Shown here one piece after another: positions 1-64,000 of a stretch of DNA of 64,000 nt. The notes beneath the pieces were generated by a model that saw nothing but the letters and a program-made list of their open reading frames with translations, searched no databases and was not told the origin of the DNA. The first letter of the stretch is position 1; each line of letters starts with the position of its first letter. The translations under genes and the position numbers were made by a program. The stretch is taken from contig OZ252100.1 of NCBI GenBank assembly GCA_965248435.1, positions 1,408,001 through 1,472,000 on the forward strand, given 5' to 3'. This stretch comes from Candidatus Latescibacterota bacterium (GTDB lineage Bacteria; Latescibacterota; UBA2968; GCA-2709665).

Positions 1-348
1 AGAGAATTGCTTTCTGCAAACAAACGCCTCTACACGGTATACCTCCTCAAAGAGGATCTCAATCATCTCTGGTCTTATCGATCCAGAGCTGCGGCCAACA
101 GATTCTGGAATCAGTGGTATCGACGCGCCATCTACAGCAAGATCGAGCCACTCAAGAAATTCGCACGCAATCTGAAGACGTATATGCCAGGAATCCTAGC
201 TCACTGTGACTATCCCATCGGGACAAGCCTGATTGAGGGAATTAACAACAAAATCAAGGTCATCAAGCGGATGGCATATGGCTTCAGGGATGATAATTAT
301 TTCTTTCTTAGAATCCGCCACGCCTTCCCCGGAAATCGGTGATGAACC
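1..348 (+). mobile_element. 3' end of an ISL3-family insertion sequence (transposase C-terminus 7-342 plus right end)
   Basis: ORF ends ...TSLIEGINNKIKVIKRMAYGFRDDNYFFLRI, the typical ISL3 C-terminal motif; element ends ...ggaaatcggtgatgaacc (reverse complement starts GGTTC, ISL3-like terminus). Confidence 0.88.
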
Positions 349-441
349 TTTACGAAAGGGGGGAGATTGCACCTACATAAAATAGTAGCCATCCTGGAAT
401 AGATTCTTCCCCCTTTGAAAAAAGGGGACTGAGGGGGATTT
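349..441. repeat. REP-like palindromic repeat (cccccttt..aaagggg-actgagggggattt family), partial
   Basis: 389-441 aligns with 63951-64000 (ccat.ctg.aatagattcttcccccttt....aaagggg.actgaggggga). Confidence 0.75.
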
Positions 442-492
442 CAAAATACATCACGAACTCTTTTCGACGAAGGACATAGCAAAGGAGATCCG

Positions 493-684
493 ATGAGTAA
501 ATTCGGCGCATACGAGATACTGCCGTTCATTGCCGATCTGTATGACTTCATTCCGGGCTACCATGATCGACGCGACATGGACTTTTACCTGGATTACGCC
601 TCGTCGGCGAACGGAAAGATACTGGAACTGGGGTGTGGTACAGGGAGAGTTCTGATACCGATAGCCAGAGCGGACGGAGGGTGA
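493..684 (+). pseudogene. N-terminal fragment of a class I SAM-dependent methyltransferase
   Basis: RBS aaggag upstream; ILELGCGTGRV motif I; ORF stops about 10 codons after the motif. Confidence 0.75.
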
Positions 685-805
685 GGTTCCCGTGATCCGA
701 GATACGGGATTCCTTTTGCTCCCTGACCAAGCCGGTTTTATATTGTCACCTCGTTCAGCCCATACTGAGCGATCCGTCGACTCTTTGATTCAGGGGGGAC
801 CTGCT

Positions 806-1774
806 GTGGCATACGATCTGAAAGTCTTCACCGGAAGCACCAACCGGGCCCTTGCGGAAGAAATCTGCTCCGGTCTGGAAATCAGCCTGGGCGAAGCCGA
901 AGTCTCGAAGTTCCCGGGTGGAGAGACGAATGTACAGATCGGCGAGAATGTGAGAGGGAACGACGTCTACATCATTCAGCCGGTTTGTGCGAGCGACGGA
1001 ACGACCCCAAACGACGCACTGATGGAACTCCTCATCCTCATCGATGCCGCGCGCAGGGCCTCGTCTCGACGAATTACGGCCGTGCTCCCCTACTACGGCT
1101 ACGGACGTAAAGACAGGAAGGATCGCCCAAGGGCTCCTATTACCGCAAAACTCGTCAGCAATCTCATCGTCACGGCGGGTGCCAGGCGAGTCCTCACTCT
1201 GGACCTTCATGCCGGCCAGATCCAGGGATTCTTCGACATCCCGGTCGACCACCTTTATTCGATTAATATCTTCGCGAAATATCTGATAGAAAAGAATCTG
1301 GAGAATCCCGTCGTCGTAACACCGGACGTGGGGGGTGTGAAAATGGCGAGGGCCTATTCCAATCTTCTGAGCGCACCTCTTGCCATCGTAGACAAGCGTC
1401 GCCAGAGTGGAGATGAAACCGAGGTGATGAACGTCATCGGAGACGTGAAGGGAAAGAACGTCGTTATTACCGACGATCTGATCTCGACCGGAGGATCGCT
1501 CGTAGATGCGGCATCAGTCCTGAAAGAAAAGGGGGCAAATGAGATTTTCGCGGTGACCGTACATCCCGTGCTCGCGGGACAAGCGGCCCAACGTATCGAC
1601 GAATCCGTCCTCACGGAACTGGTGGTCTCGAACTCCATCCCCGTGCCGCAGAGTGCTCAAAACGGGAAGATCACGGTTTTGTCGGTGGCCCCGATCCTGG
1701 CCGAGGCTATTCGCCGAATACACAACGACGAATCGGTCAGCTCTCTGTTTGTAGACTCCCACGTCGAAGGATAG
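806..1774 (+). CDS. prs: ribose-phosphate pyrophosphokinase
   Basis: LKVFTGSTN start, LPYYGYGRKDRK, DLHAGQIQGFF, PDVGG, DDLISTGGS motifs; GTG start after ggggg RBS. Confidence 0.97.
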   Translation: MAYDLKVFTGSTNRALAEEICSGLEISLGEAEVSKFPGGETNVQIGENVRGNDVYIIQPVCASDGTTPNDALMELLILIDAARRASSRRITAVLPYYGYGRKDRKDRPRAPITAKLVSNLIVTAGARRVLTLDLHAGQIQGFFDIPVDHLYSINIFAKYLIEKNLENPVVVTPDVGGVKMARAYSNLLSAPLAIVDKRRQSGDETEVMNVIGDVKGKNVVITDDLISTGGSLVDAASVLKEKGANEIFAVTVHPVLAGQAAQRIDESVLTELVVSNSIPVPQSAQNGKITVLSVAPILAEAIRRIHNDESVSSLFVDSHVEG

Positions 1775-1794
1775 CGCGAAAGACTCCGTCCATA

Positions 1795-2223
1795 ATGGCG
1801 ATCGCAAAGCAGGACGATACTGTTAAAATAAACTATGTGGGACGTTTGGAAGACAACGCTGTCTTCGATGCTGACTACGAATCAGAACCCTTCGAATTTA
1901 CGATCGGCAAAGAGATGGTGATTCCGGGCTTTGAAAACGAAGTCATCGGGATGCAGGAAGGCGACAAAAAGGTCATCACGATCCCACCGGAAGAGGCCTT
2001 TGGACCTATCAAGAAGGACCTCATCGTGGTCGTCAAGAAGTCACAGATCCCCTCCAACATACAGCCGAAGGTGGGTATGAAACTCGAGGCCGCCCTCGAG
2101 GGTGACACCAAGGTGGAGGTTCTCATCAAGGATGTTTCTGAGAACGAGGTGACCCTCGACAGCAATCATCCCCTTGCGGGCAAGCAGGTCACCTTTGAAA
2201 TCACCCTCCTGCAAATTCTTTGA
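1795..2223 (+). CDS. slyD: FKBP-type peptidyl-prolyl cis-trans isomerase (SlyD-like, no His-rich tail)
   Basis: VIPGFE...IPPEEAFG...LDSNHPLAGK motifs. Confidence 0.9.
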   Translation: MAIAKQDDTVKINYVGRLEDNAVFDADYESEPFEFTIGKEMVIPGFENEVIGMQEGDKKVITIPPEEAFGPIKKDLIVVVKKSQIPSNIQPKVGMKLEAALEGDTKVEVLIKDVSENEVTLDSNHPLAGKQVTFEITLLQIL

Positions 2224-2225
2224 TA

Positions 2226-2368
2226 TCCGTATTTCGTATCTCGTATCTCGGTGGCTTGTCATCTTGCCAATTTCTTGATTTCGCAGAATTCGTGACCTGT
2301 CTTGTGGTCTTCTTTTTGGACTACAGATTCCATCCGACGAGATACGTTTCACGAGATACGAGATACGC
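2226..2368. repeat. short tandem heptamer repeats (cgtatct / gagatac) in inverted arrangement
   Basis: cgtatttcgtatctcgtatctcg ... gagatacgtttcacgagatacgagatacg; same heptamer recurs near 13871, 13970, 55248, 58909, 59079. Confidence 0.7.
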
Positions 2369-2370
2369 TC

Positions 2371-2742
2371 CTATTGTGCTTTCCAGACTTGCCACGCCAG
2401 GCAGATCCATCCTCCCAAGAAGGCCAACCCCCCTACCGGTGTAATAGCGCCCAGCCACCGCACGCCCGTTATACTCAGCACATACAGACTTCCTGAAAAA
2501 ATCACTGTTCCGGCTACGAAGAGCCATCCGGCCGTCGCGCCGACGGCGTCCGGCCACCGAGTGATCGCCCACGCCGTTCCCAGCAGCGCGAGGGCGTGGT
2601 AGAACTGATAACGCACACCGACCTCGAACGCGTTCAGCATATCCGGATCGAGGCGATGCTTGAGTCCGTGTGCCGCGAATGCGCCGAGTGCGACGGCCAG
2701 GAATGCCGAGAGCGAGCCGATGCAGAAGAATAGCCGATCCAT
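2371..2742 (-). CDS. DUF423 family membrane protein
   Basis: ALGAFAAHGLK, YQFYHALALL, IFSGSLY, GAITPVGG motifs. Confidence 0.93.
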   Translation of the reverse strand: MDRLFFCIGSLSAFLAVALGAFAAHGLKHRLDPDMLNAFEVGVRYQFYHALALLGTAWAITRWPDAVGATAGWLFVAGTVIFSGSLYVLSITGVRWLGAITPVGGLAFLGGWICLAWQVWKAQ

Positions 2743-2873
2743 GTTAGGAGCTCCGTTAATTGCGGATTTCGGATTTCGGAAAGGCAGAAGGGCGTGATTC
2801 GCGAAGCGGCTGGTTGCAAGGAATCGCACACCGCGGCCCTGATAGCTTTGAGCAATGCATTTCGAGAGGAAAA

Positions 2874-3662
2874 TTACGGAATTCCGAACCCGAATGATCG
2901 GAAAATTTTCTGGGCCGGTTTTGAACTAAGATATTTCATGAATTTGTTGACCGGCGCGCGGTCTTTGCCCTTCAGGATAGCGACGGGATATTCGATCGGA
3001 CCGGACACCTCTTTCGGGAAGCGGGCGATCACATCGACCCTGGAACTCAGGGCGGCGTCCGTCGCATAGACAATCCCGGCGGGGCAGACCCCGCGCTCCA
3101 CGTAGACCAGCGTTGTCCTCACGTCGTGCCCGACGGCGAGGCGATCCTTCACGCCCACCCACCACCCCAACCCTTGTAGTGCCTGTCTGGCATAGATTCC
3201 TGCCGGTACGTGGGAGGGATCGCCGACGGCAAGCCGGCCCTCGAATGCCAAAGCGAAATCGAATCCCTTTTCTGCTTCCACCTCAAATCCCTCACCCTTC
3301 GGCGCCACTACGACCAACTCGTTGCGCAACAGGGGTCTTCTCGATCCTTCCTCGATCAAGGCCCTGGCTTCCAGGTAATCCATCCACGCGATATTGGCAG
3401 ACAAGAACAGATCCGCAGGCGCGCCCCGTTCGATCTGACGGGCAAGGGTTGACGAGCCGGCGAACGAAGACACGACGGCAACGCCCGTCTCCTCCCTGAA
3501 TGCCTCGGCTATATTCTCGACAGCATTCGTGAGGCTCGCCGCGGCGTAGACGTGTACGACCTCGTCACTCGCCTGCGGCTCCAGGCCGATCCCGAAAAAC
3601 AGGACGATCGAAAGCAGAGATACGAAGTGACCGCGCCGAAGCTGATTCGGTCCGACCATCAT
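2874..3662 (-). CDS. modA: molybdate ABC transporter substrate-binding protein
   Basis: YAAASL, SFAGSSTLARQIERGAPADLFLSAN, GDPSHVPAGIYA, GIVYATDA; signal peptide-like start. Confidence 0.95.
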   Translation of the reverse strand: MMVGPNQLRRGHFVSLLSIVLFFGIGLEPQASDEVVHVYAAASLTNAVENIAEAFREETGVAVVSSFAGSSTLARQIERGAPADLFLSANIAWMDYLEARALIEEGSRRPLLRNELVVVAPKGEGFEVEAEKGFDFALAFEGRLAVGDPSHVPAGIYARQALQGLGWWVGVKDRLAVGHDVRTTLVYVERGVCPAGIVYATDAALSSRVDVIARFPKEVSGPIEYPVAILKGKDRAPVNKFMKYLSSKPAQKIFRSFGFGIP

Positions 3663-4705
3663 TCCTCCGAAGCGTAGCGTCTGCGAAGCACGCCTTCCGC
3701 CGGTTTTCCCTGAGGCGTGAATCCCCGTGTTCGCCTTTGTGAAACGCGGTCGTCCGGGAACCACTTCCAGATGTAAAGCCCGTTGAACCACGGGCGGTCC
3801 CAGAATACCTCGAACATCGCCTCGTAGCAGAGCGTCTGAATCTCGAAATCCACGCGGTCTCCGGAGCGCCAGACCCACGGCTCTTCGGCCGCGTCCCCCG
3901 TGCTGCGGTAGCCGACCTCGGTAAAGAGAACGGGCTTCCCGACGCGCCTCTGCACGGCCTCGATCCGTTCCACGTAGGGCTGCCACGCCGTTTTCAGAGA
4001 AGAGAGGGTGACCTCCTCTTCGTCGTTTCCGAGGGGAAAGTAAGCCTGGATCCCGATATAGTCGAGCAACTCCCAGAAGGGCACCTCCTCGAACTCCTGA
4101 TACCAGTTCGCCGAATAGGTCAGCTCCCCGCTGAAAATCTTTCTCGTCTCCAGAATCAACTCGCGCCATTTGTCCGGATGTTTCAACACTGTGCTCCTCA
4201 ACTCGGTCCCGACACACAGGGCCTCCATTCCGTGTTTCTCGGCCAACACCGCGTAGTGGAGGATGAACCTGCGGTAGCTCACCCACCAGGTCTCCCACTC
4301 TTCCTGAGTCGCAAAGTCGATTTCCCCGCGCCATTTGCCCTCGCGCCGGTCCCGGATCCAGATATGGGGCTTCAGGATCGTCCGAATGCCTCGGAGCCGC
4401 GCCTTGTGAGTCGCCTCCACGAGTCCCGCGTCCCTCTCCCCCCACCATACCCTACCTGAAGTGGCCAGGACGACCTCCGGATCATCGTGGCGTTGCTGCC
4501 ATCCAAACGGCGTCTGCGAGATCCAGTTGACGTTCAGCTCGGAGAGACGGTCGAACGCCTCATCGGACGGTCTTCGCCGGCCGGCCACGAAACAGACGCC
4601 ACGATGGCGTTCTAGTAGAGACGACGGCCCAGGAATCCGATCAGGCTCGTCTGCATGGGCTATGGCGCTTAAGAAAAGCGCGACTGTGGTCAAAAACGCT
4701 GTCAT
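3659..4705 (-). CDS. secreted glycoside hydrolase, GH113-like TIM barrel
   Basis: signal peptide; LKPHIW, VGTEL, TYSANW, IGIQAYFPL, FTEVGY motifs. Confidence 0.85.
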   Translation of the reverse strand: MTAFLTTVALFLSAIAHADEPDRIPGPSSLLERHRGVCFVAGRRRPSDEAFDRLSELNVNWISQTPFGWQQRHDDPEVVLATSGRVWWGERDAGLVEATHKARLRGIRTILKPHIWIRDRREGKWRGEIDFATQEEWETWWVSYRRFILHYAVLAEKHGMEALCVGTELRSTVLKHPDKWRELILETRKIFSGELTYSANWYQEFEEVPFWELLDYIGIQAYFPLGNDEEEVTLSSLKTAWQPYVERIEAVQRRVGKPVLFTEVGYRSTGDAAEEPWVWRSGDRVDFEIQTLCYEAMFEVFWDRPWFNGLYIWKWFPDDRVSQRRTRGFTPQGKPAEGVLRRRYASEE

Positions 4706-4722
4706 CTTCAACCACCCTTCAA

Positions 4723-4842
4723 GGCCCTCACCCCCAGCCCCTCTCCCACACGTGGGAGAGGGGAGATGGCGATGTGATCTGTTTTTTCCCTCTCCCATTT
4801 ATGGGAGAGGGATGCCGAGTGAAGCGAGGCAGGGTGAGGGCC
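4723..4842. repeat. ~120 bp palindromic intergenic element with two ccctctccc-N-gggagaggg hairpins
   Basis: 11-bp terminal inverted repeat ggccctcaccc / gggtgagggcc enclosing two hairpins. Confidence 0.8.
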
Positions 4843-4855
4843 GTCTTAGCCATCA

Positions 4856-4886
4856 AAAAGCCCGGCGCGTGATTCACCGGGCTTTT
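4856..4886 (-). terminator. intrinsic terminator (possibly bidirectional)
   Basis: aaaagcccgg...ccgggctttt hairpin just downstream of 4912-5721. Confidence 0.7.
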
Positions 4887-4911
4887 GTTGAATTTGAGTT
4901 CTGCACGTCAA

Positions 4912-5721
4912 TCAGTAGACCATCTCTGCGGCTTTTCCCTCTACCGGGATGTGTTCAGGAAAGATCCCCGGATACCCGTAACCCGTGGGGATGTGTCTCG
5001 TGGCCGTGTCCACGTAACAGACACTGAAGCCTCTCCGGGGTCGATCCGTCGTGTTGGCGTCGGATTGATGCAGGGTGAAATTGTGCAGCAGGACGACCTC
5101 TCCCATCTCCATTTCGAGGTAGAGCCGATTCTCGTCAGGCGCGTGAATGGCCGCTTCCTCCGGCGACAGCGAGTCGCCTTTCTCAGGAATGGCGAACTTG
5201 TGCGAACCCGGGATAATCTGAAGACAGCCGTTGGCGATGCTGGTTGGGTCCAGGGCAGTCCAGATCGTGACGAGGGGCGTGATGTTCATATTCCAGCCGC
5301 CCGCGCCGTCCTGGTGCCATCCCTTTGCGATGCCCCGCCCGGCAGGCTTGTTGAAGAACATCGACCGATAGACCGAAATCTCATCACCGATGATCTTCGC
5401 CGTGATGTCACGGAACATCGGGTGCTGGATGTAAGCGCGAAACAGGGGATCCTTCTCGAGTCCTTCGACCTTCCGGTATTTCAACGAGGCGATCTTGAAC
5501 GTCTTTGTCTGCTCTGAAAGCTCCGCCTCTCCCCCTGCCGAAGGACAGAGCTGCATCAGCAGATTGTCATACTGAATTTTGCCCAGCATGATGTCATCGA
5601 TGCGCTGACCGAGGGCCTCGATCTCAGCGTCGGGTGCCACCTTACCCAGACGCACGTATCCATTTTCGTGAAACTCCGCCAGCTCTTGTTCAGTCAGTGC
5701 GGGTTCGCGCAGGCTTCCCAC
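4912..5721 (-). CDS. phytanoyl-CoA dioxygenase (PhyH) family Fe/2OG dioxygenase
   Basis: FHENGY, WHQD, NGCLQIIPGSHK, H..N.T..PRR motifs. Confidence 0.92.
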   Translation of the reverse strand: MGSLREPALTEQELAEFHENGYVRLGKVAPDAEIEALGQRIDDIMLGKIQYDNLLMQLCPSAGGEAELSEQTKTFKIASLKYRKVEGLEKDPLFRAYIQHPMFRDITAKIIGDEISVYRSMFFNKPAGRGIAKGWHQDGAGGWNMNITPLVTIWTALDPTSIANGCLQIIPGSHKFAIPEKGDSLSPEEAAIHAPDENRLYLEMEMGEVVLLHNFTLHQSDANTTDRPRRGFSVCYVDTATRHIPTGYGYPGIFPEHIPVEGKAAEMVY

Positions 5722-5822
5722 GTCGCGACCCCCTTATGTAGAATGCGTACGGACATTTGTTGCGGTCGCGATAAAATACGAACCTGCCTGGCGTTCGTCA
5801 ACCCGCGCGGCGCATCGGCACC

Positions 5823-5850
5823 TTGACAAACGCGTGGCTTGGTTTAAATT
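5823..5850 (+). promoter_or_regulatory. putative sigma70 promoter for 5909-7375
   Basis: TTGACA-N16-TAAATT about 60 bp upstream of the ATG. Confidence 0.5.
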
Positions 5851-5908
5851 GGAGTAAAATCAATCCTTTGTGTCAATCACTGCTTGAGATGGAAGTCTAA
5901 GAGGCCGC

Positions 5909-7375
5909 ATGTCAGATCGTCGATTCACATGCTTCAACGAAGAGGTTCTCGAGGCCCAGGCAAGGGTCTGCACGGGACCTCATCAGACCCGGCCCCTCGG
6001 GGTCAAGCCGTCCGATCCGCAGCCCGGACCGATCCTCGAACTCATCCTCAAATCGTCAAAGGGAGAACTTTCCCCGGACCAGGAGGTCTCAGACGCGCAG
6101 ATGGGCGCTTTTTTTACGGGGATGACGATCCGAAAGCGCTTCCCGGAAAAGACGCGCTGGAGCGATGCGGAACGCGAGGCCTTCGACCGATACAGCGCCG
6201 ACCTGGAGCGGATGCCGCCCGAAGTCAGATTCCTGATCGAACCCGACCAGGTCTGCAAGGCAACGAATGCCCAGGAACAGATCGTGATTGCCTCTCTCGA
6301 AAAGATCCTGAGCGGCGAACATCTCAGCTACGATGAAACCCGGCGGACGGGGGAAGCGATCCTGAACGGCCAGGTCCGGGACGCCCTAAAGGCAGCTGCC
6401 CTGATCGGCCAGCGAATGAACCGCGAAACCTACGACGAACTGCGCGGATACCTGGACGCGACACTGGGGCCCGAGCAGGTCCTTGAAGTCGACGTCGGCT
6501 CCCTTACCCATCTGGGCGAGCCGTTCGACGGATCGACACGTTTCTTCAGACCGACCCTGTTTGTCGCCGCAGTCCGCGCGGCGCTCGGCGAGGCCTCTGT
6601 CCTCTACGGCGTCGACGAAATGCCGCCCAAGAACGGCGTCACAGATGAGCAGATCCTGAACGCGCTGGGCGGCCGCACAGATAACTCCCTACACGAAGCG
6701 AAAGACCTGATCGAAGACCCGGAGGTCGGGTTCGCTTACGTCAGTCAGCGCATCTATTCGCCTGGGGCCTACGCGATCCGCGATCTGCGCGTGCACATCA
6801 AGAAGCGGCCTCCCTGGTCTGCCACGGAGAAGGCGCAGCGGTTGTTCTCTTCCCCCAGAGCGAACCATATGATCATCGGATATTTCCATCCGGGGTACGA
6901 GGCGCCGCTCTTACAGCTGATGTGGGACCGGGGGTTTCAGGCGGGACTTGCCATCAAGGGGGAGGAAGGCACGAGCCACTATGCCCTGCGGGCGGGCAAA
7001 CCTTCTGACGACGGTCGAAAAGCGGTGAACTATTCGCAGGGATTCAAGCGCCTTGGCGAGGAGCGGCACGACTTTTCTTGCGACGTAGATCCGGCGGAGT
7101 ACGGCTTCGAATACGATCACAGTCCCCGGCTGGACTCAGTGAGCGCTGAAGCGTTCGCGAAGGCCGGCCTCGCGGCCCTATCGGGCGAGAAGGGTCAGGT
7201 CTACGACCGGATCGTGTTGAACGCGGCCGTGAAGGACCATCTTCTGGGGCTCTGCTCGGACCCGCGCGAGGCGATCGAGCGATGCAGGGAGGCGATGGAC
7301 AGCGGGAGCGCTTTGCGCTGTCTGAAGGCCTACCTTGAAAGAACAAAAAGGACTGCCCAGATCCAGAAGGTCTGA
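5909..7375 (+). CDS. anthranilate phosphoribosyltransferase-like (TrpD2/YbiB-like) protein
   Basis: QMGAFF, LIGQRMNRET, GEPFDG..RFFR, MPPKNGVT, HIKKRPP, KGEEG motifs; lacks the canonical TrpD GTGGD loop. Confidence 0.8.
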   Translation: MSDRRFTCFNEEVLEAQARVCTGPHQTRPLGVKPSDPQPGPILELILKSSKGELSPDQEVSDAQMGAFFTGMTIRKRFPEKTRWSDAEREAFDRYSADLERMPPEVRFLIEPDQVCKATNAQEQIVIASLEKILSGEHLSYDETRRTGEAILNGQVRDALKAAALIGQRMNRETYDELRGYLDATLGPEQVLEVDVGSLTHLGEPFDGSTRFFRPTLFVAAVRAALGEASVLYGVDEMPPKNGVTDEQILNALGGRTDNSLHEAKDLIEDPEVGFAYVSQRIYSPGAYAIRDLRVHIKKRPPWSATEKAQRLFSSPRANHMIIGYFHPGYEAPLLQLMWDRGFQAGLAIKGEEGTSHYALRAGKPSDDGRKAVNYSQGFKRLGEERHDFSCDVDPAEYGFEYDHSPRLDSVSAEAFAKAGLAALSGEKGQVYDRIVLNAAVKDHLLGLCSDPREAIERCREAMDSGSALRCLKAYLERTKRTAQIQKV

Positions 7376-7396
7376 CTCACTCAGGACATAAACTTG

Positions 7397-7432
7397 CGGC
7401 CCCAGCGAAGATCACTGGGGCCGTTTCATTTT
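7397..7432 (+). terminator. intrinsic terminator
   Basis: cggccccag/ctggggccg 9-bp stem followed by tttcatttt. Confidence 0.75.
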
Positions 7433-7552
7433 CTGCCCAAGCTTTGGCGTTCGGAAGATGGTTCTACCAAATTTGGGGTCTTTCTCACCAACCCACTACA
7501 CTGGTTTCACTCTTATTCACTTGACATCGAGCAGAGGTTGTCTCCCGCTTAT

Positions 7553-8338
7553 CTATTTCAAATCCGCCCCGAGTTCCACCAGCCCCTCCACAAGGCCCCG
7601 GATCCGGGGCCGATCGCTGTTCAGGAACGCCTCGTCCGGCTGAAAGACGCCAGACGACCACTCCTTCAGCGATGCGATGTGTGCTTCGGTGATCGGCCGG
7701 GCAGCGAATTTCAAGGCGATGTATCGCCGGCGCCGGTCCCTTTTTCCGTAGACCGCGTGGTATATGGACTGGTTGAACATCAACAGATCACCGGGAACGG
7801 TCTCGACGACGTGGCAGGGGACATCCGGGCCCTCCACGCCGAAAAACAGCGGGTTTTCCTCATCGTATCGGTCCCGGAACGACGCGAGGTCTTCGTGCAG
7901 GGGCATCCGGTGAGAGCCGGGGATCACCCGAAGGGCGCCCGTCTCTTTCCTCATCGGATCCAGGTAGAGCATGAACTTGATCCGGAGGTAATCCAGCTCC
8001 TTCGCCCCCTCCCTGTCCGCGTGCCACTGGTGGATTTCGTCTCCGCCTCGAATGCCCCGGTTGCCCTCCGACCCCGACCAGATCAGGTCCGGCCCCATCA
8101 GGTGCGCCGCAGCGTCGTAGACACGCGGGTCCTCGGCCAGCCGCTCGAGCTCGGGATGGCTCTCGATGAAGTTCCCCATGCTCAAGGCCTCCGCCTCGCC
8201 TGCCTGATGGCCCAGCCGTTTTTCCCAAACCTCCTCGGCCGCGTTGGTGATCCGTTCCATCTCCTCCGACGAAAAGACCTGCCGGAAGAAGAGGAAACCG
8301 AAGGTCTCGAAACAGGCGATCTGGTCTGTGCTCAGCAT
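7553..8338 (-). CDS. PhyH family dioxygenase
   Basis: FETFGFL, WHAD, GALRVIPGSH, PGDLLMF..H motifs. Confidence 0.9.
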   Translation of the reverse strand: MLSTDQIACFETFGFLFFRQVFSSEEMERITNAAEEVWEKRLGHQAGEAEALSMGNFIESHPELERLAEDPRVYDAAAHLMGPDLIWSGSEGNRGIRGGDEIHQWHADREGAKELDYLRIKFMLYLDPMRKETGALRVIPGSHRMPLHEDLASFRDRYDEENPLFFGVEGPDVPCHVVETVPGDLLMFNQSIYHAVYGKRDRRRRYIALKFAARPITEAHIASLKEWSSGVFQPDEAFLNSDRPRIRGLVEGLVELGADLK

Positions 8339-9583
8339 CTAGACCTCAGTCAGCCCACGCAGCTCGACGAGCGGCCGCCACCCGTCTTCTGTCATCACAA
8401 ACGGCTCCTCGACGGTCCATAAAGAGGTAAACCATTCCGAATTCACGACAGCTCCTGGCCGAAAATGAATCGGTCCATCGAGCGGTATGGAAGTCGCCAC
8501 GCTGCCAGTCAGGACCGGTTCTTCGTGGAGCTCCAGGCCGATCCCGTGGATGTACCAATCGGTGACGTGCGCTTTCGCTTCCAGGTCGGTCGTGACGTAG
8601 TCGTCGATCACTTTTTTGGCTTCCGGATGGCCCATGTTGGGACGGACGAGATTGAGTGCCTCTGTCTGTACCCGTCTCAGGATCTCGAAATCCCGGCACG
8701 CCTCATCAAAAGGAACCTGCACCTCTCCCCACGCAAGGGTGCCGTTTTCGTCCGGCCGGTGGAAGAACTCGTGCCAGGCCAGGTCAGAGAAATAGTACTG
8801 GTATCTGGCCTGACAATGCGTTACGAAAAACGGCGAGTCGTCGGGCAGGCCCCGCCATTTCCTCGCCGTTGAGGCAAAGAATCGTCTTCTCGCATCTGGG
8901 TCCCACCAGTCGGGCGTCTCGTCCGTCCCTCCGTTCCAAGCCAGCCCGTATGGTCCTCCCACCCACTCCCCTCCCCGATCCAGGGCCGATTGTGCCCGAA
9001 TCCGCTCGGCCTCCTCTCGAGACGCCCCGGAACGAATCGCTTGCATATAAGCCTGCATCGCCCGAAGACCGATCTCAGCCGCTTTTCGCAGTAGGCCCTG
9101 CTCCCGTGTCGTTTTGGTGAACCGGATCCGGGGGACGAGCAGGTCGCACGCGACGAACTCGACATGGGGAAGCGCCGAACGGAGGTGATCGTAGACGGCA
9201 ACAGGGATCCACTTATGTTCGATGCCGATCCTGGCCCGATCCAGTCCCTTTTCTCTCGCGAGATCCACGAATCGCTGCAGGGCATTCGGGGCCGGACGGC
9301 TTGTCGGATGCCGCTCCGTCAACCACCAGGGGGCGACCCCGACGCCCCCTTTTCCGACCAGAAGAAATTCTTCACCAACGATGAAAGCGTCATCTGCACG
9401 GGGAATCACCAGCAGGACGGTCATCTCTTCCCACGGGATGCCGAAGTGCACCATGTCGTAGTAGTTTGTCAGGTATGCGAGATGGGACGGTTTCCACGGA
9501 ATGAACGCGTCCAGCTTCTCTGAATCCAGGTAGAGTCGGATTTCCGCGATGGTGCGATCGTCCTTTTCCTTCCATCCAGTCAA
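8339..9583 (-). CDS. M24 family (Xaa-Pro peptidase/creatinase-like) protein, divergent
   Basis: creatinase-like N-domain, R.TKT..E, YFSD, HGIGLELHEEP, VEE. Confidence 0.75.
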   Translation of the reverse strand: MTGWKEKDDRTIAEIRLYLDSEKLDAFIPWKPSHLAYLTNYYDMVHFGIPWEEMTVLLVIPRADDAFIVGEEFLLVGKGGVGVAPWWLTERHPTSRPAPNALQRFVDLAREKGLDRARIGIEHKWIPVAVYDHLRSALPHVEFVACDLLVPRIRFTKTTREQGLLRKAAEIGLRAMQAYMQAIRSGASREEAERIRAQSALDRGGEWVGGPYGLAWNGGTDETPDWWDPDARRRFFASTARKWRGLPDDSPFFVTHCQARYQYYFSDLAWHEFFHRPDENGTLAWGEVQVPFDEACRDFEILRRVQTEALNLVRPNMGHPEAKKVIDDYVTTDLEAKAHVTDWYIHGIGLELHEEPVLTGSVATSIPLDGPIHFRPGAVVNSEWFTSLWTVEEPFVMTEDGWRPLVELRGLTEV

Positions 9584-9597
9584 CTACATTCTCCTTC

Positions 9598-9900
9598 TTA
9601 GCCAGGAGCGCCGCCCTGTCCGTAGACGGTCTTGATGTTGCGCGATGTGGTCAGAGAACGCCAGCTGCCGATCACGGCCACCACAACGCCCAGGATGATG
9701 AGCCCCCAGCCGCCCACACTCGCCAGCGTGCCCTCGAGGAATTTGATGGCTCCGGCGCCGGTGATGAAGAGGGCGAGACTGGTCCTGCAATAGGCCAGAA
9801 AGGTGCGTTCGTTGGCTAGGACGGATCTATCGATCGCGAGCTGATCCCGAAGGATCAGCTCAGCACCCGCGAATTGTGCATAGAGGTTCTGTCTCGGCAT
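9598..9900 (-). CDS. DUF202 membrane protein
   Basis: LRDQLAIDRSVLANERTFLAYCRT. Confidence 0.92.
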   Translation of the reverse strand: MPRQNLYAQFAGAELILRDQLAIDRSVLANERTFLAYCRTSLALFITGAGAIKFLEGTLASVGGWGLIILGVVVAVIGSWRSLTTSRNIKTVYGQGGAPG

Positions 9901-9942
9901 CGCGCCTCCCTTTTTCGTTGACGGGTTCGCTCGAGAGCGGTT

Positions 9943-10947
9943 CTAACCGATCTTCTTGAAATACTCGACCTTCCCGTCCTGGGCCAGGTCTGCCACCTTG
10001 TCGATGAGCGCCTGGCGGTCCTGCTCGGTCAGCGCCGCGAAATCGCGGGCGAGGCCGATCTTCTCTCGCATCAGTTCCGCGTTCTCGGCCCCGGTAATCA
10101 GGACGCTCACAGGCAGCGACCAGACGAAATGGAGGGCCTGGCGGACACTGACCCGGCCCGGGACGACAGGGTCGTCCGTTTCCCACTGTACCTTGCCCTG
10201 CTTGACCTTCTTCGGGAAGAAGCGCCCGTCTGCCAGCGTCTTCATGGCCAGCAGCGCGATGTTGCGCTCCTGCAGGATCGGCGTGACCTGTTCGATGAAG
10301 CTGTGGTGGCTGGGATCGAGCAGATTCACCGGCATCTGGCAGGTATCGAACATATCACTGTCGGCGGTCCGCTCCAGCATACGCAGGTGCGCCGCGGGGT
10401 TGCGATGTCCGGTGAACCCGATGAAACGGGTCTTGCCGGAAGCCTTCGCCTTCTCGAAAACATCCAGGACACCGCCTTCGATACGCCGGTCCACATCCTC
10501 GGGCGTGCCAATCGCGTGCACCTGCCAGAGATCCAGATAGTCCGTCTTCATGCGCCTCAGCGCGTCATCGAGGTGCTGCTGCGCGGTCGCTCCATCCTTG
10601 GCGCCTGTCTTCGTCATGATGAAGACCTGATCGCGGCCCTTTGGCACCAGGTATTTACCGTACCGCTCCTCGCTCCTGCCGTTCGAGTATCCCTCCGCGG
10701 TATCGAAGAAGCGCACACCGCCCTCGAGTGCCGTTTCGATCACGGCGGCCGCATCCTCCTCGGTCGTCCAGCCGACATGATACCCTCCGATCCCGAGCAT
10801 CGTCACCGCCTGGCCCGTGCGTCCCAGCTTGCGCACCGGCAGAAGTGCGCCCAGCCTGTCGCGCGCCGCACTGCCGCATCCCCACGGAATCATCACGCCC
10901 GGAAGCGCGGCGAGTAGGGTCTTCAGGAAATTGCGTCGTTCAATCAT
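9943..10947 (-). CDS. Tat-exported aldo/keto reductase
   Basis: ERRNFLK twin-arginine signal; FFDTAEGY, TDYLDLWQVH, IGFTGH. Confidence 0.92.
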   Translation of the reverse strand: MIERRNFLKTLLAALPGVMIPWGCGSAARDRLGALLPVRKLGRTGQAVTMLGIGGYHVGWTTEEDAAAVIETALEGGVRFFDTAEGYSNGRSEERYGKYLVPKGRDQVFIMTKTGAKDGATAQQHLDDALRRMKTDYLDLWQVHAIGTPEDVDRRIEGGVLDVFEKAKASGKTRFIGFTGHRNPAAHLRMLERTADSDMFDTCQMPVNLLDPSHHSFIEQVTPILQERNIALLAMKTLADGRFFPKKVKQGKVQWETDDPVVPGRVSVRQALHFVWSLPVSVLITGAENAELMREKIGLARDFAALTEQDRQALIDKVADLAQDGKVEYFKKIG

Positions 10948-11106
10948 GGTGAACCTCCAGGAAGTTAGTTAAAGCCAGTACTGGAGAATCGGACTACAGG
11001 CACCGTTAAGTGTGGGACCCGACTCCAGTCGGGGAACGGGCTATTGCGGTGCAATAGAGCCCAAGCACACAGGTGCCAACGTTACGAAAACACCTGCCTC
11101 CGGCGG

Positions 11107-11138
11107 CCAACTTTTCTTGCTCGCCCAAGAAAAGTTGG
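11107..11138. repeat. 13-bp perfect inverted repeat within a non-coding, MITE-like stretch
   Basis: ccaacttttcttg-ctcgcc-caagaaaagttgg. Confidence 0.7.
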
Positions 11139-11369
11139 ACGAAAGAAGGGCGCCGCTCAAACGCCGCGGGGGCTCCGGCCGCGGCACCTCACCCTCAGTG
11201 GAAAGGACTAGCTCCGCGTTCCTGGCGGATTGCCTGCCCAACTGACGCCCAGCACGGGGGCGGGCTAGGGGTCCGAAACCGCGTGGGAGGTGAAAGCACC
11301 TGGTTGCAAGGGAGTCGCACACCGCGGCCCCAATGCTTTTAAGCCATCTTTTTCGCGAGTTTGAGAATC

Positions 11370-11496
11370 GCCAGGGGACGTCCCACCCGACCTTGAGGGC
11401 GTTCTCACAGACCCTCTTGACCGTCTGCTCGAAATCGTGCTTGCTTCTGTTGACCTTGAACATGGCTGCCTTCATGGCACGCATTGTCAAGCTCAT
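11370..11496 (-). pseudogene. N-terminal fragment of a DUF302-like protein
   Basis: strong RBS gagaggagg; SKHDFEQTVKRVCENALKVGW resembles a DUF302 start; reading degenerates into repeat sequence. Confidence 0.5.
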
Positions 11497-11543
11497 CGCT
11501 CTGCCCTCCTCTCAATAGTCCTGGGCATCTACCCATCTCTGCT

Positions 11544-12680
11544 TCAACTCGACTCCTCCTTTACCATTCGTATCATCGTCTCATAATTGGTCATCGTCTG
11601 CGCGGTGATCGTGCGGCCATAGGGGCAGGCAGACGGCTGCAGGATGAACCCGCGTCCCTCGCCGGCCGTGCCTTCACGCAGGGCGGCCGCCACCTTCCGC
11701 TCGAACTCCGCCGTCGACAGGTTCTCGATGTCGGACGCCTCGATATTCCCCATCAGGACCGTATCCTGCCCGATCTCCCGCTTGATTTCCCACAGCTCCA
11801 TGTCGCCCTGAGGCGGCGGCTCCAGAGGATCCAGCCCGTCGGGGTTCATGCTGGCGATGAGGGGCAGGATGTGCCGCAGCCGGCCGCGGGAATGGATTCG
11901 GGAATATCCACCGTGCGCCTGAATCGTCTTTACGATCTGGCCCGTATACCGAACGACGTACTCCTCGTAGAGCCGCGGGGGTAGATAGGGCTCTCTCGCA
12001 TACTCCGAACCACACGTGCGCCAGAGGCGTCCCGGGAACGCCCTGGCGAGCTGCTCGCACCTGGGGAAGAGCGTTCGCGCGAACCGCTCGAGCAGCCGGT
12101 GAAAAAGTTTTGGCTCCTTCATGGCGATGACGGTGTAGTCCGCCATCGAGAACAGGGCCGCGGACGCGCAGATCGGATCGTTGAACTCCACGCTCAGGAT
12201 TCCGGCATCTCCGAGCGTCTCTTCCTCGGCCATCAGATCAGATACGTCCACCTGACCGATCGCAGGCTCGGGAAGCTGAAGGAAGGCCTCTACATCCTCG
12301 GCGCTCTTCAGCGGATGTTCGAGCCTCCGGGTCGTCTGAGTCTCCCGGTCACGGCGGGCGAGGGAGGTGAGTGTGCGCCCGGGCGCCCTGATCTGCATGC
12401 GGGTGAAGCGTGAGTCCTCTTCGCTCCAGCTCTCTTCCGTCATCAACTCGTCGAGGCCGTTGTCGGACCCCCCGGTCCAGCTCGCGGACACCATTCGGAT
12501 CAGGTCGGTCTCTTCGTGTGCCAGCTGAATCAGCGGCCGCCACGAGGGATCGTTCCAGACGTCGAAATCGTCGTCGTCCGGCGCCATGTTCCAGCCGCCG
12601 ATCTCGTAGAAAGAGACTGCCGGACGGTCCACCGGCTTCCCTTCCAGCGTTGCCATCAGCCGTTCGCGGCGCGTCATCAT
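11544..12680 (-). CDS. uroporphyrinogen decarboxylase/methyltransferase (URO-D/CIMS) family protein
   Basis: MTRRERLMATLEGKPVDR start; DPLEPPPQGD, LMGNI, GFILQPS. Confidence 0.88.
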   Translation of the reverse strand: MMTRRERLMATLEGKPVDRPAVSFYEIGGWNMAPDDDDFDVWNDPSWRPLIQLAHEETDLIRMVSASWTGGSDNGLDELMTEESWSEEDSRFTRMQIRAPGRTLTSLARRDRETQTTRRLEHPLKSAEDVEAFLQLPEPAIGQVDVSDLMAEEETLGDAGILSVEFNDPICASAALFSMADYTVIAMKEPKLFHRLLERFARTLFPRCEQLARAFPGRLWRTCGSEYAREPYLPPRLYEEYVVRYTGQIVKTIQAHGGYSRIHSRGRLRHILPLIASMNPDGLDPLEPPPQGDMELWEIKREIGQDTVLMGNIEASDIENLSTAEFERKVAAALREGTAGEGRGFILQPSACPYGRTITAQTMTNYETMIRMVKEESS

Positions 12681-12732
12681 TCGTGATCCCTGGTTGGCGG
12701 GGCGATCAAGAGCGGCTGTAAGTTTGCTGACG

Positions 12733-13866
12733 TCATTCATCCACAGGAGGCAGGGACTCGAACGCTGCCAGGGGAACAGCATAGACGTTTCCATACCCGG
12801 AGCGGTCTGACGTGAACACAACGGTCTGACCGCCGGGCGAAATCCTGGGGTGTGGATGGGTCTGCTGAATGTGCCTCGCGGAGTCGTGGCGGCACAGCAC
12901 GCGTGGGAAAGTATAGCCTTCTCCCATCCACTTCCAGACCCGAATCACCCCATCACCGTCTCCCACGATCAGGTTCTCGTCGTGTGAGAAGATGTGGCCG
13001 GTCTCTCCGGGAAAGTCGCATTCAAAACCCTCCGTGTCGTCGAAGCGTATATGGCCGAGCATGGGCCGGCCCTCCAACGTCTTGCCGTGGTAGCCGACCC
13101 GGATCCCGTCTTCGTACCAGTATTCGTGGCCGACGACTTCGTCCTCAGATGTCGGGCGTATCTTCCAGACCTTACCGCTGTTCGCATCGAGCCCCCAGAT
13201 TCGCTGGTCCACCCTGGCCCACGGTCCTTCGTGACAGTAGGTCAGAAGGCCGGCATGTGTGGGAGACGTGTTCACGTGCCCGATCCAGATCTTCTCCTCA
13301 TAGACGACGCGGTCCCGGTCCCCGCTTCCGTCTACGGCGACTTCGATGATCTGGCTCAAGGGCCTCGCGGCCCACGTCTCGGCAAAACCTACGAGGCCCC
13401 GCAGAAGATCCGTATGGATTTTGGCAGACAGGTCCTCATAACATCCGAAATAGACGTGTCGACCATCCGCAGAGCAGTTCGTCATCGACACACACCACCG
13501 GGCCTCGACCTCGAACAGCACCCGTGTCTTACGTGATGGAATGTCGAGCGCGACGAGCTGCAGATCGTGCCAGAAATAGACCTCGTCCCGAACCGGGTTT
13601 AAACACGCCGTAAGGAAGTGAAGCTCGCGGGGTGGGGGCACGGGTTCAAGATCGGTAAGCTGCTCGATCTCCCCAGCCTCGAGGTCAACACCGAAGAGGT
13701 TTGTCCGGTTTTCACGATCGGAACCGAACAGCAGCTTCCTGCCGTCCTCATACCATCCCGGATTGGTGAAGTAGAAATGATGACTGTGCCCCTTGTAGTC
13801 GGTCAGTTGGGTAACCGACAGGCCTGAGCAGGGATCTTTGTATGTCTTCTTCTCGAGTCTCATCAC
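12733..13866 (-). CDS. oligogalacturonate lyase family beta-propeller
   Basis: HHFYFTNPGW, YCHEGPW, GHEYW, HPHPRISP.G..VVFTSDR. Confidence 0.88.
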   Translation of the reverse strand: MMRLEKKTYKDPCSGLSVTQLTDYKGHSHHFYFTNPGWYEDGRKLLFGSDRENRTNLFGVDLEAGEIEQLTDLEPVPPPRELHFLTACLNPVRDEVYFWHDLQLVALDIPSRKTRVLFEVEARWCVSMTNCSADGRHVYFGCYEDLSAKIHTDLLRGLVGFAETWAARPLSQIIEVAVDGSGDRDRVVYEEKIWIGHVNTSPTHAGLLTYCHEGPWARVDQRIWGLDANSGKVWKIRPTSEDEVVGHEYWYEDGIRVGYHGKTLEGRPMLGHIRFDDTEGFECDFPGETGHIFSHDENLIVGDGDGVIRVWKWMGEGYTFPRVLCRHDSARHIQQTHPHPRISPGGQTVVFTSDRSGYGNVYAVPLAAFESLPPVDE

Positions 13867-13991
13867 ACATCGTATCTCGTTAGAACCGGGTACCGGGGAA
13901 CCAAAACACGGGTACCGGGTACCGTGGGTTCGTTACTTGCCCGTCAATCATCGCCCAGGAGCCTGGCCTCGAGATACGAGATAGGTCTTAC

Positions 13992-14720
13992 TCACCGTGG
14001 CCCGAACAGCCTGATGGCAATCTCCATCTCGGAATCCATGACTTTATGCTCTTTCATTTCGCCGTAGACGCTTGCCACATCATACGCAACACGTTTGAGG
14101 TGAATCTCCCCGTCCACAATCGTTATGTATTGTGCATCCTGTGACGGGTCACTGAGACTGAGGATGTCGCGCTGCGCGCGGTAGGAGGCGCTGCCCGCAT
14201 TCAGCCAGAGTGTGGTGTCGCTCAGATAGTAGACGCCGAGACGGTGGGTATGCCCGACGATCAGACGTGTGGGCAGACCCTCCTGATTCTCAGGAAAGGT
14301 CTCCTGGACAAAGGAATCGAAAACCTGTGGGCTCGTAATCACTTCGATCTCTCGGTATAGATGCGTCATGCCATACCGTATTCCATCCGCGCAGAAATCG
14401 ACAGCCGCGGGCAGCTGCTCCAGGAATGAGATCTCTTCCTCGTTCAAACGGATCGCATTGTGGTGCTTCCACATGGTTTCACTGACCTGCAGGCGTTCGA
14501 GGTCGCAGTTCCTGTAGCGCGAGGCTACCTCGGTATCGTGGTTGCCTCTTACGCAAATGACTTCATGTTCCCGGATCCAATCGATCGCCTCTTTCGGATA
14601 GGGTCCATAGTCCACCAGGTCTCCGGGGCAGTAGACGATATCGCTGTCCTTGTCGACCTTCCAGATCGCTTCGAGCGCCTGAATGTTGCTGTGAATGTCG
14701 GAGATCACCAGAACTTTCAT
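13992..14720 (-). CDS. metallophosphoesterase
   Basis: DIHSN, GDLVDYGP, GNHD, GHTH motifs. Confidence 0.92.
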   Translation of the reverse strand: MKVLVISDIHSNIQALEAIWKVDKDSDIVYCPGDLVDYGPYPKEAIDWIREHEVICVRGNHDTEVASRYRNCDLERLQVSETMWKHHNAIRLNEEEISFLEQLPAAVDFCADGIRYGMTHLYREIEVITSPQVFDSFVQETFPENQEGLPTRLIVGHTHRLGVYYLSDTTLWLNAGSASYRAQRDILSLSDPSQDAQYITIVDGEIHLKRVAYDVASVYGEMKEHKVMDSEMEIAIRLFGPR

Positions 14721-14750
14721 GCATCTTTCCCTTGGGGCACAACGCTGGGG

Positions 14751-14868
14751 GAATGGAGTATTGGAGGACAAAGAACAAAAACGCTAGTGCTGGAGTAATG
14801 GGAGAATGGAGTATTGGAAAGATCGGTTTTGCAATACTCCATCACTCCAGTACCGCAATACTCCAGAA
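14751..14868. repeat. ggagtattgg / caatactcc inverted simple-repeat cluster
   Basis: several ggagta(t/a)tgg units followed by complementary caatactcca units. Confidence 0.6.
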
Positions 14869-14890
14869 TCGAACAGCCTCCTGCCGGTCT

Positions 14891-16141
14891 CTACGCGCGA
14901 TACGCCTCTGCTACCTTGCGCATCGCCTTCGCGACGCCGTGCATATCCTCCTCGGAGTAGTGCTCGCTCCAGGAGATCGTGAAGTGCCGGGTCAGCGCCT
15001 GTTCGGCGGTGGGACACATCCCCTTGTGATAGCTCACGCGCCCGTCGTACACAGCCCTGGGAAGGGCATAGTCAGGATACTTCTGCGGCACGGGGTCCAG
15101 GAAGGCAGGGTGGTCGTAGAGCAGGTAGTAGCCCTTGCACGAGCTGGGGACGCCTTCTTCTCTCAGCGCAAGGGCGAATCCGTAGCAGTTGACGTTGAAT
15201 GCGTCCGGTTCGAAGGCAATGGGACGAAGCCAGTAGGAATGCGCGGCACCATCGATGACGTGCTGTGGCCCCAGACCCGGGATGTCTTCGATCAGCTGGC
15301 CGAGCAGGTGCGCCAGCTGCCTGCGGCGGGCCACGTTGTCATCCAGTTTTCTCAACTGGACCAGCCCGACCACTCCGCCGAGTGGATTCATCTTGTAGTT
15401 GAGCCCCAGGCCGAAGTGCCCTCTGTGACTCAATCCGTCTCTCGTTCCGTCTCTCTCTCCCCGATCCACGCCGAAGAACTTCGCCTTCTCTGCATACGCG
15501 TCATCGTTCGTGATCACGATGCCGCCCGCAACGGTGTGCAGGTGTTTTCCGGCGATTAGACTAAACACCCCGATCTCGCCGATCGACCCTACCTTGCGGC
15601 CTTTGTATTCCGCGAAGTGGGCCTGGGAGCCGTCCTCGATGATCGGAAGATCGTGCCGCCTGCCGATCTCCATCAACGCATCCATGTCTGCCGGCTGGCC
15701 GTAGAGATGGACCGCGATGATCGCCTTCGTCCGCTCCGTGACCTTGGACTCGACGTCGGCGGGATCGATATTACAGGTGTGAAGGTCGACGTCGGCGAAG
15801 ATCGGGATCGCATTCTGCGCAAGAATGCCTTTCACGCTGCCCACGTCGCTGATGGCGGGGAGAATCACCTCGTCACCGGGCTCGACGCCGGCGGCATAGG
15901 TCCCCGCGTGGACGGCCGCCGTTCCTGAACATAAGCCGACCCCGTGGCTGACCCCGCAAGCCTGCGCAAAGGCCTGGGAGAACTCGCCTACCGGGTCCCC
16001 CCGCAGTCCTCCCCGCATGAACGCCGCCACCGCTTCCACATCCTCCTCACCCACTTTTTTCGTCACCAGGTCCTTGTTGATCGGCTCCGGGAAGATCGGC
16101 GTCCCGCCGTCGATCGCCAGTTGCGATGTGTTCGTTGCCAT
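14891..16141 (-). CDS. DegT/DnrJ/EryC1/StrS family PLP aminotransferase
   Basis: SGTAAVH, PGDEVI, AVHLYGQPADMD, IEDGSQAH, FSLIAGKHL. Confidence 0.93.
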   Translation of the reverse strand: MATNTSQLAIDGGTPIFPEPINKDLVTKKVGEEDVEAVAAFMRGGLRGDPVGEFSQAFAQACGVSHGVGLCSGTAAVHAGTYAAGVEPGDEVILPAISDVGSVKGILAQNAIPIFADVDLHTCNIDPADVESKVTERTKAIIAVHLYGQPADMDALMEIGRRHDLPIIEDGSQAHFAEYKGRKVGSIGEIGVFSLIAGKHLHTVAGGIVITNDDAYAEKAKFFGVDRGERDGTRDGLSHRGHFGLGLNYKMNPLGGVVGLVQLRKLDDNVARRRQLAHLLGQLIEDIPGLGPQHVIDGAAHSYWLRPIAFEPDAFNVNCYGFALALREEGVPSSCKGYYLLYDHPAFLDPVPQKYPDYALPRAVYDGRVSYHKGMCPTAEQALTRHFTISWSEHYSEEDMHGVAKAMRKVAEAYRA

Positions 16142-16299
16142 TTTTCTTCCCCCGACTATGGGATATTGGGTGTTGGGTAATTGATTATTGACTTTTAAGG
16201 CTCTCGGAACTGCAGCAAGAACTATGTACTGGCCGGCCCGACGTCCACATCAGGCGACTCTGTAGCCTCTTTCAATCCGTCCAATAATTGTAGACTCTT

Positions 16300-17307
16300 T
16301 CAGTCATGAGACTCCTCGTCCTTCTTCAACTTTGCTAACGGTGTTCGGACGATAAACACTCCCGGTCCCCCGGGTTGGTCTGGGTCTAAATCGTAAAATA
16401 CAGTGCCGAGAGTCTCAGCGTCGATTTGCGCCGTACGCGGCCAACCACGTCCCACAATTCGTCGTCCCGGGTTGTGGACTTCAAAAGCGTGGTCGAAATT
16501 CCATGTTTCGCCGTCATCGCGCGATACAATCAGTTCATAACTAAACTCCCCATCGTGTCCGACGCCGTAGGCAATAGCAGTCAACACAACCCAGCCGTTG
16601 GTTAAAAGGGTGAGGTCGTACCCGGCGACACCGAAGTGTGGAAAAACACCTAACGCCTGCCAGGTCCTGCCCTCGTCGGTAGAACGAAGCCCTCTAACCA
16701 TGTTTCCCGGCACACCGACAGGAACAGGTGCATCGGCTTGAGGGGCACCACTGATAAGGGTCACCCTGGGAGTCCAGACGATGGGCACCATGCCGTGGTT
16801 GCGACCATCGCCAAAAGGCGTGACCGTGTCTGTCTGCATATCGTAAAGCACGGTGCGGTCAAAAAAAGGACACACCCACTGAGAAGGCGACCATTCGACC
16901 ACTGCGTGGCGCATACAGGTATAATTGGTGTGGTCGGTGATAGGATAATCCTGCGGTTTAGACCACGTTTCGCCTTCATCGGTGCTTATCGAAAATTGTG
17001 GCTCCCGCCATAGTCTCTCTACCGTTTTTTTGTAACAGGACCAATTAAGTAATATCCGCCCATCGCTTAACGTCGTCAGTGACCCGGGATAGATCGAGCA
17101 GTCGCGGATGACGGGGATTGGCGCCGAATCGCTCCATGTGGTTCCGCCATCACTGGAGCAGCTTAACAGGAGTTCTTTCCCACCGCCACCTTCTTTGTTG
17201 TAGACGACGAGTAGTATACCGCTCTTAGTAACGCAGGCCGCCGGATGGACATGCCCGCCGATGACATCGGCGATGCGTATCGGTTCACTGATACTATTTT
17301 TAATCAT
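16300..17307 (-). CDS. BNR/Asp-box repeat (sialidase-like) protein
   Basis: repeated S.D.G.TW Asp boxes. Confidence 0.82.
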   Translation of the reverse strand: MIKNSISEPIRIADVIGGHVHPAACVTKSGILLVVYNKEGGGGKELLLSCSSDGGTTWSDSAPIPVIRDCSIYPGSLTTLSDGRILLNWSCYKKTVERLWREPQFSISTDEGETWSKPQDYPITDHTNYTCMRHAVVEWSPSQWVCPFFDRTVLYDMQTDTVTPFGDGRNHGMVPIVWTPRVTLISGAPQADAPVPVGVPGNMVRGLRSTDEGRTWQALGVFPHFGVAGYDLTLLTNGWVVLTAIAYGVGHDGEFSYELIVSRDDGETWNFDHAFEVHNPGRRIVGRGWPRTAQIDAETLGTVFYDLDPDQPGGPGVFIVRTPLAKLKKDEESHD

Positions 17308-17350
17308 AGTTTATCACCTTTATAATATCTGCGGGCTGACGAAATGGCCA

Positions 17351-17415
17351 TGGCCTCAGAAAACAAAATGCGGCGAGAGCAACCCCACCGCAAACCTAAT
17401 CCCCTCGGCCATTTT
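17351..17415. repeat. 65-bp dispersed repeat, copy 1
   Basis: 60/65 identical (by eye) to 47411-47475. Confidence 0.85.
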
Positions 17416-17472
17416 GCGCGAGCGTCAGCGAGCCGGCAGCCTATGTCTGGCGAACCCCGATTTTAGCATCCA

Positions 17473-18576
17473 TCACAAACCGGGAGGCAGTTCTATACCA
17501 TATTTCTCGGAAACGGCCTTCAGCTTGCGGACCGTTCCTTCAGGCAGAGGTATGCCGGTTCGTGAGCGCTCGATAAAGGCTCTTTCCTCCGGTTCTCCGG
17601 GGACGAATATCTCGCTAAAACCGTCTGCCCTGGGTAGCGCCTTTATGCCGTCGATAAGGTTATCTATATGCTCTTTGTAGCTCTCAAGGTCCGTGAACTG
17701 GCTTATGTCTATGGCCGCGACTACGCTGTTCTGAATGTGTTTGGGTCGCTCTTTCTTACCTTTTGCCGGCGGCCCGAATTCGCGTCCGAACAGCGCCGGC
17801 TCCAGAAGCGGGTTGTCGGCCATGACGCTGGAAAGACACTCGAACATCATGGCCAGGCCAGAGCCTTTGGGGCCGCCGATCGGCAGCAGGGCGCCGAACC
17901 TGAAGTCGGGCTCATCGACCTTTCTAGGATCGGTGGTCGGATTGCCCTCCCTGTCCAGGACCCAGCCCTCGGGGATGGGCATATTTTTGTCTATGGCCAG
18001 CAGGAGTTTTCCTCCTGCAGCCACGCTGGTGGCCATGTCCAGATTGAGCGGTCGATGGCGCTTTGCCGGCACCGAGATGGCGATAGGGCTGTTGTGCACG
18101 CCAGCAGCCCTCGCGCCGAAGGGCGCCATGTTCGGCGGATTGCAGACTAACAATATCCCCGCCATCCCCTTCTCCGCCATCATCTGCGAATAATATCCCA
18201 GGGCACCCTGGTGGGTCAGATTGCGTATCAGCGCCCAGCCGATGCCCACCTGCTTTGCCTTTTCCATGGCTATACCCACCACCTTGATGGTGACCATCGA
18301 GCCAAGGGCACGGTCGGCATCGAGAAGTATCGTTGCCGGCGTTTCATTGATGACCTTAATATCCGGCTCTGGATTCATCGCCCCCTGCTCAATGTAGTCC
18401 AGATACAGGGGGATGCGCAGTACGCCGTGGGAGTCAACAGCACGTAGATTGGCCCAGAGCAGGACGTCGGCCTCGGCCTCGGCGTCTTCCGGCGGTACGC
18501 CGGCCCTGATGAATACCTCCCTGGTGAAAGCGTGTAGCCGTTTCCAGTCGACTACCTTCATCTCGCCACCTGCCAT
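17473..18576 (-). CDS. Ldh_2 (malate/L-lactate/ureidoglycolate dehydrogenase-like) oxidoreductase
   Basis: ANLRAVDSHGV, H.GALGYY, DMATS, PIGGPKGSGL, VPGEPE. Confidence 0.93.
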   Translation of the reverse strand: MAGGEMKVVDWKRLHAFTREVFIRAGVPPEDAEAEADVLLWANLRAVDSHGVLRIPLYLDYIEQGAMNPEPDIKVINETPATILLDADRALGSMVTIKVVGIAMEKAKQVGIGWALIRNLTHQGALGYYSQMMAEKGMAGILLVCNPPNMAPFGARAAGVHNSPIAISVPAKRHRPLNLDMATSVAAGGKLLLAIDKNMPIPEGWVLDREGNPTTDPRKVDEPDFRFGALLPIGGPKGSGLAMMFECLSSVMADNPLLEPALFGREFGPPAKGKKERPKHIQNSVVAAIDISQFTDLESYKEHIDNLIDGIKALPRADGFSEIFVPGEPEERAFIERSRTGIPLPEGTVRKLKAVSEKYGIELPPGL

Positions 18577-18654
18577 GATGCCTCCTCGAATAGCGCACAA
18601 TACGAACGATTCAGGCGCTCCGTCTGTTAAGATAATAACGAGATTCAGGTCTTT

Positions 18655-19692
18655 TTACGTTGTTACCGCGCTGGCGATGCGCCAGTTACCGTGAGAATCG
18701 CAGGCGGCGTAGTAGACCCTGAAGCGACCGTCCCCCAGGGCGACGACCGACATGTCTTCAGCATGGACGCCGTCGATGTCTTCGCTGTCGTGGCCGCCGC
18801 CCTCGATCACGCACTCGCCGTGTTCCCACGTCAGTCCATCAGGCGATTGGGCAGTGAAGATGCGGGATCGGTATCCCGCCAGGTCGACCGCAATCGAGGC
18901 GGCCGCGAAATCGGCGCTCGATCCGCTCCGAACAGCGTCCGGATCCGAACTGGGGTGCGAGGGGACAGCGGTCCCGGGTGGGACGTCCTGCCAGCTGGAG
19001 TAGAGCATGTGCCAGGAGTCATCAGGGCCTGCCGGGACGATCACATCGGCGGCAGTGATTCCCAGAGCGTCGTGCTCCGGCCTCCGCGTGAGGCGATAGC
19101 CTGGCTCGGGTTCGAAGGCGAGACCGTCCACCGTTACGGCACTGATCACGTTCTGTGAGATGCGGGATCCGCCCACGAGCCCGCCTTCATCGTACTCCGA
19201 GGCGAAGGCATAGATCCGTCCCCGTCCATCAGGAAGCGCTACGTAGCGCGGGCCACCGATCCCCTCGAAGCCCTGCAGTCGTATTCCCTCTTCGTATTCC
19301 CACGACACCATATCCGGGGAGATGGCGCTGCATACGACGGTCGGCCGATCCGCGGGGCCGCGCGCCTCGAAATACATCCGCCAGCGTCCGTCAGGGCACG
19401 TGGTCACGGTAGGCGCCAGAACGCGAAGGCTGGCGTGTTCGAGGGATGGATCGGGAGCCACGCGGATGCCGGACTCTTTGCGAAACGTGATGCCGTCGTC
19501 CGAGATCGCGCTGAGGATATAGCCCTGGCAGTCGGGGAATGGTTTGCCGGGACCCACCGCGGTGTAGAAAAGCCTGTAGCCGCCGGAGGGGATGCGAACG
19601 ACGCCGGGCGCCTGAACTTTCATGCCGTCGAGGTCGCGGGTTCCTTCGATACGCGGGCCCGGTTCCCTTATCCAGGTGTTATCTGCAGGCAT
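18655..19692 (-). CDS. five-bladed beta-propeller (GH32/43-like) hypothetical protein
   Basis: repeated YRLFY/WRMYF/FRVYY and S.DG..W motifs. Confidence 0.7.
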   Translation of the reverse strand: MPADNTWIREPGPRIEGTRDLDGMKVQAPGVVRIPSGGYRLFYTAVGPGKPFPDCQGYILSAISDDGITFRKESGIRVAPDPSLEHASLRVLAPTVTTCPDGRWRMYFEARGPADRPTVVCSAISPDMVSWEYEEGIRLQGFEGIGGPRYVALPDGRGRIYAFASEYDEGGLVGGSRISQNVISAVTVDGLAFEPEPGYRLTRRPEHDALGITAADVIVPAGPDDSWHMLYSSWQDVPPGTAVPSHPSSDPDAVRSGSSADFAAASIAVDLAGYRSRIFTAQSPDGLTWEHGECVIEGGGHDSEDIDGVHAEDMSVVALGDGRFRVYYAACDSHGNWRIASAVTT

Positions 19693-19735
19693 TGACCGTT
19701 ACCCGCTGCGGGAGCGCGTTTCGGTAGCCCCTGCC

Positions 19736-19890
19736 TGACGCTACATTCGGTGCGCTGGAAAGGTCGATCATCTCAGGGTTCAGAACCGTCCACAGGCGTT
19801 TGCAGAGCTCAGTCATCCGTCTCAACTCGATAGAATGGAGCGGTCACCTACTGACCGGTAATGGAATCGACGTTGCGGAAGATGTGCTTC
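19736..19890 (-). repeat. diverged duplicate of 42850-43004 (aldo/keto reductase 3' tail plus downstream DNA)
   Basis: about 15 mismatches in 155 bp by eye; encodes ...KHIFRNVDSITGQ*. Confidence 0.85.
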
Positions 19891-19968
19891 TTTGACCGAG
19901 ACCCACTCAGCGTGAAGCCTTGTTTCTAAACCTGCCTTTAGAGTCCCGAAACTACCCTTTCCTCCATT

Positions 19969-20646
19969 TTATCTAATATCCCCATATAATTTTGATAATT
20001 TCTCAGGAGATATATTAATAAAAAACAGGAATAGCAACATACAATCCAGTAAAAATTGTCTTGTTATCCCATATTTCATAAATCTCCTTGCAGATGTAAC
20101 AACCTTTGATTTTAACAAGATTATTCTTCCTTCCTCAGATAATCTTTTTGCAAAATCCATATCTTCCATCAACGACATTTCCCCATACCCCTTCAATTTT
20201 TTAAACATTTTTTTCGTTACAAACCATCCCATGTCCCCAAACGTAAAGGGCATAATCCCCAGATTGAGAAAAAGGCTTCCTAATTTCAGTCTTAAACTTT
20301 TACTATCAAATGAATGTCTAAACCTCCCTCCATCATATCCTTCCTTGACTACCTTCTCTACCTCCTTGATCGCACCTTCTGGCAATAAAGTATCTGCATG
20401 TAAGAATAATAAGATATTTCCCCTAGCCTTGCCTGCACCATAATTCATCTGCACCCCCCTCCCCTTTCTACTTCTAAACACTCTCCCATATTTTCCCGCA
20501 ATTTTTACAGTGTTATCTTTACTCCCACCATCTACAATAATGATTTCAAAATTTCCTATTTGTTTTTTTAGTCTCTCTAAATTTCTAGTTATGCAAACTT
20601 CCTCATTTAAGACCGGAATAACCACAGACACTTCTCCCCTAATCAT
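19969..20646 (-). CDS. GT2 glycosyltransferase (TIGR04283-like), AT-rich
   Basis: SVVIPVLNEE, VDGGSKD, GRGVQMNYGA, LFLHADT, FGD, MED, TSARRF. Confidence 0.92.
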   Translation of the reverse strand: MIRGEVSVVIPVLNEEVCITRNLERLKKQIGNFEIIIVDGGSKDNTVKIAGKYGRVFRSRKGRGVQMNYGAGKARGNILLFLHADTLLPEGAIKEVEKVVKEGYDGGRFRHSFDSKSLRLKLGSLFLNLGIMPFTFGDMGWFVTKKMFKKLKGYGEMSLMEDMDFAKRLSEEGRIILLKSKVVTSARRFMKYGITRQFLLDCMLLFLFFINISPEKLSKLYGDIR

Positions 20647-20952
20647 CCTTCTACTCCGTGTTAATCTCTGTAGTGCCAAGAAGCAATCTTCTCCGCGCTG
20701 ATTTGGTCCATCTTTTCTATGTGAAATTGCATCATCCTGTTTTCTGTTAATGAGCCTTGATGGCGTAGAAGGACGTAGAACACAACCAGGACGTCGACGG
20801 AGAATCTCCAACTGTTGAGCTTCCGTCCCATTCGCATTGTCGTTGGCGCCGTTACCGTTCGCGAGAAAGAATACTGCCGGAGGCAGGAAGAATCATATCG
20901 CTCTCGAACCCCCTTCTACTTGGTGGAAATTTGGCTCTCCATCGCTCCTCCC

Positions 20953-24165
<3,213 letters not shown>

Positions 24166-24230
24166 CTACAGAGCGCTGCGCATGCATGGCTGGATGACAG
24201 TGGTTATCTGTTTCACGGTCGACTCCTGAG

Positions 24231-25478
24231 TTAGTGGTCGTGCGTGGCACCGGATTTCCCGATGTCGGCCTTGATGATGAAACTGTTCTCCGTGGCGTAC
24301 CTCTGGCCATGAGCAAGTCCGGACACCACCTGGGCCCACTCCGCGTCTCGACGTCCCAGTTCCAGGATAGCGATCTCGAACAGATCGTCCGCTCGTGCGA
24401 AGACGACATCCCAGTCACGAAACACCTGAAGGCCTTCGGTCCGTACAGCAAGAGGAACGGTGGCTTCATCAACGATGATTTCGCCGACCACGAAGAGTCC
24501 GGGTCGCCACCGTCCGTCCGGGTTCGGTAGTTCGACGCGCGCAAGCATGGTCTGCGTATCCAGTGCGCCGAACGGAGAGATGTATCCGATCTTTCCTGGC
24601 GCCCCGATCGAGTCGTCCCCGTTGTAGACGACCACGGCCTGTCCGAGCTTGAGCCGGCCAAAATGTTTTCGGGGGATGTCCAGGTCGACCCACACCTGGC
24701 TGAGGTCCGCGACGGTATAGATCGTCTGACCCTCATCCACAAACTCCCCCGCCGTCACGTCCTTCCGGATGACGGTCCCGGCGATGGCAGACCTCACCTC
24801 GTACTTCAGAAGGCTCTCGTTGCTTTCCACGACAGCCATCACTTCGTTGTTGGCCACGTTTTCACCAAGTTTCTTCCGGACTTCCTTCACAACTCCGGGA
24901 AATCGAGGAGCGACCTTCTTGAGCCGATCCTCGTTCGGTGCGATGTGACCGAACACCCGGATGATTTCTCTGATTGTCGCCGGTCCGGCGAGCTCGATTT
25001 CGATGCCAGAGAGCTGGGCGACCTCGTCAGACATCTCCGTTCGCCCCTCGTATGAATCGTACTCCCAGCGATACACATTCCCCTGGTATTCGGCGGTTAA
25101 GATGACGTCGAAGGAATGCGGTTCCTCCACAATCTGGTCACCCAGCAGGTAGTCATCCTGCTTCGCGAACCGGATTACGTCCGTCCTCCCTGCAAACCGA
25201 TGGAGTTCGACTGTCAGATTCACGTGATCCGGATCGACCGGTTGACCGTCCTCGTAGAAGTAGACTCTGAACTGGGGAGGAATGCCTGCCTCATGAATCG
25301 TCACCTCGGTCTGTATTCCCCCATCCGTGAGCAGACGCCCTCGGTGGGGGCCCTTGGACACATCCCCTCCGACACTCTCTACGTGACCGGTGTCATTTCC
25401 CTGACAGGCAGCGAGACTCAGAGCGAGCACGATCAGGGATCTCTTCACGGTCTGTTTCAAGGTGATCATTCCTTTCAT
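24231..25478 (-). CDS. czcB: heavy-metal RND periplasmic adaptor subunit
   Basis: lipobox LAAC; GPHRGRLL, EPHSFDV, ADLSQVW, C-terminal KSGATHDH; lies between czcC and czcA. Confidence 0.92.
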   Translation of the reverse strand: MKGMITLKQTVKRSLIVLALSLAACQGNDTGHVESVGGDVSKGPHRGRLLTDGGIQTEVTIHEAGIPPQFRVYFYEDGQPVDPDHVNLTVELHRFAGRTDVIRFAKQDDYLLGDQIVEEPHSFDVILTAEYQGNVYRWEYDSYEGRTEMSDEVAQLSGIEIELAGPATIREIIRVFGHIAPNEDRLKKVAPRFPGVVKEVRKKLGENVANNEVMAVVESNESLLKYEVRSAIAGTVIRKDVTAGEFVDEGQTIYTVADLSQVWVDLDIPRKHFGRLKLGQAVVVYNGDDSIGAPGKIGYISPFGALDTQTMLARVELPNPDGRWRPGLFVVGEIIVDEATVPLAVRTEGLQVFRDWDVVFARADDLFEIAILELGRRDAEWAQVVSGLAHGQRYATENSFIIKADIGKSGATHDH

Positions 25479-26773
25479 TGGGGTTGAATGCCCTGGCCAG
25501 TGAGCCGCTCGATTTCCGTTGCCAGCAGGTGGTAGGTATGGGCGGCCGAGATCATCTGCTGCTTGATTTCAAGCACCGCCTTCTGCGCCTCGGCGATTTC
25601 CAGATATGTGAACCGTCCTGCCCGATATCCGGCTTCCCCGTGGGCCAGGGCTTCCTCCGCCAGTGGGAGGACCTCTCGACGGCTTGATTCCACTTCCATC
25701 ATCGCCCTCATCAGTCCTCGATGCATTTCGAACAACAATGACTTCAGTCGAGACTCCGCAGCAACGCGGTCGAGCTCCGTTCTCTCCAACATCGCAGTGG
25801 CCTCGCGGCGAGCGCCCTGATTCTTGTCAAACAGAGGTAGGGGCAGAGACAGCTCAGCCACGAGAGAGAAGGCATTCGAGCCTGCGGACCTTCGTATGCC
25901 GCCGCCAGCGGTCAGATCAGGCATCCCTCCGGCCTCTGCAAGCCGATGCTCCGCTTCTTTCAACCGCTTCTCGGAGATCCATCGCGTCATACTGGGGCTG
26001 TCGGAGAGACGTTTGACCAACGCCTCAAGAGGAATGGGCGCGGTAATGGCGAACAGATCTCCCTCCACGCTGCTGAAGTCGGCCGTCGTATTACCCCACA
26101 TCGCTGACAGCCTGCGGCGAGCCACTTCCAGCAACCCGGAAGCGCGCTGCTCTGCCACACGCCTCTGAGCCGCCGCGACCGCTGCCCGCTTCTCCTCGAG
26201 CTGCGTACCACTGCCAACTCTTACCCGTTCAGTCGCGCTCCTCATTACGGCCTCGGATGCCTTCTTCGCCTGGGTCGCGAGGACAAGCGTGCTTTGCGTG
26301 CTCAGCACATCGATAAACCTTGCGGTCGTCTCGGCCAGAATCTCCACGCGCTTCAACTCATAATCCTTTTCTGTGAGCTCGAGCTCTGAAGCCGCGACAC
26401 CACGACGGGCAGCTCGTTTGCCCCCCAACTCGATGACCTGGCTCATCCGGACCGTCGATTGCAGCTGGCGAATGCCACCAGATGGACTCGTACCGGCGAA
26501 ATCCTCGAACTCGACACCCAGTTCAGGATTAGCGCGGAGACTGGCCTGCAGCATACGTGCCTCAGAGACACGGAACTGCGCCGGATAGGTCGCCAGCTCG
26601 GGGTTTTTCCCCAACGCCCTCGCCAGCGCTTCTTGCAGCGCAAGAGCGCTGAGACGCGACTCCGAAGTCGCGACTCCCGCGGCCTCCTCCTTCATCAACA
26701 CCTGGGGAGACGCCGCCTCCACCAAACACATGGTGAGGATCAGAGCGGCAATCAGATTTGATGCGGTGTACAT
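25475..26773 (-). CDS. czcC: TolC/CzcC outer-membrane channel
   Basis: NPEL, ELGGKR, PLPLFDKNQG, GYRAGRFTYLE. Confidence 0.9.
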   Translation of the reverse strand: MYTASNLIAALILTMCLVEAASPQVLMKEEAAGVATSESRLSALALQEALARALGKNPELATYPAQFRVSEARMLQASLRANPELGVEFEDFAGTSPSGGIRQLQSTVRMSQVIELGGKRAARRGVAASELELTEKDYELKRVEILAETTARFIDVLSTQSTLVLATQAKKASEAVMRSATERVRVGSGTQLEEKRAAVAAAQRRVAEQRASGLLEVARRRLSAMWGNTTADFSSVEGDLFAITAPIPLEALVKRLSDSPSMTRWISEKRLKEAEHRLAEAGGMPDLTAGGGIRRSAGSNAFSLVAELSLPLPLFDKNQGARREATAMLERTELDRVAAESRLKSLLFEMHRGLMRAMMEVESSRREVLPLAEEALAHGEAGYRAGRFTYLEIAEAQKAVLEIKQQMISAAHTYHLLATEIERLTGQGIQPQ

Positions 26774-26856
26774 AGAACGCCTCCTGACACACGGAAACCA
26801 AGCAGCCCGCGAAAATGCGCGCTGCGAACAGTCAATGCCGTGAGAATCAGGAGGTG

Positions 26857-27246
26857 TCAGATGATGAGAACGACGTTTTGAGCCAGTTGGCTCGGAGGGA
26901 GGATTGTAGCAGGAACCCATAGACGCCGTGGCGGGACAGGAGCGAAGGCCGAAGGGGCGTCAGAGACCTTCGGCACAAGGATGTTTCCATCGACTATCGG
27001 TGCTCGATCGATGGCTATTTCGTAATCCAGACATGGACCACAGTGGGAGGCGCTCGTTGTGTGTAGTAACGGTCGGGCAGTTTCATCCTCTGCGCAGTAA
27101 CCCTGCCAGACACCGACCTCGATAGCGACGTGGCCATCCAAACCCATACAGAGTACGCGACCGCCGATTGAGAGGAAGCTTGTGACCAGGATTGTAACGG
27201 TCAGCAGGAGACCCATGCATCTGTTATTCGATACGTTCATGACCAC
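26857..27246 (-). CDS. small Cys/His-containing protein preceding czcCBA
   Basis: hydrophobic N-terminus, LC.G.DGHVAIE and HCGPCLD motifs; typical position upstream of metal RND operons. Confidence 0.6.
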   Translation of the reverse strand: MVMNVSNNRCMGLLLTVTILVTSFLSIGGRVLCMGLDGHVAIEVGVWQGYCAEDETARPLLHTTSASHCGPCLDYEIAIDRAPIVDGNILVPKVSDAPSAFAPVPPRRLWVPATILPPSQLAQNVVLII

Positions 27247-27553
27247 ACAATTAACCTGAATACTTGCTCAAATCTTGATAGAGGCTTCCCGTTCTTTGGG
27301 TTCGCATTGGGACCAAGATAGAGAAACTGCACCGGGCCCGCAAGGATGTAAAGCTGGATACGGGAAACGGACCAATACACCCACGGACGATATCATCCAA
27401 TTTATCGACGTCCGTGCATGACTTTAGTTTCGCCTTTCACTCGGATGCAGGGCTATTCTCGGCAAACACGCCAAAGTGTCTGCTGGCCGGTCGAGCACCA
27501 CGCGACACGTCTCTACTCGGACATTTGTCCCCGTCGGCAAGTTGGCCAATGTC

Positions 27554-27670
27554 GCCTAACGGTGGGTGTCTGTGAACCCCGGCGTCGGTGGGGTTGGGTG
27601 AATCGGTGGAGCCGGGGTTCCCGTCAGGCCGAAGGAGAGCAGTGACTGAAGCACAGACACATTGTTACCT
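27554..27670 (-). repeat. attC-like site of the sensor-kinase cassette
   Basis: gcctaac..gtgtctgtg-aaccccggc..gccggggtt..cacagacac-att-gttacct; gttacctgcctgtggcag matches the cassette start at 31410. Confidence 0.75.
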
Positions 27671-27754
27671 GCCTGTGGCAGTTTGGGATCAGCTAAAGGA
27701 ATATCGGGGACGACATCGCCCTCTTTGTTTTTTCTCTTTTTGTTTTGCCTTCTT

Positions 27755-27810
27755 TTTAACGCTAACCGGCCTCGCCGCAGGCGGGGTCCGTGTTGAGCGG
27801 CTTGTTATCC
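27755..27810 (-). repeat. degenerate canonical-type attC relic
   Basis: minus strand ggataac-aagcc-gctcaac...gttagc, with no correctly spaced R' GTT. Confidence 0.5.
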
Positions 27811-27855
27811 AATTTTTTGAACACTTTTCGGATAATCCATTCGGCTACGGAATCT

Positions 27856-30800
27856 CTAGCTTTGATTGAATGGTAGAGTAATCGAAAATTCCGCGCCTTG
27901 ACCTACTTCACTTTCTACTGTCAGTTCACCTTTATGGTTTTGAATTATATTGTAAGCATTGATCAAACCCATGGCCATCCCGACTCTGGTGTCCTTTGTT
28001 GTAAAACCTAATTCGAAAAGCGTCTTTATTTTTTCTGCGGGCATGCCTTTTCCCGTATCTGAGATTTTAACATACACATTATTCTCATCTGAAGATGTAT
28101 TGATGGTGATGGTACCTTTCCCTTCAATCGCTTGCGCCGCATTCCGCAATAGAGTCATGAAAACTTGATTGAGCTCGGCTGGATAACATCGAATCTCTGG
28201 AATATCACCATAGATCTTTTCAACGTGCACTCGGTCTTTCATTTCGTGTTGGATTAACGTCAAGGCGCTATCCAACCCTTCGTGAATGTTTGCACTTTCG
28301 AATTCGGCTTCATCCAATCTGGTAAAATTTCGCAAGCTAGTTATAACCTTCATAATTCTTTCACCGGCAGATGATGCGACCTTACGATTATCTTCGAGAA
28401 TTTGAAGAGACTTCTGATAGGCACTATTATCCTTGAGTTCAGCAAGGGTGTTACTATTTTCCAAAATTTGATTTATTTTTGTGCCACATCGACTCATGGT
28501 GTCCACTGTACTTTTGAGCGCACCAACCGGCGTATTAATTTCATGAACAATGCCTGCGGTAAGTTTTCCCAACGCCGCCATCTTTTCTGATTGCACCAAC
28601 TGCACCTGCGTATCTCGTATCTCTTTGGTTTTTTCTGCTACCTGAATTTCAAGGTTTTTCCTTTGGGTCTCAATATTCCTTATCCTTCTTCTGTACCAGC
28701 CAAACGCCAATGCCAAAACAGATGCACCTGCAACAATCCTGAACCACCAGGTTTGCCAGGGAGGTCGGTCTACGACGACCCCCAGCTCGGCGATGTGGCC
28801 ACCCCATACCCCGTCCTTGTCGGCCGCAACGACCTCGAGCGTATAGCTTCCTCCCTGCAGGGCGGCGTAGCGACCACGACGTGTGGTGCCTGCGTCGTAC
28901 CAGTCCTCGTCCACGCCTTCGAGCCGATAGCGGTACTGAATGTCACCGACGCTCCGGTAGTCCAGCCCGGCGAACTCGAACTCGAAAAGGTTGTTTCGCC
29001 AATCGAGATGGATCGATCGGATTTTCTCAGGCGCAGCGCCCAGATTGAGCGGCTTGCCGCGTTGCGTGAGCGAGGTAATGTAGACCGGGATGGAAGTGGA
29101 GGTGGTCTCATCCGTGATCGCCTCGGGGTGAAAGCGGATGATGGTGTTGTCTTCATAGAACCAGAGCTCACCGTCCTCGGTGACCAGCGGCCGAAAAGCC
29201 CCGATGTGAAAGTCCAATCTGTAGAGCTGAGCATCGCCGGTCTTGGGATCGAAGCGGACGATTCCCCCGTCACCGCCTATCCATAGCTGGCCTCTCGGAT
29301 ACTCCGTGATCTGCCCGGCCGAGCCCATCGGAAACGTGCCATCGCGCTCGGAGAAGCGGCGAAACGTCCCGGTGTTGGGATCGAAACGGTTCAGCCCGGC
29401 TTCACTGCCGATCCAATAGGTACCCGAGGAATCCTTGAAGAATTGGTACAGGGTGTTGCTGGCGAGCGTGGTCGGATCGTCCGGGTTGTGCTTGTACTTG
29501 GCCACAACCTTCCCGGTACGCGGGTCAAATCGGTCGAGTCCGCCTCCCAGCGACGTAACCCAGATGAAGCCCTCATCGTCCTGGTAGATGGAGAGGGCGA
29601 CGCCAACGCTGAAGCTCGTCTCGGATGAAGGATCCGGTTCGAAGTAGGTCGTTTCCCCCGTGGGCTTGTGAAACTTCAGCAGCCCCAAGCCGGCGGTGCC
29701 AAACCAGAGGATATCCGGATCGCCGCGGTCCTCGATGGGGCTGTGTGGCCAGGCCTTGGCAGGATAGGTCTTTTTTGCTTTACCCGTCTCCCGGTCGACG
29801 AGGACGATCCAATTCATCGACGTCATCCATAGGTTTCCCTGCGTATCCTCGATGAGCGCGTGCCCGTACGATTCCGGCAGGCTCTCGGGGTCGTCCGGAA
29901 CGTGGCGGTAGTGCGTAAACGCGCCGGTCTTGCGGTCGTAGCGGTCCAGCCCCGCCCCCCCTACGGCAATCCACACCACGCCGGTGCGGTCCTCGATGAT
30001 CTGGCCGATATACGATCCTTTGCTCACACTGTTATGTACGCCCGGCACGTGTCGCACCGTCTGGAACCTCTGCCCCTTCGGGTCGTATCGATTGATCTCG
30101 CCGCCCAGGGTGACAATCCATACTGCGCCCGAGTTGTCCATGACGATGTCCAGGAGGATGTTGCTGCCGATGCCATCGGGATCGTTGGCCTCGGAGTTGT
30201 ACTGGTGGTGCGAAAACGTCTCGTTGTCGGGGTCGAATATGTTGAGTCCGCCCCCAAACGTCGTGATCCACAACTTGCCGTCCGGGAACTCGATCATCGA
30301 ATAGACAGAATTGCTACTCAGACCGGATGCACGATTGGAGTCGGCGACATAGTGGGTCACGGTCCGAGTGACAGGGTCGAGCCTCTGCAGCCCGGCGTCA
30401 GTTCCCACCCAGATCGTTCCGTCGCTACCTTCCATGATGACGTTGATGTGGCTGCCATGCAGGCTCATCGGATCGTCACTCCGGATCGGGTATCGCTCGA
30501 CAACGATCCCGTTGGTGGGATCGAACTTATGCAGACCGTGGACCGTGCCGACCCACAGGAAGCCATGTCGGTCCTGGATTATCGCGCTTACGAAGTTATG
30601 GATGAGCTTTGCGGAGTCGGTCGGGTCGCTGCCGTAACGGGTGAAGCGCTTCTCACTCTTATCGTACCGGTTCAACCCGTCTCCAGTCCCGACCCATATC
30701 GCTCCATCGCGATCCTCGACGATCGTCTGGAACATCAAGATGTTGTCGTTGCTAATGCTTTCGGGCTGCCCGGGATCGTGCTTGTATTGAGTGAACCTGT

Positions 30801-31164
30801 CGGTCGCCTTGTCGTAAGAGCAGAGCCCGCTTGTCGTGCCGATCCAAAGGATACCCTCGCTGTCCTCGTAGAGGGCGTTCACGAAGTTTCCGGTGATGGA
30901 GTGCTCGCCAGCGGAGTAACGGTGGAAATCGTAGCCGTTGTACTTGACCAGTCCACTTTGCGTGGCCAACCACCAAAAGCCGTCCCGATCTTGAAGGATT
31001 GCGAATAAATCGAACCCTGTCGCGATCTTCTCGAAGCGCGGGGACTGCGCCCGGGCGTTGGACAGCTCCGCATGCGCTTCAGGTGTTTTAACTTCTTGTG
31101 ATTGTCCGAACCCTGTCGCCAGGCCGATTAGAATAAAGCCTATAAAGATGACCTGTTTTGTCAT
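27856..31164 (-). CDS. sensor histidine kinase with periplasmic two-component-regulator beta-propellers, Y_Y_Y domain, TM, HisKA and HATPase
   Basis: many D..G.lWiGT repeats; YRYRLEG; PPWQTWW; EKMAALGKLTAGIVHEINTP; DTGKG, GMGL-like, GAEF. Confidence 0.93.
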   Translation of the reverse strand: MTKQVIFIGFILIGLATGFGQSQEVKTPEAHAELSNARAQSPRFEKIATGFDLFAILQDRDGFWWLATQSGLVKYNGYDFHRYSAGEHSITGNFVNALYEDSEGILWIGTTSGLCSYDKATDRFTQYKHDPGQPESISNDNILMFQTIVEDRDGAIWVGTGDGLNRYDKSEKRFTRYGSDPTDSAKLIHNFVSAIIQDRHGFLWVGTVHGLHKFDPTNGIVVERYPIRSDDPMSLHGSHINVIMEGSDGTIWVGTDAGLQRLDPVTRTVTHYVADSNRASGLSSNSVYSMIEFPDGKLWITTFGGGLNIFDPDNETFSHHQYNSEANDPDGIGSNILLDIVMDNSGAVWIVTLGGEINRYDPKGQRFQTVRHVPGVHNSVSKGSYIGQIIEDRTGVVWIAVGGAGLDRYDRKTGAFTHYRHVPDDPESLPESYGHALIEDTQGNLWMTSMNWIVLVDRETGKAKKTYPAKAWPHSPIEDRGDPDILWFGTAGLGLLKFHKPTGETTYFEPDPSSETSFSVGVALSIYQDDEGFIWVTSLGGGLDRFDPRTGKVVAKYKHNPDDPTTLASNTLYQFFKDSSGTYWIGSEAGLNRFDPNTGTFRRFSERDGTFPMGSAGQITEYPRGQLWIGGDGGIVRFDPKTGDAQLYRLDFHIGAFRPLVTEDGELWFYEDNTIIRFHPEAITDETTSTSIPVYITSLTQRGKPLNLGAAPEKIRSIHLDWRNNLFEFEFAGLDYRSVGDIQYRYRLEGVDEDWYDAGTTRRGRYAALQGGSYTLEVVAADKDGVWGGHIAELGVVVDRPPWQTWWFRIVAGASVLALAFGWYRRRIRNIETQRKNLEIQVAEKTKEIRDTQVQLVQSEKMAALGKLTAGIVHEINTPVGALKSTVDTMSRCGTKINQILENSNTLAELKDNSAYQKSLQILEDNRKVASSAGERIMKVITSLRNFTRLDEAEFESANIHEGLDSALTLIQHEMKDRVHVEKIYGDIPEIRCYPAELNQVFMTLLRNAAQAIEGKGTITINTSSDENNVYVKISDTGKGMPAEKIKTLFELGFTTKDTRVGMAMGLINAYNIIQNHKGELTVESEVGQGAEFSITLPFNQS

Positions 31165-31403
31165 AGCCTATTTTTCCTTCTTTTTATTTTGGTCAGCGGG
31201 CAAGTAAACACTGAAGGTCGTCTTACCGGGTTGACTTTCTACTTTAATTTAACTTGTGATTCTGTGGTAAAAATTCGGCATATCTCAGTCGTGGCCGAAA
31301 AAATCCGGCATAGTCCATTCGTCGTAAAAAAAATCCAAAATGGGGTAGGGGGTGCCTTTGTCCCCCTTATGCTTTTCAGATCAGCCCCAAAAACTGCCAT
31401 GGC

Positions 31404-31489
31404 AGGTAACGTTCTCGGCACCCACGAACCCGCCGCAGGCAGGTTGGGCGGAGGCCGGATGGCCGGAGCCGCGCACGGTCGTGTTAGGC
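31404..31489 (-). repeat. attC-like site
   Basis: taacgttctc..aacccgcc/ggcaggtt..ggccggatggcc..gtcgtgttaggc. Confidence 0.8.
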
Positions 31490-31519
31490 GTAGCCACTCC
31501 GGCCACATTACCAAGAGGA

Positions 31520-32302
31520 TCAGAACATCACATCCAGAAGAAGGAAATACTCAATTTTGTCCCAATCCAGTTTCTCTTCAAGACGCTCCAGAAGAAGACC
31601 TACGTGCTGCTCTCCGAGGTCCTCTTTGACGCTCCTTATGCACATGGCAATGTCAAACCATTTGTCTCCGACACCTCCACGGCCCCAGTCGATGATCCCA
31701 GAAATGCGCTGACCATCGACGAAGAAGTTCCCGTCACTCATGTCACCGTGCGAGAACGCGGGCTCCTGGTCTGGAATATTGTCCTTTAGATGCTTGACCA
31801 GCGCTGAGGGCGATGGGAAACCTGTATTCTCGGAGCAAAAGTCTTCTTCGGCGGCGAGTCCACTCTCCAGGAGGTACTCCAATTCCGTCAGTCTGCCTTC
31901 AACGGGAATGGGGATTGGACATTCGACATGATCAATTGATTGAATGAGCCTTAAAGCCTCGATATAAGTATCTATTACTTCTGGAGGATCAAAGTCCTTT
32001 CTCTCGTACAGCAATACGCCATCTACTTCCGACATGAGCAGATACTCACGGTCGTCATCAGAAACGAAATGCATAACCCGGGGAACGGCAAGCTTACCAT
32101 CGAGCCATCGTAGGACATACTTCTCTCGTCCGACTCCGTACGTCGTGTTCTCATACCGCTTGTCGCTCACCTTCAAGAACAAGACATCCTTGTCTCTGGA
32201 GAGCCTATACACATCGCAGGGTGACATACTACCCACTTGCGATGAAAGCGAATAGTCAGAAACGATCGCTTGGAGACTGTCAGGTAGTGAGTGTAGTTCC
32301 AT
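31520..32302 (-). CDS. APH(3')-like aminoglycoside phosphotransferase (cassette)
   Basis: MSPCDVYRL, TTYGVGREK, FSHGDMSDGN, IDWGRGG..DKWFDIA, DWDKIEYFLLLD closely parallel APH(3')-III. Confidence 0.88.
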   Translation of the reverse strand: MELHSLPDSLQAIVSDYSLSSQVGSMSPCDVYRLSRDKDVLFLKVSDKRYENTTYGVGREKYVLRWLDGKLAVPRVMHFVSDDDREYLLMSEVDGVLLYERKDFDPPEVIDTYIEALRLIQSIDHVECPIPIPVEGRLTELEYLLESGLAAEEDFCSENTGFPSPSALVKHLKDNIPDQEPAFSHGDMSDGNFFVDGQRISGIIDWGRGGVGDKWFDIAMCIRSVKEDLGEQHVGLLLERLEEKLDWDKIEYFLLLDVMF

Positions 32303-32332
32303 TCGTCAAATGGTTTCCGCCGGAGGGGTTTC

Positions 32333-32474
32333 GCCCAACGGTCTCGCGGGCTGCGAACCTGCCGAGCGGGCGCGGCGGTTGCAAACCGGGCTTCTCATCA
32401 GCAAGCGCCGTGACCGCGAAAGGCAGGTTGGGCGAAGTGGCGTATGCCACGAGCCGCAGCCGGTCGTGTTATAA
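32333..32474 (-). repeat. attC-like site (long form)
   Basis: gcccaac..ggctgcg aacctgcc..ggcaggtt..gtggcgtatgccac..cgcagcc..gttataa. Confidence 0.85.
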
Positions 32475-32520
32475 GCCGTGCCGCTCCCACATCGCTTGAA
32501 GACGACACCATCGGGTGGCT

Positions 32521-33534
32521 TCAATTGAGGGTTTCGAGGTGGTTCTTGAGGGCTTGCAGATGGAGAATGATCCATTTTCGAGGGCCATCCCAGATCTGGC
32601 TCTTTGCTTGTCCCTCTGCGTCCAAAGCACGTGGAACCCAGACCGTGGTAACTCGTAATCTCTGAATCGCTACCAAGGCCCTGCACTTTTTCACCTCTGG
32701 CCAGAAGGCCTGCCACTTGATGTCGGATGATGTCTCGGAGTTGTAGGTGTCAAGATACTGTCTAGCGACCTGTTCGACAGGAATCTCGTAAGGTTCGCCG
32801 TGGTCAATGATCAAGGCTATCAAATCCATGAACCGGGGTCCAATGGCGCCACCAGCGATGTCAAAGAAAAGTACTTCCCCGTCCGCGCAGCGCTGTCCTG
32901 TATGAGGGCTGTAAGGTTCGCCGTGGTTGAACGACTGCGGGAGTTGATCTGCTTCCTCAAGCAACGAAGACACTCGTTGCTGACTCATTTGGAGAACAGG
33001 ACGCAACTCATACTCAGAAATGGCTTTCTGGAGAAGATCATCGTCGATCTGGAGAGCTCCCTCAACATCTAATAGATACTGATCGAGATTGGCCGACCAT
33101 TCTATCAATCTGAGAGGTGCACCGTCCGGCAGTGGCAGGGCAGCCAACTTGGCGGTGGAGTCAGCCCATTTCAGATGATAATCGGGTGGGATTGGCCAAT
33201 CGATGGAGATTGGAAGGTACTCCAAGATAAGCGTACAGTCACCATTGGGGTGGTCACGGTATCCAAACATGACTGCGACAGGAGCACTCAAGCGGTTCAG
33301 GAGAGTATATATCTCCGTTTCTCGTGAAAAATTCGCGGTTACCCTCTTGAGTATGACCCTGTGTTCTCCCGAGTTGTTAACTCGAAGATAAACCAGTGCC
33401 TTCTCCCCATTCCATCCACCAAGGTCCTCAGTTTCCTTCTCAACGAGGAGTTGGTCAATAGTGATGGAGCGGTCAAGATGCTCGGAAAGGATCTTCTGAA
33501 GGTCCGCTTCCGTCACACCGAGTACCGATTTCAT
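32521..33534 (-). CDS. APH/choline-kinase-like phosphotransferase family protein (cassette)
   Basis: ILKR..RE, LILEYL, PQSFNHGE, FFD...GPRFMDL; catalytic loop atypical (HGE..S.H). Confidence 0.7.
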   Translation of the reverse strand: MKSVLGVTEADLQKILSEHLDRSITIDQLLVEKETEDLGGWNGEKALVYLRVNNSGEHRVILKRVTANFSRETEIYTLLNRLSAPVAVMFGYRDHPNGDCTLILEYLPISIDWPIPPDYHLKWADSTAKLAALPLPDGAPLRLIEWSANLDQYLLDVEGALQIDDDLLQKAISEYELRPVLQMSQQRVSSLLEEADQLPQSFNHGEPYSPHTGQRCADGEVLFFDIAGGAIGPRFMDLIALIIDHGEPYEIPVEQVARQYLDTYNSETSSDIKWQAFWPEVKKCRALVAIQRLRVTTVWVPRALDAEGQAKSQIWDGPRKWIILHLQALKNHLETLN

Positions 33535-33583
33535 GACTCCTCACCAGTCCTTACTAATACCCAATCGACAGGAGCGGCATGGC

Positions 33584-33735
33584 TTATAACGGTCTCGGCA
33601 CTCCCCAAACCTGCCGAGCGGGCGTGGCGGTTGCCTTAACAGTTTTTTATTGGCTAGCAGCAAGCACCGTGACTGCGAAAGGCAGGTTTCAGCGGAGGCG
33701 CGTATGCGCCGTAGCCGTGGGTGCTCGTGTTACAC
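33584..33735 (-). repeat. attC-like site (long form)
   Basis: ttataac..aaacctgcc..ggcaggttt..ggcgcgtatgcgcc..gttacac. Confidence 0.85.
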
Positions 33736-33810
33736 GCAGGCGGCGCGCCCCCATCATGGGCAGGTATACAGGGGCTGAAATACAGTGCACACCATAAACA
33801 GGGGTGGCAG

Positions 33811-34491
33811 TTACGCACTGGGGCTCACGACCTGGCAGGAGCACCCAGGAGCAACGTACTCGCTGGCCCCCTCGCCAAATCGGACGACACCATCATAGCC
33901 AAGAGCGATGATCTCCGTACCGGCAACCACGATCGCGGACCGTTCTGAGATGGCGAGTACAGGATGCGAATGGTCCCCGACTAGCCGTGATATCATTGGG
34001 TCGTCTGAAGTCTTGTAGTGACACCATATCGTGAAGCCGTCGACGACCCCGAGGCCAGTCGTGTCCGCCAACCCTACGTCATTGGGATCTGCATGTTCGC
34101 AGCTTCTGATGTCGCATCCCATTATGATCGCACCGGCACTTCCGCCGAAGACTGGTCCGCCCGCTTCGATGAAGCGTCGCAAACCGGGCTCCATCTTCTT
34201 CGAGCGCAAGTTGGCAAGCATTGAGAAGGTGTTGCCCCCTCCGATATACACACCGCCAAAGTCCCCAAGAAGATCCGGATTTTAGTCTCCTGGGCCTGCC
34301 CACATCTGGATGGAGGTGACCCCGAAGGGGGAAATTGCCGCACAGATCCATCTGTAGGAATCCTCTGCCGGGAAGGCATCACCGGGCACGTATAGCAGAG
34401 GTTCCCTACCTGCGACCCAGGCCGCAAAGAGTTCGTGGTGGAGACGGGTTTCGTTCTCGTCTCCGCCTCCAGATAGCACGAGTCTCATCAT
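33811..34491 (-). pseudogene. peptidase E (S51)-like cassette gene interrupted by one in-frame TAA at 34282-34284
   Basis: LVLSGGGD start and YIGGGNT, GGSAGA, WCHY motifs in the same frame on either side of the stop. Confidence 0.82.
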
Positions 34492-34590
34492 TGGGTCGAT
34501 CCCTTGTCTGTCGTCCAGTGACGGGCTTCGGCTTCTTGCTCTTGTGCACGACTTGCAGAGGTGGTGTGGCTGGGATCTTGCGCCGCTTGC

Positions 34591-34733
34591 GTGTAACGTT
34601 CTCGCGGGCTGCGAACCTGCCGAGCGGGCGCGGCGCTTGCAAACCAGGCTTTTCAAAGCAAGCGCCGTGACCGCGATAAGGCAGGTTGGGCGAAGGCGCG
34701 AACGCGCCGGAGCCGCAGCCCGGCGTGTTATAC
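34591..34733 (-). repeat. attC-like site (long form)
   Basis: gtgtaac..gggctgcg aacctgcc..ggcaggtt..ggcgcgaacgcgcc..cgcagccc..gttatac. Confidence 0.85.
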
Positions 34734-34748
34734 GGCGTTGGCCAGGTT

Positions 34749-35309
34749 CTATGATTTTGTTCTTTGCTGTTGGTATTCGTCTCGCAGGATTCCGTAAACG
34801 TGGTAATCACCGAAGGCATCCCACTTCTTGTAATGTTGCTTCAAACACCCCTCGTAGCCCATACCGATCTTCTCTAGGACTCGCCCAGAGGCCGGATTGG
34901 TGTCCATGTGCCTCGCGTGAATCTTGTTCAACCCGAGTTCGTCAAAACCGTAGTGCAAAACAGCCTTCGCAGCTTCTGTGCAGTATCCGCTTCCCCAGTA
35001 TTCCTTGCCGATCCAGTATCCCATCTCCCCTCTGTCATGTGGTCGGCTGATTACAAGCCCGATCGCGCCAATGAGCAATCCATCTAACTTGAGGGTTACT
35101 GCGAAGATCACTTCATTTCCGGAATCGAAGGCCTTCCTATGGGTTGAGATCCACTTCTCCGCGTCTCCCGCTTCGTATGGATGTGGGATGTTGAGAGTGG
35201 TGGCTGCGATCTCCCGATCGCCCGCGAGTTTGTGGACTCTCGGCGCATCTTTCTCCACAAATGGACGAAGGAGAAGTCTGTCGGTTTCTAGGTTAGGTTG
35301 CTCTGCCAT
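34749..35309 (-). CDS. RimJ/RimL-type GNAT acetyltransferase (cassette)
   Basis: LETDRLLLRP, IPHPY, EMGYWIGKEYWGSGYCTEA, NPASGRVLEKIG. Confidence 0.93.
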   Translation of the reverse strand: MAEQPNLETDRLLLRPFVEKDAPRVHKLAGDREIAATTLNIPHPYEAGDAEKWISTHRKAFDSGNEVIFAVTLKLDGLLIGAIGLVISRPHDRGEMGYWIGKEYWGSGYCTEAAKAVLHYGFDELGLNKIHARHMDTNPASGRVLEKIGMGYEGCLKQHYKKWDAFGDYHVYGILRDEYQQQRTKS

Positions 35310-35343
35310 TGGTGGTTACTGGATTCATTCCCCGGCCAATGCC

Positions 35344-35432
35344 GTATAACGTTCTCGCGGGCTGCGAACCTGCCGAAGGCAGGTTAGGTCCGAGGCCCGA
35401 AAGGGCCTGAGCCGCGCACGGTCGTGTTATGA
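35344..35432 (-). repeat. attC-like site (short form)
   Basis: gtataac..aacctgccgaaggcaggtt..ggcccgaaagggcc..gttatga; overlaps the stop codon of 35427-36257. Confidence 0.85.
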
Positions 35433-36257
35433 GCCGTGCCGCTCAATTACTGTGATGAGATCATACTCTTCGTGTAATCTGTATCCAAGCTTTAGAGCAA
35501 GACCGTCTGATCGTGGATTTTCGGTGGTTCCCCAATGAGGCTCCTTGTCACTCCTTATGCATTCTGACAGAAGGGCAGCTGAGGCGACAGTTGCAAGACC
35601 TAATTTCTGAAAGCCGTCATCTGTTCCCACTCCCACCTCAATCGAGGATTCACTCACTCCGAAGGAAGTGGCTTCCGCAACTCGTTCACCGTCCTTGAGA
35701 ATCCAAAAACTGATTCCGCCTCGTTCAAAGAATCGTCTCAGCCTGACAAAGGCCAGAACCTTTCTTTCCACATCGATCCCTCTTTCCCTTGCCATTTCCT
35801 CATCGAACCGACGGAGCTCAAATCCAGGCCGCAGCCGACCTCTGAGGTCCGAGAGATGGGTGAGGTCCAGGAACTTTGCAGAGTAAATCTTCCTTCTCCG
35901 TGTCAGGACTCTCTTTTCAATAGCCGAAAGTATAGCCGTGTTCCACTCCTCATTCTCTGGTGTCAAGAGTTCTCCGGTGAACTCGGTACTCCACTGGGGG
36001 TAAGAATTGGCAACAGAAATCCTCGAACAGATTTCCCCAAGACTCGTCAAAGATGGATCCCCGCCAATCAGAACGTCTGAACCCACCCTCAACTTAGCGA
36101 TCCGAGGATTCACAGCATCATCCACGGAAACCTCGACAAAGTCCTTAAATCCGTCGAAATAACCTTCGAAAGTTGCGTCAATATAGGGACGAAGCCTTCT
36201 GTGGCCATCGAACAGGCTGCTACATTGGAACCAGTCTTCAGGTTTCAGTTTGACCAC
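35427..36257 (-). CDS. GNAT family acetyltransferase (cassette)
   Basis: IEVGVGT...QKLGLAT, PHW...N.RS..LALKLGY. Confidence 0.85.
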   Translation of the reverse strand: MVKLKPEDWFQCSSLFDGHRRLRPYIDATFEGYFDGFKDFVEVSVDDAVNPRIAKLRVGSDVLIGGDPSLTSLGEICSRISVANSYPQWSTEFTGELLTPENEEWNTAILSAIEKRVLTRRRKIYSAKFLDLTHLSDLRGRLRPGFELRRFDEEMARERGIDVERKVLAFVRLRRFFERGGISFWILKDGERVAEATSFGVSESSIEVGVGTDDGFQKLGLATVASAALLSECIRSDKEPHWGTTENPRSDGLALKLGYRLHEEYDLITVIERHGS

Positions 36258-36329
36258 AACAAGCTCCTCTCTTCTGCGGCATGGCTCATTGTATCTTGAA
36301 AATATGATCTATTTGTAGATTATCTTGGT

Positions 36330-36505
36330 TCGAAGAAGACCTCTGGGGAGGCCGGATTGCGCATGAAGGCATTGACCTTGGACGTTAGATAGGCCCCCCG
36401 CCTTCTTGGCCCATGCCGAGGAGTATCCGAGACCCGAGAGTCTGTATCACAAGGCTGGTAGGCCAGGTGCAAGGTCGGGGGACCAGAGGTACAAATAAGG
36501 AGGGA
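36330..36505 (+). ncRNA. putative bridge/seek RNA of the IS110 element
   Basis: two stem-closed loops holding segments that match the target (attgcgcat, acgtta) and the donor junction (gagtatc, ggtacaa); exact ends unknown. Confidence 0.68.
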
Positions 36506-36511
36506 GAGATC

Positions 36512-37504
36512 ATGAAGCAAGAGAATCTGTTGGGGGTAGATGTCTCAGCCCGGGAGCTGGTGGTCGCGATCCGTCGCTCAGGGAAAGCGTATCCACTGGC
36601 AAGATTTCCCAACACAGGCGAAGGGCACCGTCGATTGATCAAGTGGGCGACAAAGCGGGGAAAGCCGGCTCGAGTGGGAGTCGAGGCCACAGGCATCTAT
36701 AGTTTTGAGGTGGCGTTGGCGTTGTATCGGCATCCGAAGACTCAGGTGATGGTAATCAACCCCAGAGCGCTGAGGAATTTCTCTCAGGCTTTGATGAAAC
36801 GGGGGAAAACCGACCCGATCGATGCGGAAGTGGCATTGGAGTATGTGCAGCGGATGCCCTTCCAGACGTGGCAGGCACCCCGTGATGAAGTACTTGACCT
36901 GCAGGCGATTACACGCCGGATCGCGCAGATCAAAGTCGAGATCAACCGGGAAGGAAACCGGCTTCACGCTTCCACGCAACGCCCATCGGTCGCGTCTGCG
37001 GTCGCCTTGGACATCGAAGAGCATGTTGAACATCTCAAAGCGCGTGTGCAGCAGCTGAAAGCGCGGGCTCTGGAGCTCATTGAGGGGGAAGCCACTCTGC
37101 GCGAGAAGTTCGCGCGATTGACTTCCGTTCACGGGATCGCAGCAACCAGCGCGATGGGCATTCTGGCAGAGATTTCGATGTTGCCTGCCGACATGAAGCC
37201 TGCCCAATGGGTGGCCTACGCAGGCCTGGATCCACGACCCCACGAATCGGGAGACACGATTCAGAAGCGCCGAGTGATCTCCAAAGCGGGGAATAAGTAC
37301 TTACGAACCGCCTTATATATGCCAGCGCTGGTGGCCATTCAACAGCAGCCCAATGTGAAGGCGTTCTACGAAAAACTCATCAGTCGAGGCAAGAAGCCCA
37401 TGCAGGGGGTCATCGCGGTGATGCGAAAGCTGCTTCACTCCATCTGGGGTATTCTCCAACACAACCAGGACTTCGACGGAGAAAAGTTCTACAAAATGGC
37501 TTGA
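36512..37504 (+). CDS. IS110 family DEDD transposase/recombinase
   Basis: GVDVS, VEATG, KTDPIDA, HGI, AYAGLDP..HESG, SKAGNKYLR. Confidence 0.96.
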   Translation: MKQENLLGVDVSARELVVAIRRSGKAYPLARFPNTGEGHRRLIKWATKRGKPARVGVEATGIYSFEVALALYRHPKTQVMVINPRALRNFSQALMKRGKTDPIDAEVALEYVQRMPFQTWQAPRDEVLDLQAITRRIAQIKVEINREGNRLHASTQRPSVASAVALDIEEHVEHLKARVQQLKARALELIEGEATLREKFARLTSVHGIAATSAMGILAEISMLPADMKPAQWVAYAGLDPRPHESGDTIQKRRVISKAGNKYLRTALYMPALVAIQQQPNVKAFYEKLISRGKKPMQGVIAVMRKLLHSIWGILQHNQDFDGEKFYKMA

Positions 37505-37521
37505 CCACCAAGAGAGTATCT

Positions 37522-37616
37522 AACGTTCCCGCGGGCTGCGAACCTGCCCAAGCGCAGCGAAGGCAGGTTAGGTCGGAGGCCCGAAAGGGCCGGAGCCGCA
37601 GCCCGACGTGTTAAGT
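37522..37616 (-). repeat. attC-like site (short form), core interrupted by IS110
   Basis: aacgttccc gcgggctgcg aacctgcc..ggcaggtt..ggcccgaaagggcc..cgcagccc..gttaagt. Confidence 0.85.
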
Positions 37617-37986
37617 GTCCGTGCCGGTGCCCGTATCGAGATACGCTCCAACATCGCGGTCAGACGGATGTCCAGCGTCCGCAGGTCCAGCCCTCCTACT
37701 GACCGATTTGACTCCCTGCAGTACGTGTGTTTCCTTCTCCGACAAGGGCACTATATTAGCGATGGCTATAGCACGACATTGTAGGAGAGACCCGAGCAGT
37801 TCGAGATCGATGACGATATGATGTCCAATCTCGGGCCTGACGGGACATCAATGCTTTGGATCGACCAAAGAGAGATATGTCGACACGAATCCATAGAACC
37901 GAGTGCCCAAGCCGGAAGCTACTTTACCAGCCATCCAGGCGCAAGAAATGGGCCTTGTAGTTCCTACACGTAGAGGAGACCAGAAG

Positions 37987-39033
37987 ATGGACGACGCGAT
38001 GCGTGACACGTTCGCACGACAAGGCTATGTCGTGGTGCCCGACGTTCTCAATCAACAGCAGCTGGACGAGCTCAATGAAGTCTACGATCAGCAGGTCCTC
38101 AGGGGGGAGGAGACGCTGTCCGCCCGCACCGATAACCAGACAAGCTTCTCCGTCCACGGGCGCGACATGCACGAGACGACGGACCGGCACGGCAACACCT
38201 ACGTGGGGAGAAGGCTCTGGAGCAAGACCTACAGGGACCTGATCGACAACGAGACCATGCTGCCCATCGTCGAAGAGATTCTGGGCGACCCGGCGTGGGG
38301 CCATGCCCCGGCACACATGCCGGAAGAGCTCCGCCCGTTGTTCCGGCTGGATCATGACAATGTGCACTACAAGACTGGCCGGAAACCGACAGACGGACCG
38401 GACAAGGGCGGGAGGCTCCACGGCGGCCCGGACCACTGGCATATCACGTGTGTGTATGAACTCAAGACGGTGGGACCGGGTGACGGGGGCTTCGGGTGTG
38501 TCGTCGGCACCCACAAGCCGGCCAATGAGCAGAAACTGCTGGACATCGACGGCGACTGGCGGTCGAACTGGTGCGACACGGAGTGGACGTCGCAGCTGCC
38601 GAACTGGGATCAGGATGTGCCGGTGCATCGCGTCGAGGCCAAGGCCGGGGACTGCATTCTATTCACGGAGAAGCTCAAACACGGCACGATTCCGTGGTCG
38701 GGGAGCGGCGAGCGGCGCACGCTCTTCTACAAGTACGTTCCTTTCGGCATGCACCACGGCGACGCCGCGTACGACACGAATGATCCCGAACTCACCGAGC
38801 GGCAGAAACGCATCCTGGAGTTCTCGCCGTGCTGGTTCAACGAGCCGAGGGAGGACAAAGACTACGCCGCGAACCCGGCGCTCACGGAGCTCCATCCGCT
38901 GGCGCGTGTGGAGAGCGACCCGAGCGTGTTGCTGCCGGGCATGTCGCCGCCGCGCATCCGACTGACGGATGAGACCAGGGCGAGGCTGCTGAGCGCCGGT
39001 GGAGTTGGAGCGAGTGCACACGCGAAGTTGTAG
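37987..39033 (+). CDS. PhyH family dioxygenase, inverted within its cassette
   Basis: RBS aggag; FARQGYVVVPDVL, LHGG, GGFGCVVGTHK, AGDCILFTEKLKHGT, RRTLFYKY. Confidence 0.88.
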   Translation: MDDAMRDTFARQGYVVVPDVLNQQQLDELNEVYDQQVLRGEETLSARTDNQTSFSVHGRDMHETTDRHGNTYVGRRLWSKTYRDLIDNETMLPIVEEILGDPAWGHAPAHMPEELRPLFRLDHDNVHYKTGRKPTDGPDKGGRLHGGPDHWHITCVYELKTVGPGDGGFGCVVGTHKPANEQKLLDIDGDWRSNWCDTEWTSQLPNWDQDVPVHRVEAKAGDCILFTEKLKHGTIPWSGSGERRTLFYKYVPFGMHHGDAAYDTNDPELTERQKRILEFSPCWFNEPREDKDYAANPALTELHPLARVESDPSVLLPGMSPPRIRLTDETRARLLSAGGVGASAHAKL

Positions 39034-39150
39034 TGTTTGATACCTGTCGGCACTTGCTGCGACTGGATCACGGTACCGGCGCCCTGGGCGGATGCGAGAC
39101 AACGCGCCTATCCTGGAGAACCACGCATCGTGTCTAGGCACCGGCATTAC

Positions 39151-39225
39151 ACTTAACGATTAAGCGTGTATCCGGAGTCGGAGAAGCGTGGATGGGAGCG
39201 GGATTCCGGATACACGGTGTTGAAC
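39151..39225 (-). repeat. attC-like site closing the recombinase/Y2 unit
   Basis: acttaac..cgtgtatccgga / tccggatacacg (12-bp perfect IR)..gttgaac. Confidence 0.75.
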
Positions 39226-39430
39226 GAAGCCGCTTCACCTGCCTATGGGGATTGGATGAGTGATTCTTGTGTAAGGACCGCTGGGCTGGCCCAGTCATCG
39301 GACCGTATTTGAAGCTGTTTGGAGGGGCCGATGTCGCAGGATCCCATAGTCGCTCTACCAAGCTCAAAGAGTGGACAGACTACTGCCGTGTTGGGTGGTT
39401 GGGCTTGCGGGCAAGGGATGGTGTAGGAGC

Positions 39431-40615
39431 TCAAGCTACGGCAACATGTGCCGGAGGCGCTCGCAGAGGCGCGAGGGTTCCGACTGTGAGCATAGGGCCT
39501 CCGCACTGCGCACAGACCTGAAGATCGATGCCTGTTACCCGGAGCAGAAGGTCCTGCCAGGTCGCCTTTGTGGCTGCGGAAGCCGTCGTGCATACAGTGC
39601 CCAGGAGCCTACGGCATCGTGCGAGCTTTTTCCGGCGACCCCGATTGCTGAGCAGTCCGTAGTGCCGGATCTTCACGAAGCCATCCGGCAGGATGTGAAG
39701 CAGGAACCGCCGGATGAACTCGTAGGCATCGACGGTCATCAGCTTCCGTCGGTTGCCGTCCTGGCGGTCCCGGTAGTGGAATGAGACCCGGTCGCCCTCA
39801 CAGGCGACCAGCCGGTGGTTGGAGATGGCGATCCGGTGTGTGTATCGTCCCAGATAGGCCACGACGCGTTCTGGATCCGCAAAAGTCGGCTTGACGTAAA
39901 CGGTCCATTCTCTCTGGTAAAGACCCCGAAGCAGATCGAAGAACGCATCTTCCAGTGGAGCACTCAATCCCGGGAACGCCAGAAGGCCTTCCTGGTGCGC
40001 GTCCTTCAGGAACGCAAGGAACTTCCCCCGGAACAGTCGGGACAGAACTTTTACGGGTAGAAAGAAGCCCCGTCGCGCCGCCTTCCATTCCTGACCGTCG
40101 TGGGTCAGCCCACCTCCAGTTACGATACAGTGCAGATGCGGGTGGTCGATGAGTGTCTGAGACCACGTATGAAGCACGGCGGTAAAGCCGATCTGCGCTC
40201 CAAGATACTTCCGTTCCCGCGCCAGCTCCAGAAGACTCTGCGATGCGGCTTTAAACACCAGGTTGTAGATCAGCTTCTGGTTCCGCAGAGCAAGCGGCCG
40301 CAGGGGCTCGGGCAACGTGAAGACGACGTGGAAGTATGGGATCGGAAGGAGATCCTCTTTACGAGCGTCGATCCATCGTTCGGTCGTCAGGAACTGGCAC
40401 TTCGTACAGTGCCGGTTGCGGCAGGAGTTGTAGGCGATCCGCTTCGCTCCGCAGTGTCCGCACACTTCCACGTGTCCGCCCAGCGCAGCTGTTCGGCAGA
40501 TCTGGATAGCCCGCATGGCCCGCTTCTGCCGAAGCGGCATGTGATCACCGTATTCTACTTGATAGCTGTCTCCGTGGGCCCGGAAGATGTCGGCGACTTC
40601 GAGAGCCTGTGACAT
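39431..40615 (-). CDS. IS91-family Y2 (HUH rolling-circle) transposase with Zn-binding domain
   Basis: C..C..YNSCRNRHC.KC, FHVVFTLP, HPHLH (HUH), YLGRY, IRHYG. Confidence 0.95.
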   Translation of the reverse strand: MSQALEVADIFRAHGDSYQVEYGDHMPLRQKRAMRAIQICRTAALGGHVEVCGHCGAKRIAYNSCRNRHCTKCQFLTTERWIDARKEDLLPIPYFHVVFTLPEPLRPLALRNQKLIYNLVFKAASQSLLELARERKYLGAQIGFTAVLHTWSQTLIDHPHLHCIVTGGGLTHDGQEWKAARRGFFLPVKVLSRLFRGKFLAFLKDAHQEGLLAFPGLSAPLEDAFFDLLRGLYQREWTVYVKPTFADPERVVAYLGRYTHRIAISNHRLVACEGDRVSFHYRDRQDGNRRKLMTVDAYEFIRRFLLHILPDGFVKIRHYGLLSNRGRRKKLARCRRLLGTVCTTASAATKATWQDLLLRVTGIDLQVCAQCGGPMLTVGTLAPLRAPPAHVAVA

Positions 40616-40627
40616 GGCCGACCTCCG

Positions 40628-41479
40628 CTACGAAGTCGGCTTGTCTTCATCTCCCAAAAGGTCCAGGGGGCTTCTGATACGCGTGAGGTCCCGGGTGGTG
40701 ACGTGGAGGTAGACGGTGGTGGTTCGAATGCTCGTGTGACCCAACAGTTGTTGGACGAAGCGGATGTCGACTCCGTTGTCCAGAAGATGCGTGGCGAAGC
40801 TGTGACGCAGCGAGTGGACACTCGCACGCTTTTGTATCTCCGCGCGTCGGCAGGCCTGCTCGAAGACTTTCTGGACAGTGCGAGCATGGAGCGGCGCGTC
40901 CGGTCTTTCGCCGGGGAACAGCCAATCGCGAGACGGGTTGGTGCGCCAATAGACGCGGAGTGCCTTTAAGGCCTCCTGGGCCAGAAGCGTCTCTCGCTCT
41001 TTTTGGCCTTTGCCCCGCACACGGATCAGCATCCGGTCACTGTCGATATCGGAAAGCTTTAGCCCGATGGCCTCACTCAGTCTGAGCCCGCCAGAGTAAA
41101 TGACCATCAGCAGCGTACGGTGTTTCAGGTTGTTGGTCCTGTCGATCAGCCGCTGCACTTCCTCTGTGGAGAGTACCACCGGGAGCTTCTTTGCCTTCTT
41201 CGCACGAGGGATGCCCCACTCGACCCAGTCACGCTTCAACGTCGTTTGGAACAGAAACTTCAGCCCGCTGTATACCTGGTTGACATAGCTTTGGGACAGC
41301 TTCCGCTCAGTGATCAGATAGTGCAGATAGGCGCGGATCTCTTCTTCGCTGAGCCGGTCGGGCGGTGTCTTGCAGTAACGACACAGCCCGGCCACTCCGC
41401 TCACGTACGCCTTCTGCGTATCCGGATCTAAACCTTTCAACTGCATGTCCCGGATCATTCGCTTCCGATGCTTGGTCAT
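40628..41479 (-). CDS. tyrosine recombinase (integron-integrase-like, without the IntI-specific insertion)
   Basis: LPVVLS.EEV, GLRLSE, GKG.KER, HSLRHSFATHLL, LLGH...TTVY; short YW...WLFP span. Confidence 0.95.
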   Translation of the reverse strand: MTKHRKRMIRDMQLKGLDPDTQKAYVSGVAGLCRYCKTPPDRLSEEEIRAYLHYLITERKLSQSYVNQVYSGLKFLFQTTLKRDWVEWGIPRAKKAKKLPVVLSTEEVQRLIDRTNNLKHRTLLMVIYSGGLRLSEAIGLKLSDIDSDRMLIRVRGKGQKERETLLAQEALKALRVYWRTNPSRDWLFPGERPDAPLHARTVQKVFEQACRRAEIQKRASVHSLRHSFATHLLDNGVDIRFVQQLLGHTSIRTTTVYLHVTTRDLTRIRSPLDLLGDEDKPTS

Positions 41480-41814
41480 GGCTCTCTCCTTCTGCTGATG
41501 GTGGACGTTGTTAGCAGAAGGAGGATGCGAAGCACAGAGCCATTTGCAAAGTGGCTCCGGACTTGCACGGTATCATATCCTGGTTGTCAAAGAGCAAAGG
41601 CCTTGCAGCAGGCCACCGCGAAGCGGTTTAGTTCAACTTCTGCATTCACGCACCAGGTTCGCTTTTTCGTCCTAATATCCGAGTATAGACGCCGTGCGCG
41701 AATCTGCTAAATAATGTATATAATCTGTCCCTGTTCGCGAATGCTTTTCTATAGATACACCTAATATTCCCAACCAGAGGGTTTAATTCATCAGGCTGTC
41801 AATAGGAATGCATT

Positions 41815-42828
41815 TCAACCCTTCCTGACTCGCTCTGCCAATCCCTCTTCCACGAGCTGTCGGTTCAGAAACAGGCCCTTTTCCAGCACTTCCTCCGCCG
41901 CTTCTCCACCTGGCAGGTAAAACAGATCCGCCAGGTACCGATCGTATTTGTCCGGCTTCGTCGTCGTCACGACGACGAACGGCACCCCTTTCAGCGCCTC
42001 CGCGACAAAGTCCCTGGCACGCACGCCTTCCGGCGTCTCGAGTTCTGGCGTGTCGATCCCCCGCAGCCTCACCTTCTGCCTCGCCCACACCCGGAACCCG
42101 CAGTCGATGTCTAGCCAGACCGTATCTCCGTCGATGACGCGCAGAACGCGCGCCACGTAGGTATAGAATGCGGCGGTTCGTTCGGCGGCTTCAGCGAAGC
42201 GGTAGACCTCGGGCCCTTCGCGCGTCGCCTTTAAGAACTGCCCCGCGCGGAGCCCGTCAGCGTCCGGAATCGGCCAGGCGAGCTGAGTCCCGAACCCCAG
42301 GTCCAGCCTCAGGCCGCGCGCCTCGACCAGCTTGTAGGTGTAGAACTGCCCGCGCAATGCCGGCAGCTGTAGCGCTGGCCCTGATCCTGGAACCCGCGAT
42401 TTTGCGTCCGCGAACGCTCCGGACCGGATCTGAGCCTCCAGTTCACGCACGCTCCAGCGATGCTCCTGGGCGGCTGCCTCAGCGGCCTGCCGCTGGGCGT
42501 CTTCTGGGAGCTTCAGCAGGGCCCGGTAATGAGTCCAACCCAATTTTCCACGCGCGTGGAAAATTGGGCGAAATCGATAAAAAGCCACGGCCTCATACAG
42601 AATCGAGTTACTGAGCCCGACGTCGGCCGCAAGCCGCACCAGGGTCTGCTCTCCGTACGTGGCCGGATGCGAGAGCAGGTATTCACTCACCACCCCGCCG
42701 ATCGCGTGGTAGGTGCGCAGCGTCTCACGCTCCACCGCCGCGGCAGCCCTCGCCTTCCCTTCCCGGAGGAGGCGGGTCACTTCAGTCTTCAGAGCGGGGT
42801 ACTCGTCAGCTAGAATCGCTTGTGTCAT
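41815..42828 (-). CDS. DUF1016 (YhcG) N-terminal domain fused to a staphylococcal-nuclease (thermonuclease) domain
   Basis: YHAIG...YGE..L.RLA, KLGWTHYRALL, WSVREL; then RVIDGDT, VRLRGIDTPEL, DKYDRYLAD, LN..LV..GLA. Confidence 0.85.
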   Translation of the reverse strand: MTQAILADEYPALKTEVTRLLREGKARAAAAVERETLRTYHAIGGVVSEYLLSHPATYGEQTLVRLAADVGLSNSILYEAVAFYRFRPIFHARGKLGWTHYRALLKLPEDAQRQAAEAAAQEHRWSVRELEAQIRSGAFADAKSRVPGSGPALQLPALRGQFYTYKLVEARGLRLDLGFGTQLAWPIPDADGLRAGQFLKATREGPEVYRFAEAAERTAAFYTYVARVLRVIDGDTVWLDIDCGFRVWARQKVRLRGIDTPELETPEGVRARDFVAEALKGVPFVVVTTTKPDKYDRYLADLFYLPGGEAAEEVLEKGLFLNRQLVEEGLAERVRKG

Positions 42829-42961
42829 CGCAATCCTCCAAAACGCTCATGACGCTGTATTCGGTGCGCTGAAAAGATCGATCATCTCAAGGTTCAGAAC
42901 CGTCCACGGACGTTTGCAGAGCTCAGTCAAAAGTCTCGACTCGATAGAATCGAGCAGTCAC

Positions 42962-43894
42962 CTACTGACCGGTGACGGAATCGACGTTGCGGAAGATGTG
43001 CTTCAGGCGGTCGATATCGGCCTGAGGAAGCGGTGGGCGCTCGAAGCTCGCGATGTTCTCCTGCAGGTGATCCGGATTGCCCGTGCCGGACAGAATGACG
43101 TGTGTGCCGGGCTCGTACCGGCAGAAGCGGTAGGCTGCGTCGGGGATGCTGACCGCGCCGGTCTCGTGGACGAGGAAGTCGAGCGGATGGCCGACGTCGT
43201 CCAGATCGCCCGCATCCAGCTGGCCGGCCTCGATCAGCCCGCGGACGACCTCGACGAGAAACGCCGGGTCGCTCATCGCTTTGCGAACGGCGAACATCAC
43301 CTGAATCCCGACGTCCTGTTCGATCGCCCTCGGGAAGACAGCGTCCCGCGCGGTCTGGTTCAGGATGTTGAATCCGACCATGGCGACGTCCCACAGGTCG
43401 TCGGCGAGGGCGGCCTTCAGCATGTCGTGCGCCTTGTCCGAGTTGAACATCTCCGTGATGCCGATGTAGCGGATCTTGCCCGCTTCCCGCAGTTTGACCA
43501 GCTCCGGGTGGAGCGCTTCGCGGCATCGCGCGTAGTCGTCGGGGAGGACGCCGTGGAGGCTGTAGACGTCGATGGTGTCGGTCCCGAGCCGCTCCAGGCT
43601 CTCTTCGCAGCTTGGGGCAACAGTGTCGGCTGTTCGACCTTTCGAGCTCTTCTTGGTCGAGATGATCAGCTGGTCGCGAGGGATGTCCTGGAGCGCCAGC
43701 CGGATGATCGGCTCGGTACCGTACCCCTCAGCCGTGTCGATGAAGTTGACGCCGGCCTCGAACGCCTTCAGGATGATGTCGGCCGACTCCCGGTCCGTCT
43801 TCCCGGTCCCCTTGCCGATCCGGCTCGGCCCTCCGGCCCCGATTCCCACGACGCTGACCTCGAGGCCCGTTCTGCCAAGCGCGCTTCGATCCAT
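42962..43894 (-). CDS. aldo/keto reductase
   Basis: LGRTGLEVS, FIDTAEGYGTE, SLERLGTDTID, GKIRYIG. Confidence 0.93.
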   Translation of the reverse strand: MDRSALGRTGLEVSVVGIGAGGPSRIGKGTGKTDRESADIILKAFEAGVNFIDTAEGYGTEPIIRLALQDIPRDQLIISTKKSSKGRTADTVAPSCEESLERLGTDTIDVYSLHGVLPDDYARCREALHPELVKLREAGKIRYIGITEMFNSDKAHDMLKAALADDLWDVAMVGFNILNQTARDAVFPRAIEQDVGIQVMFAVRKAMSDPAFLVEVVRGLIEAGQLDAGDLDDVGHPLDFLVHETGAVSIPDAAYRFCRYEPGTHVILSGTGNPDHLQENIASFERPPLPQADIDRLKHIFRNVDSVTGQ

Positions 43895-43977
43895 TCGCTT
43901 TTCTCTTTGCTGGGAATCCCGCCGGCGATCTAAAAGATTTCGCTCATCCGGGGCTGTCCGCAGGCTGACACCCGGTC

Positions 43978-44775
43978 TCAAAGCAGCTTCTCGAACGCGT
44001 CCTTCACCCTCACCTTGTCCGCCGAGTCTCCGAACCCCAGGCTGAACCACCCCGCATAACCCATCGCGTTCAGCTTCTCAAACAGGGCCTCGAAATCGAT
44101 CGTGCCCTCACCCGGCACCAGATGCACCTCGTAATCGCCCGAGTTGTCGTTGATGCGCACCTGCCCGATCTTCTCCGAGCCGAACGCATCCAGAAATCCC
44201 GCCCAGCCCTCGGGCACCAGGTGCCCGTGCGCCACGTTGAACGCCCACTTGAAATGCGGCGCGTCGATCGCATCCACGAACCACCGCATCTCTTCCACGT
44301 TGTGCGGAATATAATGGATCTCGGCGTGCTCGGGTTCCTTGTTGTGGTTCTCGAAATAGATCTCCACGCCCGTCCCTTCGGCCCGGTCCACCAGACGCTC
44401 GATGCGCGACACCGCAGCTTTGCGCCGCTTTTCCACGTCGCCGAAGTGATACCCCCCGTGCCCCACCAGCCACCCGCAGCCCAGTTCCACCGCCAAGTCC
44501 AGGTTGGCGTTAAGATAGGCGTCTACCGCATCCGACAGAATCGGTACGTACTCGGCATTGTTGATCGCCGAAGACGGATGCACTCCGATCTGCACCCCGT
44601 GCTCCTCGCACAATTTCCGCACCCGGCGCACCCGCTCCGGCCCGAACGAAGCCAGATCGTTGGGCGGCAAATCGGCCTGGAAATCTACATACCGGAACCC
44701 GTTTTCCCCTGCCCAGGCGATGCCGTCTTCCAGCGGCGTGCGGTTCGACATGTTATATCCGAATCGATCGCTCAC
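43978..44775 (-). CDS. sugar phosphate isomerase/epimerase (xylose-isomerase-like TIM barrel)
   Basis: HGG, YFEN, NVAH, NDN.G..E.HL.PGEG.ID. Confidence 0.82.
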   Translation of the reverse strand: MSDRFGYNMSNRTPLEDGIAWAGENGFRYVDFQADLPPNDLASFGPERVRRVRKLCEEHGVQIGVHPSSAINNAEYVPILSDAVDAYLNANLDLAVELGCGWLVGHGGYHFGDVEKRRKAAVSRIERLVDRAEGTGVEIYFENHNKEPEHAEIHYIPHNVEEMRWFVDAIDAPHFKWAFNVAHGHLVPEGWAGFLDAFGSEKIGQVRINDNSGDYEVHLVPGEGTIDFEALFEKLNAMGYAGWFSLGFGDSADKVRVKDAFEKLL

Positions 44776-45009
44776 TCAACCTCTCTCCTTGAACCAACCC
44801 GCTCCAGTGGAACACGAAATGGCTCAACAGGGTCTAATTTCTTAGCGGAGATTTAAACGTCAATAATCGGCTTGGCTGCCAGCCCTTTGATAGCAGTAGA
44901 GCCAATATGATCAATCCTGAGGGCTACTGACCCGGGCTCGCATGACGGTGAGGGTCAGTGACACGTGATTGCTCTTTCGCGGAAAGCTGACATCAGGCGA
45001 TCAGGCAGC

Positions 45010-47187
45010 TTATACGGGCTCGAATTGCTTCAGATAGTCAACCGCGAGTGCGGTCGACATCGTCTCGCTTCCGGTCCATCGCATCGTGAGACCGTCATCG
45101 AGTCGGGCACCGAAAATCCGCTCTGCCTCCCATGTTGAGATCGGCGTGCGGAAGGCGCCGTTTGGATCTATTACCAGCGCTGGTCGCGGCGACCAGGACT
45201 TCAAGACTGCGGGACAGTCGGCCACGGCCGGCAGGTTGCGTACCAGCACCTGGTGATGCCACGTCGCCCGCGGCTCCTCGAGCAGAAGCCTGTAACTCGC
45301 CAGCGGCGCGTGCAGGATCAACCCGCGCATGCGTTCCGACGCAAAGGGGCTCGCATAGAGAACCCAGAGCGACGCGACGCCTGAACCCGCCAGGACGACC
45401 GGGAGTTCGGCGAGCTCGCTTAGCGTTTCCGCCACCTCGAGCACACACAGTACATCGCGGACGCGCTGTCCGAGTAGCGGTCGACCCAGCATGCGCACCG
45501 TCCACGAGTGCTCGCACTCCGCCGCCATCGGCCCCTCGTAGGCCGGGTCGTTCAGACCGAGGATCGTCGGATCGAATGACCCGTCTGTCCTCATCTCCTC
45601 GAAATGAGGCGCCGTGGATCTGCCCCACCAGCCGTGAGGCTCACCGCGGGTAAGGCCCACACCGCGCGGATCGAGGGCGAGCACGGCATGGCCGGCTCCT
45701 CTGAGCTGCTCGATCATCCCCGCCCGTCCTGACTCCGCCTGCATGCCGTCCTCGTGGCAGTACACAACGAGCGCCCTTCCATCCGCGAGCTCGGATGCCC
45801 CCGTGTCCGGGTCGAATAACACCGCCGGAATGGTGATCCCCGGCTCGGTTTCAACGCGAAAGCAGGTAACTCCCTTTTCTTCCTGTCGCGATTCGAACCG
45901 CGAGGGTGCCGAAACGTCTGGAAGGCCGAGCGTCCGGCCCAGCTCAACCGCATCGATTCTATTTTCTCGCAGCACCTCCATCGGAGGAACCAGCTCTTCC
46001 GAGGCGACGTACCAATTCTTGCCGCTGCCGTCTGCCGCCAGCTGTCCGGAACGCGTCGCCCACAGCGCCTTTTCGGGCTCGGGCTCGGCTGCGGGATCCT
46101 CGTCCGGTATCGGCAGCCCGAACCAGCGGCAGAACCAGTCGCTCGTCGCCCGGCGAATCTCGTCACTCAGGCCGTGCTTCCCCGGACCCTCGAACAGATC
46201 GACCTTCTCGGCATCGCCACTCAGGTCGTAGATCCGCTTCAGCGTCGCCACCGTGTCGCGCGCCCCCTTGAGGGGGAAGAAGTCCTCCTTTGCAGCCGCT
46301 ATGAGAACGGGTTTCGGCGCCAGCATGGCGAGAAAATCGGCATACTCGAGTCCGAGTTTGAGCAGGTCGTAGGGGTACTGCTCACTGTCCCCCGGTTCGC
46401 GAGACAGCAAGCGCTCGCGCACGCTTGTGACGAAGCAGATCGGCACGGCGGCGGCGATGCGGTCATCCACCGTCGCCGTGAAAGTCGTCTGCGTGCCTCC
46501 CCCGGAGCATCCGGTGAGCCCGATCCTGGCCTCGTCCACCTCTGGCCGCGAAATGAGATAATCGATGGCGCGCACGCAGTCCCAGGTGTACTCGCCCGAC
46601 GAGCTCGTGCCGGCGAGAACGGCGGCGCGGTCGAGGACGTCGTGTTCGGGATAGGTGAGCATACGATTGCGAACTCGATCCCACATCAGTCGCTCGCCCT
46701 GTCCGAATGGATCGAAGCACAGCACCACCATGCCCCGGCGAGCCATGTCGATGGCCGCCAATTGATATCTATAATAGGCTTTGGCGATTCCGGAGTGGCC
46801 GCAGGCGAGCGCGATACCCGGTATCCGCTCGTCGAGCGGTTCGGGGAGGTAGAGATTGGCGGTTATCTGCAGCCCGGGGACACTGTCGAAGATGACATTC
46901 TCGACGCGGTAACCGTCGCGCTCGAGGCTCCGCGTCGTCCGAGACGCCAGGTCGCATTTTTCCGGAAATGGCCCGAACATCTCCCGAAAGAGACCCCGGA
47001 GGCGTTCCCGCTCCGTCTGCCAGGAATCGAGCGTCAGGTTGTCGTAGAGATGCCGGCGTTCCTCGAGCGCACCGTCGTAGAGCGACAGGTGAAACTCGAA
47101 CAGCATTTCCCGGGACACCCCATCCACGAGCCAGGGATAGGGCGTCTGCCAGCCCAGATAGCCCTCACTTGGGCTCACTTCGTCCAT
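45010..47187 (-). CDS. tandem alpha/beta-hydrolase (acetylxylan esterase-like)
   Basis: ANLYLP, CGH, DPFGQGER, GCSGGGTQT nucleophile, DFFP, GKHG. Confidence 0.85.
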   Translation of the reverse strand: MDEVSPSEGYLGWQTPYPWLVDGVSREMLFEFHLSLYDGALEERRHLYDNLTLDSWQTERERLRGLFREMFGPFPEKCDLASRTTRSLERDGYRVENVIFDSVPGLQITANLYLPEPLDERIPGIALACGHSGIAKAYYRYQLAAIDMARRGMVVLCFDPFGQGERLMWDRVRNRMLTYPEHDVLDRAAVLAGTSSSGEYTWDCVRAIDYLISRPEVDEARIGLTGCSGGGTQTTFTATVDDRIAAAVPICFVTSVRERLLSREPGDSEQYPYDLLKLGLEYADFLAMLAPKPVLIAAAKEDFFPLKGARDTVATLKRIYDLSGDAEKVDLFEGPGKHGLSDEIRRATSDWFCRWFGLPIPDEDPAAEPEPEKALWATRSGQLAADGSGKNWYVASEELVPPMEVLRENRIDAVELGRTLGLPDVSAPSRFESRQEEKGVTCFRVETEPGITIPAVLFDPDTGASELADGRALVVYCHEDGMQAESGRAGMIEQLRGAGHAVLALDPRGVGLTRGEPHGWWGRSTAPHFEEMRTDGSFDPTILGLNDPAYEGPMAAECEHSWTVRMLGRPLLGQRVRDVLCVLEVAETLSELAELPVVLAGSGVASLWVLYASPFASERMRGLILHAPLASYRLLLEEPRATWHHQVLVRNLPAVADCPAVLKSWSPRPALVIDPNGAFRTPISTWEAERIFGARLDDGLTMRWTGSETMSTALAVDYLKQFEPV

Positions 47188-47410
47188 TGTCCAACGGCCG
47201 CCTGCCTGGCCATTGCCTCGAATCGTTCAAAGTTGAGCGCCTTTTCTCCTGCGGATCCATTTGAGGACGATACCGGCGACCTTCATCCTGTTGCCTCTTT
47301 CGCGGTTCGGCGCTCTTCGTGTGCCCACATCCCGACGCCCGGCAATGCAGGCAAATCCCTCTGAGTTTCCTCCAGCACCGGCAGTGGCAACAAGGCTGGT
47401 CCCGGAGAAG

Positions 47411-47475
47411 TGGCCTCACAAAACAAAATGCGGCGAGAGCATCCCCACCGCAAACCCAAACCCCACGGCCATTTT
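47411..47475. repeat. 65-bp dispersed repeat, copy 2
   Basis: matches 17351-17415. Confidence 0.85.
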
Positions 47476-47700
47476 TGACGAAGATTTATTCTTCCTATCC
47501 GCCGTGTTCGATCAGGCTCTGGAAAATGTTCTGGGCACGAAGCGCGACCCCGACCTAGCCCTCAGGGAGCGCGAAAAGATCATCGCTGTGATCCTGAGAC
47601 TCGCCAAATAGGAGGGTGGAGCAATGAAGATTTCCGTATCAACATCGTCGGGCACAGCTTCCCGTCTTTTCCTGTTTTTCCGCACAGGCCCCTCTTTTCC

Positions 47701-49059
47701 TCACAACCCGGCAAGCATTAATGCCACATAAAGATAGCCCAGCTTGAAGTCTTGGAGAGAGAATGATTCAATTGGCGCCTCGCCTTCCTCCGGGCTGCCG
47801 AAGCCCACCAACAGCGGCTCAGCACCCGAAACACGTGAAAGTTCGTGCACGACAGGTATGGACATGCCCTCCCACACAAAAACCGTTTCTTTTTCAGTAA
47901 GCTGACCCAGGATTTTCTTTGCTCTCGACACGAGTTCCGAATCAGGATTGAGACGCAGTCCACGCCCACCGATACCTTTTTCGGTCACCTCCAGGTGCAG
48001 GCCTTCCGGCTCGCGTTCTTTCAAATGATCAATTATCGCGTTCAGACAGAATTCCGGATCCTGGTCTGCCTCCAGCCGCACCGTAATCTTAGCAACTGCC
48101 ACCGCGGGAATGATCGTTTTTTTTCCAGCACCACCGTAGCCTGAATGAATACCGTTGATATCAATACTTGGTCGAAATCCCACACGCTCGACAGGAGTGA
48201 ACTGCTTTTCGCCGGCTGTGGCTGGCACCCCGGTTTCAGTCTTATAGGAATTCATGTCAAACGGGATTGAGTTGACCAGCTCTCGTTCCCTTTCCGTAGG
48301 TTCTCGAACAGAATCGTAAAAGTGTCCCACAGCGATGCTTCCGTCGGGATTGTGCAAGCTTGCCACCAGCCTCGCCATTTCTGCAGCCGGATTAGGCGCC
48401 ATTCCTCCGTGCACGCCTGAGTGTAAGTCATAATGCGGACCGGTCAGCATTACAGTTATGTGAAATCTCCCGCGCAGTCCCATGACGATTGTCGGTGCTC
48501 CGGAACTCACGGTACTCGTATCGGCTACCATCAGAATATCGGCCCTGATCAGCTCCTGCCAGTCGCTCATGGCTTTCGATATTCCCTCATTCCCGCATGT
48601 CTCTTCACATTCGAGAATTATTTTGACTGTGCACTCCAGTGCGTCTCGCCGAATCAGCGTTTCCATGGCCTTGAGTGCATAAAAAAGCTGGCCCTTATCG
48701 TTTGCTGCGCCGCGCGCGTAGATACGGTCGTCCTTGAGCACCGGGGCGAACGGCGGATTTGGCCAATCCTCCTTCGGATCAACCGGATAGACGTCGTAAT
48801 GGGCGTAGAAAAGAGCAACTGGTTTGTCGGGATTGCCTTTGCGTTCTCCAAAGACGACAGGTTTTGTGCATGTCTCCAAGAGCCTTGATTCGAATCCGAT
48901 TCCTTCCAGGTGTTCAACCAGCCAGTTCGCGCAGTCGAGACAGTCCTGGTTATGCGCGGGATCAGCGCTTATGCTGGGAAACGTCAGAATTTGTTTCCAT
49001 TCCTCGAGGTAGCGTTCCCTGTTCTGTTCGAAGATTCTCTCGATATGCGCTCTGTCCAT
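47701..49059 (-). CDS. M20 family dipeptidase/metallohydrolase
   Basis: PSISAD, YAHYDV.P, ARGAANDKGQ, ECEE, GLRG, DLHSG; C-terminal metal-ligand His apparently replaced (EGEAPIES). Confidence 0.88.
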   Translation of the reverse strand: MDRAHIERIFEQNRERYLEEWKQILTFPSISADPAHNQDCLDCANWLVEHLEGIGFESRLLETCTKPVVFGERKGNPDKPVALFYAHYDVYPVDPKEDWPNPPFAPVLKDDRIYARGAANDKGQLFYALKAMETLIRRDALECTVKIILECEETCGNEGISKAMSDWQELIRADILMVADTSTVSSGAPTIVMGLRGRFHITVMLTGPHYDLHSGVHGGMAPNPAAEMARLVASLHNPDGSIAVGHFYDSVREPTERERELVNSIPFDMNSYKTETGVPATAGEKQFTPVERVGFRPSIDINGIHSGYGGAGKKTIIPAVAVAKITVRLEADQDPEFCLNAIIDHLKEREPEGLHLEVTEKGIGGRGLRLNPDSELVSRAKKILGQLTEKETVFVWEGMSIPVVHELSRVSGAEPLLVGFGSPEEGEAPIESFSLQDFKLGYLYVALMLAGL

Positions 49060-49141
49060 GAACTGAAGATCCTTTCATAGGAAGTTGAATCGACGGGGTG
49101 AACTCCGGGAGGGTGTTCGGCGATCCCTTGCCTGGGAATGA

Positions 49142-49171
49142 GAGAACACCGTTTATTCTTCCTATCCGCTC
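49142..49171. repeat. 30-bp dispersed repeat gagaacrccgtttattcttcctatccgctc
   Basis: 29/30 identical to 51288-51317; 18-bp core also at 47485-47502. Confidence 0.85.
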
Positions 49172-49548
49172 AGCCAGTCGAGACTGAACCTGGCGAAGCT
49201 GATGCCTTCGTAGGGCTCTTCGTCGCCGCATTCGTAGAGCAGACCGACGGTTCCATCTTGCAGTACGGTAAGGCAGCAGTAAGCGCTGGGTCCCGGGTGT
49301 ACTGTCCGGGCCACCGGCCAGGTGGCCCCGTCATCGAAGCTCAGACGAACGGTCAAGTTGACTCGGTTGCGGTAGCTCGAAGCCGGATTGGCGAAGAGGA
49401 GGGGCTCCCTGTCTTCGTCTTTCTTCTTCAAGGGATACTTCAGGATGGATCCCTGACATTTCATTATCTGTTCGCCAATAGATATAATTTGCTCGCGTCT
49501 ACGGTCAACAGTTTCACATAGCTTTTTTTTCAGTTCCTCACGTTGCAT
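49162..49548 (-). pseudogene. chimeric ORF: amidohydrolase-like N-terminus joined to a sialidase C-terminus
   Basis: MQREELKKKLCETVDRRREQIISIGEQIMK, then LLFANP..R.NLTVRLSFDDGATW..GPSAY..GLLYE. Confidence 0.7.
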
Positions 49549-49589
49549 GTTTTCTCCTTAAAAAGTGATATCGAAAAGTAACTTAATTC

Positions 49590-49727
49590 GCCAGTGTCAC
49601 ATTAATTGTCATTGCGAGGAGTGAAGCGACGAAGCAATCTCAAGGAATCAATGCCGCGGAGATTGCTTCGCTTTCGGCTCGCAATGACATCTTGCGCTCC
49701 GCTCCTTTTGGCAAATGTGACATTGGC
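49590..49727. repeat. nested palindromic element (gtcattgcgag...gaagcaatct / agattgcttc...ctcgcaatgac)
   Basis: outer IR gccagtgtcacatt / aatgtgacattggc with inner IRs as named. Confidence 0.8.
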
Positions 49728-49801
49728 AAGTTAACTTATAGCACCGATTAACGGAATTAACGGATATCCGTATATTCTGTCAATCCGCGCTCTAACCCGC
49801 T

Positions 49802-50923
49802 TTACCAATCCTGCACAGAACCATCCGGTCTACGCAAATGCGGTGGTTCACCTGGTGTATGTGGATGAGCGGCAGCGGCTTCTTCGTTTAAATCAATCCC
49901 CAAGCCGGGTTCGTCACAGCGTAGCAAATAACCGTCCTGTATCTTCAAATTATTTGGAATAACCTCATTCATCCATCCACCAGTAGGCGCGTATTCCTGT
50001 ACAGCGCAATTCGGCACGGACATATTCAGATGTAGCATTGCGGCGGTGCTTACCGGGCTGGCTGTATAATGCAAAGCCAGTTCTTGATAATGCACCTCAC
50101 CCATCACCGCAATCTTTTTGCCCTCCGTGATGCCGCCGCTATGGCAGATGTCCACCCGCAGATAGTCAATAAGTTCCTGTTCGATTAACTCACGAAACGC
50201 CCATTTCGTGGTCAATTGTTCTCCGGTGCCAAGTGCAACATTTGTATGCGCCCGCAAAGTCGCGAATGAAGCAGGATTCTCAGAACGAATTGGATCTTCG
50301 ACAAAGAATGGGCGATATTCCTCAATGGCGTTGCATAACTCAATAGCACGAGTTGGATTCAGCCGGGTATGAACTTCTAAGATGATTCCCCGTTCCATTC
50401 CGATAGCATTCCGTAACGCTTTGATATGCTCAATGCACCGGAGAACAGCGTGTGTCGGGTCAAATCCATCCTCAACTCCATTTGCCGGCGAAATACGCAA
50501 AACCTTCCAACCTTCCTCAAGTAAAGCCTGCGAATTTTCGACCAACTGTTCAGGTGTACCTCCTCCGACGTGACGATAAACCAGGACCTTATCGCGCGTC
50601 GCCCCGCCCAAAAGTCGATAGACAGGCACGCCCAACGCTTTGCCCTGCAAATCCCACAGGGCGATATCAATCCCCGCTAACGCAGATTGCAAAACCGGCC
50701 CACCACGCCAGAACGTCCCTCGGAAAATATCTTGCCAGATATGTTCGATGCGGGTAGCATCTTCACCCACCAACAGCGGTTTGATATGCCCTAGCGCTTC
50801 CACAACTGCCAATGACCGGCCGCTGAGTGAAGCCTCTCCAATGCCATACAAACCATCTTCGGTGATGATTTTTACATACACAAATTGCCCAACTGGAAAT
50901 ACTTTGACATCAGTAATTTTCAT
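49802..50923 (-). CDS. dgoD: galactonate dehydratase-like enolase-superfamily protein
   Basis: FWRGGPV..SALAGIDIALWD, EVH, FVEDP, TGE, GGITE. Confidence 0.8.
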   Translation of the reverse strand: MKITDVKVFPVGQFVYVKIITEDGLYGIGEASLSGRSLAVVEALGHIKPLLVGEDATRIEHIWQDIFRGTFWRGGPVLQSALAGIDIALWDLQGKALGVPVYRLLGGATRDKVLVYRHVGGGTPEQLVENSQALLEEGWKVLRISPANGVEDGFDPTHAVLRCIEHIKALRNAIGMERGIILEVHTRLNPTRAIELCNAIEEYRPFFVEDPIRSENPASFATLRAHTNVALGTGEQLTTKWAFRELIEQELIDYLRVDICHSGGITEGKKIAVMGEVHYQELALHYTASPVSTAAMLHLNMSVPNCAVQEYAPTGGWMNEVIPNNLKIQDGYLLRCDEPGLGIDLNEEAAAAHPHTPGEPPHLRRPDGSVQDW

Positions 50924-51418
50924 GATTTTGCTGTTCTCCTTTCGTCTGGTACTGTCAAAAGTTAGCGTCTGAGAAGCCGGGAATCAAAAGAATAAAAGCT
51001 CGGTCTGCCGTCACGAGCTCCGCCGATCGCACCTCCACGCCCCCTTCCTCAGACCAAATTCGAATACGCCTGCTGACTCCGCGCCCTTTCCGCTGTCGCC
51101 TTGAGTGCGACCGGGGAGAAGTGCGTCCTCGCGGTGCCCCTTTCGTCTGCAGACAGCCCCACCAGGTCACCTGCCTTCGCCCAGGCTACTGCAAGACATG
51201 GCAACTCGACGATTCAAACGCCCCGCATTAGGCTGGCTCACCCTCCGCTACGCCCGACCCTGAGCTCGATTCCCTGCCAGGCTACGTGAGAACGCCGTTT
51301 ATTCTTCCTATCCGCTCCAGCGTCGTCTGGAACGGGAACGTCTCCGGCATGTCGATCTTCACACGCGCCAAGAGTGTTTCGCCTCTGCCTTCACGTTTTG
51401 CGTTTTGCGTTTCGCTGT

Positions 51419-52573
51419 CTACGCGACGATTTCCCCGATATCCAACAGGTACATCTGCCGCCCATCGCCTGAATGGGGCGAATCGATCGTCAGAAATCGC
51501 CCATCCCGGCTGCTGCGCGGGTGCGTGTCGCACCGCCACTCCTCGCGGTAGACGTCCGGGGAGTGGTATTCGCCCAGCTCGACCCTTCTGCTCGTGCGAA
51601 CGTGGTAGAGATAGGGACGCTGTATCCGGTCCGGCCCCGGGTAGGTGTCGTTCACGACCCAGTCCCGGTTGGGCAGGTAGCTGACGTGCCCGCCGAGGGC
51701 CCGTGCCTCGTGCCCACCCAGTGAAACGTCTCCGCCCTGCCGGTCCTCGAACAGGTAGACGCCCGGGCCGTTGGATGGTTGATCCGACTCGGCCAGAATG
51801 TGGTCCGGATCGCGCCAGATGAAGTGTCCGGTCAGCCCGTTGTCGTCGACGACCCGCAGGTCACTCCCGTCGGGGTTGGCCGTCAGCATACGCGTCCGTC
51901 GGCTGGCATCGGGAAAGCGCCAGCGGTGCAGAAAGACGAATCGGCTTCCGTCCGTGTTGACCAGCAGGTGATTGACGTAGTGCTTCACGTCGGTCGGGTC
52001 TCCGGGAAGGTCGCCGGTCGCGGCGATCTCGGCGATCGACAGGATCAGCTCCGACTCGCCCGTTTCCAGGTCCACCCGCCAGACGCCCGATGTGTCGGGA
52101 GCCACGTCGTCGGCCACCGGGTCGGCGATACCGACGTAGCCGTAGCCCGGCCGCACGTCCTGGATCCGGGCGAAGTCTGCGGAAACGCCCCACGTGCCGT
52201 CAGGGCTCACGGCGTAGACGGCGCGCCCGGCCGTCGTCGGCTCACCGTCGAAAACGTCCATCGTCCTGCAGACGTAACGACCGTCTTCGCGATCGTTCCA
52301 GACGATCGTCGAGGCCGTGCCGGGCAGCCATTGCAGCATGCATCCCTGCTGCCAGCACCAGGCCGTTGTCGTGCCGACCTCGATCCACCGGTCGCCGTCT
52401 TCCAGGTCGACCATGCCGATGCGGATGGCCTCCTCCGGCCTCGGCGTCCGGTGCTCGAAGTCGACTTCCATCCCCAGCACGTATCGGTCGGTCGGGTCGA
52501 ACTGCAGCTTGTCGTAGTACCCGAACCAGTGGTGCTTGGGCCCCCGCGTGATCATCCGACAGCAGGCGGTCAT
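51419..52573 (-). CDS. TolB/Ogl-like beta-propeller hypothetical protein
   Basis: HHWFGYYDK, WCWQQGCMLQW, FLHRW, RCDTHPR..IDS. Confidence 0.78.
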   Translation of the reverse strand: MTACCRMITRGPKHHWFGYYDKLQFDPTDRYVLGMEVDFEHRTPRPEEAIRIGMVDLEDGDRWIEVGTTTAWCWQQGCMLQWLPGTASTIVWNDREDGRYVCRTMDVFDGEPTTAGRAVYAVSPDGTWGVSADFARIQDVRPGYGYVGIADPVADDVAPDTSGVWRVDLETGESELILSIAEIAATGDLPGDPTDVKHYVNHLLVNTDGSRFVFLHRWRFPDASRRTRMLTANPDGSDLRVVDDNGLTGHFIWRDPDHILAESDQPSNGPGVYLFEDRQGGDVSLGGHEARALGGHVSYLPNRDWVVNDTYPGPDRIQRPYLYHVRTSRRVELGEYHSPDVYREEWRCDTHPRSSRDGRFLTIDSPHSGDGRQMYLLDIGEIVA

Positions 52574-52623
52574 GCCAGGCTCCTCTATCGGGTCGTAATT
52601 CAATCTATAGGGCGTCGACAGGC

Positions 52624-53022
52624 CTACGTCGGGCACACGACGGTCTTCAGACCCTCGCGCCGCGCCGCCACCTCGAACGCCTCTGCGGTATCGAAAGACA
52701 CTTTCCACGGGTAGTTCCCGAAGGCGTAGACGTCGCGTCCGCACGACGGGCAGCCCAGGTTCGCGTTGACGTGGATTCCTCGCGGCACCTCCTGACCCGT
52801 GATCAGGTTCCAGATCTCCTCGTCGGACATCGCGAGCCACGGCTCGCATCGTCTCTCGACGGCCAGTTCCGCCTTTGCCCAGTCGTAGCGCTTCACGTTT
52901 TCACGCGCGTTCTGAATCTGCTCCGCCGTCCAAAGCGAGGTCCCGTCCTTCGCGGCAGCGATCTTAACAAACGTGCAGATGAAGACGAGTACCACTGCGA
53001 CCATCACCAAGAACTCCATCAT
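52624..53022 (-). pseudogene. truncated N-terminus of a large secreted (heparinase II/III-like) protein, apparently fused to a dehydrogenase C-terminal tail
   Basis: signal peptide, NARENVKRYDWA, GCPSCG..YPW, then abruptly AEAFEVAARREGLKTVVCP*. Confidence 0.55.
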
Positions 53023-53105
53023 CGGCCTCCCGGAAGGCTGTAAAGCCGCCACTGCCACTTACTTGAGTATTGAGAATCGAGCATTGAACATTGAGAATTG
53101 AGGCC

Positions 53106-55082
53106 TCAATTCAGCAGCTTTGCGCTAAGCCCGTACTTTTCCATTTCGCGCCTCACCCTTCTCACGGGTTTCATATCCGGCCCCCACGGCTGGACGATCG
53201 ACGCTCGTTTACCGAGCGCGCGAATGCAGTCCGGTATGTCGAGCTGCCGCAGCGCGCCGCGAAGGAAGTTCGCGTGGGGCCACGCAACGATGGGGACGGA
53301 CGTCCATTGCAAGAAGGAGAGAGGAGCGTTCTTCAGCGTGACGTCTCCGACGGATTTATGAAGGAGTCCTGCGAAGAGAGCGATAAGGGCGCCTTGACCG
53401 CGCCCTGCCAGATGGACCTTCTTCGCGCCCTCGCGGACGAGAAGGTCGAGCGTCGAGAGGACGTCGTGGACGCGCCGACCGACATAGCTCTCCCCGAGCA
53501 TCTCCGCGTGACTGTTCATCATGTAGTCCATCCCGTAGGCCTGGAAGAAGTCGCCGACCCCGTCGTCGGGGAGCGATTCGCCGAGCCCTCGGACGTCGAT
53601 CGCGTAAAGCGGAGCGGATCGGGCGAGGGAGGCCGCAAGCGCGTCGGAGGTGAGGTCTTCCTCGCTGGATGTGTGTGGTATGAAGAGATGGACTGCCGGC
53701 TCGACGTCCAGTGAGACGGAGTGCCGGGTGGTCATGCGCTTTCGGAGGATCGCGCGGATGTCGCCTTCCGTCTCAATGGCGTAGCGCGCGTGGGTCTGTC
53801 CCTCGAGTCGATCCGGGCGAAGCACGCGGTAATGCGGCGCGGGACCTCTTCTGGGCAGGACGAGAAGCCTCTTGAGTCTGCGACGGACCTCGGTTCTGCT
53901 GAGCCGCTTTCGCATCGATGCGGCGTCCTCGGCGGACCTCTTGATCATCTGGTAGATCGGTGTCGCCCCCGCGGGTATCACCTCGCCTTTAGGTGTCGCG
54001 TTGAGCTCAGGAGCATCGACAAGCGGCGCCTTTTTCAAAGGGCGATAGGGCCGGACGCCCGCCTGCTTGCAGAAGAAGCGAACCATGGCCTCCTGGTTGT
54101 GGACCGAGTAGCCATGGCCCTGAGGACCGATGAAGAAATCCGTTTTCGACTTCGCGCCGAGAACGTCGTAAAAGTGGCGGATCTCCTGGTATGCGGTCCG
54201 AAGTCCGCGCCGATCGAAGTAGTCGTAGGTCTGGCCGAGAAGCATGACCGGCTGTGGGGCCCTCGCGATGAGGAAGTCGGCCATGTCCAGGCCGGCCCCG
54301 ATAACCCCTGGCGGATACTGCTCCGCGTCGGCAGGAAGCTCGTTCTCGAGGTTGTTCTGGAAGGAGGTGACGAAGCAGCTCGGCGCGGCCATCGTGAAGC
54401 GAGGCTCCCAGGCCCAGGTCCAAGTCGTCATCGTGCCGCCGCCCGAGTTTCCGGTAAGTCCGACACGAGTGGGATCCACTTCCGGTCTGGTGAGGAGGTA
54501 GTCGAGTGCTCTGACCGCGTCCCAGGCCCTCCAGGCGCCGAACCAGTCTCCGAGGAGGTCGAGCTGCTTGCCCATCATGTTGTGGGCGCGCGTGCACGCG
54601 CGGACGGACTCTCGGTCCTTTAAGCCATAGTACTGGTCGCGTTCCCCCTGGTTGAACGGGTCGAAGATGAGGGCGACGAATCCGTTGTGTGCAAGCCGCT
54701 GACAGAAACCTTGATACAGCGGCTCCTGCTTCCCCGCCATGCTGTGACCGCAGGACCCGATAACTCCAGGCGCAGGGCGTTCGAGATCGTTGGGGATGTA
54801 GAGGTTGGCCGTCACCAGACATCCGGGTCGGCTCTGGAAGAGGACCTTCTCGGTGCGATGGGCGCGACGTTCGACGACGCCGGTGATCTGCACCTCGAGG
54901 GGCGTCTTCTTCGGCCGTGGTCCGAACGCCTTTCGGATCGCGCGTTGAACGTCGGCCTGATAGCTCAGGGCTTGTCGGCGCGACCGTATCGAAGCGAGCC
55001 GCTCGGACCTCTGCGCGCCAAGATCCCGGATCCGCGACACGTAGTCGTCGAGGACCATGTGGGCATAGCCGTTGTGGGGCAT
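53106..55082 (-). CDS. tandem alpha/beta-hydrolase (acetylxylan esterase-like), paralog of 45010-47187
   Basis: ANLYIP, CGHS..GK, DPFNQGER, GNSGGGTMT, DAEQ, HGY. Confidence 0.87.
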   Translation of the reverse strand: MPHNGYAHMVLDDYVSRIRDLGAQRSERLASIRSRRQALSYQADVQRAIRKAFGPRPKKTPLEVQITGVVERRAHRTEKVLFQSRPGCLVTANLYIPNDLERPAPGVIGSCGHSMAGKQEPLYQGFCQRLAHNGFVALIFDPFNQGERDQYYGLKDRESVRACTRAHNMMGKQLDLLGDWFGAWRAWDAVRALDYLLTRPEVDPTRVGLTGNSGGGTMTTWTWAWEPRFTMAAPSCFVTSFQNNLENELPADAEQYPPGVIGAGLDMADFLIARAPQPVMLLGQTYDYFDRRGLRTAYQEIRHFYDVLGAKSKTDFFIGPQGHGYSVHNQEAMVRFFCKQAGVRPYRPLKKAPLVDAPELNATPKGEVIPAGATPIYQMIKRSAEDAASMRKRLSRTEVRRRLKRLLVLPRRGPAPHYRVLRPDRLEGQTHARYAIETEGDIRAILRKRMTTRHSVSLDVEPAVHLFIPHTSSEEDLTSDALAASLARSAPLYAIDVRGLGESLPDDGVGDFFQAYGMDYMMNSHAEMLGESYVGRRVHDVLSTLDLLVREGAKKVHLAGRGQGALIALFAGLLHKSVGDVTLKNAPLSFLQWTSVPIVAWPHANFLRGALRQLDIPDCIRALGKRASIVQPWGPDMKPVRRVRREMEKYGLSAKLLN

Positions 55083-55161
55083 TCGCTGCTCCTCGGGAAG
55101 GTAGACGATGACACCGCAATATAAGGGCCGTACACCAACATTGGGAGCGGCGAGGGGAGGG

Positions 55162-55248
55162 CTAGAACTCGAACTCCAGCCCTCCGACGGGGAGCAGGGA
55201 GAACTGAGTCGAGGTGTCGATTGCGTCGGTCTCGTAGGCCTGACGTTC
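55162..55248 (-). pseudogene. orphan C-terminal tail of an outer-membrane (TonB-receptor-like) protein
   Basis: translates ...QFSLLPVGGLEFEF*, a beta-signal ending in Phe; no upstream gene. Confidence 0.5.
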
Positions 55249-55282
55249 GAGATACGAGATACGGTTCTTTACCCGCGAACGT

Positions 55283-56917
55283 CTATGCCTTGAAGCAGAA
55301 CGAATACAGCCGGGCGTCCCGCATGTAGAACTTGAGACGTATCGTCCGGCCTTTCAAGTCCCCGATTTTCGATCCTGACTTCCAGGTGACGGGGATGCTG
55401 AACCCGTTTTCGCTGATCTCCGCAGCGTCCTTGCAGTAAAAGCCATCAATCCTCTCTCCGTCCGGTTCAACCGCTTCGACTTTCAACAAACCCCGGCGGG
55501 CGTCGGCATTCACCTCGAGACGGTCACCTTCGACAACGAACGGTTTTGTCATCAGCACACCCAGCTCGTCGCCGGCGGTTCTGGCCACCAATCTCTCCTT
55601 AGGGAGTCGGGCGATCCCGACGGTGTGATGTGGGATGTGTTCAACAGGTGCGGCGTTGTGGCCGGTCCAACATCCCGTGTAGTAAATACGGAGCTCGTCG
55701 CCGTACGGAATCAGGGGCTGGTGAGCGGCATATATGGTGCCGCCGTCGAAGTCGCCGACATAACCCCTCTGGATGAACACCGGTCGGTTGGCCAGCCGCT
55801 CCCAGTGAAATCCGTCGCGGCTGAAGGCCAGGTGCAGCTCGAAGATCTCGGGTTCATCGGGCGAGCCGGGCAGCCTTCTCGGCCCCCAGGAGTAGTAGAC
55901 CTGAAGCATGCCGATGTAGAGCCCTTTGTAAAGCGTGACATCCATGTTGTACAGCCTGGGGGGATCGAGCTCGTCGGGATGTATGACAACCGACGGCTCG
56001 GTCCAGTGAATGAAGTCCTCGCTCTCGGCCCGGGCGATCCGACGGTTGCAGCCGCGGTGACGGCCCCGGGAGATGCGCAGAGACCGGGTGCCTGTATACG
56101 GAAATACCTTCAGATACCGATGAATGTAATCCTCGGTCTCCCAGCGGTTCACGAAATCCTCTTCCGCCGGAAACCTGGGCTTTTTCGTCACATCTTGAAA
56201 CTCGGTTTTGTCATCCGTGTAAAAATCACCGGTATACACATCTCTGTCGGGAAACCCGAGTTCCTCGGGATCGAACTGATTGTCCAGTGGCAGGACCGTC
56301 GGCCTGCAGAACAGCACGTACTTTCCTAATTTGGGATCGTAGACGAAGGAGTTGCTCCCGTCCCGGGAGTTCTTCAGAACGGACTTCCCGGACGGGTAGT
56401 CGTTCCACCGAATACCATCGGGTGAAAATGCTGCAAACACCCTGCCCCCGACCGATCGGCGCTTGACGAGCATTTTATAGCGTCTTTCAGGATCCGTCTC
56501 GTGTGTATCCTTCAAGACGAAACCGCAACCCTCCTCGAAAACAAGATTGTTTTCCTTAGATCCCCTGTAGTCAATAAGCCCGAGGTTCGGGAACTCCCAG
56601 TCGATACCGTTTCCTGAGACCGCGTATCCTCCCCTGTACATGTAATTGTTGGAATAGCCCGGTGGAAAAGTGTCGGCGTTCTTGTCGACAATCGTGTACC
56701 AGAGTTTGAACAGCTTCTCCTCTTCGTCGTACATCACCGACTGGGCGACCACGCTGCACTCACCGACCTGCGGACTGGAATTGATGATGGGATTTCCCGT
56801 GTATTTCACCGGTATTTCCGGCGATCTTCTTATGTTCCAGCAGTCATCCACCGCGAAGTTGTCGAGTAAGAGCTGGGTTTCGCACCCGACCTGTATGATG
56901 TTCAAGCGTTCCGGCAT
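55283..56917 (-). CDS. GH32/43-like beta-propeller protein with C-terminal beta-sandwich
   Basis: QLLLD, NPI, FKLWY, S.DG..W repeats, RIYY.G, TKPF, VNADA, ARLYSF. Confidence 0.8.
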   Translation of the reverse strand: MPERLNIIQVGCETQLLLDNFAVDDCWNIRRSPEIPVKYTGNPIINSSPQVGECSVVAQSVMYDEEEKLFKLWYTIVDKNADTFPPGYSNNYMYRGGYAVSGNGIDWEFPNLGLIDYRGSKENNLVFEEGCGFVLKDTHETDPERRYKMLVKRRSVGGRVFAAFSPDGIRWNDYPSGKSVLKNSRDGSNSFVYDPKLGKYVLFCRPTVLPLDNQFDPEELGFPDRDVYTGDFYTDDKTEFQDVTKKPRFPAEEDFVNRWETEDYIHRYLKVFPYTGTRSLRISRGRHRGCNRRIARAESEDFIHWTEPSVVIHPDELDPPRLYNMDVTLYKGLYIGMLQVYYSWGPRRLPGSPDEPEIFELHLAFSRDGFHWERLANRPVFIQRGYVGDFDGGTIYAAHQPLIPYGDELRIYYTGCWTGHNAAPVEHIPHHTVGIARLPKERLVARTAGDELGVLMTKPFVVEGDRLEVNADARRGLLKVEAVEPDGERIDGFYCKDAAEISENGFSIPVTWKSGSKIGDLKGRTIRLKFYMRDARLYSFCFKA

Positions 56918-57087
56918 TTTCCAGTCCTCCTTAAGAATCAGTAATCTTATACCACGGGAATCTCCCGATGTGGAGCCCGCACGGTCTGAATCGATCTGTC
57001 ATCCAGCCGACTATATGATGCCGGCTCTGCAGTTCGCCGGTACACGTCAGGCATTGACGCCGGACGTGCCGGGGCTCATCTAATCAC

Positions 57088-58887
57088 CTAAAAAGAAAGC
57101 TGGCTCCTGTGCAGCGTCAAGGAATAGACAATTTCTCCATCGATATTGACGATTTTATACGTTACTGTCGGATCCTCGACTGTGGTATCGAATTCCAGCA
57201 GTCCGCACGAAGGTTTGGCATTGTAGGAAAAGAGCGCGTGATCCTTGGTTCCGTGACTTATCGGATTGGTCAGCTTGGAAGATTCGAACTCGTAAAAATC
57301 ATAACCGTCCGACCACGGAATCCGATAGGCATCCGATCGATGCCTATCCGCTGAAACAAGGACAACCCCCTCGACCCGGTTCTGGTGGATAAAATCGAAA
57401 AGTTCATTCCGTTCCTGTCTGAATCCGTTCCAGGTATCCAGGCTTTTCCCCTTGGAACGGAACTCCCACGGCACCGATGAGGCGATCACTTTGAAGGTGG
57501 CATCCGATTTGGTGAGCCGGTCTTTGAGCCACGCCTTTTGTCGCGGACCCAGCATCGTTGGGACCTCACCCGGGATATGAGGGCTTGTTCGGTAGTAGCG
57601 GCAATCCAGCAAGAAGAAATCGACATCGCCAAAGGAGAAAGTGAAAAACGTCCCTGGCAACTCAGGCAGATCCTCTCTTCCCGGATTGATCCAGTTCTGC
57701 TGAAAGATATCCCACGTGATCGGCTTGAATGATGCGTCCAAAGCGTAGACTTTGTGTTGACGCTCCGGGATGAAATCGGTGTCCAGATCAAGGCCATTCT
57801 GCCCACCTGCGGCGCTGGCATACGGCGACCATCCCTCTCCATTCCATCCGCCGGCCGCCGTATCAGTCACCTTCTCGGGCAAAAAGATGTGCAATCCTCC
57901 CTTCTGCCATCGACTGGCGACACTGCCAGCCCAATCGAAAGCATCCCAGACGTTCGGTCCCCCCCAGCTGTCGTTGTCAGAAAAATCATGATCATCCCAG
58001 ATCGCATATACCGACGTTGATGCCGTCAATCTCCGCCACCCCGGGATCGACTGTCGGCGATAGTAGCAGTACCGCTGCATGGCCGGCCGAAACGGATCGT
58101 CGATGTAGACGTTATCTCCCAACATCAGAAGCGCGCTTGGATTCAGGGCTCGAACGGTATCCCACATACGTTCATTTTCAGGAAAGTATCCCGCCCCACC
58201 TCCAAAAGCCACACGGAACTCAGCGGGAGATCCAGCCCTGGGAGGGGTCCTGAATTGCTGGTATGGTTCAGCGTGCAGGTCATCATCGATCTCGACGGCA
58301 TACTCATATCGCGTGTCGGGTTCAAGTCCATCGACACCGAGAGTGACTGTGTAATCTGAGGATTCAAGCGACCGAGCTTTTGACGAGGCTATCGAAAAAG
58401 TCGTTGACTGAGAAGGACGCATCTTGATTTGAACCATCGCTTCCTTTGCCGTCCTGACCCAGAAAAGAGCGCTTGATTCAGTAACGGAACCTATCATCGG
58501 GCCGTGAGTCGGTTTGATCACGGAGTCATCTATCAGCTCTCTTATGGCGGATTGTTTCAGCAATGGTTCCAACAAGAACCGGGGTCCGGCAACCAGACGG
58601 CTCGGATGAAGACCCAGATCCAGCGCTCGCTTTATGCGCGTTATCGCCGTGTCCACCTGCCCCATCTGGGCATAGGCCACCCCCATAAGAAAGTGCGCCT
58701 CCGCATCATCAGGATTTTCTTGTAGAAAGAGTTTTGCTTCCTCTACCGTCTTCTCCGGTTGCCGATCCAGTATCGCGCGTAACAAGGCCTGGTGATAGCG
58801 AGAGTATGTGATCGCGTCCGCGACCGTTCCGGTGCAGAACAGGGCAACCATCACGATGAACATCAGCTTTAAATTACCTCTCTTCAT
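57088..58887 (-). CDS. phoD: PhoD-family alkaline phosphatase with N-terminal TPR
   Basis: signal peptide, TPR-like helices, LGDNVYID, WDDHD, LLDCRYYR, SADRH. Confidence 0.88.
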   Translation of the reverse strand: MKRGNLKLMFIVMVALFCTGTVADAITYSRYHQALLRAILDRQPEKTVEEAKLFLQENPDDAEAHFLMGVAYAQMGQVDTAITRIKRALDLGLHPSRLVAGPRFLLEPLLKQSAIRELIDDSVIKPTHGPMIGSVTESSALFWVRTAKEAMVQIKMRPSQSTTFSIASSKARSLESSDYTVTLGVDGLEPDTRYEYAVEIDDDLHAEPYQQFRTPPRAGSPAEFRVAFGGGAGYFPENERMWDTVRALNPSALLMLGDNVYIDDPFRPAMQRYCYYRRQSIPGWRRLTASTSVYAIWDDHDFSDNDSWGGPNVWDAFDWAGSVASRWQKGGLHIFLPEKVTDTAAGGWNGEGWSPYASAAGGQNGLDLDTDFIPERQHKVYALDASFKPITWDIFQQNWINPGREDLPELPGTFFTFSFGDVDFFLLDCRYYRTSPHIPGEVPTMLGPRQKAWLKDRLTKSDATFKVIASSVPWEFRSKGKSLDTWNGFRQERNELFDFIHQNRVEGVVLVSADRHRSDAYRIPWSDGYDFYEFESSKLTNPISHGTKDHALFSYNAKPSCGLLEFDTTVEDPTVTYKIVNIDGEIVYSLTLHRSQLSF

Positions 58888-58924
58888 CTCTACACCTCTC
58901 AGGAGATCGTACCTCGTATCTCGG

Positions 58925-59046
58925 ACCTAACCCCCCCGGCCCCCCTTCCCTAAAGGGAAGGGGGGAGAATGGGTTCGCTTTGTCGATAGCCAAGAGCAAT
59001 GCCTCCACCTTCCCTCCCCTTTAGGGGAGGGACCGAGGGAGGGGTC
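58925..59046. repeat. REP-like double-hairpin repeat
   Basis: cccccttccc-taaa-gggaaggggg and ccctcccc-ttta-ggggaggg. Confidence 0.75.
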
Positions 59047-59204
59047 CAAAACGAAAAACGACAATCCACCGCCATTTCCGAGATACGCTTCACGAGATAC
59101 GGTCTTTTCATGAAAGGGCGAACACAAGGTTCGCCCCTACGGTTGAAGATTCGACCAACGAGGAACGACGGTTTTCTTTCCCGGTACCCTTGCCTTGAAG
59201 CTCT

Positions 59205-61259
59205 TCAGGACTTTCTTCGATAGAACCAGATGGCCGCGTTGCGCTTCGGCAGCGTGAACGTGAAACCCTCCCGGCTCAAATCCGCTCCCGAGATCTCCCT
59301 CGTTTCACCCGTTTCAGGGTTCTCGAAGGCGTAGGTTGCATCCAGAGAGAGCTCTTTCGGTTCGATCGTCAACGTCTCGTCCGGAGCGTCGGGGAACCGA
59401 AAGCCCTGGACAAATCCGCGGCCTGTCTCCGGTGTGTCGAACTGCCAGGCGACCCACTCTCTAACGCTGTGATGGAACGGGGTGAGCGGGAAATAGTCAC
59501 CATAAAGGACGAATTCCGATGCCCTGCGCCAGATATCGATCATCCTCCTCGCGAGGGCGTAGTCGTAATCGTCCCGGCGGACGTCCATCTTCGGCGTCAA
59601 CATCGCGGCCATGCCGCAGTGGAAGTCGTAGCTCTCCACGCGGTCGTTGTATCTCCCCTTCTGGGGGAGTCCATCGCGAACCGGATTTCTTCGTCTCCCC
59701 TGCGCATCGAGATCCCAGGAGCCCGTGCCCGACCTGAAGTAGGGGAACCACTCGTAGAGTGTGCGGTGGAATGCCAGCTTCACGGGATGGTTTCCGGGGC
59801 CGTGGTCGGTGATGTGCAGCGGCACGGAGCGACGCAGGGTCTCGAAGTCATTGCGGCGCCCACCGCCGGCGCAGGAATCGATCCAGAGGCCGGGGTTTCG
59901 TTCGAGCAGGTCATCGTAATACTGAAGGTAGCCCTGGGCGTGCAGGTTCTCGTTCATCCCCTGCCGGTCCGGGCCCTCATTCTCACGCCAGAACTGAAGC
60001 GGCTCGGTGCCCGCATCGTCCACTAAGTTGAGATCCTGTCTGTAGATCTTGATGCCGTTCTCCCGAATCAGCCGACAGACGTGGTCGGTCAGCCACTGGC
60101 GGCATTCCGGAATGCCCAGGTTCAACAGCCTGTGATCGTTGGCGTCCTCTCTCCTGAGCAGCCACTCCGGGTGTTCTCTGTCGATCCCGCTGTCAGGGGT
60201 TACCCTTTCCGGTTCGAACCAGAGCAGGAGGTCGGCGCCGCTTCGGGCCGCGGCGTCGGAGACCGACTTGAGCCCGTCGGGGAATCGTTCAGGATCCGGC
60301 TCCCACGTGCCGGTCACACCCCAGCTCCTCGTTTCACCGTCCTCCTTGTAACAGGGATACCAGCCGGCATCTATCCACCAGACGTCGAACGGAAGGCCGT
60401 GCTGTCTGGCCTTCTCCATACACCGGAGCTGGTTCTCCTCGGTGGCTGCCGTGTGTACCGAACCGTCATCCGTGCCGCTGCAGGACAGCAGCGGCTTCAA
60501 CGGCCGGCCGTTGGGCCTGGGAAGGATGTGGGCCAGGTACCACCGCCGCCACAGGTTCACCGCCCTCGAGGCATCTCCCGTCCAGGACAGAAGGGTGATT
60601 CGCGGCGTCCGGATCGTTTCGCCGGGCTGGAGGTGCAGGTGCGTCACCTCCTGACCCGCCTTGATGTGCACCCCCTCTGCGATGCGCTGGAAATCGACCG
60701 ACCACTGTCCGGGCCAGCCGATCGCCATCGTCAGGCCGCAGCCTTCGAACATCACACGGTAATAGGGAAATGCGCCGTCGCAGGGGCGGCCGCCGTTGGG
60801 GGCGAACTTGAGCTCTCCTTCGTCCAGGGGGGTCTCGACCGGTGCGTAACACTCGTCGGCGCGGTAGTCGCCGTTGCAGTGAACCACGACGGGAGCGGCG
60901 CCGCTAAACGCGCCATCGATCGCGAGAATGTCACGGAGGATCGGCGTGGCCTCGTTGCCGTTGTTCGTAAACCAGGCGACCCATTCCACGACCGGGAAGT
61001 CTCTGTACTCCGTGCACTCGACTCTGACGTTCAACCCGGTCCTGGCGTCATTGCCCTCAAACACCGTTTCGGAGAGGTTGGCGTCGATGCGGCGCCGGGT
61101 TGTGGACGGATTCCAATCTACCGGAAGTCCCGTTATGGCTTTCCCGTCGTACGTGAAGGAGAGCGGAAGCGCCTCGGGGCCGGAGATGAAGCCGCCCATC
61201 CACTCCCGGCTCTGCTGCAAGTCTTCAGGGCGGGTAGCGGCGGTGTGGGTTGCATTCAT
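59205..61259 (-). CDS. alpha-galactosidase-like (GH36/GH27 clan) glycosidase
   Basis: WWIDAGWY, RFPDGL, LWFEPE, YRQD, IDSCAGGGRR.D. Confidence 0.87.
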   Translation of the reverse strand: MNATHTAATRPEDLQQSREWMGGFISGPEALPLSFTYDGKAITGLPVDWNPSTTRRRIDANLSETVFEGNDARTGLNVRVECTEYRDFPVVEWVAWFTNNGNEATPILRDILAIDGAFSGAAPVVVHCNGDYRADECYAPVETPLDEGELKFAPNGGRPCDGAFPYYRVMFEGCGLTMAIGWPGQWSVDFQRIAEGVHIKAGQEVTHLHLQPGETIRTPRITLLSWTGDASRAVNLWRRWYLAHILPRPNGRPLKPLLSCSGTDDGSVHTAATEENQLRCMEKARQHGLPFDVWWIDAGWYPCYKEDGETRSWGVTGTWEPDPERFPDGLKSVSDAAARSGADLLLWFEPERVTPDSGIDREHPEWLLRREDANDHRLLNLGIPECRQWLTDHVCRLIRENGIKIYRQDLNLVDDAGTEPLQFWRENEGPDRQGMNENLHAQGYLQYYDDLLERNPGLWIDSCAGGGRRNDFETLRRSVPLHITDHGPGNHPVKLAFHRTLYEWFPYFRSGTGSWDLDAQGRRRNPVRDGLPQKGRYNDRVESYDFHCGMAAMLTPKMDVRRDDYDYALARRMIDIWRRASEFVLYGDYFPLTPFHHSVREWVAWQFDTPETGRGFVQGFRFPDAPDETLTIEPKELSLDATYAFENPETGETREISGADLSREGFTFTLPKRNAAIWFYRRKS

Positions 61260-61516
61260 TGCGGTTCTCCTTCGTCATCAGTCTTGAACCCCTTGGGGCA
61301 TTGGGTAGATTGCCTTCATCCTCCGTGGTCTGAAATTGTGATTATGCGGAAGAAATTCAGCATATCCCAGTCGTTGCCAGGCGTTGAAGGGGTGGATCAG
61401 CTTATGATTAGCCCATCATCCGAGCAAAGTGGGGAGATGTCTCATACTAAATACCTCTTTCGACAGGTTAGAGAAAGTTAAGCGAAGTCTACCATGATGT
61501 CCGAGCACCCGCCTAC

Positions 61517-61807
61517 TTAGGAGCGCCTCTGGCCGCCCGGTCTTTCTCCCCCTCGACGCCCCTCGGGGCGAGGCTTCGCTTCATTAACGGTGAGCGTACT
61601 TCCCTTCAACTCATTCCCGTTCAGGCCCTCCATCGCGGACTGGGCTTCAGCCTCGGCGGGCATCTCTACGAATCCAAATCCCCTCGATTCTTTGGTGAAC
61701 TTATCCGTTATGACATTTGCGGATGCGACCTGACCGAACGCTTCAAACGCTTGTCGTAAGTCGTCTTCGCTGACCTCGGGAGACAAGCTCCCCACGTAGA
61801 TATTCAT
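61517..61807 (-). CDS. RRM RNA-binding protein
   Basis: IYVGSL (RNP2), RGFGFVEM (RNP1), VNEAKPR. Confidence 0.96.
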   Translation of the reverse strand: MNIYVGSLSPEVSEDDLRQAFEAFGQVASANVITDKFTKESRGFGFVEMPAEAEAQSAMEGLNGNELKGSTLTVNEAKPRPEGRRGGERPGGQRRS

Positions 61808-62220
61808 TTTGGACCCCTTCTTGTCGTGAAGCTTATGAGGTGCAAATCAACGGAATAACCGCTCCAACCGACGTGCTATGAGCTTGCTATCAGGACCCAT
61901 AGCATTACCAATCTTGTAATGTCCGTGGTTTTCCTCCGCGTGGCGCGATTGGTGGATGCTCACGAAGCAATTCGAAACGTGTAGAAACGTGCCCCCTCCA
62001 GGACCACCCGCAGTCGGATCACACGCCGGTTTACCTCCTCCAGCAGGGTGTCATCGACAAGCAGTTCACGACGGGAACCGATATCCACTGTGTTCTGCTG
62101 TTTCACTTCATACCCTCGTGGGTATTCGATTGCAAAGCATGTTTCTCTAGTGAGCTACACTGAAACCCGCGGCCAACCTGGATCCGCCGCACCCCAGACC
62201 AGGCTGCGTGTGTGTTGGGA

Positions 62221-62898
62221 CTACTGTTGAGGCGACAACGATTGATAAGTTTCCACGAGTCTTTCCAGAAACTCTGGATCAATTACGGCGCCCCTTATTC
62301 CATTCACAATGAACTGAACGCCTACACATAGCAAGAGAAATCCCATGATTTTTGTCATAACGTTCATCCCGTTTGCGCCCATGAAATTCACAATCTTTGT
62401 GGCACCTTGGAGAACAAAGAAACAGATGAGGCAGACGAACAATATTCCCGATAAAATTGCGATGTAATCCAGCCAATGCTCCACCAGAGAAGTGAGACCG
62501 ATGGTTACGGCAATTGCACCTGGTCCGCTCAGGCTGGGCATGGCCAGAGGTGTAAAGGAGACGTCTCTCTTATGGATGGACTCCTCCTCCTCTTCTGCCG
62601 TTTGTTCGTCCTCTCGTGAAGGGTTCAGCATCTTGATGGCAATACTACCTACCATGATCCCACCGGCGATGCGTAGCCCGGAAACCGAAATACCGAAGAA
62701 ATTGAGTATCACTGTCCCGGCAACCGTGAAGACGAGCAGAATCGCAAACATGTAGACAATGCCTTGCCTGACCTGGTGTGCCCGCCTCTCATCTGAATCT
62801 CCCTGAGTAATCGCAAGGAGCACCGGTGCCGTGCTGAAAGGATTGGCAATGGGAAAGAGCGCAACGAAGGTACTCAGAGCCAGCTCTATGTTGAACAT
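62221..62898 (-). CDS. marC: MarC family membrane protein
   Basis: FFGIS...RIAGG, PLAMP.LSGPGAIA, KIMGFLL..GVQF. Confidence 0.92.
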   Translation of the reverse strand: MFNIELALSTFVALFPIANPFSTAPVLLAITQGDSDERRAHQVRQGIVYMFAILLVFTVAGTVILNFFGISVSGLRIAGGIMVGSIAIKMLNPSREDEQTAEEEEESIHKRDVSFTPLAMPSLSGPGAIAVTIGLTSLVEHWLDYIAILSGILFVCLICFFVLQGATKIVNFMGANGMNVMTKIMGFLLLCVGVQFIVNGIRGAVIDPEFLERLVETYQSLSPQQ

Positions 62899-62933
62899 TC
62901 CGGACCTCCCGTGTAAACCATCTGTGGTCCTCC

Positions 62934-62982
62934 AAAAAAAAGACCCAGAGGGCCATCCTGTGGGCCAGGATGCATCTGGATC
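62934..62982 (-). terminator. intrinsic terminator in the marC leader (possible attenuator)
   Basis: minus strand gatccaga..catcctg-gccca-caggatg..tctgggtc-T8, ending 35 nt before the marC ATG. Confidence 0.7.
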
Positions 62983-63246
62983 AAATCAAAGCCTGCATGG
63001 GCAACGACCTCTACTGACGCACTTCCTCTAAGTCCGCTTCGGAAATACTCTTGACGCCGCCAGGTAGCAAGCTGCGACGCTTCGTGAGCCTTGTCAAGCT
63101 TTTTGGGCTATGCTGCTTCCTTTTCGACTTTATTTGTCGTCGCGTTGAATCTCGATTGCAGCCCTCCGTTGGTAGGCTGCCGCTGAGGTTTGATGGTTGG
63201 TTTCACTCAACCCTCCCCCTCACTTCCTTCGTCCCTTTGAAAGGAT

Positions 63247-63831
63247 TCATTCCCGACCGCCATTGCTGCGAAGCAGATCGGCGATCTCTGTATACCCTTT
63301 CTCGACTGCTATTGCAAGCGGAGTCTTCTCTTCGAAGTTCAGCGTGTTGATGTCGGTTACACCGTTCTCGACAAGCCATCCGACCATCGACGTGTGTCCC
63401 AACTGGGTCGCGGCCTGCAGTGCCCGATTCTTGTCGGCTGGGGATCCGGCTTTCTCCAGCGCTTCGGCAAGTTCGACCTTGCCGGACAGCGCGACGTGAT
63501 ACATCAATGAAATTCGGTGCACCCCCGGGATGTTGATGACAGCCGGATCCGAAGCGATGAACGACTTCACAAGTTCGACATCTCCCAGCATCGCGGCGCA
63601 GAAGACCGTCTGCGTGGCGCCATTAGACAGCAGGTATTCTGCAACTTCGCGATTACCCACGTGTCCAGCGGCTTCCAGGCCAGACTCCCATTCACCGCCT
63701 CCCCAATCCCAGGAGGCACGGATGAGGTTAGATTCTTCCTTGTGCAGGGCCTCGACCTTTTCAAAGTTTCCGTGCGAGGCCATCACGAACTCTCTCACAA
63801 GATCTGGATTTAGGGGTTCCTTTGAGGACAT
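63247..63831 (-). CDS. ankyrin-repeat protein
   Basis: FVMASHGN, WES.LEAAGHVG, TPLAIAVEKGY. Confidence 0.9.
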   Translation of the reverse strand: MSSKEPLNPDLVREFVMASHGNFEKVEALHKEESNLIRASWDWGGGEWESGLEAAGHVGNREVAEYLLSNGATQTVFCAAMLGDVELVKSFIASDPAVINIPGVHRISLMYHVALSGKVELAEALEKAGSPADKNRALQAATQLGHTSMVGWLVENGVTDINTLNFEEKTPLAIAVEKGYTEIADLLRSNGGRE

Positions 63832-63871
63832 CTTATCTGTTCTCCATAGTTGAGGGGTTGACATTGAAACA

Positions 63872-64000
63872 AATCCCCCCTACCCCCTCCCTCGGCAAGC
63901 TCGGGACATGCTTTTCCAAAGGGGGAAGGTCGCTCTTTGTAAAAGAGTACCCATTCTGAAATAGATTCTTCCCCCTTTCCTAAAGGGGGACTGAGGGGGA
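63872..64000. repeat. REP-like palindromic repeat, same family as 349-441
   Basis: aaatcccccc...aaaggggg...cccccttt..aaagggggactgaggggga. Confidence 0.75.

What the first reader, a model, noticed from the sequence alone, without database searches (positions are those of the whole stretch)
27554..41637. Non-canonical integron-like cassette array with long cassette-specific terminal matches and no IntI
Seen: eight palindromic AAC...GTT sites (27554, 31404, 32333, 33584, 34591, 35344, 37522, 39151) separate gene units. The two ends of each unit match as an inverted repeat well beyond the 7-bp core: gttataagccgtgccgctcc (32468) vs rc of 33571-33590; gttacacgcaggcggcgc (33729) vs rc ending 34597; gttatacggcgttggcc (34727) vs rc ending 35350; gttaggcgtagccactccggc (31483) vs rc ending 32339; gttaagtgt..tgccggtgcc (37610) vs rc ending 39157. 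Known: integron cassettes have complementary R''/R' cores, usually about 7 bp, and depend on IntI. Inference: these units circularise into long ssDNA hairpins and belong to an attC class with asymmetric spacers (about 5 vs 8 nt), served by a recombinase other than classical IntI or by one acting in trans.
Basis: partly seen in the sequence, partly recalled or inferred. Interest (0 to 1): 0.88.

Follow-up and report, generated by a model that had tools for sequence, protein, structure and literature searches.

The report
Integron cassette array without classical integrase
This is a real integron-style array of mobile gene cassettes in a genome that has no classical integron integrase, and related genomes suggest it is served by a related recombinase that lacks the part thought essential for integron activity.

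Summary
All eight AAC...GTT sites are attC-type recombination sites (75-152 bp). They bound cassettes read on the minus strand, starting from an attI-like site at 41637-41811.

The long, cassette-specific end complementarity is real. Across 45 cassettes in the genome, the median is 15 of 20 matches, against 9 of 20 for non-cognate ends. It carries a fixed feature: position 11 is a bottom-strand G.T wobble in 24 of 27 well-matched cassettes and is never Watson-Crick.

The genome holds about ten such arrays and no canonical IntI. Some cassettes recur in other arrays with exact cassette boundaries.

The 40628-41479 recombinase and the Y2 protein form an IS91-family unit. It sits in a cassette slot with its own attC and occurs in six copies, each at an attI-like site. 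In one relative the same unit lies in a canonical IntI integron.

In six relatives, recombinases of this IntI-related family occupy the integrase position beside arrays of the same attC class. They lack IntI's additional domain of about 41 residues. One is intact and divergent from its attI.

Verdict: an integron variant probably served by a non-IntI recombinase. No activity has been shown.

The parts
27554..27670 (+). attC S1, the most distal site of the array (plus strand = bottom strand)
   Evidence: GCCTAAC...GTTACCT with internal stems. Its sequence family differs from S2-S7.
27664..31410 (-). Large cassette (3.7 kb) carrying a 1102-aa sensor histidine kinase (ORF 27856-31164)
   Evidence: Pfam Reg_prop, Y_Y_Y, HisKA, HATPase_c. 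The ends GTTACCTGCC.. and rc ..GGCAGGTAAC match.
31404..31489 (+). attC S2
31483..32339 (-). Cassette with an APH(3')-family aminoglycoside phosphotransferase (ORF 31520-32302)
   Evidence: NCBIfam NF033068 221.5 bits, cut-off 205. Ends match 16/20. A 91.8% copy lies at genome 2077069-2077954.
32333..32474 (+). attC S3 (long form, three-way junction)
32468..33590 (-). Cassette with a 337-aa ORF of no known family (32521-33534)
   Evidence: No Pfam or NCBIfam hit. Ends match 19/20. It is absent between the APH and S51 cassettes in the array at 2077 kb.
33584..33735 (+). attC S4
33729..34597 (-). Cassette with a partial Peptidase_S51 ORF (33811-34251)
   Evidence: Pfam PF03575 matches profile positions 87-204 only. 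Ends match 17/20. A 91.7% copy lies at 2077994-2078909.
34591..34733 (+). attC S5
   Evidence: The plus strand folds at -49.0 kcal/mol against -42.3 for the minus strand.
34727..35350 (-). GNAT acetyltransferase cassette (ORF 34749-35309)
   Evidence: Pfam Acetyltransf_3. Ends match 18/20. The whole cassette plus S5 recurs at 97.5% identity at 4654531-4653773, next to recombinase-Y2 copy C.
35344..35436 (+). attC S6 (short form)
35430..37524 (-). GNAT_acetyltran cassette (ORF 35427-36257). Its start (R' partner) is split by an IS110-family element.
   Evidence: Pfam PF12746. GGCTCAT|IS|AAC restores the partner of GTTATGAGCC at 35430.
36290..37521 (+). IS110-family insertion sequence (transposase 36413-37504), inserted just 5' of the AAC triplet of an attC R box
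   Evidence: Pfam DEDD_Tnp_IS110 and Transposase_20; NCBIfam NF033542. Three copies, all at the same position of three different attC sites.
37518..37616 (+). attC S7 (its first four bases come from the IS110 end)
37610..39157 (-). Cassette whose only family match is a PhyH-like ORF on the opposite strand (37903-39033, plus strand)
   Evidence: Pfam PF05721 E=1.4e-9. Ends GTTAAGTGT..TGCCGGTGCC match.
39151..39225 (+). attC S8, the attC of the recombinase-Y2 unit (R box, 3-nt and 8-nt spacers, 11-bp stem)
   Evidence: It is part of all six copies of the unit. The homologous structure is present in G004.
39157..41636 (-). Recombinase-Y2 unit in the first cassette slot: tyrosine recombinase 40628-41479, IS91-family Y2 transposase 39431-40615, IS91-type terminal inverted repeats and attC S8
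   Evidence: Six copies at 96.8-100% identity, with boundaries exactly at G|TT cores. NF033538 452.7 bits. The recombinase scores TIGR02249 195.5 bits, below the 265 cut-off. It lacks the IntI insertion.
41637..41811 (-). attI-like site: a roughly 170-bp region conserved at moderate identity upstream of all six recombinase-Y2 copies and at further loci, ending at the crossover G|TT
   Evidence: At genome 4954226-4954389 the same kind of region follows a recombinase gene fragment and abuts an ordinary cassette.

Best explanation
Region 27554-41811 is a genuine integron-type gene-cassette array. The window's plus strand is the recombinogenic (bottom) strand. Cassettes are read on the minus strand, outward from an attI-like site at 41637-41811. 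Each consists of a gene plus an attC whose variable part is a three-way junction.

The array is one of about ten in a genome with no classical IntI. It belongs to a lineage-specific attC class. In the circular form of each cassette, its own two ends would pair into a 16-20 bp R box. That box has an obligatory non-Watson-Crick position 11: G.T on the bottom strand, A.C on the top strand.

I infer that this class is recombined by a family of IntI-related tyrosine recombinases that lack IntI's additional (I2) domain. Members of the family occupy the integrase position beside such arrays in related genomes.

This genome keeps only a fragment of such a platform gene. It also carries six intact copies of a paralogue, inside an IS91-family unit (recombinase + Y2 transposase + own attC). 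That unit behaves as a cassette and sits at the attI-proximal slot of six arrays.

Shown: the site anatomy, the end complementarity and the position-11 rule, the copy boundaries, the cassette sharing between arrays, the absence of IntI, and the positional association in relatives. Inferred: which enzyme acts, that recombination goes through folded single strands, and that the system is still active.
For: attC anatomy and arrays.

Bottom strand = plus strand. Cassette ORFs lie on the minus strand. The plus strand folds more stably at every site where the two differ: -49.0 vs -42.3, -42.2 vs -32.2, -28.8 vs -26.2, -23.0 vs -20.9, -27.6 vs -26.6 and -14.6 vs -12.8 kcal/mol. The bulged G lies in the 3' arm. 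Among mismatches in the R box, 41 are bottom-strand G.T and 12 are top-strand G.T.

Cognate end complementarity: median 15/20 against 9/20. 38 end-complementary pairs lie in 2.7% of the genome, against 27 control pairs genome-wide. Position 11 is G.T in 24 of 27 and Watson-Crick in 0 of 27.

Cassette-level mobility. The GNAT cassette is duplicated with exact boundaries in another array. The APH and S51 cassettes are adjacent at 2077 kb but separated by a third cassette here.

No IntI. 0 matches over the TIGR02249 cut-off in a 97.5%-complete, 2-contig genome.

Recombinase-Y2 unit. Six copies are bounded at G|TTGAAC and ..ATCG|TTA. The homologous unit in G004 has the same boundaries. It follows the canonical IntI attI twice and an ordinary attC once.

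The recombinase family lacks the IntI insertion. HMM matches are split. The best PDB hit is IntI4 (2a3v), with 26 residues standing in place of 68. The alignment shows 41 IntI residues absent. In a tree of 33 proteins, IntI is one clade (100/100) that excludes all of these proteins, and the host Xer pair is remote.

Platform position in relatives.
- G003 and G018: gene, then an attI of about 120 bp, then G|TTA and the first cassette. The 96.6%-identical block stops at the crossover and the first cassettes differ.
- G002 and G020: gene fragments plus an attI 87% identical to G003's, beside arrays.
- G038: a 66% homologue beside attC sites.
- G001 (same genus): an intact 322-aa gene divergent from an attI ending ..ggtaG|TTA. 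A second attI copy with a 5' gene fragment stands in front of another array.
- This genome: an 82-aa C-terminal fragment, 58-64% identical to family members against 50% to IntI. It is followed by an attI-like region and then G|TTAACAG and cassettes.

No canonical IntI was found in G001, G002, G003, G018 or G020.
Against: No recombination, circle or excision product was observed. The only public runs are kept as assembled contigs, which cannot show rare events.

Most platform genes are damaged. This genome, G002 and G020 hold fragments only. G038 has a 243-aa frame. The G003 and G018 genes lack about 12 N-terminal residues of the SAM-like domain, and their 5' ends differ from each other. Only G001's gene looks intact.

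Of the 11 of 41 relatives that carry the attC module, G012, G014, G021, G031 and G040 showed neither a family member at E<=1e-45 nor IntI. Arrays therefore persist without any candidate.

The IntI additional domain is reported as necessary for activity (Messier & Roy 2001; title seen in a reference list). Cury et al. 2016 concluded that recombinases lacking it near attC sites are not integron integrases (passages).

In G004 the recombinase-Y2 unit lies in a canonical IntI integron, so IntI can explain its movement there. A canonical IntI lost recently, or acting from another cell, cannot be excluded for this genome.

I could not run IntegronFinder's attC model.
Confidence: 0.6

Rival explanations
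1. Ordinary orphan arrays (CALINs) left by classical integrons. A canonical IntI, now lost or acting in trans, built and shuffled these arrays. The IntI-like recombinase genes next to them are passengers: cassette-borne or IS-borne genes that land at attI because attI is the preferred insertion point.
For: CALINs without IntI are common, and 95% are not near an intI pseudogene (Cury 2016, passages). Canonical IntI exists in the same bacterial family (G004) and in 17 of 168 genomes of the phylum. In G004 the recombinase-Y2 unit is a cassette of a canonical integron. Most platform-type genes are degraded.
Against: In G003, G018, G002, G020 and this genome's locus at 4954 kb, the family member or its fragment lies upstream of the attI and outside the cassette series. 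G004's IntI sits in the same position. In G001 it is divergent from attI, as in classical integrons. None of the 11 genomes with this attC module has a canonical IntI. G004, which has IntI, has 0 hits to the module and an unrelated attI.
Confidence: 0.27
2. The arrays are static relics. The only active element is the IS91-family unit, which spreads by Y2 rolling-circle transposition into a preferred target that happens to be the attI-like sequence. Its GAAC/GTTC inverted-repeat termini merely resemble attC cores.
For: The unit's ends are IS91-type inverted repeats. Recombinase-Y2 elements of Pirellulales MAGs (L035-L037) share them but are not flanked by GTT there. IS91 elements insert next to a tetranucleotide target (Replitron paper, passage), and GTTC follows the right repeat here. 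Six near-identical copies exist.
Against: The repeated unit extends beyond the right inverted repeat. It includes the hairpin S8 and ends exactly at G|TT in all six copies, and also in G004's three copies, one of which follows an ordinary attC. The unit's R box obeys the position-11 G.T rule of the cassettes, while the Pirellulales copies do not. Ordinary cassettes have also moved between arrays. G003 and G018 differ in their first cassette, and neither has Y2.
Confidence: 0.08
3. The host's chromosomal XerC/XerD recombinases act on these sites, as they do on dif-like sites of some mobile elements.
For: Two Xer-like genes are present. The attI-like sites carry a short palindrome and a GGTGCGC-like motif about 10 nt before the crossover. 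I recall this as resembling a XerC arm of dif; it was not tested.
Against: There is no positional or co-occurrence evidence. The sites are 75-152 bp folded structures with integron cores, not 28-bp dif-like duplex sites. The host Xer pair is the most distant group in the tree.
Confidence: 0.04

Closest known systems
Classical integrons, including the 'inverted integrase' group with intI co-oriented with the cassettes, and CALINs (clusters of attC sites lacking an integrase; Cury et al. 2016, PMC4889954, passages read)
   Same: attC sites with RYYYAAC / GTTRRRY cores and crossover at G|TT. Promoterless-looking single-gene cassettes in one orientation. An attI next to the integrase position. The same cassettes in different arrays. 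By IntegronFinder's definitions these arrays would be called CALINs.
   Different: No IntI in this genome or in the 10 relatives that share the attC module. The neighbouring recombinases lack the ~35-residue IntI-specific domain. The R box of each cassette is 16-20 bp, cassette-specific and has a fixed G.T at position 11. The spacers are strongly asymmetric. There are several attI-like sites per genome.
IS91 family insertion sequences (Y2 HUH rolling-circle transposases); some members carry an upstream tyrosine recombinase gene (recalled from ISfinder/TnPedia, not seen in any call)
   Same: A full-length IS91 transposase (NF033538 452.7 bits), terminal inverted repeats, GTTC after the right repeat, and multiple copies. 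The same recombinase+Y2 pair occurs in Pirellulales, Eremiobacteraceae, Terriglobia and Acidobacteriota MAGs.
   Different: Here and in G004 the unit also carries an attC-like hairpin. It is bounded at G|TT, sits only in cassette slots (attI or attC junctions), and its inverted repeats double as an R box obeying the position-11 rule.
IS1111-attC group of IS110-family elements, which target attC sites (Tetu & Holmes 2008; recalled, not seen in any call)
   Same: The IS110-family element at 36290-37521 is inserted at the identical position of three different attC sites, in one orientation.
   Different: Membership of that named subgroup was not tested. The target here is the R box of this unusual attC class.
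Tyrosine recombinases lacking intI_Cterm found near attC sites by Cury et al. 2016 (21 proteins, four 'intermediate between IntI and Xer')
   Same: They are IntI-related, lack the additional domain, and lie next to attC sites.
   Different: Those co-localised with fewer than three attC sites and were dismissed as not IntI. Here the association is positional (integrase slot, attI, crossover) and recurs in seven genomes. I could not see their supplementary tree or lists, so I cannot tell whether any of the four belongs to this family.

Membership tests
Integron (classical, IntI-dependent) | Array of attC sites: imperfect palindromes with a 5' RYYYAAC core and a 3' GTTRRRY core, one per cassette | tested here: met
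   Eight sites in the window. HMM hits cluster in about ten strand-consistent arrays.
Integron (classical, IntI-dependent) | Integron integrase carrying the IntI-specific additional domain (TIGR02249 over its cut-off; equivalent to intI_Cterm) | tested here: not met
   0 matches over the 265-bit cut-off in the genome. The window recombinase scores 195.5 bits in two stretches. The insertion is absent.
Integron (classical, IntI-dependent) | attI site beside the integrase gene, at which the cassette series starts and varies | tested here: inconclusive
   An attI-like region ends at G|TT in the window and at six more loci, but no integrase gene lies beside it here. In G003/G018 and G001 it lies beside a family member, and the first cassette varies.
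Integron (classical, IntI-dependent) | Extrahelical bases on the folded bottom strand that set strand choice | tested here: inconclusive
   One bulged G is predicted in the 3' arm of the plus strand in S5-S7. No second extrahelical base is evident. A fixed G.T at R-box position 11 may play that part.
Integron (classical, IntI-dependent) | Cassettes move as units bounded at G|TT | tested here: met
   GNAT, APH and S51 cassettes recur in other arrays with cassette boundaries and a different order. The first cassette differs between G003 and G018.
Integron (classical, IntI-dependent) | Sites score with IntegronFinder's attC covariance model | not testable with these tools
   The model is not available here. 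Rfam has no match in 19000-43000.
CALIN | Two or more attC sites within 4 kb, with no IntI nearby | tested here: met
   Neighbouring sites lie 0.6-3.7 kb apart. There is no IntI in the window or genome.
IS91 family | Y2 HUH transposase with zinc-binding N-terminus | tested here: met
   Pfam Y2_Tnp 208 bits and Zn_Tnp_IS91 110 bits. NF033538 452.7 bits, cut-off 125.
IS91 family | Distinct ori/ter ends with short inverted repeats, tetranucleotide target at the right end, and no target duplication | tested here: inconclusive
   Inverted repeats GAACTAAACCGCTTC.. / ..GAAGCGGCTTCGTTC are shared with MAG elements, and GTTC follows the right repeat. However, the repeated unit extends 65 bp further, to G|TT.
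IS110 family (IS1111-attC-like) | DEDD transposase and orientation-specific insertion at a fixed position of attC | tested here: met
   Pfam and NCBIfam hits. All 3 of 3 full copies lie at the same position, between ..CAT/..ATCT and AAC. The subgroup name is recalled, not tested.

The most novel reading that the evidence does not exclude
A second lineage of integron integrases exists. These are IntI-related tyrosine recombinases without the I2 additional domain. They recombine an attC class in which strand choice and recognition rest on a long cassette-specific R box with an obligatory G.T wobble at position 11, rather than on extrahelical bases read by I2. Within this system, the recombinase-Y2 unit would be an autonomous cassette. 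Its IS91 rolling-circle transposase peels off a single strand whose terminal repeats fold into the R box, and its own integrase inserts that strand at attI. This would explain six recent copies in a genome with no other intact integrase.
Probability: 0.35. Interest if true: 0.9.

Novelty: new variant of a known kind. Interest (0 to 1): 0.74.

Why it matters
Integron biology holds that the IntI-specific domain is what lets a Xer-like recombinase handle folded single-stranded attC sites, and genome surveys define integrons by that domain. A recombinase family without it, sitting in the integrase slot of arrays in several genera, has two consequences. Many 'orphan' arrays (CALINs) may not be orphans. 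And the step from Xer-like recombinases to integron integrases may have living intermediates or alternatives that can be tested at the bench.

The cassette-specific 16-20 bp end pairing with a fixed wobble also bears on an open question: how cassettes are made. Such pairing must either be created with the cassette or be kept by selection.

An IS91-type rolling-circle element living as a cassette links a single-strand-producing enzyme to a single-strand-consuming recombination system.

One cassette here encodes an APH(3')-family enzyme. The class therefore carries resistance-type genes that current integron finders would place in integrase-less arrays.

Tried and rejected
Rfam scan of 19000-43000 at gathering thresholds: no match.

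Tandem-repeat scan of the low-GC stretch at about 20-21 kb: nothing.

My attC and attI HMMs found nothing in G004's canonical integron loci. That array is of another attC class, and I did not characterise its sites beyond one example.

Public sequencing runs. Ten runs hold part of 31400-41300, and none is on record as RNA: 'no RNA holder listed'. All four runs that I laid are kept as assembled contigs. The many 'joints' lie between attC sites, have short sides (18-33 letters) and were found at 90% likeness. They are what similar attC sites of other arrays and organisms would give, and I draw nothing from them about excision. One 6439-nt contig of run X5 joins the GNAT cassette (to 35346) directly to 39154 onward. 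This is the arrangement at this genome's copy C, so it is not independent evidence of rearrangement.

I considered that the attI-like region might be the left end of a longer IS91 element. I rejected this because identity drops from 97-100% to about 60-70% exactly at G|TT, and because the same kind of region abuts an ordinary cassette at 4954 kb.

I considered the 362-aa recombinase at 4624 kb (L009) as the cognate integrase. Its downstream region matches the attI-like profile only up to position 148 of 183, so it lacks the crossover. It scores far lower against IntI/Xer models (81.7 bits). I did not pursue it.

I considered a REP/RAYT-like role for Y2 in spreading the hairpins. I rejected this because arrays of this class occur in genomes without Y2.

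Tree. Before building I dropped three rows: a 163-aa and a 227-aa partial protein, and the 362-aa-type recombinase. The branching order among IntI and the family's lineages is unresolved, so I make no 'sister group' claim.

Literature. Four full-text searches listed no paper describing an IS91-plus-recombinase unit as an integron cassette, an integron platform with an integrase lacking the additional domain, or a long cassette-specific R box. I judged this from the search listings and read only passages of three papers: PMC4889954, PMC4792948 and PMC10288648. Cury et al.'s supplementary tree and lists may bear on whether this family was among their 21 proteins.

Full report
WHAT IS THERE. The window is G000:C1:1408001-1472000 of a 5.67 Mb genome in two contigs, 97.5% complete. 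Each begins with an RYYYAAC-type core and ends with a GTTRRRY core, and they are 75-152 bp long. S2-S7 share a conserved 5' module (AACGTTCTCGCGGGCTGCGAACCTGCC) and a conserved 3' module (GGCAGGTT...GAGCCGCAGCCCG..GTT). Between the modules, one arm varies in length.

With DNA parameters the sites fold as a basal stem carrying two hairpins, that is, a three-way junction. The core heptamer alone is not enriched (88 found, 87 expected), so significance rests on the whole sites. Profile HMMs of the two modules give 71 and 67 hits (E<=1) in the genome. These fall in about ten strand-consistent clusters: 947-993 kb, the window, 2055-2089 kb, 3852-3872 kb, 4654 kb, 4839-4841 kb, 4948-4951 kb, 5335-5340 kb and 5548-5552 kb, plus single sites.

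ORIENTATION. The genes between the sites lie almost all on the minus strand:
- a 1102-aa sensor kinase;
- an APH(3')-family phosphotransferase (over NCBIfam's cut-off);
- a 337-aa protein of no family;
- a partial S51 peptidase;
- two GNAT acetyltransferases.

One cassette has only a PhyH-like ORF, on the plus strand.

The plus strand folds more stably than the minus strand at every site where the two differ, and it carries a bulged G in its 3' arm. The plus strand is therefore the bottom, recombinogenic strand in integron terms. The cassette series is read right to left.

THE END COMPLEMENTARITY IS REAL AND STRUCTURED. With crossover at G|TT, a cassette's first bases and the R'' end of its own attC travel together and would pair in the excised circle. 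I delimited 45 cassettes genome-wide from HMM hits at E<=0.1 whose AAC or GTT could be located (64 and 62 sites).
- Cognate ends match at a median of 15 of the first 20 positions, against 9 of 20 for all 1980 non-cognate pairings.
- 17 of 45 cognate pairs extend to 12 or more positions, against 2.1% of non-cognate pairs.
- Cassettes that fail the test include three interrupted by an IS110 element.
- A scan that does not use the attC models found 101 GTT...AAC end-complementary pairs in the genome. 38 lie in the 154.5 kb of arrays, and a reverse-not-complement control gave 27 genome-wide. Most of the 63 outside are perfect long inverted repeats or 14/16 chance-level matches.

In the 27 cassettes with at least 14/20 matches, positions 4-9 and 12-16 pair in 24-27 of 27. 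Position 11 is never Watson-Crick: 24 of 27 are G.T on the plus strand (A.C on the other strand) and 3 are other mismatches. Over positions 4-20 there are 41 bottom-strand wobbles, 12 top-strand wobbles and 44 other mismatches. The same rule holds in 5 of 7 cassettes seen in relatives G001, G003 and G018. I know of no description of such an R box, and four literature searches listed none.

CASSETTES HAVE MOVED. The GNAT cassette with its attC (34594-35351) recurs at 97.5% identity at 4654531-4653773, with cassette boundaries. The APH and S51 cassettes recur at about 92% identity, side by side, at 2077069-2078909. In the window the 337-aa cassette separates them.

An IS110-family element (36290-37521) has three full copies. 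Each is inserted immediately 5' of the AAC triplet of a different attC. In the window it splits the R box of the second GNAT cassette.

THE RECOMBINASE AND Y2 PROTEIN. ORF 39431-40615 is a full-length IS91-family Y2 transposase. ORF 40628-41479 is a 283-aa tyrosine recombinase with SAM-like and catalytic domains and the R, K, H-x-x-R, H, Y residues. It scores 195.5 bits on the integron-integrase model TIGR02249 (cut-off 265), in two stretches that skip the IntI-specific region. It scores about the same on the XerA, XerC and XerD models. Its best solved relative is Vibrio IntI4 (2a3v), with 26 residues standing where IntI4 has 68. An alignment with a canonical IntI of relative G004 shows 41 IntI residues missing, in three blocks.

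The two genes and site S8 form a 2480-bp unit (39157-41636). It is present six times in the genome at 96.8-100% identity. In all six copies the unit starts at G|TTGAAC and ends at ..ATCG|TTA, which are cassette boundaries. It is followed by an ordinary cassette start.

Its termini are IS91-type inverted repeats (GAACTAAACCGCTTCGCGGTGG / ..GAAGCGGCTTCGTTC). Recombinase-Y2 elements of Pirellulales MAGs carry the same repeats. In this genome and in G004 the repeats double as an 18-nt R box with the position-11 G.T, whereas the MAG copies have a Watson-Crick pair there.

In G004 (same family, 8.1 Mb) the homologous unit (55% and 61-63% protein identity) has the same boundaries. It lies directly after the attI of a canonical, co-oriented IntI (464.5 bits) in two places, and after an ordinary attC in a third. 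The unit is therefore a bona fide integron cassette that contains an IS91-family element.

THE ATTI-LIKE SITES. Upstream of every copy, identity falls abruptly to about 60-70% over a region of about 170 bp. This region is alignable among all six loci. It ends in a short palindrome about 10 nt before the crossover. A profile of it finds further copies. One, at 4954226-4954389, directly follows an 82-aa C-terminal fragment of a recombinase gene and directly precedes G|TTAACAG and a small array. That fragment is 58-64% identical to members of the recombinase family and 50% identical to G004's IntI. The upstream genes at the other loci differ. In the window the upstream gene is a DUF1016/SNase gene.

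NO CLASSICAL INTEGRASE, BUT A FAMILY IN ITS PLACE.
- No frame in the genome reaches the TIGR02249 cut-off.
- Among 41 relatives, only G004 and G036 have a canonical IntI.
- In the phylum, 17 of 168 genomes searched have one, and 1 of 21 in this bacterial family.
- The exact attC 5' module (up to 3 mismatches) occurs in 11 of 41 relatives including G000. The backwards control gives none, G004 has none, and none of the 11 has IntI.

In these genomes, members of the window recombinase's family lie where an integrase should.
- G003 and G018: the gene is followed by about 120 bp of attI and then G|TTA and the first cassette. The two genomes share a 96.6%-identical block that ends at the crossover. 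Their first cassettes differ, and attC sites of the same class follow.
- G002 and G020: fragments of the same gene (76-92% identity) and an attI 87% identical to G003's, next to arrays in the same relative order.
- G038, of another bacterial family: a 66% homologue beside two attC sites.
- G001, the same genus as this genome: an intact 322-aa member with a complete SAM-like domain. It scores 240.9 bits on TIGR02249, still under the cut-off. It is transcribed divergently from a site ending ..gtgtataggtaG|TTACACG. A second copy of that site, with a 5' fragment of the gene, precedes another array whose first cassette shows the end complementarity.

In a tree of 33 proteins, the 16 IntI form one clade (100/100) that excludes all family members, and the two host Xer proteins are remote. 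The order among IntI and the family's lineages is unresolved. Y2 occurs only in G000, G004 and G038, so arrays of this class do not depend on it.

WEAKNESSES. Nothing here shows recombination. Most platform genes are broken. The G003 and G018 genes lack about 12 N-terminal residues of the SAM-like domain and differ upstream. Only G001's looks whole. Five genomes with the attC module showed no family member at E<=1e-45. The additional domain is reported as necessary for IntI activity (title in a reference list). Its I2 helix interacts with attC (Escudero et al. 2016, passages). Cury et al. (2016) looked at 21 recombinases lacking the domain near attC sites in genomes without IntI, and concluded that they are not integron integrases (passages). 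Their supplements were not open to me. The public runs are contigs only and say nothing about excision. IntegronFinder could not be run.

HOW IT MOST LIKELY WORKS. Shown: the array is built of cassettes that are exchanged at G|TT between attC sites and an attI-like site. Each cassette's ends would form a long R box with a strand-specific wobble.

Inferred (about 0.6): the reaction is that of an integron. The bottom strand folds, is cleaved at the AAC triplet, and is exchanged with attI or another attC. The catalyst is an IntI-related recombinase without I2. The long R box and its wobble may take over part of the strand choice and recognition that extrahelical bases and I2 provide in classical integrons.

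In this genome the platform enzyme has decayed. The only intact family members are the six cassette-borne copies, each at an attI-like site. Six of the seven complete attI-like sites are occupied by the unit.

Whether these copies act on the arrays is speculation (about 0.35). So is the idea that the Y2 rolling-circle transposase supplies the single strand. I recall, but did not verify, that IS91 displaces the strand running from the end downstream of its transposase gene.

COMPARISON AND NOVELTY. It works like an integron, and by current software definitions it is a set of CALINs. It fails the defining integrase test. The closest known things are classical and inverted-integrase integrons, IS91 elements with an accessory recombinase, and attC-targeting IS110 elements.

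I rate it a new variant of a known kind. The new elements are:
- the recurrent placement of an IntI-related recombinase lacking I2 in the integrase slot;
- the long cassette-specific R box with a fixed wobble;
- an IS91-type element living as a cassette.

Noticed in passing
window 36290-37521; genome 2066286-2067551 and 3860680-3861922: An IS110-family element with three full copies, each inserted at the same position (just 5' of the AAC triplet) of a different attC site and in the same orientation. A fourth, partial copy lies at 4835981-4836236. No Rfam family was hit in its flanks.
   Followed up: partly
window 31520-32302 (-): A cassette gene scoring above NCBIfam's cut-off for the APH(3') aminoglycoside phosphotransferase family (221.5 bits, cut-off 205), with a 92% copy in the array at 2077 kb. 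Function not tested.
   Followed up: no
window 27664-31410: An unusually large single-gene cassette (3.7 kb) encoding a 1102-aa sensor histidine kinase with Reg_prop propeller repeats. It is bounded by attC S1 and S2 and has matching ends.
   Followed up: partly
window 20001-21000: A sharp dip in G+C (0.41 against about 0.59 around it) with a strongly negative GC skew (-0.35), just upstream of the AcrB-type efflux gene 20953-24156. No tandem repeat or Rfam match was found. Unexplained.
   Followed up: partly
window 20953-26920 (-): An RND efflux operon (AcrB-family pump, HlyD-type fusion protein, outer-membrane factor) lies immediately beyond the distal end of the array.
   Followed up: no
L009 3079-4493 (genome 4624078-4625492) and L011 (genome about 4650-4651 kb): A 362-aa tyrosine recombinase next to cysS. 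It is followed by sequence matching the attI-like profile only up to 35 positions before the crossover. A degraded copy of the same gene and region lies directly upstream of recombinase-Y2 copy C.
   Followed up: partly
L117 14650-16570 (G018): Two platforms in tandem. An older C-terminal gene fragment plus attI is followed by a cassette with two small ORFs that look like a DUF4160/DUF2442-type pair (my recollection, not searched). Then come the longer gene and its attI.
   Followed up: no
L024 (G004 about 2158-2163 kb): G004 carries a second, internally deleted copy of its canonical intI with the same attI and the same recombinase-Y2 unit. That unit is itself interrupted by an insertion of about 1.6 kb near its end.
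   Followed up: no
window 41815-42828 (-): A gene combining a DUF1016 N-terminal domain with a staphylococcal-nuclease domain ends exactly where the attI-like region begins. The same gene precedes copy B at 3849 kb.
   Followed up: no

Follow-up and report, generated by a model that had tools for sequence, protein, structure and literature searches.

An IS110-group insertion sequence whose upstream bridge RNA is probably written to the consensus of attC-like repeats

Accounts of bridge and seek RNAs appeared in 2024 (Durrant et al. 2024, PMC11208160; Hiraizumi et al. 2024, PMC11208158; Siddiquee et al. 2024, PMC11187229), and in the portions of these papers that are drawn on here natural targeting of attC sites is documented for the IS1111 branch, in which the RNA lies downstream of the gene (PMC11187229). 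The window analysed here, a stretch of 64,000 nucleotides from a Candidatus Latescibacterota bacterium (assembly GCA_965248435.1, contig OZ252100.1), contains an element with its long non-coding end upstream, inserted in what resembles the end of an integron cassette site, and this raises the question whether an IS110-type element can be directed to such sites by an RNA of its own. In our literature search no description of IS110-type attC targeting was found; the supplementary tables of the 2024 papers lay outside this search and may list such targets. The explanation that we regard as very probable for the whole locus is an IS110-group insertion sequence, active or recently active, with a left-end bridge RNA written to the consensus of attC-like sites. 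The features on which this reading is built are collected in Table 1.

Table 1 Features of the element, its RNA and its target (all on the forward strand; positions are those of the window)
Feature	Position	Strand	Basis or remark
Left target half atggctcat	36281..36289	+	Flank of copy 1; identical to LTG at 7/9
IS110-group insertion sequence, 1232 bp	36290..37521	+	Starts TGTATCTTG.., ends ..AAGAGAGTATCT; one CT core counted at right end
TATCTT, possible -10 of circle-junction promoter	36292..36297	+	Read from sequence; candidate
Promoter-like site TTGAAA-16 nt-GATTAT, inside left end	36296..36323	+	Consensus scan, pattern match only
Bridge RNA (~150 nt)	36340..36493	+	Covariance-model match, 146.9 bits, E = 2.8e-39
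Target-loop closing stem, 5' arm	36345..36353	+	Pairs with 36392-36399; 97.6% of cells paired, 18 RNAs
Left target guide (LTG) AUUGCGCAU	36356..36364	+	Same sense as left-target top strand; covaries with left flank
Hairpin inside target loop, AAGG/CCTT	36366..36379	+	100% of cells paired; 2 compensatory pairs
Right target guide (RTG) ACGUUAG	36382..36388	+	Reverse complement of CT+AACGT; covaries with right flank
Target-loop handshake dinucleotide AU	36389..36390	+	Complementary to AT preceding CT core in right end
Donor-loop closing stem, 5' arm CTTGGCC	36405..36411	+	Pairs with GGCCAGG 36461-36467; found by RNAalifold
Left donor guide (LDG) GAGUAUCC	36421..36428	+	Same sense as right end GAGTATCT
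Hairpin inside donor loop, AGAC/GUCU	36430..36443	+	100% of cells paired; one compensatory pair in 7/18 rows
Right donor guide (RDG) ACAAG	36449..36453	+	Reverse complement of CT+TGT (core + left-end start)
Donor-loop handshake dinucleotide GC	36454..36455	+	Complementary to GC before core in preferred target
Shine-Dalgarno AAGGAGG of recombinase gene	36497..36503	+	8 nt before ATG at 36512
Recombinase gene, 330 aa, DEDD/Tnp	36512..37504	+	Pfam, NCBIfam, homologue alignment
Rest of attC-like site: AACGTTCCCG, CGGGCTGCG, central part, CGCAGCCCG, ACGTGTTAAG	37522..37615	+	Imperfect hairpin, z = -3.02

The boundaries of the element were placed where the similarity between its copies in the genome ends. 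A copy search of the whole genome gave three full copies (99-100% identity) and one remnant (94%), the latter (L004) being characterised by its left flank and RNA. All three full copies have the same orientation, with the right end against AACGTT (..NT^AACGTT, the caret marking the joint), and each occupies a different attC-like site. The junctions in the window read ..atggctcat^TGTATC.. and ..GAGAGTATCT^aacgtt, as given in the preliminary description, which had also proposed that the target is a conserved cassette-site end and that the insertion sites of other copies should be mapped; this mapping bore the proposal out, with (N)T^AACGT of the attC-like repeat family used by three of three full copies.

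The assignment to the IS110 family made in that description agrees with the domain content of the protein, in which PF01548 (DEDD_Tnp_IS110) covers residues 7-153 (9.1e-23) and PF02371 (Transposase_20) residues 202-287 (1.6e-19), and with a score of 201.6 bits against NCBIfam NF033542, 'IS110 family RNA-guided transposase' (cut-off 140). The gene start at 36512 is indicated by the initial residues MKQENLLG, which the homologues share. Residues D10, E58, D101, D104, S246 and G247 are invariant across 14 homologues; by analogy with the catalytic residues D11, E60, D102, D105 and S241 of IS621 (PMC11208158), D10, E58, D101, D104 and S246-G247 are assigned catalytic roles. As had been claimed, the non-coding sequence lies mostly upstream: 222 nt precede the gene, and 17 nt follow its stop codon; the same holds in 10 aligned homologues. 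By eye, a subterminal inverted repeat of about 5 bp can be recognised, CAAGA (37509-13) with TCTTG (36294-98), flanking the end sequences that the guides would bind. The closest protein relatives are environmental and at most 70% identical. A single-protein search of the genome contigs for related loci yielded one weak partial match.

Insertion in fixed orientation at one end of attC-type sites, with an RNA encoded by the element, is what has been described for the IS1111-attC group (ISKpn4, ISPst6 and relatives; PMC11187229), and membership of that group is one explanation to be weighed. It is scarcely credible here, as the long non-coding region, which in the IS1111-attC group lies downstream together with the RNA, is upstream of the gene. 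Furthermore, the guide matching the top strand comes first and its complement second, which is the IS110-type order and the reverse of that in the IS1111-attC group (PMC11187229), and the subterminal repeat is short as compared to the 7-17 bp of IS1111 elements (PMC11208160). All 2697 plasmid-borne relatives of the protein also have less than 60% identity; of the 25 listed, those from Klebsiella and Escherichia are at 23-31%. The stretch 36290-37521 is best classified as an IS110-group member of the upstream-RNA type. Within the IS110 branch it apparently falls in an environmental clade, and it has a known mechanism and an RNA guide that appears to be aimed at a cassette-site end. The IS1111-attC group itself is reportedly to be credited to Tetu and Holmes (2008) and Post and Hall (2009).

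The nature of the repeats is a separate matter. A strict attC pattern, adopted because a loose regular expression admitted too much (312 sites), gave 45 sites; the repeat family counts at least 45 members, arranged in arrays, with nine clusters of 3-13 sites. The arrays have one orientation, a spacing of 0.6-2 kb and one open reading frame per interval. The sites fold with z = -2.6 to -3.5, as an imperfect hairpin with AAC and GTT as its outer inverted boxes. Of 35 intervals, 30 have their cassette frame on the strand opposite to the AACGTT reading, with the repeat 3' of the gene, so that the element would sit in the R'-type box GTT^A(N), two nucleotides from the canonical G^TT exchange point. 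It is conceivable that the RNA guidance is real, but that the repeats are some other structured intergenic family and that 'cassette crossover site' is a misnomer, since no integron integrase (intI) was found in this 97.5%-complete genome (the best TIGR02249 match has 104 bits, with a cut-off of 265) and since the outer boxes are, by eye, spaced asymmetrically from the inner arms (6 nt on one side, 2 nt on the other). Canonical attC sites are more symmetric in this spacing. We give this alternative a small but real chance, against which stand the array organisation, the position of the repeats behind their genes, the shape of the repeat ends, and a 92-aa IntI-like C-terminal fragment that adjoins one array. 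Moreover, arrays of attC sites without an integrase are an established class. From the repeat shape and the cassette-like arrays we infer that the repeats are of integron origin, so that of the term 'crossover site' used in the preliminary description the attC-like end can be kept, while the exact crossover, offset from G^TT and in a genome in which no intI was found, is placed there by deduction.

Evidence for an RNA in the left end had to come from comparison, as the non-coding end, folded as a single sequence, does not stand out from its shuffles (z = -0.73, with 45 of 200 folding equally well), and an E-value scan of 35000-39000 against Rfam 15 gave only a weak snoRNA-like chance match. 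Homologous elements were found in nine other genomes, with 51-57% amino-acid identity, common termini (TGTA[TC]CTT.. and ..AAGAGAGTATCT) and different targets. A covariance model was built from 18 homologues; it superseded strict scaffold regular expressions, which had recovered the scaffold at 37 of 107 loci and in 14 of 83 rows, and found the RNA in 83 of 95 sources. Within the window it has one match, and genome-wide four, all within copies of the element. The structure of the 18 RNAs, which includes the first stem and hairpin of the preliminary description, has 94.4% of its cells paired, as compared to 86.5% in shuffles (none of 500 reached the observed value) and 36-64% in slid controls, and ten pairs display compensatory change. 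An outer helix, 36341-44 with 36477-80, encloses two internal loops with strands that match the target and the element ends. The scaffold is conserved among homologues while the guide positions vary with the flanks of each element; covariation was detected for the LTG, RTG, LDG and handshake bases.

All motif strings on which the preliminary description relied are present where it placed them: ggggaggcc (36345-53) and ggcccccc (36392-99), attgcgcat (36356-64), aagg (36366-69), cctt (36376-79) and acgtta (36382-87) for the target side, and ccttctt (36401-07), gagtatc (36421-27), ggtacaa (36488-94) and aaggagg (36497-503) for the donor side. The two sides fared differently. The target-binding loop as drawn there, with its stem, LTG, AAGG/CCTT hairpin and RTG, has comparative support across the family, even though the 5' arm of the stem is almost invariant and leaves little covariation to judge from. 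Guides follow the flanks of their own element, which is the covariation that had been proposed as a check. Over the seven non-core positions the LTG matches its own flank at 4.2 on average and the flanks of other elements at 2.08; over the five non-core positions of the RTG the values are 4.22 and 2.06. In neither case did any of 5000 permutations do as well, a count that overstates independence because the sequences are related, and for single-copy metagenome loci the element ends were set from the conserved termini instead of empty sites. Thirteen of 41 LTG/flank pairs agree at fewer than five of seven positions, some of them owing to a one-base register shift in column extraction. At the other extreme, the LTG of locus G120 is identical to its flank at 10 of 10 positions, and the right guides AGAAAAG, GCGTGAG and AAGTGAG face the flanks CTtttct, CTcacgc and CTcactt (G081, G151 and G152, respectively). 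In the model, the last two bases of the LTG (AU) bind the core. The target-loop handshake, a concept taken from the work on IS621 (PMC11208158), has A opposite T in 47 rows and G opposite C in one (G097).

A choice of site by the protein, or by folded attC DNA as with integron integrases, would make the RNA complementarity incidental; it would suit the fact that the targets are structured repeats and that equally well matched sites are empty. We consider this highly unlikely, as relatives with the same protein fold and element ends are found in unstructured and unrelated targets, such as the CT-rich heptamer repeats in G084 and G091, and their guides have changed to match.

For the donor side, the preliminary description had proposed a loop closed by ccttctt/aaggagg, with gagtatc as LDG and ggtacaa as RDG. 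Its LDG was retained: the guide equals the right end over six bases in 43 of 48 rows, in the variants AGTATC, AGAATC, AGCATC and AAAACC. These counts rest on a strict set of right ends, since a loose regular expression gave false matches. Of the five other rows, four are one transition off, which we read as a wobble pair, and one was unparsed but contains AGAATC. The closing stem and the RDG, however, had to be replaced. The proposed strings do occur and are able to pair, and ggtacaa complements ttgtatc if one G-T pair is allowed, but this exact loop is very improbable: aaggagg is the ribosome-binding site, and 36405-07 is used in the stem 36405-11/36461-67, of which the five modelled pairs (36406-10 with 36462-66) all changed on both sides among the 18 RNAs, the two end pairs having been added by eye from the sequence. 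An RTACAA-like motif occurs in the 3' tail of two of 83 family RNAs, whereas in 80 of 83 NCAAG directly succeeds the inner hairpin, and the base 3' of it covaries with the target; this placement mirrors the layout of the target loop and the arrangement of RDG plus handshake in IS621 (PMC11208158). The RDG is accordingly best taken as ACAAG at 36449-53, its position being kept in the family; the left end is conserved, and a covariation signal is therefore not to be expected. Among 53 dereplicated RNAs, 45 have a first donor-loop handshake base that pairs with target position 7, a number that none of 5000 permutations reached; where the row has a real flank, 26 of 29 do so.

With the target-binding loop established, the question becomes to what it is written. 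The LTG is ATTGCGNAT, which is also what 42 empty attC-like sites give as their consensus, the commonest core (AT) included, and it agrees with the flank consensus at every position that has one. Most of the empty sites share 5-7 of 9 positions with it, where the background has its mode at 2. The occupied sites match at 7, 8 and 6 of 9 positions, and the flank of the remnant at 5 of 9, which upholds the earlier claim that mismatches are tolerated on the variable left side. Ten empty sites match at 7 of 9 or better; since equally matched sites are empty and the occupied ones reach 6-8, the guide does not account for which sites are used. The suggestion of possibly non-identical cores was also borne out: in copies 1 and 2 the left junction has AT, the right one CT; in the window, AT (36288-89) forms the last two bases of the left target half and stands at the core position.

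Taken together, these observations suggest a mechanism based on a left-end bridge RNA of about 150 nt (36340-36493), with a target loop written to the attC-like consensus ATTGCGNAT^AACGT. Such a loop would direct one-orientation landing in the R'-type box of many non-identical cassettes, with targeting that would be exact at the conserved AACGT and would accept mismatches on the variable side. In the donor loop, closed by 36405-11/36461-67, the LDG GAGUAUC would read the right end and the RDG ACAAG the core and the first bases of the left end, and two-base handshake guides would follow the RTG and the RDG. The donor core is CT, with the LTG specifying AT, the commonest dinucleotide there in the sites; copies 1 and 2 have retained the target AT at the left junction and the donor CT at the right one, the products expected of top-strand exchange after the core. 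The recombination chemistry is assumed by homology with IS621.

Transcription of the RNA, its ends and its promoter can be proposed from sequence patterns. A consensus scan found two promoter-like sites, with 0.6 expected, of which the TTGAAA/GATTAT site would have its transcription start about 10 nt upstream of the RNA. A circle-junction promoter may also be formed, with TTGACC (37501-37506) as candidate -35, 17 nt from TATCTT across the joint of right end and left end; homologues have TTGAC about as far from their right ends, and IS621 offers a precedent with its -35 in the right end and -10 in the left end (PMC11208158).

A more ambitious joint reading, in which one RNA is tuned to the whole attC family, the core is deliberately split, and the recombinase is responsible for cassette travel and array shuffling, seems unlikely to us. 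If it were true, the LTG reading AT and the RTG and donor reading CT would enable one guide to address dozens of non-identical junctions. Insertion would rebuild a consensus R' box on the cassette strand (GTT plus AGAT from the right end), so that the element could travel as part of a cassette, and the recombinase could shuffle cassette arrays by recombining IS ends with attC sites in a genome without integrase.

Among known systems, IS621 is the closest in organisation, as far as the consulted parts of its descriptions go (Durrant et al. 2024, PMC11208160; Hiraizumi et al. 2024, PMC11208158). Both elements have a recombinase with DEDD and Tnp domains and a left-end RNA, a target loop before the donor loop, an LTG that reads the bottom strand and an RTG that reads the top strand, a 9-nt LTG, a CT donor core and a short RDG (core plus 3 nt). 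They also agree in having handshake bases directly 3' of RTG and RDG, and the candidate circle-junction promoter has its counterpart in the right-end -35 and left-end -10 of IS621 (PMC11208158). On the other hand, the RTG is 7 nt here and 4 nt in wild-type IS621, the outer helix encloses both loops, the LTG core is AU with AG in the RTG, and the natural target is a repeat-family consensus and not a unique or REP-type site. With the IS110-type ISEc21 and its seekRNA (Siddiquee et al. 2024, PMC11187229) the element shares the upstream non-coding region and a short RNA with matches to either target strand, placed in the same order; the target is a different one. Group IIC-attC introns (PMC3001079) are also a mobile class homing to attC, but they are unrelated retroelements with a different mechanism.

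The element offers a natural example of a guide written to a repeat consensus instead of a single site, and natural material on one-sided tolerance of target mismatches and on recombination between unlike cores (AT and CT). The AT/CT junctions, which match top-strand products, bear on the current strand-exchange and copy-out models, and reprogramming tests could start directly from the alignment of 83 members and the handshake covariation in it.

Within its clade the element is no rarity, as CTAAC is specified by 38 of 81 related RNAs. In an offset-tolerant scan, 8 of 15 loci with an AAC flank have an arm run of at least 6 nt beside a downstream GTT, against none of 23 others. An ungapped search for an inverted-repeat partner of the right flank had failed because the arms of attC-like sites have asymmetric loops. 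At least 8 of the 15 distinct AAC-flank loci, the one in this window included, thus sit in attC-like hairpins. With CTAAC in about half of the RNAs, attC sites appear to be a recurrent safe harbour, to which both the IS110 and the IS1111 branches have found their way. Among the sequencing-run contigs examined none had an empty site; X1 has a joint that 'goes back 1500'. Three other runs contain a natural variant, T36358G, inside the LTG, changing it to ATGGCGCAT; G is the second commonest base at the corresponding target position.

The IS110-group insertion sequence (IS) joins its left flank at ..gcggcatggctcat/TGTATCTTGAAAAT.. and its right flank at ..CCAAGAGAGTATCT/aacgttcccgcgggctgcgaacc.., and a single long open reading frame lies between the two junctions. 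The encoded recombinase of 330 amino acids starts at ATG 36512, with AAGGAGG upstream, carries the Pfam domains DEDD_Tnp_IS110 and Transposase_20, and scores 201.6 bits against NCBIfam NF033542 ('IS110 family RNA-guided transposase'; cut-off 140); its start residues are the same in homologues of equal length. Residues D10, E58, D101, D104 and S246-G247 are invariant columns across 14 recombinase sequences and would, by analogy, be the counterparts of the IS621 catalytic residues, with roles as given in PMC11208158. The non-coding ends measure 222 nt 5' and 17 nt 3' of the gene, a layout of the IS110 type, not the IS1111 type (PMC11208160, PMC11187229). The closest proteins are environmental (at most 70% identity); the best plasmid-borne relative reaches 46.9%, all 2697 matching records stay below 60%, and the plasmid-borne enterobacterial relatives among the matches listed show 23-31%.

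A search of the genome (5.67 Mb, 2 contigs) gave three full copies (99-100% identity) and one remnant; a fifth match, of 26 nt, was discarded as noise. Similarity between copies stops exactly at TGTATC.. on the left and ..GTATCT on the right. The flanks are atggctcAT and aacgttcccgcgggctgcgaacc for copy 1, in the window, actgcgcAT and aacgttcccgccacttgcgaacc for copy 2, and attgcatCT and aacgttctcggcacccacgaacc for copy 3. As these differ, the copies occupy three distinct members of a single repeat family, each entered in an identical orientation and at an identical position.

The window contains 6 occurrences of the motif TAACGTTC, versus 1.1 expected. Across the genome, sites with the layout (N)T/AACGTTCTCG, arm, CGAAC .. 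arm', CGTGTTA are organised in nine clusters of 3-13 co-oriented sites each (45 sites by the strict pattern) and fold into imperfect hairpins (z = -2.6 to -3.5); this shape and organisation suggest the label 'attC'. The longest reading frame is opposite in strand to the AACGTT reading in 30 of 35 inter-site intervals, so that on the gene strand the end hit by the IS is the 3' box ..AACGTT/A(N), which we take to be the R'-type GTTRRRY box. The IS joint lies 2 nt past the canonical G/TT exchange point. A search of the genome for an integron integrase found none (best match 104 bits, cut-off 265), only an IntI-like C-terminal fragment of 92 amino acids beside one array, and the arrays thus resemble attC clusters without integrase. 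The fragment (G000 C1:4954386-4954607, outside the window) aligns with the integron-integrase model in its C-terminal part alone (86.8 bits). It adjoins the attC-like cluster at 4947928-4950609 and is possibly what is left of an intI gene.

The RNA is not shown by one sequence alone (single-sequence fold of the non-coding end, z = -0.73), and Rfam gave nothing for the bridge RNA. Among 168 genomes of the same phylum, homologous elements were found in 11 other genomes (51-57% amino acid identity, several multi-copy), with ends defined in 9. These ends are the same, TGTA[TC]CTT.. and ..AAGAGAGTATCT (once ..AAGAGAAAACCT), and the flanks differ from one another. The scaffold of ten aligned non-coding ends is fixed, GGGGAGGCC-G-[9-10 nt]-GAAGGCATCGACCTTG-[7 nt]-AUAGGCCCCCC; its first variable block repeats the left-flank sequence (in genome G120, GAAATAGTCT versus gaaatagtct), and its second is complementary, read in reverse, to CT followed by the right flank (AGAAAAG versus CTtttct in G081, AGGTAAG versus CTtacct in G084, GCGTGAG versus CTcacgc in G151, AAGTGAG versus CTcactt in G152). 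To these were added the best 80 metagenome loci (44-69% identity) from a scan in which 529 of 600 candidate stretches encoded a relative. In a curated structure of 18 RNAs, 94.4% of cells were paired versus 86.5% in shuffles (reached in 0/500), with compensatory change at 10 pairs and slid controls at 36-64%. The covariance model built from it recovers the RNA from 83 of the 95 sources; in the genome it has four matches, all within IS copies.

Positions of features in the window
Feature	Position	Remark
Cassette-like neighbours	34749-35309, 35427-36257, 37987-39033	
attC-like site	35347-35440	
Candidate TATCTT	36292-97	left end; partner of TTGACC across circle junction
Second promoter-like site	36296-36323	left end; TTGAAA, 16 nt, GATTAT
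Candidate bridge RNA	36340-36493	single covariance-model match in window
LTG	36356-64	target loop
RTG	36382-88	target loop
Donor-loop closing stem	36405-11 with 36461-67	CTTGGCC with GGCCAGG
LDG	36421-28	donor loop
Hairpin AGAC/GUCU	36430-43	donor loop
ACAAG	36449-53	donor loop; nearly invariant; reverse complement of CT + TGT
Recombinase gene	36512-37504 (+)	
Candidate -35 TTGACC	37501-06	right end; would be 17 nt from TATCTT across circle junction
~2.5-kb element	39431-41479 (minus)	

Usable flanks among the 83 RNAs numbered 42 on the left and 46 on the right (41 each after dereplication). The target-loop guide LTG matched its own flank at 4.2 of 7 non-core positions versus 2.08 for the flanks of other elements, and RTG at 4.22 of 5 versus 2.06; none of 5000 permutations reached either value, in tests that are inflated by relatedness of the rows. 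Thirteen of 41 LTG-flank pairs fall below 5/7, some because a subgroup with ..CCTA before the hairpin has its guide displaced by one base. In the donor loop, six bases of LDG agree with the right end in 43 of 48 rows (AGTATC 33, AGAATC 5, AGCATC 4, AAAACC 1); four others differ by one transition, which we read as wobble pairs, and one was unparsed.

The donor loop mirrors the target loop in its order. Its closing stem, from RNAalifold and pair counts, has changes on both sides at all five modelled pairs. The preliminary description had closed this loop with ccttctt/aaggagg, which has to be abandoned because aaggagg is the ribosome-binding site; its RTACAA-type right donor guide in the 3' tail is found in 2 of 83 family RNAs, versus 80 of 83 for NCAAG. 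'Handshake guides' are described for IS621 (PMC11208158): the dinucleotides that follow RTG and RDG pair, once the strands have been exchanged, with position 7 or 6 of the other DNA. This arrangement holds for the present family too. Of 53 dereplicated RNAs, 45 pair the base that follows ACAAG with target position 7 (40 by Watson-Crick pairing; permutations 0/5000), as do 26 of the 29 rows for which a real flank is available. After RTG, A stands opposite T in 47 rows, and the G097 element, the sole one with C at that right-end place, has G opposite C.

The nine-base stretch preceding AACGT has, over 42 empty attC-like sites, the composition A(26) T(40) T(22) G(24) C(36) G(20) N A(16) T(35), giving the consensus ATTGCGNAT; LTG reads ATTGCGCAT. 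At most empty sites, LTG is identical in 5-7 of 9 positions, against a background mode of 2 before unrelated AACG; the occupied sites have 7, 8 and 6 of 9. Since ten empty sites have at least 7 of 9, guide match alone does not predict occupancy. An element about 98% identical, in contigs of three other runs, carries T36358G in LTG; at the corresponding target position, G ranks second in frequency. The remnant (L004, G000 C1:4835981-4836236; first ~257 nt, 94% identical) keeps an intact bridge-RNA match (129.5 bits) and has an altered LTG (..GCGCTT) and a left flank matching the guide poorly (5/9).

The core dinucleotide at empty sites is AT (15), GT (8), CT (8), TT (4) or another (7), and in relatives CT on both sides in all but a few. 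In this IS the donor core is CT, and RTG, with a terminal AG, also stands for CT, while LTG terminates in AU. The left junction of copies 1 and 2 carries AT, their right junction CT. In IS621, the two top strands are cut immediately past the core and then exchanged (PMC11208158). Under this model, one product would join left target and target core to the left end, and the other would join right end and donor core to the right target; the observed AT/CT junctions agree with this and may well be these products. PMC11208158 and PMC11208160 report AT, GT and TT cores as functional for IS621.

The bridge RNA might be expressed from candidate promoters, to judge from sequence motifs: the right-end TTGACC and left-end TATCTT have the circle-junction arrangement of IS621, and a second promoter-like site lies within the left end.

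This system shares its mechanism and anatomy with the bridge RNAs of the IS110 group. RNA-guided relatives in the IS1111-attC group target attC with an RNA downstream of the gene (PMC11187229); no description of attC targeting by the IS110 type was found in the literature searched, and supplementary tables may contain cases. CTAAC is specified by 38 of 81 family RNAs, ATAAC or TTAAC by 2. An attC-like inverted arm adjoins the downstream GTT at 8 of 15 distinct AAC-flank loci, the window's included, versus 0 of 23 other loci, and the G101 and G097 elements also lie in ..CT/aacgt.. hairpin sites. Related IS110 elements of G084 and G091 (L020, L021, L026, L028 and others; at least 13 copies per genome) lie inside tandem CT-rich heptamer repeats (..CTCCCGT.., ..CTCGCCT..), which their guides match, making the tract a multi-copy target.

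The tabulated attC-like site has a hybrid look, with a 5' arm of CGGGCTGCG type and a 3' arm (..GCGCACGG..) that would pair with the CCGTGCGC type of other sites; its halves seem to come from different subtypes. The cassette-like neighbours encode, on the minus strand, two GNAT acetyltransferases (one of them with PF12746) and, on the plus strand, a PhyH-family dioxygenase, the latter oriented opposite to most cassette reading frames. The ~2.5-kb element has six copies, the others near G000 C1 2071970, 3850047, 4651479, 4843434 and 5171594, and encodes an IS91-family transposase (NF033538, 452.7 bits) and a XerC/IntI-like tyrosine recombinase of 283 amino acids (recomb_XerA_Arch 219 bits, cut-off 220; TIGR02249 195.5, cut-off 265). 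All copies terminate ..CTTAATCGTTA/, and the sequence beyond is the reverse complement of the 'cassette-start' flank of the attC family (e.g. /tacggcattggcc), so that this element also adjoins the G/TTA cassette boundary. Its copies lie within or next to arrays holding IS110 copies.

What the first reader, a model, noticed from the sequence alone, without database searches (positions are those of the whole stretch)
39151..41637. Tyrosine recombinase + Y2 rolling-circle transposase pair packaged as the first cassette of the array
Seen: on the minus strand the unit starts with GTTGAAC (a GTTRRRY core, 41637-41631). It ends with GTTCAAC (RYYYAAC, 39225-39219), then a 12-bp perfect hairpin, then the GTT of the next cassette. 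Its ends match 16/18, the same grammar as the cargo cassettes. The recombinase has all catalytic residues but lacks the IntI insertion used for attC recognition. Known: some IS91-family elements carry an upstream phage-integrase-like ORF of unclear role. Inference: this is a self-mobilising cassette in which the HUH enzyme generates ssDNA and the recombinase acts on hairpin att sites, and it may also shuffle or mobilise the downstream cassettes.
Basis: partly seen in the sequence, partly recalled or inferred. Interest (0 to 1): 0.85.

Follow-up and report, generated by a model that had tools for sequence, protein, structure and literature searches.

The report
Self-moving IS91 element parked at integron sites
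This is one of six intact copies of a known type of jumping gene (an integrase-like recombinase plus a rolling-circle transposase) that here always lands exactly on the spot where integrons insert new gene cassettes, which hints at a mechanistic link between the two systems.

Summary
Window 39154-41637 (minus strand) is a 2,484-nt unit. It encodes an intact tyrosine recombinase and an intact IS91-family Y2/HUH transposase. It has 16/18 terminal inverted repeats, a 12-bp perfect subterminal hairpin, and GTT at both junctions. The pair is a known kind: the ISAzo26-like subgroup of the IS91 family. Its end anatomy (inverted repeats plus a large hairpin) recurs in every subgroup member examined, including ones outside integrons.

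What is unusual is the position. The genome holds six near-identical copies and no canonical IntI. All six copies sit at the terminal GTT of a diverged ~130-nt repeat. That repeat is homologous to the attI-like region that follows insertion-less IntI-like recombinase genes in two relatives. Five of the six copies are followed by attC cassette arrays. In a related genome, homologous units sit at the attI of a canonical IntI and at an attC.

So "first cassette" is supported, and self-mobilisation is likely. The proposed two-enzyme mechanism (HUH enzyme makes an ssDNA circle, recombinase integrates the folded site) is plausible but unproven. Mobilisation of downstream cassettes is unsupported. 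I rate it a new variant of a known kind, with moderately high interest.

The parts
39154..41637 (-). Whole repeated unit: 2,484 nt from GTTGAAC to AATCGTTA, or 2,480 nt (41636-39157) by the integron G|TT convention. It is one of six copies in the genome.
   Evidence: The six copies are all 2,484 nt with no indels and form two subfamilies (99.7-99.9% within, 97.8-98.1% between). Contig (unitig) breaks in public runs fall at 39154 and 41637/41638.
41620..41637 (-). Left (terIS-like) end. It is the 18-nt inverted repeat starting with GTTGAAC. It overlaps a small palindrome ACCGC-TTC-GCGGT (41615-41627).
   Evidence: (pair I3, 16/18). The same GAAC-TAA-CCGC..GCGG layout is seen in G004, Pirellulales, ISAzo26, Clostridium and Sinorhizobium elements.
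41480..41619 (-). Leader between the left end and the recombinase start codon.
   Evidence: It is conserved in all six copies. Its function was not tested.
40628..41479 (-). Tyrosine recombinase, 283 aa. It is IntI/Xer-like, has a full catalytic set and lacks the IntI insertion.
   Evidence: NF040815 scores 219 bits (cut-off 220). TIGR02249 scores 195.5 bits (cut-off 265). It is intact in 6 of 6 copies.
39431..40615 (-). IS91-family Y2 HUH transposase, 394 aa. Features: an N-terminal zinc-binding domain (Pfam Zn_Tnp_IS91; CxxC motifs at residues 52 and 70, and a third CxxC at 368), the histidine motif HPHLH at 158-162, and the tyrosine pair Y254/Y258.
   Evidence: (NF033538 452.7 bits, cut-off 125; motif positions). 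It is intact in 6 of 6 copies.
39219..39236 (-). Right inverted repeat, ending in GTTCAAC (39225-39219), which fits RYYYAAC. It contains the small palindrome GAAGC-G-GCTTC.
39165..39216 (-). Subterminal hairpin (oriIS-like): a 12-bp perfect stem with a 28-nt loop.
   Evidence: The stem covaries across relatives. G000 has GTGTATCCGGA/TCCGGATACAC, G004 has TTGTATACGGA/TCCGTATACAA, and L040 and L043 have TTGTATCGGGA/TCCCGATACAA.
39154..39164 (-). Seven-nt tail CTTAATC followed by GTTA. This is the right junction, and the GTT is shared with the target.
   Evidence: All six copies end ...AATCGTTA and then diverge into different cassettes.
41638..41763 (-). The insertion target, which is not part of the unit. 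It is a ~130-nt attI-like repeat whose last bases are ...GAATGCAGAAG(TT).
   Evidence: The repeat has 11 places in the genome: 6 occupied and 2 full-length empty ones that read ...AGTT|AA.... It is homologous to the region directly after the recombinase genes of G003 and G018.
31408..39153 (-). Downstream cassette array, given as context. The attC 3' ends (last T of GTT) are at 37522, 35348, 34595, 33588, 32337 and 31408. The first cassette after the unit carries a reversed PhyH-family gene (37903-39033, plus strand).

Best explanation
The unit is an active, ISAzo26-like member of the IS91 family: an IntI-sister tyrosine recombinase plus a Y2 HUH transposase. In this lineage it integrates site-specifically at the G|TT crossover of integron attI-like sites, and in a relative also at an attC. 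It therefore ends up as the first cassette of the array.

Most likely mechanism:
1. The HUH transposase nicks at the hairpin (oriIS-like) end and peels off one strand by rolling-circle replication as far as the left (terIS-like) end. This gives a single-stranded circle. The step is inferred from IS91.
2. In that circle the two 18-nt terminal repeats pair (GTTCAAC with GTTGAAC) below the 12-bp hairpin. The fold has the R''-L''-L'-R' layout of an attC. This is shown by sequence and is the same grammar as the cargo cassettes.
3. The element's own recombinase, which lacks the IntI insertion but belongs to the sister clade of IntI, exchanges one strand between this folded site and the attI-like repeat at G|TT. 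Replication resolves the product. This step is inferred.

Shown here: element identity, copy number, exact boundaries, target identity, and absence of a canonical IntI. Inferred: which enzyme makes which cut.
For: 1. Six intact copies have identical boundaries, and 6 of 6 lie at the terminal GTT of a repeat family. The members of that family are only about 60-94% alike, whereas the units are 97.8-99.9% alike. All six 3' flanks are different cassettes, which points to separate insertions.
2. Two empty repeats read ...AGTT|AACAG and ...AGTT|AAGTGCAATGCCGGTGCC. The second mirrors the window's two junctions.
3. GTTA/TAAC occurs 12,408 times in the chromosome, so a tetranucleotide alone cannot explain the targeting. 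Among integron-type GTT sites, the unit uses only the attI-like ones: 8 full-length sites against at least 34 strictly scored attC sites. If six independent hits were spread at random, the chance would be (8/42)^6, about 5e-5.
4. The repeat is homologous to the ~150-nt region directly after insertion-less IntI-like recombinase genes in G003 and G018. That region is conserved up to ...TAGTT and then diverges. In G003 it runs into a cassette with an attC. A C-terminal fragment of such a recombinase sits in front of an empty repeat that heads attCs in this genome.
5. In G004, homologous units (55% and 61% identity) sit about 190 nt after a canonical IntI (464.6 bits), at ...AATAGTT|GAAC. Another copy sits at an attC-like site.
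6. No canonical IntI was found in this genome or in its genus mate.
7. The junction identity between the circle and the target is only GTT plus one further base. That is too short for a classical two-strand exchange but is normal for integron-type single-strand exchange.
8. IS91 inserts its bottom-strand circle (PMC13181058, Introduction read). Here the unit's genes and the array's cassettes point the same way, so that strand would carry the strand of the attC-like site that I recall as the recombinogenic one in integrons.
9. Three Clostridium estertheticum copies of a related element lie between inverted 9-nt arms, GTCGTGAAA and TTTCACGAC, within related flanks. This is again a repeated, structured target.
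Against: 1. No circle or excision junction was seen. Only assembled contigs were available, and they stop at the repeat boundaries.
2. The inverted repeats plus hairpin are family-wide IS91-type oriIS/terIS features (PMC13181058). They also occur in elements with no integron context, so the likeness to attC may be convergent or ancestral rather than functional here.
3. On the bottom strand the junctions read target TAAC| ... element ... CAAC|. This is the same 'target resembles terIS tetranucleotide' rule as in IS91. The HUH enzyme alone could therefore make both cuts.
4. The spacers between the R-like and L-like pairs are 2 and 7 nt, and no extrahelical bases are evident. The site is not a typical attC.
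5. The published view is that the IntI insertion is essential for integron function (PMC8138268, passage read).
6. Sinorhizobium and Pirellulales relatives show other junction sequences and no GTT core.
7. The six insertions may not be fully independent. The last ~95 nt of the 5' flanks of L002 and L004 are 94% alike.
Confidence: 0.45

Rival explanations
1. This is ordinary IS91-type rolling-circle transposition by the Y2 transposase alone. The enzyme cuts after YAAC on the bottom strand: TAAC at the target and CAAC at the left end. The recombinase has an accessory role, for example circle or dimer resolution, or regulation, as Orf121 does in IS91. The attI preference would then come from a hairpin-plus-spacer context that the HUH enzyme recognises, because that context resembles its own oriIS end.
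For: The transposase is a full family member (NF033538 452.7 bits) with an HUH motif and a tyrosine pair. The ends have one palindrome on the left and two on the right, as described for IS91 and IS801. All 8 target sites in this genome, 2 of 2 distinct 3' flanks in G004, and L040 read GTTA, which is TAAC on the bottom strand. Each target has a small hairpin 7-10 nt before the GTT, like the unit's own right end. Sinorhizobium copies have variable 5' ends, as expected from imprecise terIS termination.
Against: Known IS91-family members need only a tetranucleotide. Here, 12,408 GTTA/TAAC sites and at least 34 attC sites that end in GTTA and fold strongly are all ignored in favour of the attI-like repeats. 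In relatives, those repeats sit next to genes for the sister recombinases. The recombinase is kept intact in 6 of 6 copies and is conserved with the transposase across phyla.
Confidence: 0.25
2. The unit is a passive integron cassette. Its right end works as an attC for a host integrase, which would be a canonical IntI as in G004 or an insertion-less platform recombinase as in G003 and G018. On this view it was inserted at attI like any other cassette, and its own two genes are merely cargo with respect to this position.
For: The unit is bounded by G|TT on both sides, has R''/R' cores that fit RYYYAAC/GTTRRRY, and shows the same head-to-R'' complementarity as cargo cassettes. In G004 an intact canonical IntI lies directly upstream. 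attI is the preferred entry point for cassettes (recalled knowledge). A GNAT cassette is duplicated cassette-precisely between two arrays at 97.5% identity, so cassette traffic did occur.
Against: This genome has no canonical IntI and only a 74-residue fragment of a platform recombinase. Yet the unit has two young subfamilies of three copies each. It is first in every array it occupies, and it is the only 'cassette' present six times. The site departs from typical attC spacing.
Confidence: 0.17
3. The six copies were spread by homologous recombination or segmental duplication between attI-like repeats and arrays, not by transposition. The GTT boundaries would then be inherited from a single old event.
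For: The targets are repeats, and some 5' flanks share 84-94% identity over 95-1,100 nt.
Against: Identity falls from at least 97.8% to about 60-94% exactly at the GTT on the left side. On the right side it falls to unrelated cassettes in all six copies. Duplication would carry the flanks along at the same identity.
Confidence: 0.03

Closest known systems
ISAzo26-like subgroup of the IS91 family (IS91-type transposase preceded by a tyrosine recombinase gene)
   Same: The gene pair and its order are the same. The recombinase is 47.5% identical to the one beside the annotated 'IS91-like element ISAzo26 family transposase' on the Aromatoleum aromaticum EbN1 plasmid. The end anatomy is the same: a left repeat GAAC/GGAC-TAA-CCGC..GCGG, and a right repeat followed by a large hairpin and a short tail. 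The recombinases of 11 such pairs form one clade with 100/99 support.
   Different: In this lineage every copy lies on an integron recombination point (attI-like or attC) at GTT. The Sinorhizobium copies show no such context, and the Sinorhizobium and Pirellulales copies lack a GTT core. The Aromatoleum element does begin GTTGGAC directly after a perfect palindrome, but I saw only one copy and no integron context. I recall that ISfinder/TnPedia list this subgroup and call the recombinase's role unknown, but I could not read that source.
Integron gene cassettes (attC x attI recombination by IntI)
   Same: The unit is bounded by G|TT and sits directly after an attI-like site, ahead of attC cassettes. 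Its R''-like GTTCAAC and R'-like GTTGAAC flank an inner hairpin. Head-to-R'' complementarity is 17/22, against 17-19/22 in neighbouring cassettes. Its recombinase is sister to IntI (preprint 10.1101/542381, passage read).
   Different: It carries two genes plus a 158-nt leader, counted from the GTTGAAC end to the recombinase start codon, instead of one promoterless ORF. The spacers are 2 and 7 nt, and no extrahelical bases are evident. The encoded recombinase lacks the IntI insertion and scores below the IntI cut-off. It also encodes its own HUH transposase.
IS91, IS801 and IS1294 (classical rolling-circle IS)
   Same: All have an HUH/Y2 transposase and functionally distinct ends with subterminal palindromes. 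The target and the left-end tetranucleotide resemble each other (TAAC and CAAC here; GTTC and GTTC, or CTTG and CTCG, there). There is no evident target duplication beyond the shared GTT.
   Different: The target is not GTTC/CTTG, and the choice of site is far narrower than a tetranucleotide would allow. The element also has an additional recombinase gene. IS91 itself has the unrelated orf121.
ISShvi3 in a Shewanella integron
   Same: [quoted passage not shown]
   Different: That is a single observation made in passing, with no multi-copy evidence, no attI targeting and no mechanism. I could not examine the sequence.
CTX-phage-type integration (an HUH replication protein makes ssDNA, and a folded ssDNA site is integrated by Xer recombinases)
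   Same: The proposed logic is the same: rolling-circle ssDNA, then a folded hairpin site, then a single strand exchange by a Xer/IntI-like recombinase, resolved by replication. The mechanism is recalled knowledge. PMC9345347 (passage read) groups cassette integration at attI with CTX integration at dif as replicative, tyrosine-recombinase-mediated insertions.
   Different: CTX uses host-encoded XerCD and a dif target, and it is a phage. Nothing about it was tested here.

Membership tests
IS91 family (ISAzo26-like subgroup) | Y2/HUH transposase with an N-terminal zinc-binding domain | tested here: met
   Pfam Y2_Tnp scores 208 bits and Zn_Tnp_IS91 110 bits. NF033538 scores 452.7 bits against a cut-off of 125. 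HPHLH lies at 158-162 and YLGRY at 254-258.
IS91 family (ISAzo26-like subgroup) | Two different ends with subterminal palindromes (oriIS downstream and terIS upstream of tnpA) | tested here: met
   The right end has two palindromes (GAAGC-G-GCTTC and the 12-bp hairpin). The left end has one (ACCGC-TTC-GCGGT). This matches the layout described in PMC13181058. Their function as ori and ter was not tested.
IS91 family (ISAzo26-like subgroup) | Target tetranucleotide GTTC/CTTG next to oriIS | tested here: not met
   The flank next to the hairpin end reads GTTA on the top strand, i.e. TAAC on the bottom strand, in 6 of 6 copies and 2 of 2 empty sites.
IS91 family (ISAzo26-like subgroup) | No target-site duplication | tested here: inconclusive
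   GTT is present once in empty sites and at both junctions of occupied sites. This could be a shared crossover or cleavage motif, or a 3-bp duplication.
IS91 family (ISAzo26-like subgroup) | Tyrosine recombinase gene directly upstream of tnpA in the same orientation | tested here: met
   The same arrangement occurs in annotated plasmid records and in 6 of 79 loci from other phyla. For 3 further loci the contig ends too soon to tell.
Integron gene cassette | Delimited by the G|TT crossover, and located after attI within an attC array | tested here: met
Integron gene cassette | A 3' attC with R''(RYYYAAC)-L''...L'-R'(GTTRRRY), an unpaired central spacer and extrahelical bases | tested here: inconclusive
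   The R'' GTTCAAC and the circle-form R' GTTGAAC fit the consensus, and an inner 12-bp stem is present. However, the spacers are 2 and 7 nt, no extrahelical bases are evident, and the sequence is unlike this genome's attC family. I did not run an attC covariance model.
Integron gene cassette | Moved by an integron integrase | not testable with these tools
   No raw reads were available and no circle junction was seen in contigs.
Integron integrase IntI (for the encoded recombinase) | Scores over the TIGR02249 cut-off and carries the IntI-specific insertion in the catalytic domain | tested here: not met
   TIGR02249 scores 195.5 bits against a cut-off of 265, in two stretches. The insertion is absent in alignments with IntI of G004 and with 2a3v.
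Integron integrase IntI (for the encoded recombinase) | Catalytic R-K-H-R-H-Y residues | tested here: met
   R133, K157, H222, R225, H248 and Y257 are invariant in alignment A1.
XerC/XerD/XerA | Scores over the family cut-offs | tested here: not met
   XerA NF040815 scores 219 against 220 (just below). XerC scores 188.8 against 335. XerD scores 184.3 against 330. In the tree, the genome's two Xer-like proteins fall outside the 98/97 clade that holds the unit's recombinase.

The most novel reading that the evidence does not exclude
This lineage may be a living link between rolling-circle insertion sequences and integrons. On this reading, an IS91-type element's ssDNA circle folds into an attC-like site, and its own insertion-less, IntI-sister recombinase integrates it at attI. 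In the same bacterial family, insertion-less IntI-like recombinases head attC arrays (recombinase, then an attI-like region, then cassettes, all in one orientation). That would mean cassette recombination can work without the IntI-specific domain. It would also mean many 'integrase-less' attC clusters (CALINs) have an overlooked integrase.
Probability: 0.3. Interest if true: 0.85.

Novelty: new variant of a known kind. Interest (0 to 1): 0.68.

Why it matters
The role of the recombinase in the IS91 subgroup that carries one is unknown. Here the insertion pattern gives it a testable job, namely choosing integron attI sites.

If the recombinase does integrate a folded single strand, three things follow:
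- It would show attC-type recombination by an enzyme that lacks the IntI insertion thought to be essential.
- It would explain how cassette arrays can be served in genomes scored as lacking an integrase.
- It would offer a plausible evolutionary route between HUH rolling-circle elements and integron cassettes.

There is also a practical point. An element that plants a recombinase and a rolling-circle transposase at the head of arrays is relevant to how arrays move and rearrange. One array here carries an APH(3') family cassette.

Tried and rejected
1. Short-motif scans for the 5' flank with 2 mismatches were too noisy. I replaced them with an nhmmer profile.
2. An Rfam scan of 33000-44000 at E <= 1 gave 0 matches, so the attI-like repeat is not a known RNA family.
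3. I folded the attI-like repeats. Several share an outer GCATTC/GAATGC stem, but the GTT is unpaired, so they are not attC sites.
4. I looked for a circle junction. All 7 runs found were kept as assembled contigs only. Four were laid, and contigs break at 39154 and 41637/41638. No back-joint between about 39155 and 41637 was seen, and the listed joints have short sides and low likeness. This says nothing about whether circles exist.
5. MAFFT misaligned the 3' hairpin arms because the loops differ in length (alignment A2). I therefore made no formal pair count and read the covariation by eye.
6. In the tree I labelled four Burkholderiales-type loci (L074, L078, L089, L100) 'IntI' without testing them. 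They fell outside the IntI/IS91 clade on a long branch, so that label was wrong or unverified.
   - L045 is treated as a canonical IntI only because its K-to-H spacing (107) equals that of IntI of G004.
   - Only 37 of the 79 loci entered the tree, plus 15 other proteins.
   - phmmer did not match 2 (L044 and the second EbN1 recombinase).
   - I dropped 11 rows for short or truncated coverage (L041, L043, L051, L052, L067, L069, L072, L075, L080, L083, L107). This left 39 rows.
7. The idea that upstream DNA was co-mobilised by one-ended transposition was rejected. The shared DUF1016-SNase gene upstream of two copies is only 84% identical, against at least 97.8% for the unit.
8. The attI-like profile found nothing in relatives' loci. 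Homology to the G003 and G018 regions was then shown by direct alignment.
9. E5351 is an attI-like repeat followed by 14 nt identical to part of the unit's left end. It has no other match in the genome and remains unexplained.
10. Literature searches for this behaviour found only the ISShvi3 remark. Supplements were closed and not consulted. They may hold IS91 target tables that bear on the tetranucleotide comparison.
I did not use complex prediction, structure prediction or the large protein searches.

Full report
WHAT IS THERE. On the minus strand of the window lie two adjacent ORFs: a 283-aa protein (40628-41479) and a 394-aa protein (39431-40615).
- The first carries Pfam Phage_integrase and Phage_int_SAM_4. 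The second carries Y2_Tnp and Zn_Tnp_IS91.
- With NCBIfam, the second is an IS91 family transposase (452.7 bits, cut-off 125). The first scores just under the 'XerA/integron integrase' model (219 against 220) and under IntI (195.5 against 265).
- The transposase has HPHLH at 158-162 and the tyrosine pair Y254/Y258.
- The recombinase keeps R133, K157, H222, R225, H248 and Y257. It lacks the roughly 40-residue insertion that a canonical IntI from a relative has. Its best solved relative, IntI4 (2a3v), aligns in two blocks that skip that insertion.

- GTTGAAC lies at 41637-41631 and GTTCAAC at 39225-39219. The 18-nt terminal inverted repeats match 16/18.
- A 12-bp perfect hairpin has arms at 39205-39216 and 39165-39176. 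Its fold has z = -2.73.
- A 7-nt tail follows, then GTTA at 39157-39154.

IT IS A SIX-COPY MOBILE ELEMENT WITH EXACT ENDS.
- The genome (5.67 Mb) holds six copies. All are 2,484 nt from GTTGAAC to AATCGTTA, with no indels. They form two subfamilies of three: 99.7-99.9% identity within, 97.8-98.1% between.
- Both ORFs are intact in 6 of 6 copies.
- To the right, similarity stops after GTTA, and six different sequences follow.
- To the left, similarity drops at the GTT. It does not fall to zero, because the six left flanks belong to one diverged ~130-nt repeat family.

THE TARGET IS AN attI-LIKE SITE.
- A profile of the left flanks finds 11 places in the chromosome: the 6 occupied ones and 5 others.
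- Two of the others are full length and read ...GAATGCAGAAGTT|AACAG and ...GAATGCCGTAGTT|AAGTGCAATGCCGGTGCC. The second is a near match to the window's left flank joined to its right flank (...AATCGTT|AAGTGTAATGCCGGTGCC). Insertion is therefore within or next to a single GTT.
- Downstream of the unit, the window holds a genuine cassette array. The attC ends (last T of GTT) are at 37522, 35348, 34595, 33588, 32337 and 31408, with consensus ...GGCAGGTTCGCAGCCCGCGAGAACGTTA.
- Genome-wide I find 35 attC hits at up to 6 mismatches. With a stricter rule that also demands the inner pairing and an AAC, I find 34. They lie in clusters.
- Five of the six units lie 0.75-2 kb upstream of such a cluster in the same orientation. 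For the sixth (L006) none was found with this motif.
- One empty repeat is preceded by a 74-residue C-terminal fragment of a recombinase and followed by three attCs.
- In relatives G003 and G018, a full-length insertion-less recombinase (50-51% identical to the unit's) is followed by a ~150-nt region. That region is conserved between the two genomes up to ...CC(A/G)TAGTT and then diverges. In G003 the next sequence is a cassette ending in a typical attC.
- This region aligns with the repeats of this genome through blocks such as CTATAGGAAGCATTC.CGAAC and GGTTCG..AAT.CC.TAGTT.
- I therefore read the ~130-nt repeat as the attI-like end of an integron-type platform in which the integrase points the same way as the cassettes.

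NO CANONICAL IntI HERE, BUT ONE IN A RELATIVE.
- TIGR02249 finds nothing over its cut-off in this genome. The best matches are the units' own recombinases.
- Among 41 genomes of relatives, 2 have an IntI over the cut-off (G004 and G036). The genus mate G001 has none.
- G004 is also the only other genome of 132 in the class with a close homologue of the transposase.
- G004's three full units (recombinase 55%, transposase 61% identical) have the same ends: |GTTGAACAAAACCGC... and ...GTTCAAC-hairpin-...CCGTTA|.
- One G004 unit lies about 190 nt after an intact canonical IntI (464.6 bits) in the same orientation. One lies after a truncated copy of that IntI. One lies at the GTT of an attC-like site behind an IS3 element.
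- A fourth, decayed copy keeps only 41 residues of the recombinase.

THE KIND IS KNOWN.
- The recombinase has homologues under 60% identity in 458 plasmid records.
- In Aromatoleum aromaticum EbN1, the neighbouring gene is annotated 'IS91-like element ISAzo26 family transposase'. The same pair occurs in Clostridium and Sinorhizobium plasmids.
- Among 79 loci from other phyla, 6 carry the pair (Pirellulales x3, Eremiobacteraceae, Terriglobia, Acidobacteriota). In 3 more the contig ends too soon to tell, and 2 close ones have no transposase.
- All these elements share the end anatomy: a left repeat (T)TG(A/G)AC-TAA-CCGC..GCGG, and a right repeat ending GT(T/C)CAA, then a large hairpin and a 6-13-nt tail.
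- This fits the published description of IS91-family ends: one palindrome at terIS and one or two at oriIS (PMC13181058, Introduction read).
- The hairpin is kept by two-sided changes between G000, G004 and the Eremiobacteraceae and Terriglobia elements.
- In a 39-row tree, the recombinases of 11 such pairs form one clade (100/99). That clade is sister (85/91) to a group made of canonical IntI and the three platform recombinases (85/83), inside a 98/97 clade. The genome's two Xer-like proteins lie outside it.
- It is already in print that IS91-borne recombinases are the closest relatives of IntI and lack its insertion (preprint 10.1101/542381, passage read; published version PMC8138268, passages read).

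WHAT IS NOT ORDINARY.
- Classical IS91-family elements choose a tetranucleotide. This element's GTTA/TAAC occurs 12,408 times in the chromosome, yet 6 of 6 copies sit at attI-like repeats.
- Among integron crossover sites, it uses none of at least 34 attC sites. With 8 usable attI-like sites among 42, six independent random choices would all be attI-like with probability about 5e-5. Independence is an assumption. The 3' flanks are all different, but two 5' flanks are 94% alike over 95 nt.
- Relatives in G004 show the same habit.
- Distant relatives do not. Three Sinorhizobium copies have non-integron flanks and variable 5' ends. Three Pirellulales copies have CGAA-type junctions.
- Three Clostridium estertheticum copies lie between inverted arms GTCGTGAAA and TTTCACGAC in related flanks. 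This is another repeated, structured target.

MECHANISM.
- The unit's head is complementary to the stretch before its R''-like AAC in 17/22 positions. Four of the six downstream cassettes in the window score 17-19/22 on the same measure.
- In a single-stranded circle, the paired ends plus the inner hairpin would therefore mimic an attC. The crossover would lie at the base of the fold.
- The circle junction and the target share only GTT plus one further base. That fits integron-type single-strand exchange, or HUH cleavage, but not classical two-strand exchange.
- On the bottom strand the same junctions read TAAC| ... CAAC|, which is an IS91-like rule. The junctions alone therefore cannot tell which enzyme cuts.
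- I favour the two-enzyme model (0.45) because the targets are sites that, in relatives, belong to the sister recombinases.
- The rivals are the transposase-only model (0.25), the passive-cassette model (0.17) and spread by recombination (0.03).
- No circle junction could be sought in raw reads.
- Nothing supports mobilisation of the downstream cassettes. By analogy with IS91, read-through would take the upstream flank, and the upstream flanks are not co-mobilised.

VERDICT. This is a member of a known IS91 subgroup with a new, integron-site-specific habit. With it comes evidence that insertion-less IntI-like recombinases head attC arrays in this bacterial family. Interest is 0.68. The most novel reading is given separately, with probability 0.3.

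Noticed in passing
window 36287-37549 (transposase ORF 36413-37504, plus strand): An IS110-family element (NF033542 201 bits) lies immediately after the GTT of the attC ending at 37522, and it displaces the head of the next cassette. Copies at 98.5-99.5% identity lie in two other arrays, each again after an attC ending GTT-AGATAC. This resembles the attC-targeting IS1111 group.
   Followed up: partly
L031 (G003) 8790-9761 and L030 (G018) 8677-9837: Insertion-less IntI-like recombinases (TIGR02249 206-214 bits, below the cut-off) are followed in the same orientation by a conserved ~150-nt region ending ...TAGTT, and then by divergent sequence. In G003 that sequence is a cassette with a typical attC. 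No canonical IntI was found in these genomes. These may be integron platforms that lack the IntI-specific domain.
   Followed up: partly
window 31520-32302 (minus strand): One cassette encodes an APH(3') family aminoglycoside phosphotransferase (NF033068 221.5 bits, cut-off 205).
   Followed up: no
window 41815-42828 (minus strand): The gene upstream of the attI-like repeat has DUF1016_N, ParB-type HTH and SNase domains. Paralogues at 84% and 76% DNA identity lie upstream of two other copies of the repeat: directly upstream for L002 and about 3.8 kb upstream for L006. It may be part of the platform.
   Followed up: partly
window 34597-35350 and G000 C1:4653778-4654530: A GNAT acetyltransferase cassette is duplicated cassette-precisely, from the TT after G to its own attC, in two arrays at 97.5% identity. 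In the second array it is the cassette directly after a unit copy.
   Followed up: partly
L142 (G000 C1:5351100-5351700), about 100-235: A truncated attI-like repeat is fused to 14 nt identical to part of the unit's left end (GCTTCGCGGTGGCC). This may be a deletion remnant of an old copy. It has no other match in the genome.
   Followed up: partly
L028 (G004) 7505-8720: The canonical IntI of G004 points the same way as its cassettes (the so-called inverted arrangement), with about 190 nt between its stop codon and the crossover GTT.
   Followed up: no
window 33590-34597 (minus strand): This cassette has no ORF of 150 aa or more on the array strand. The reading frame seen in the sequence appears interrupted.
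   Followed up: no
L139-L141 (Clostridium estertheticum plasmids): Related IS91-plus-recombinase elements sit between inverted 9-nt arms (GTCGTGAAA ... TTTCACGAC) inside flanks that are related between plasmids. This suggests a specific palindromic target there too. NCBI annotates these recombinases as 'site-specific tyrosine recombinase/integron integrase'.
   Followed up: partly
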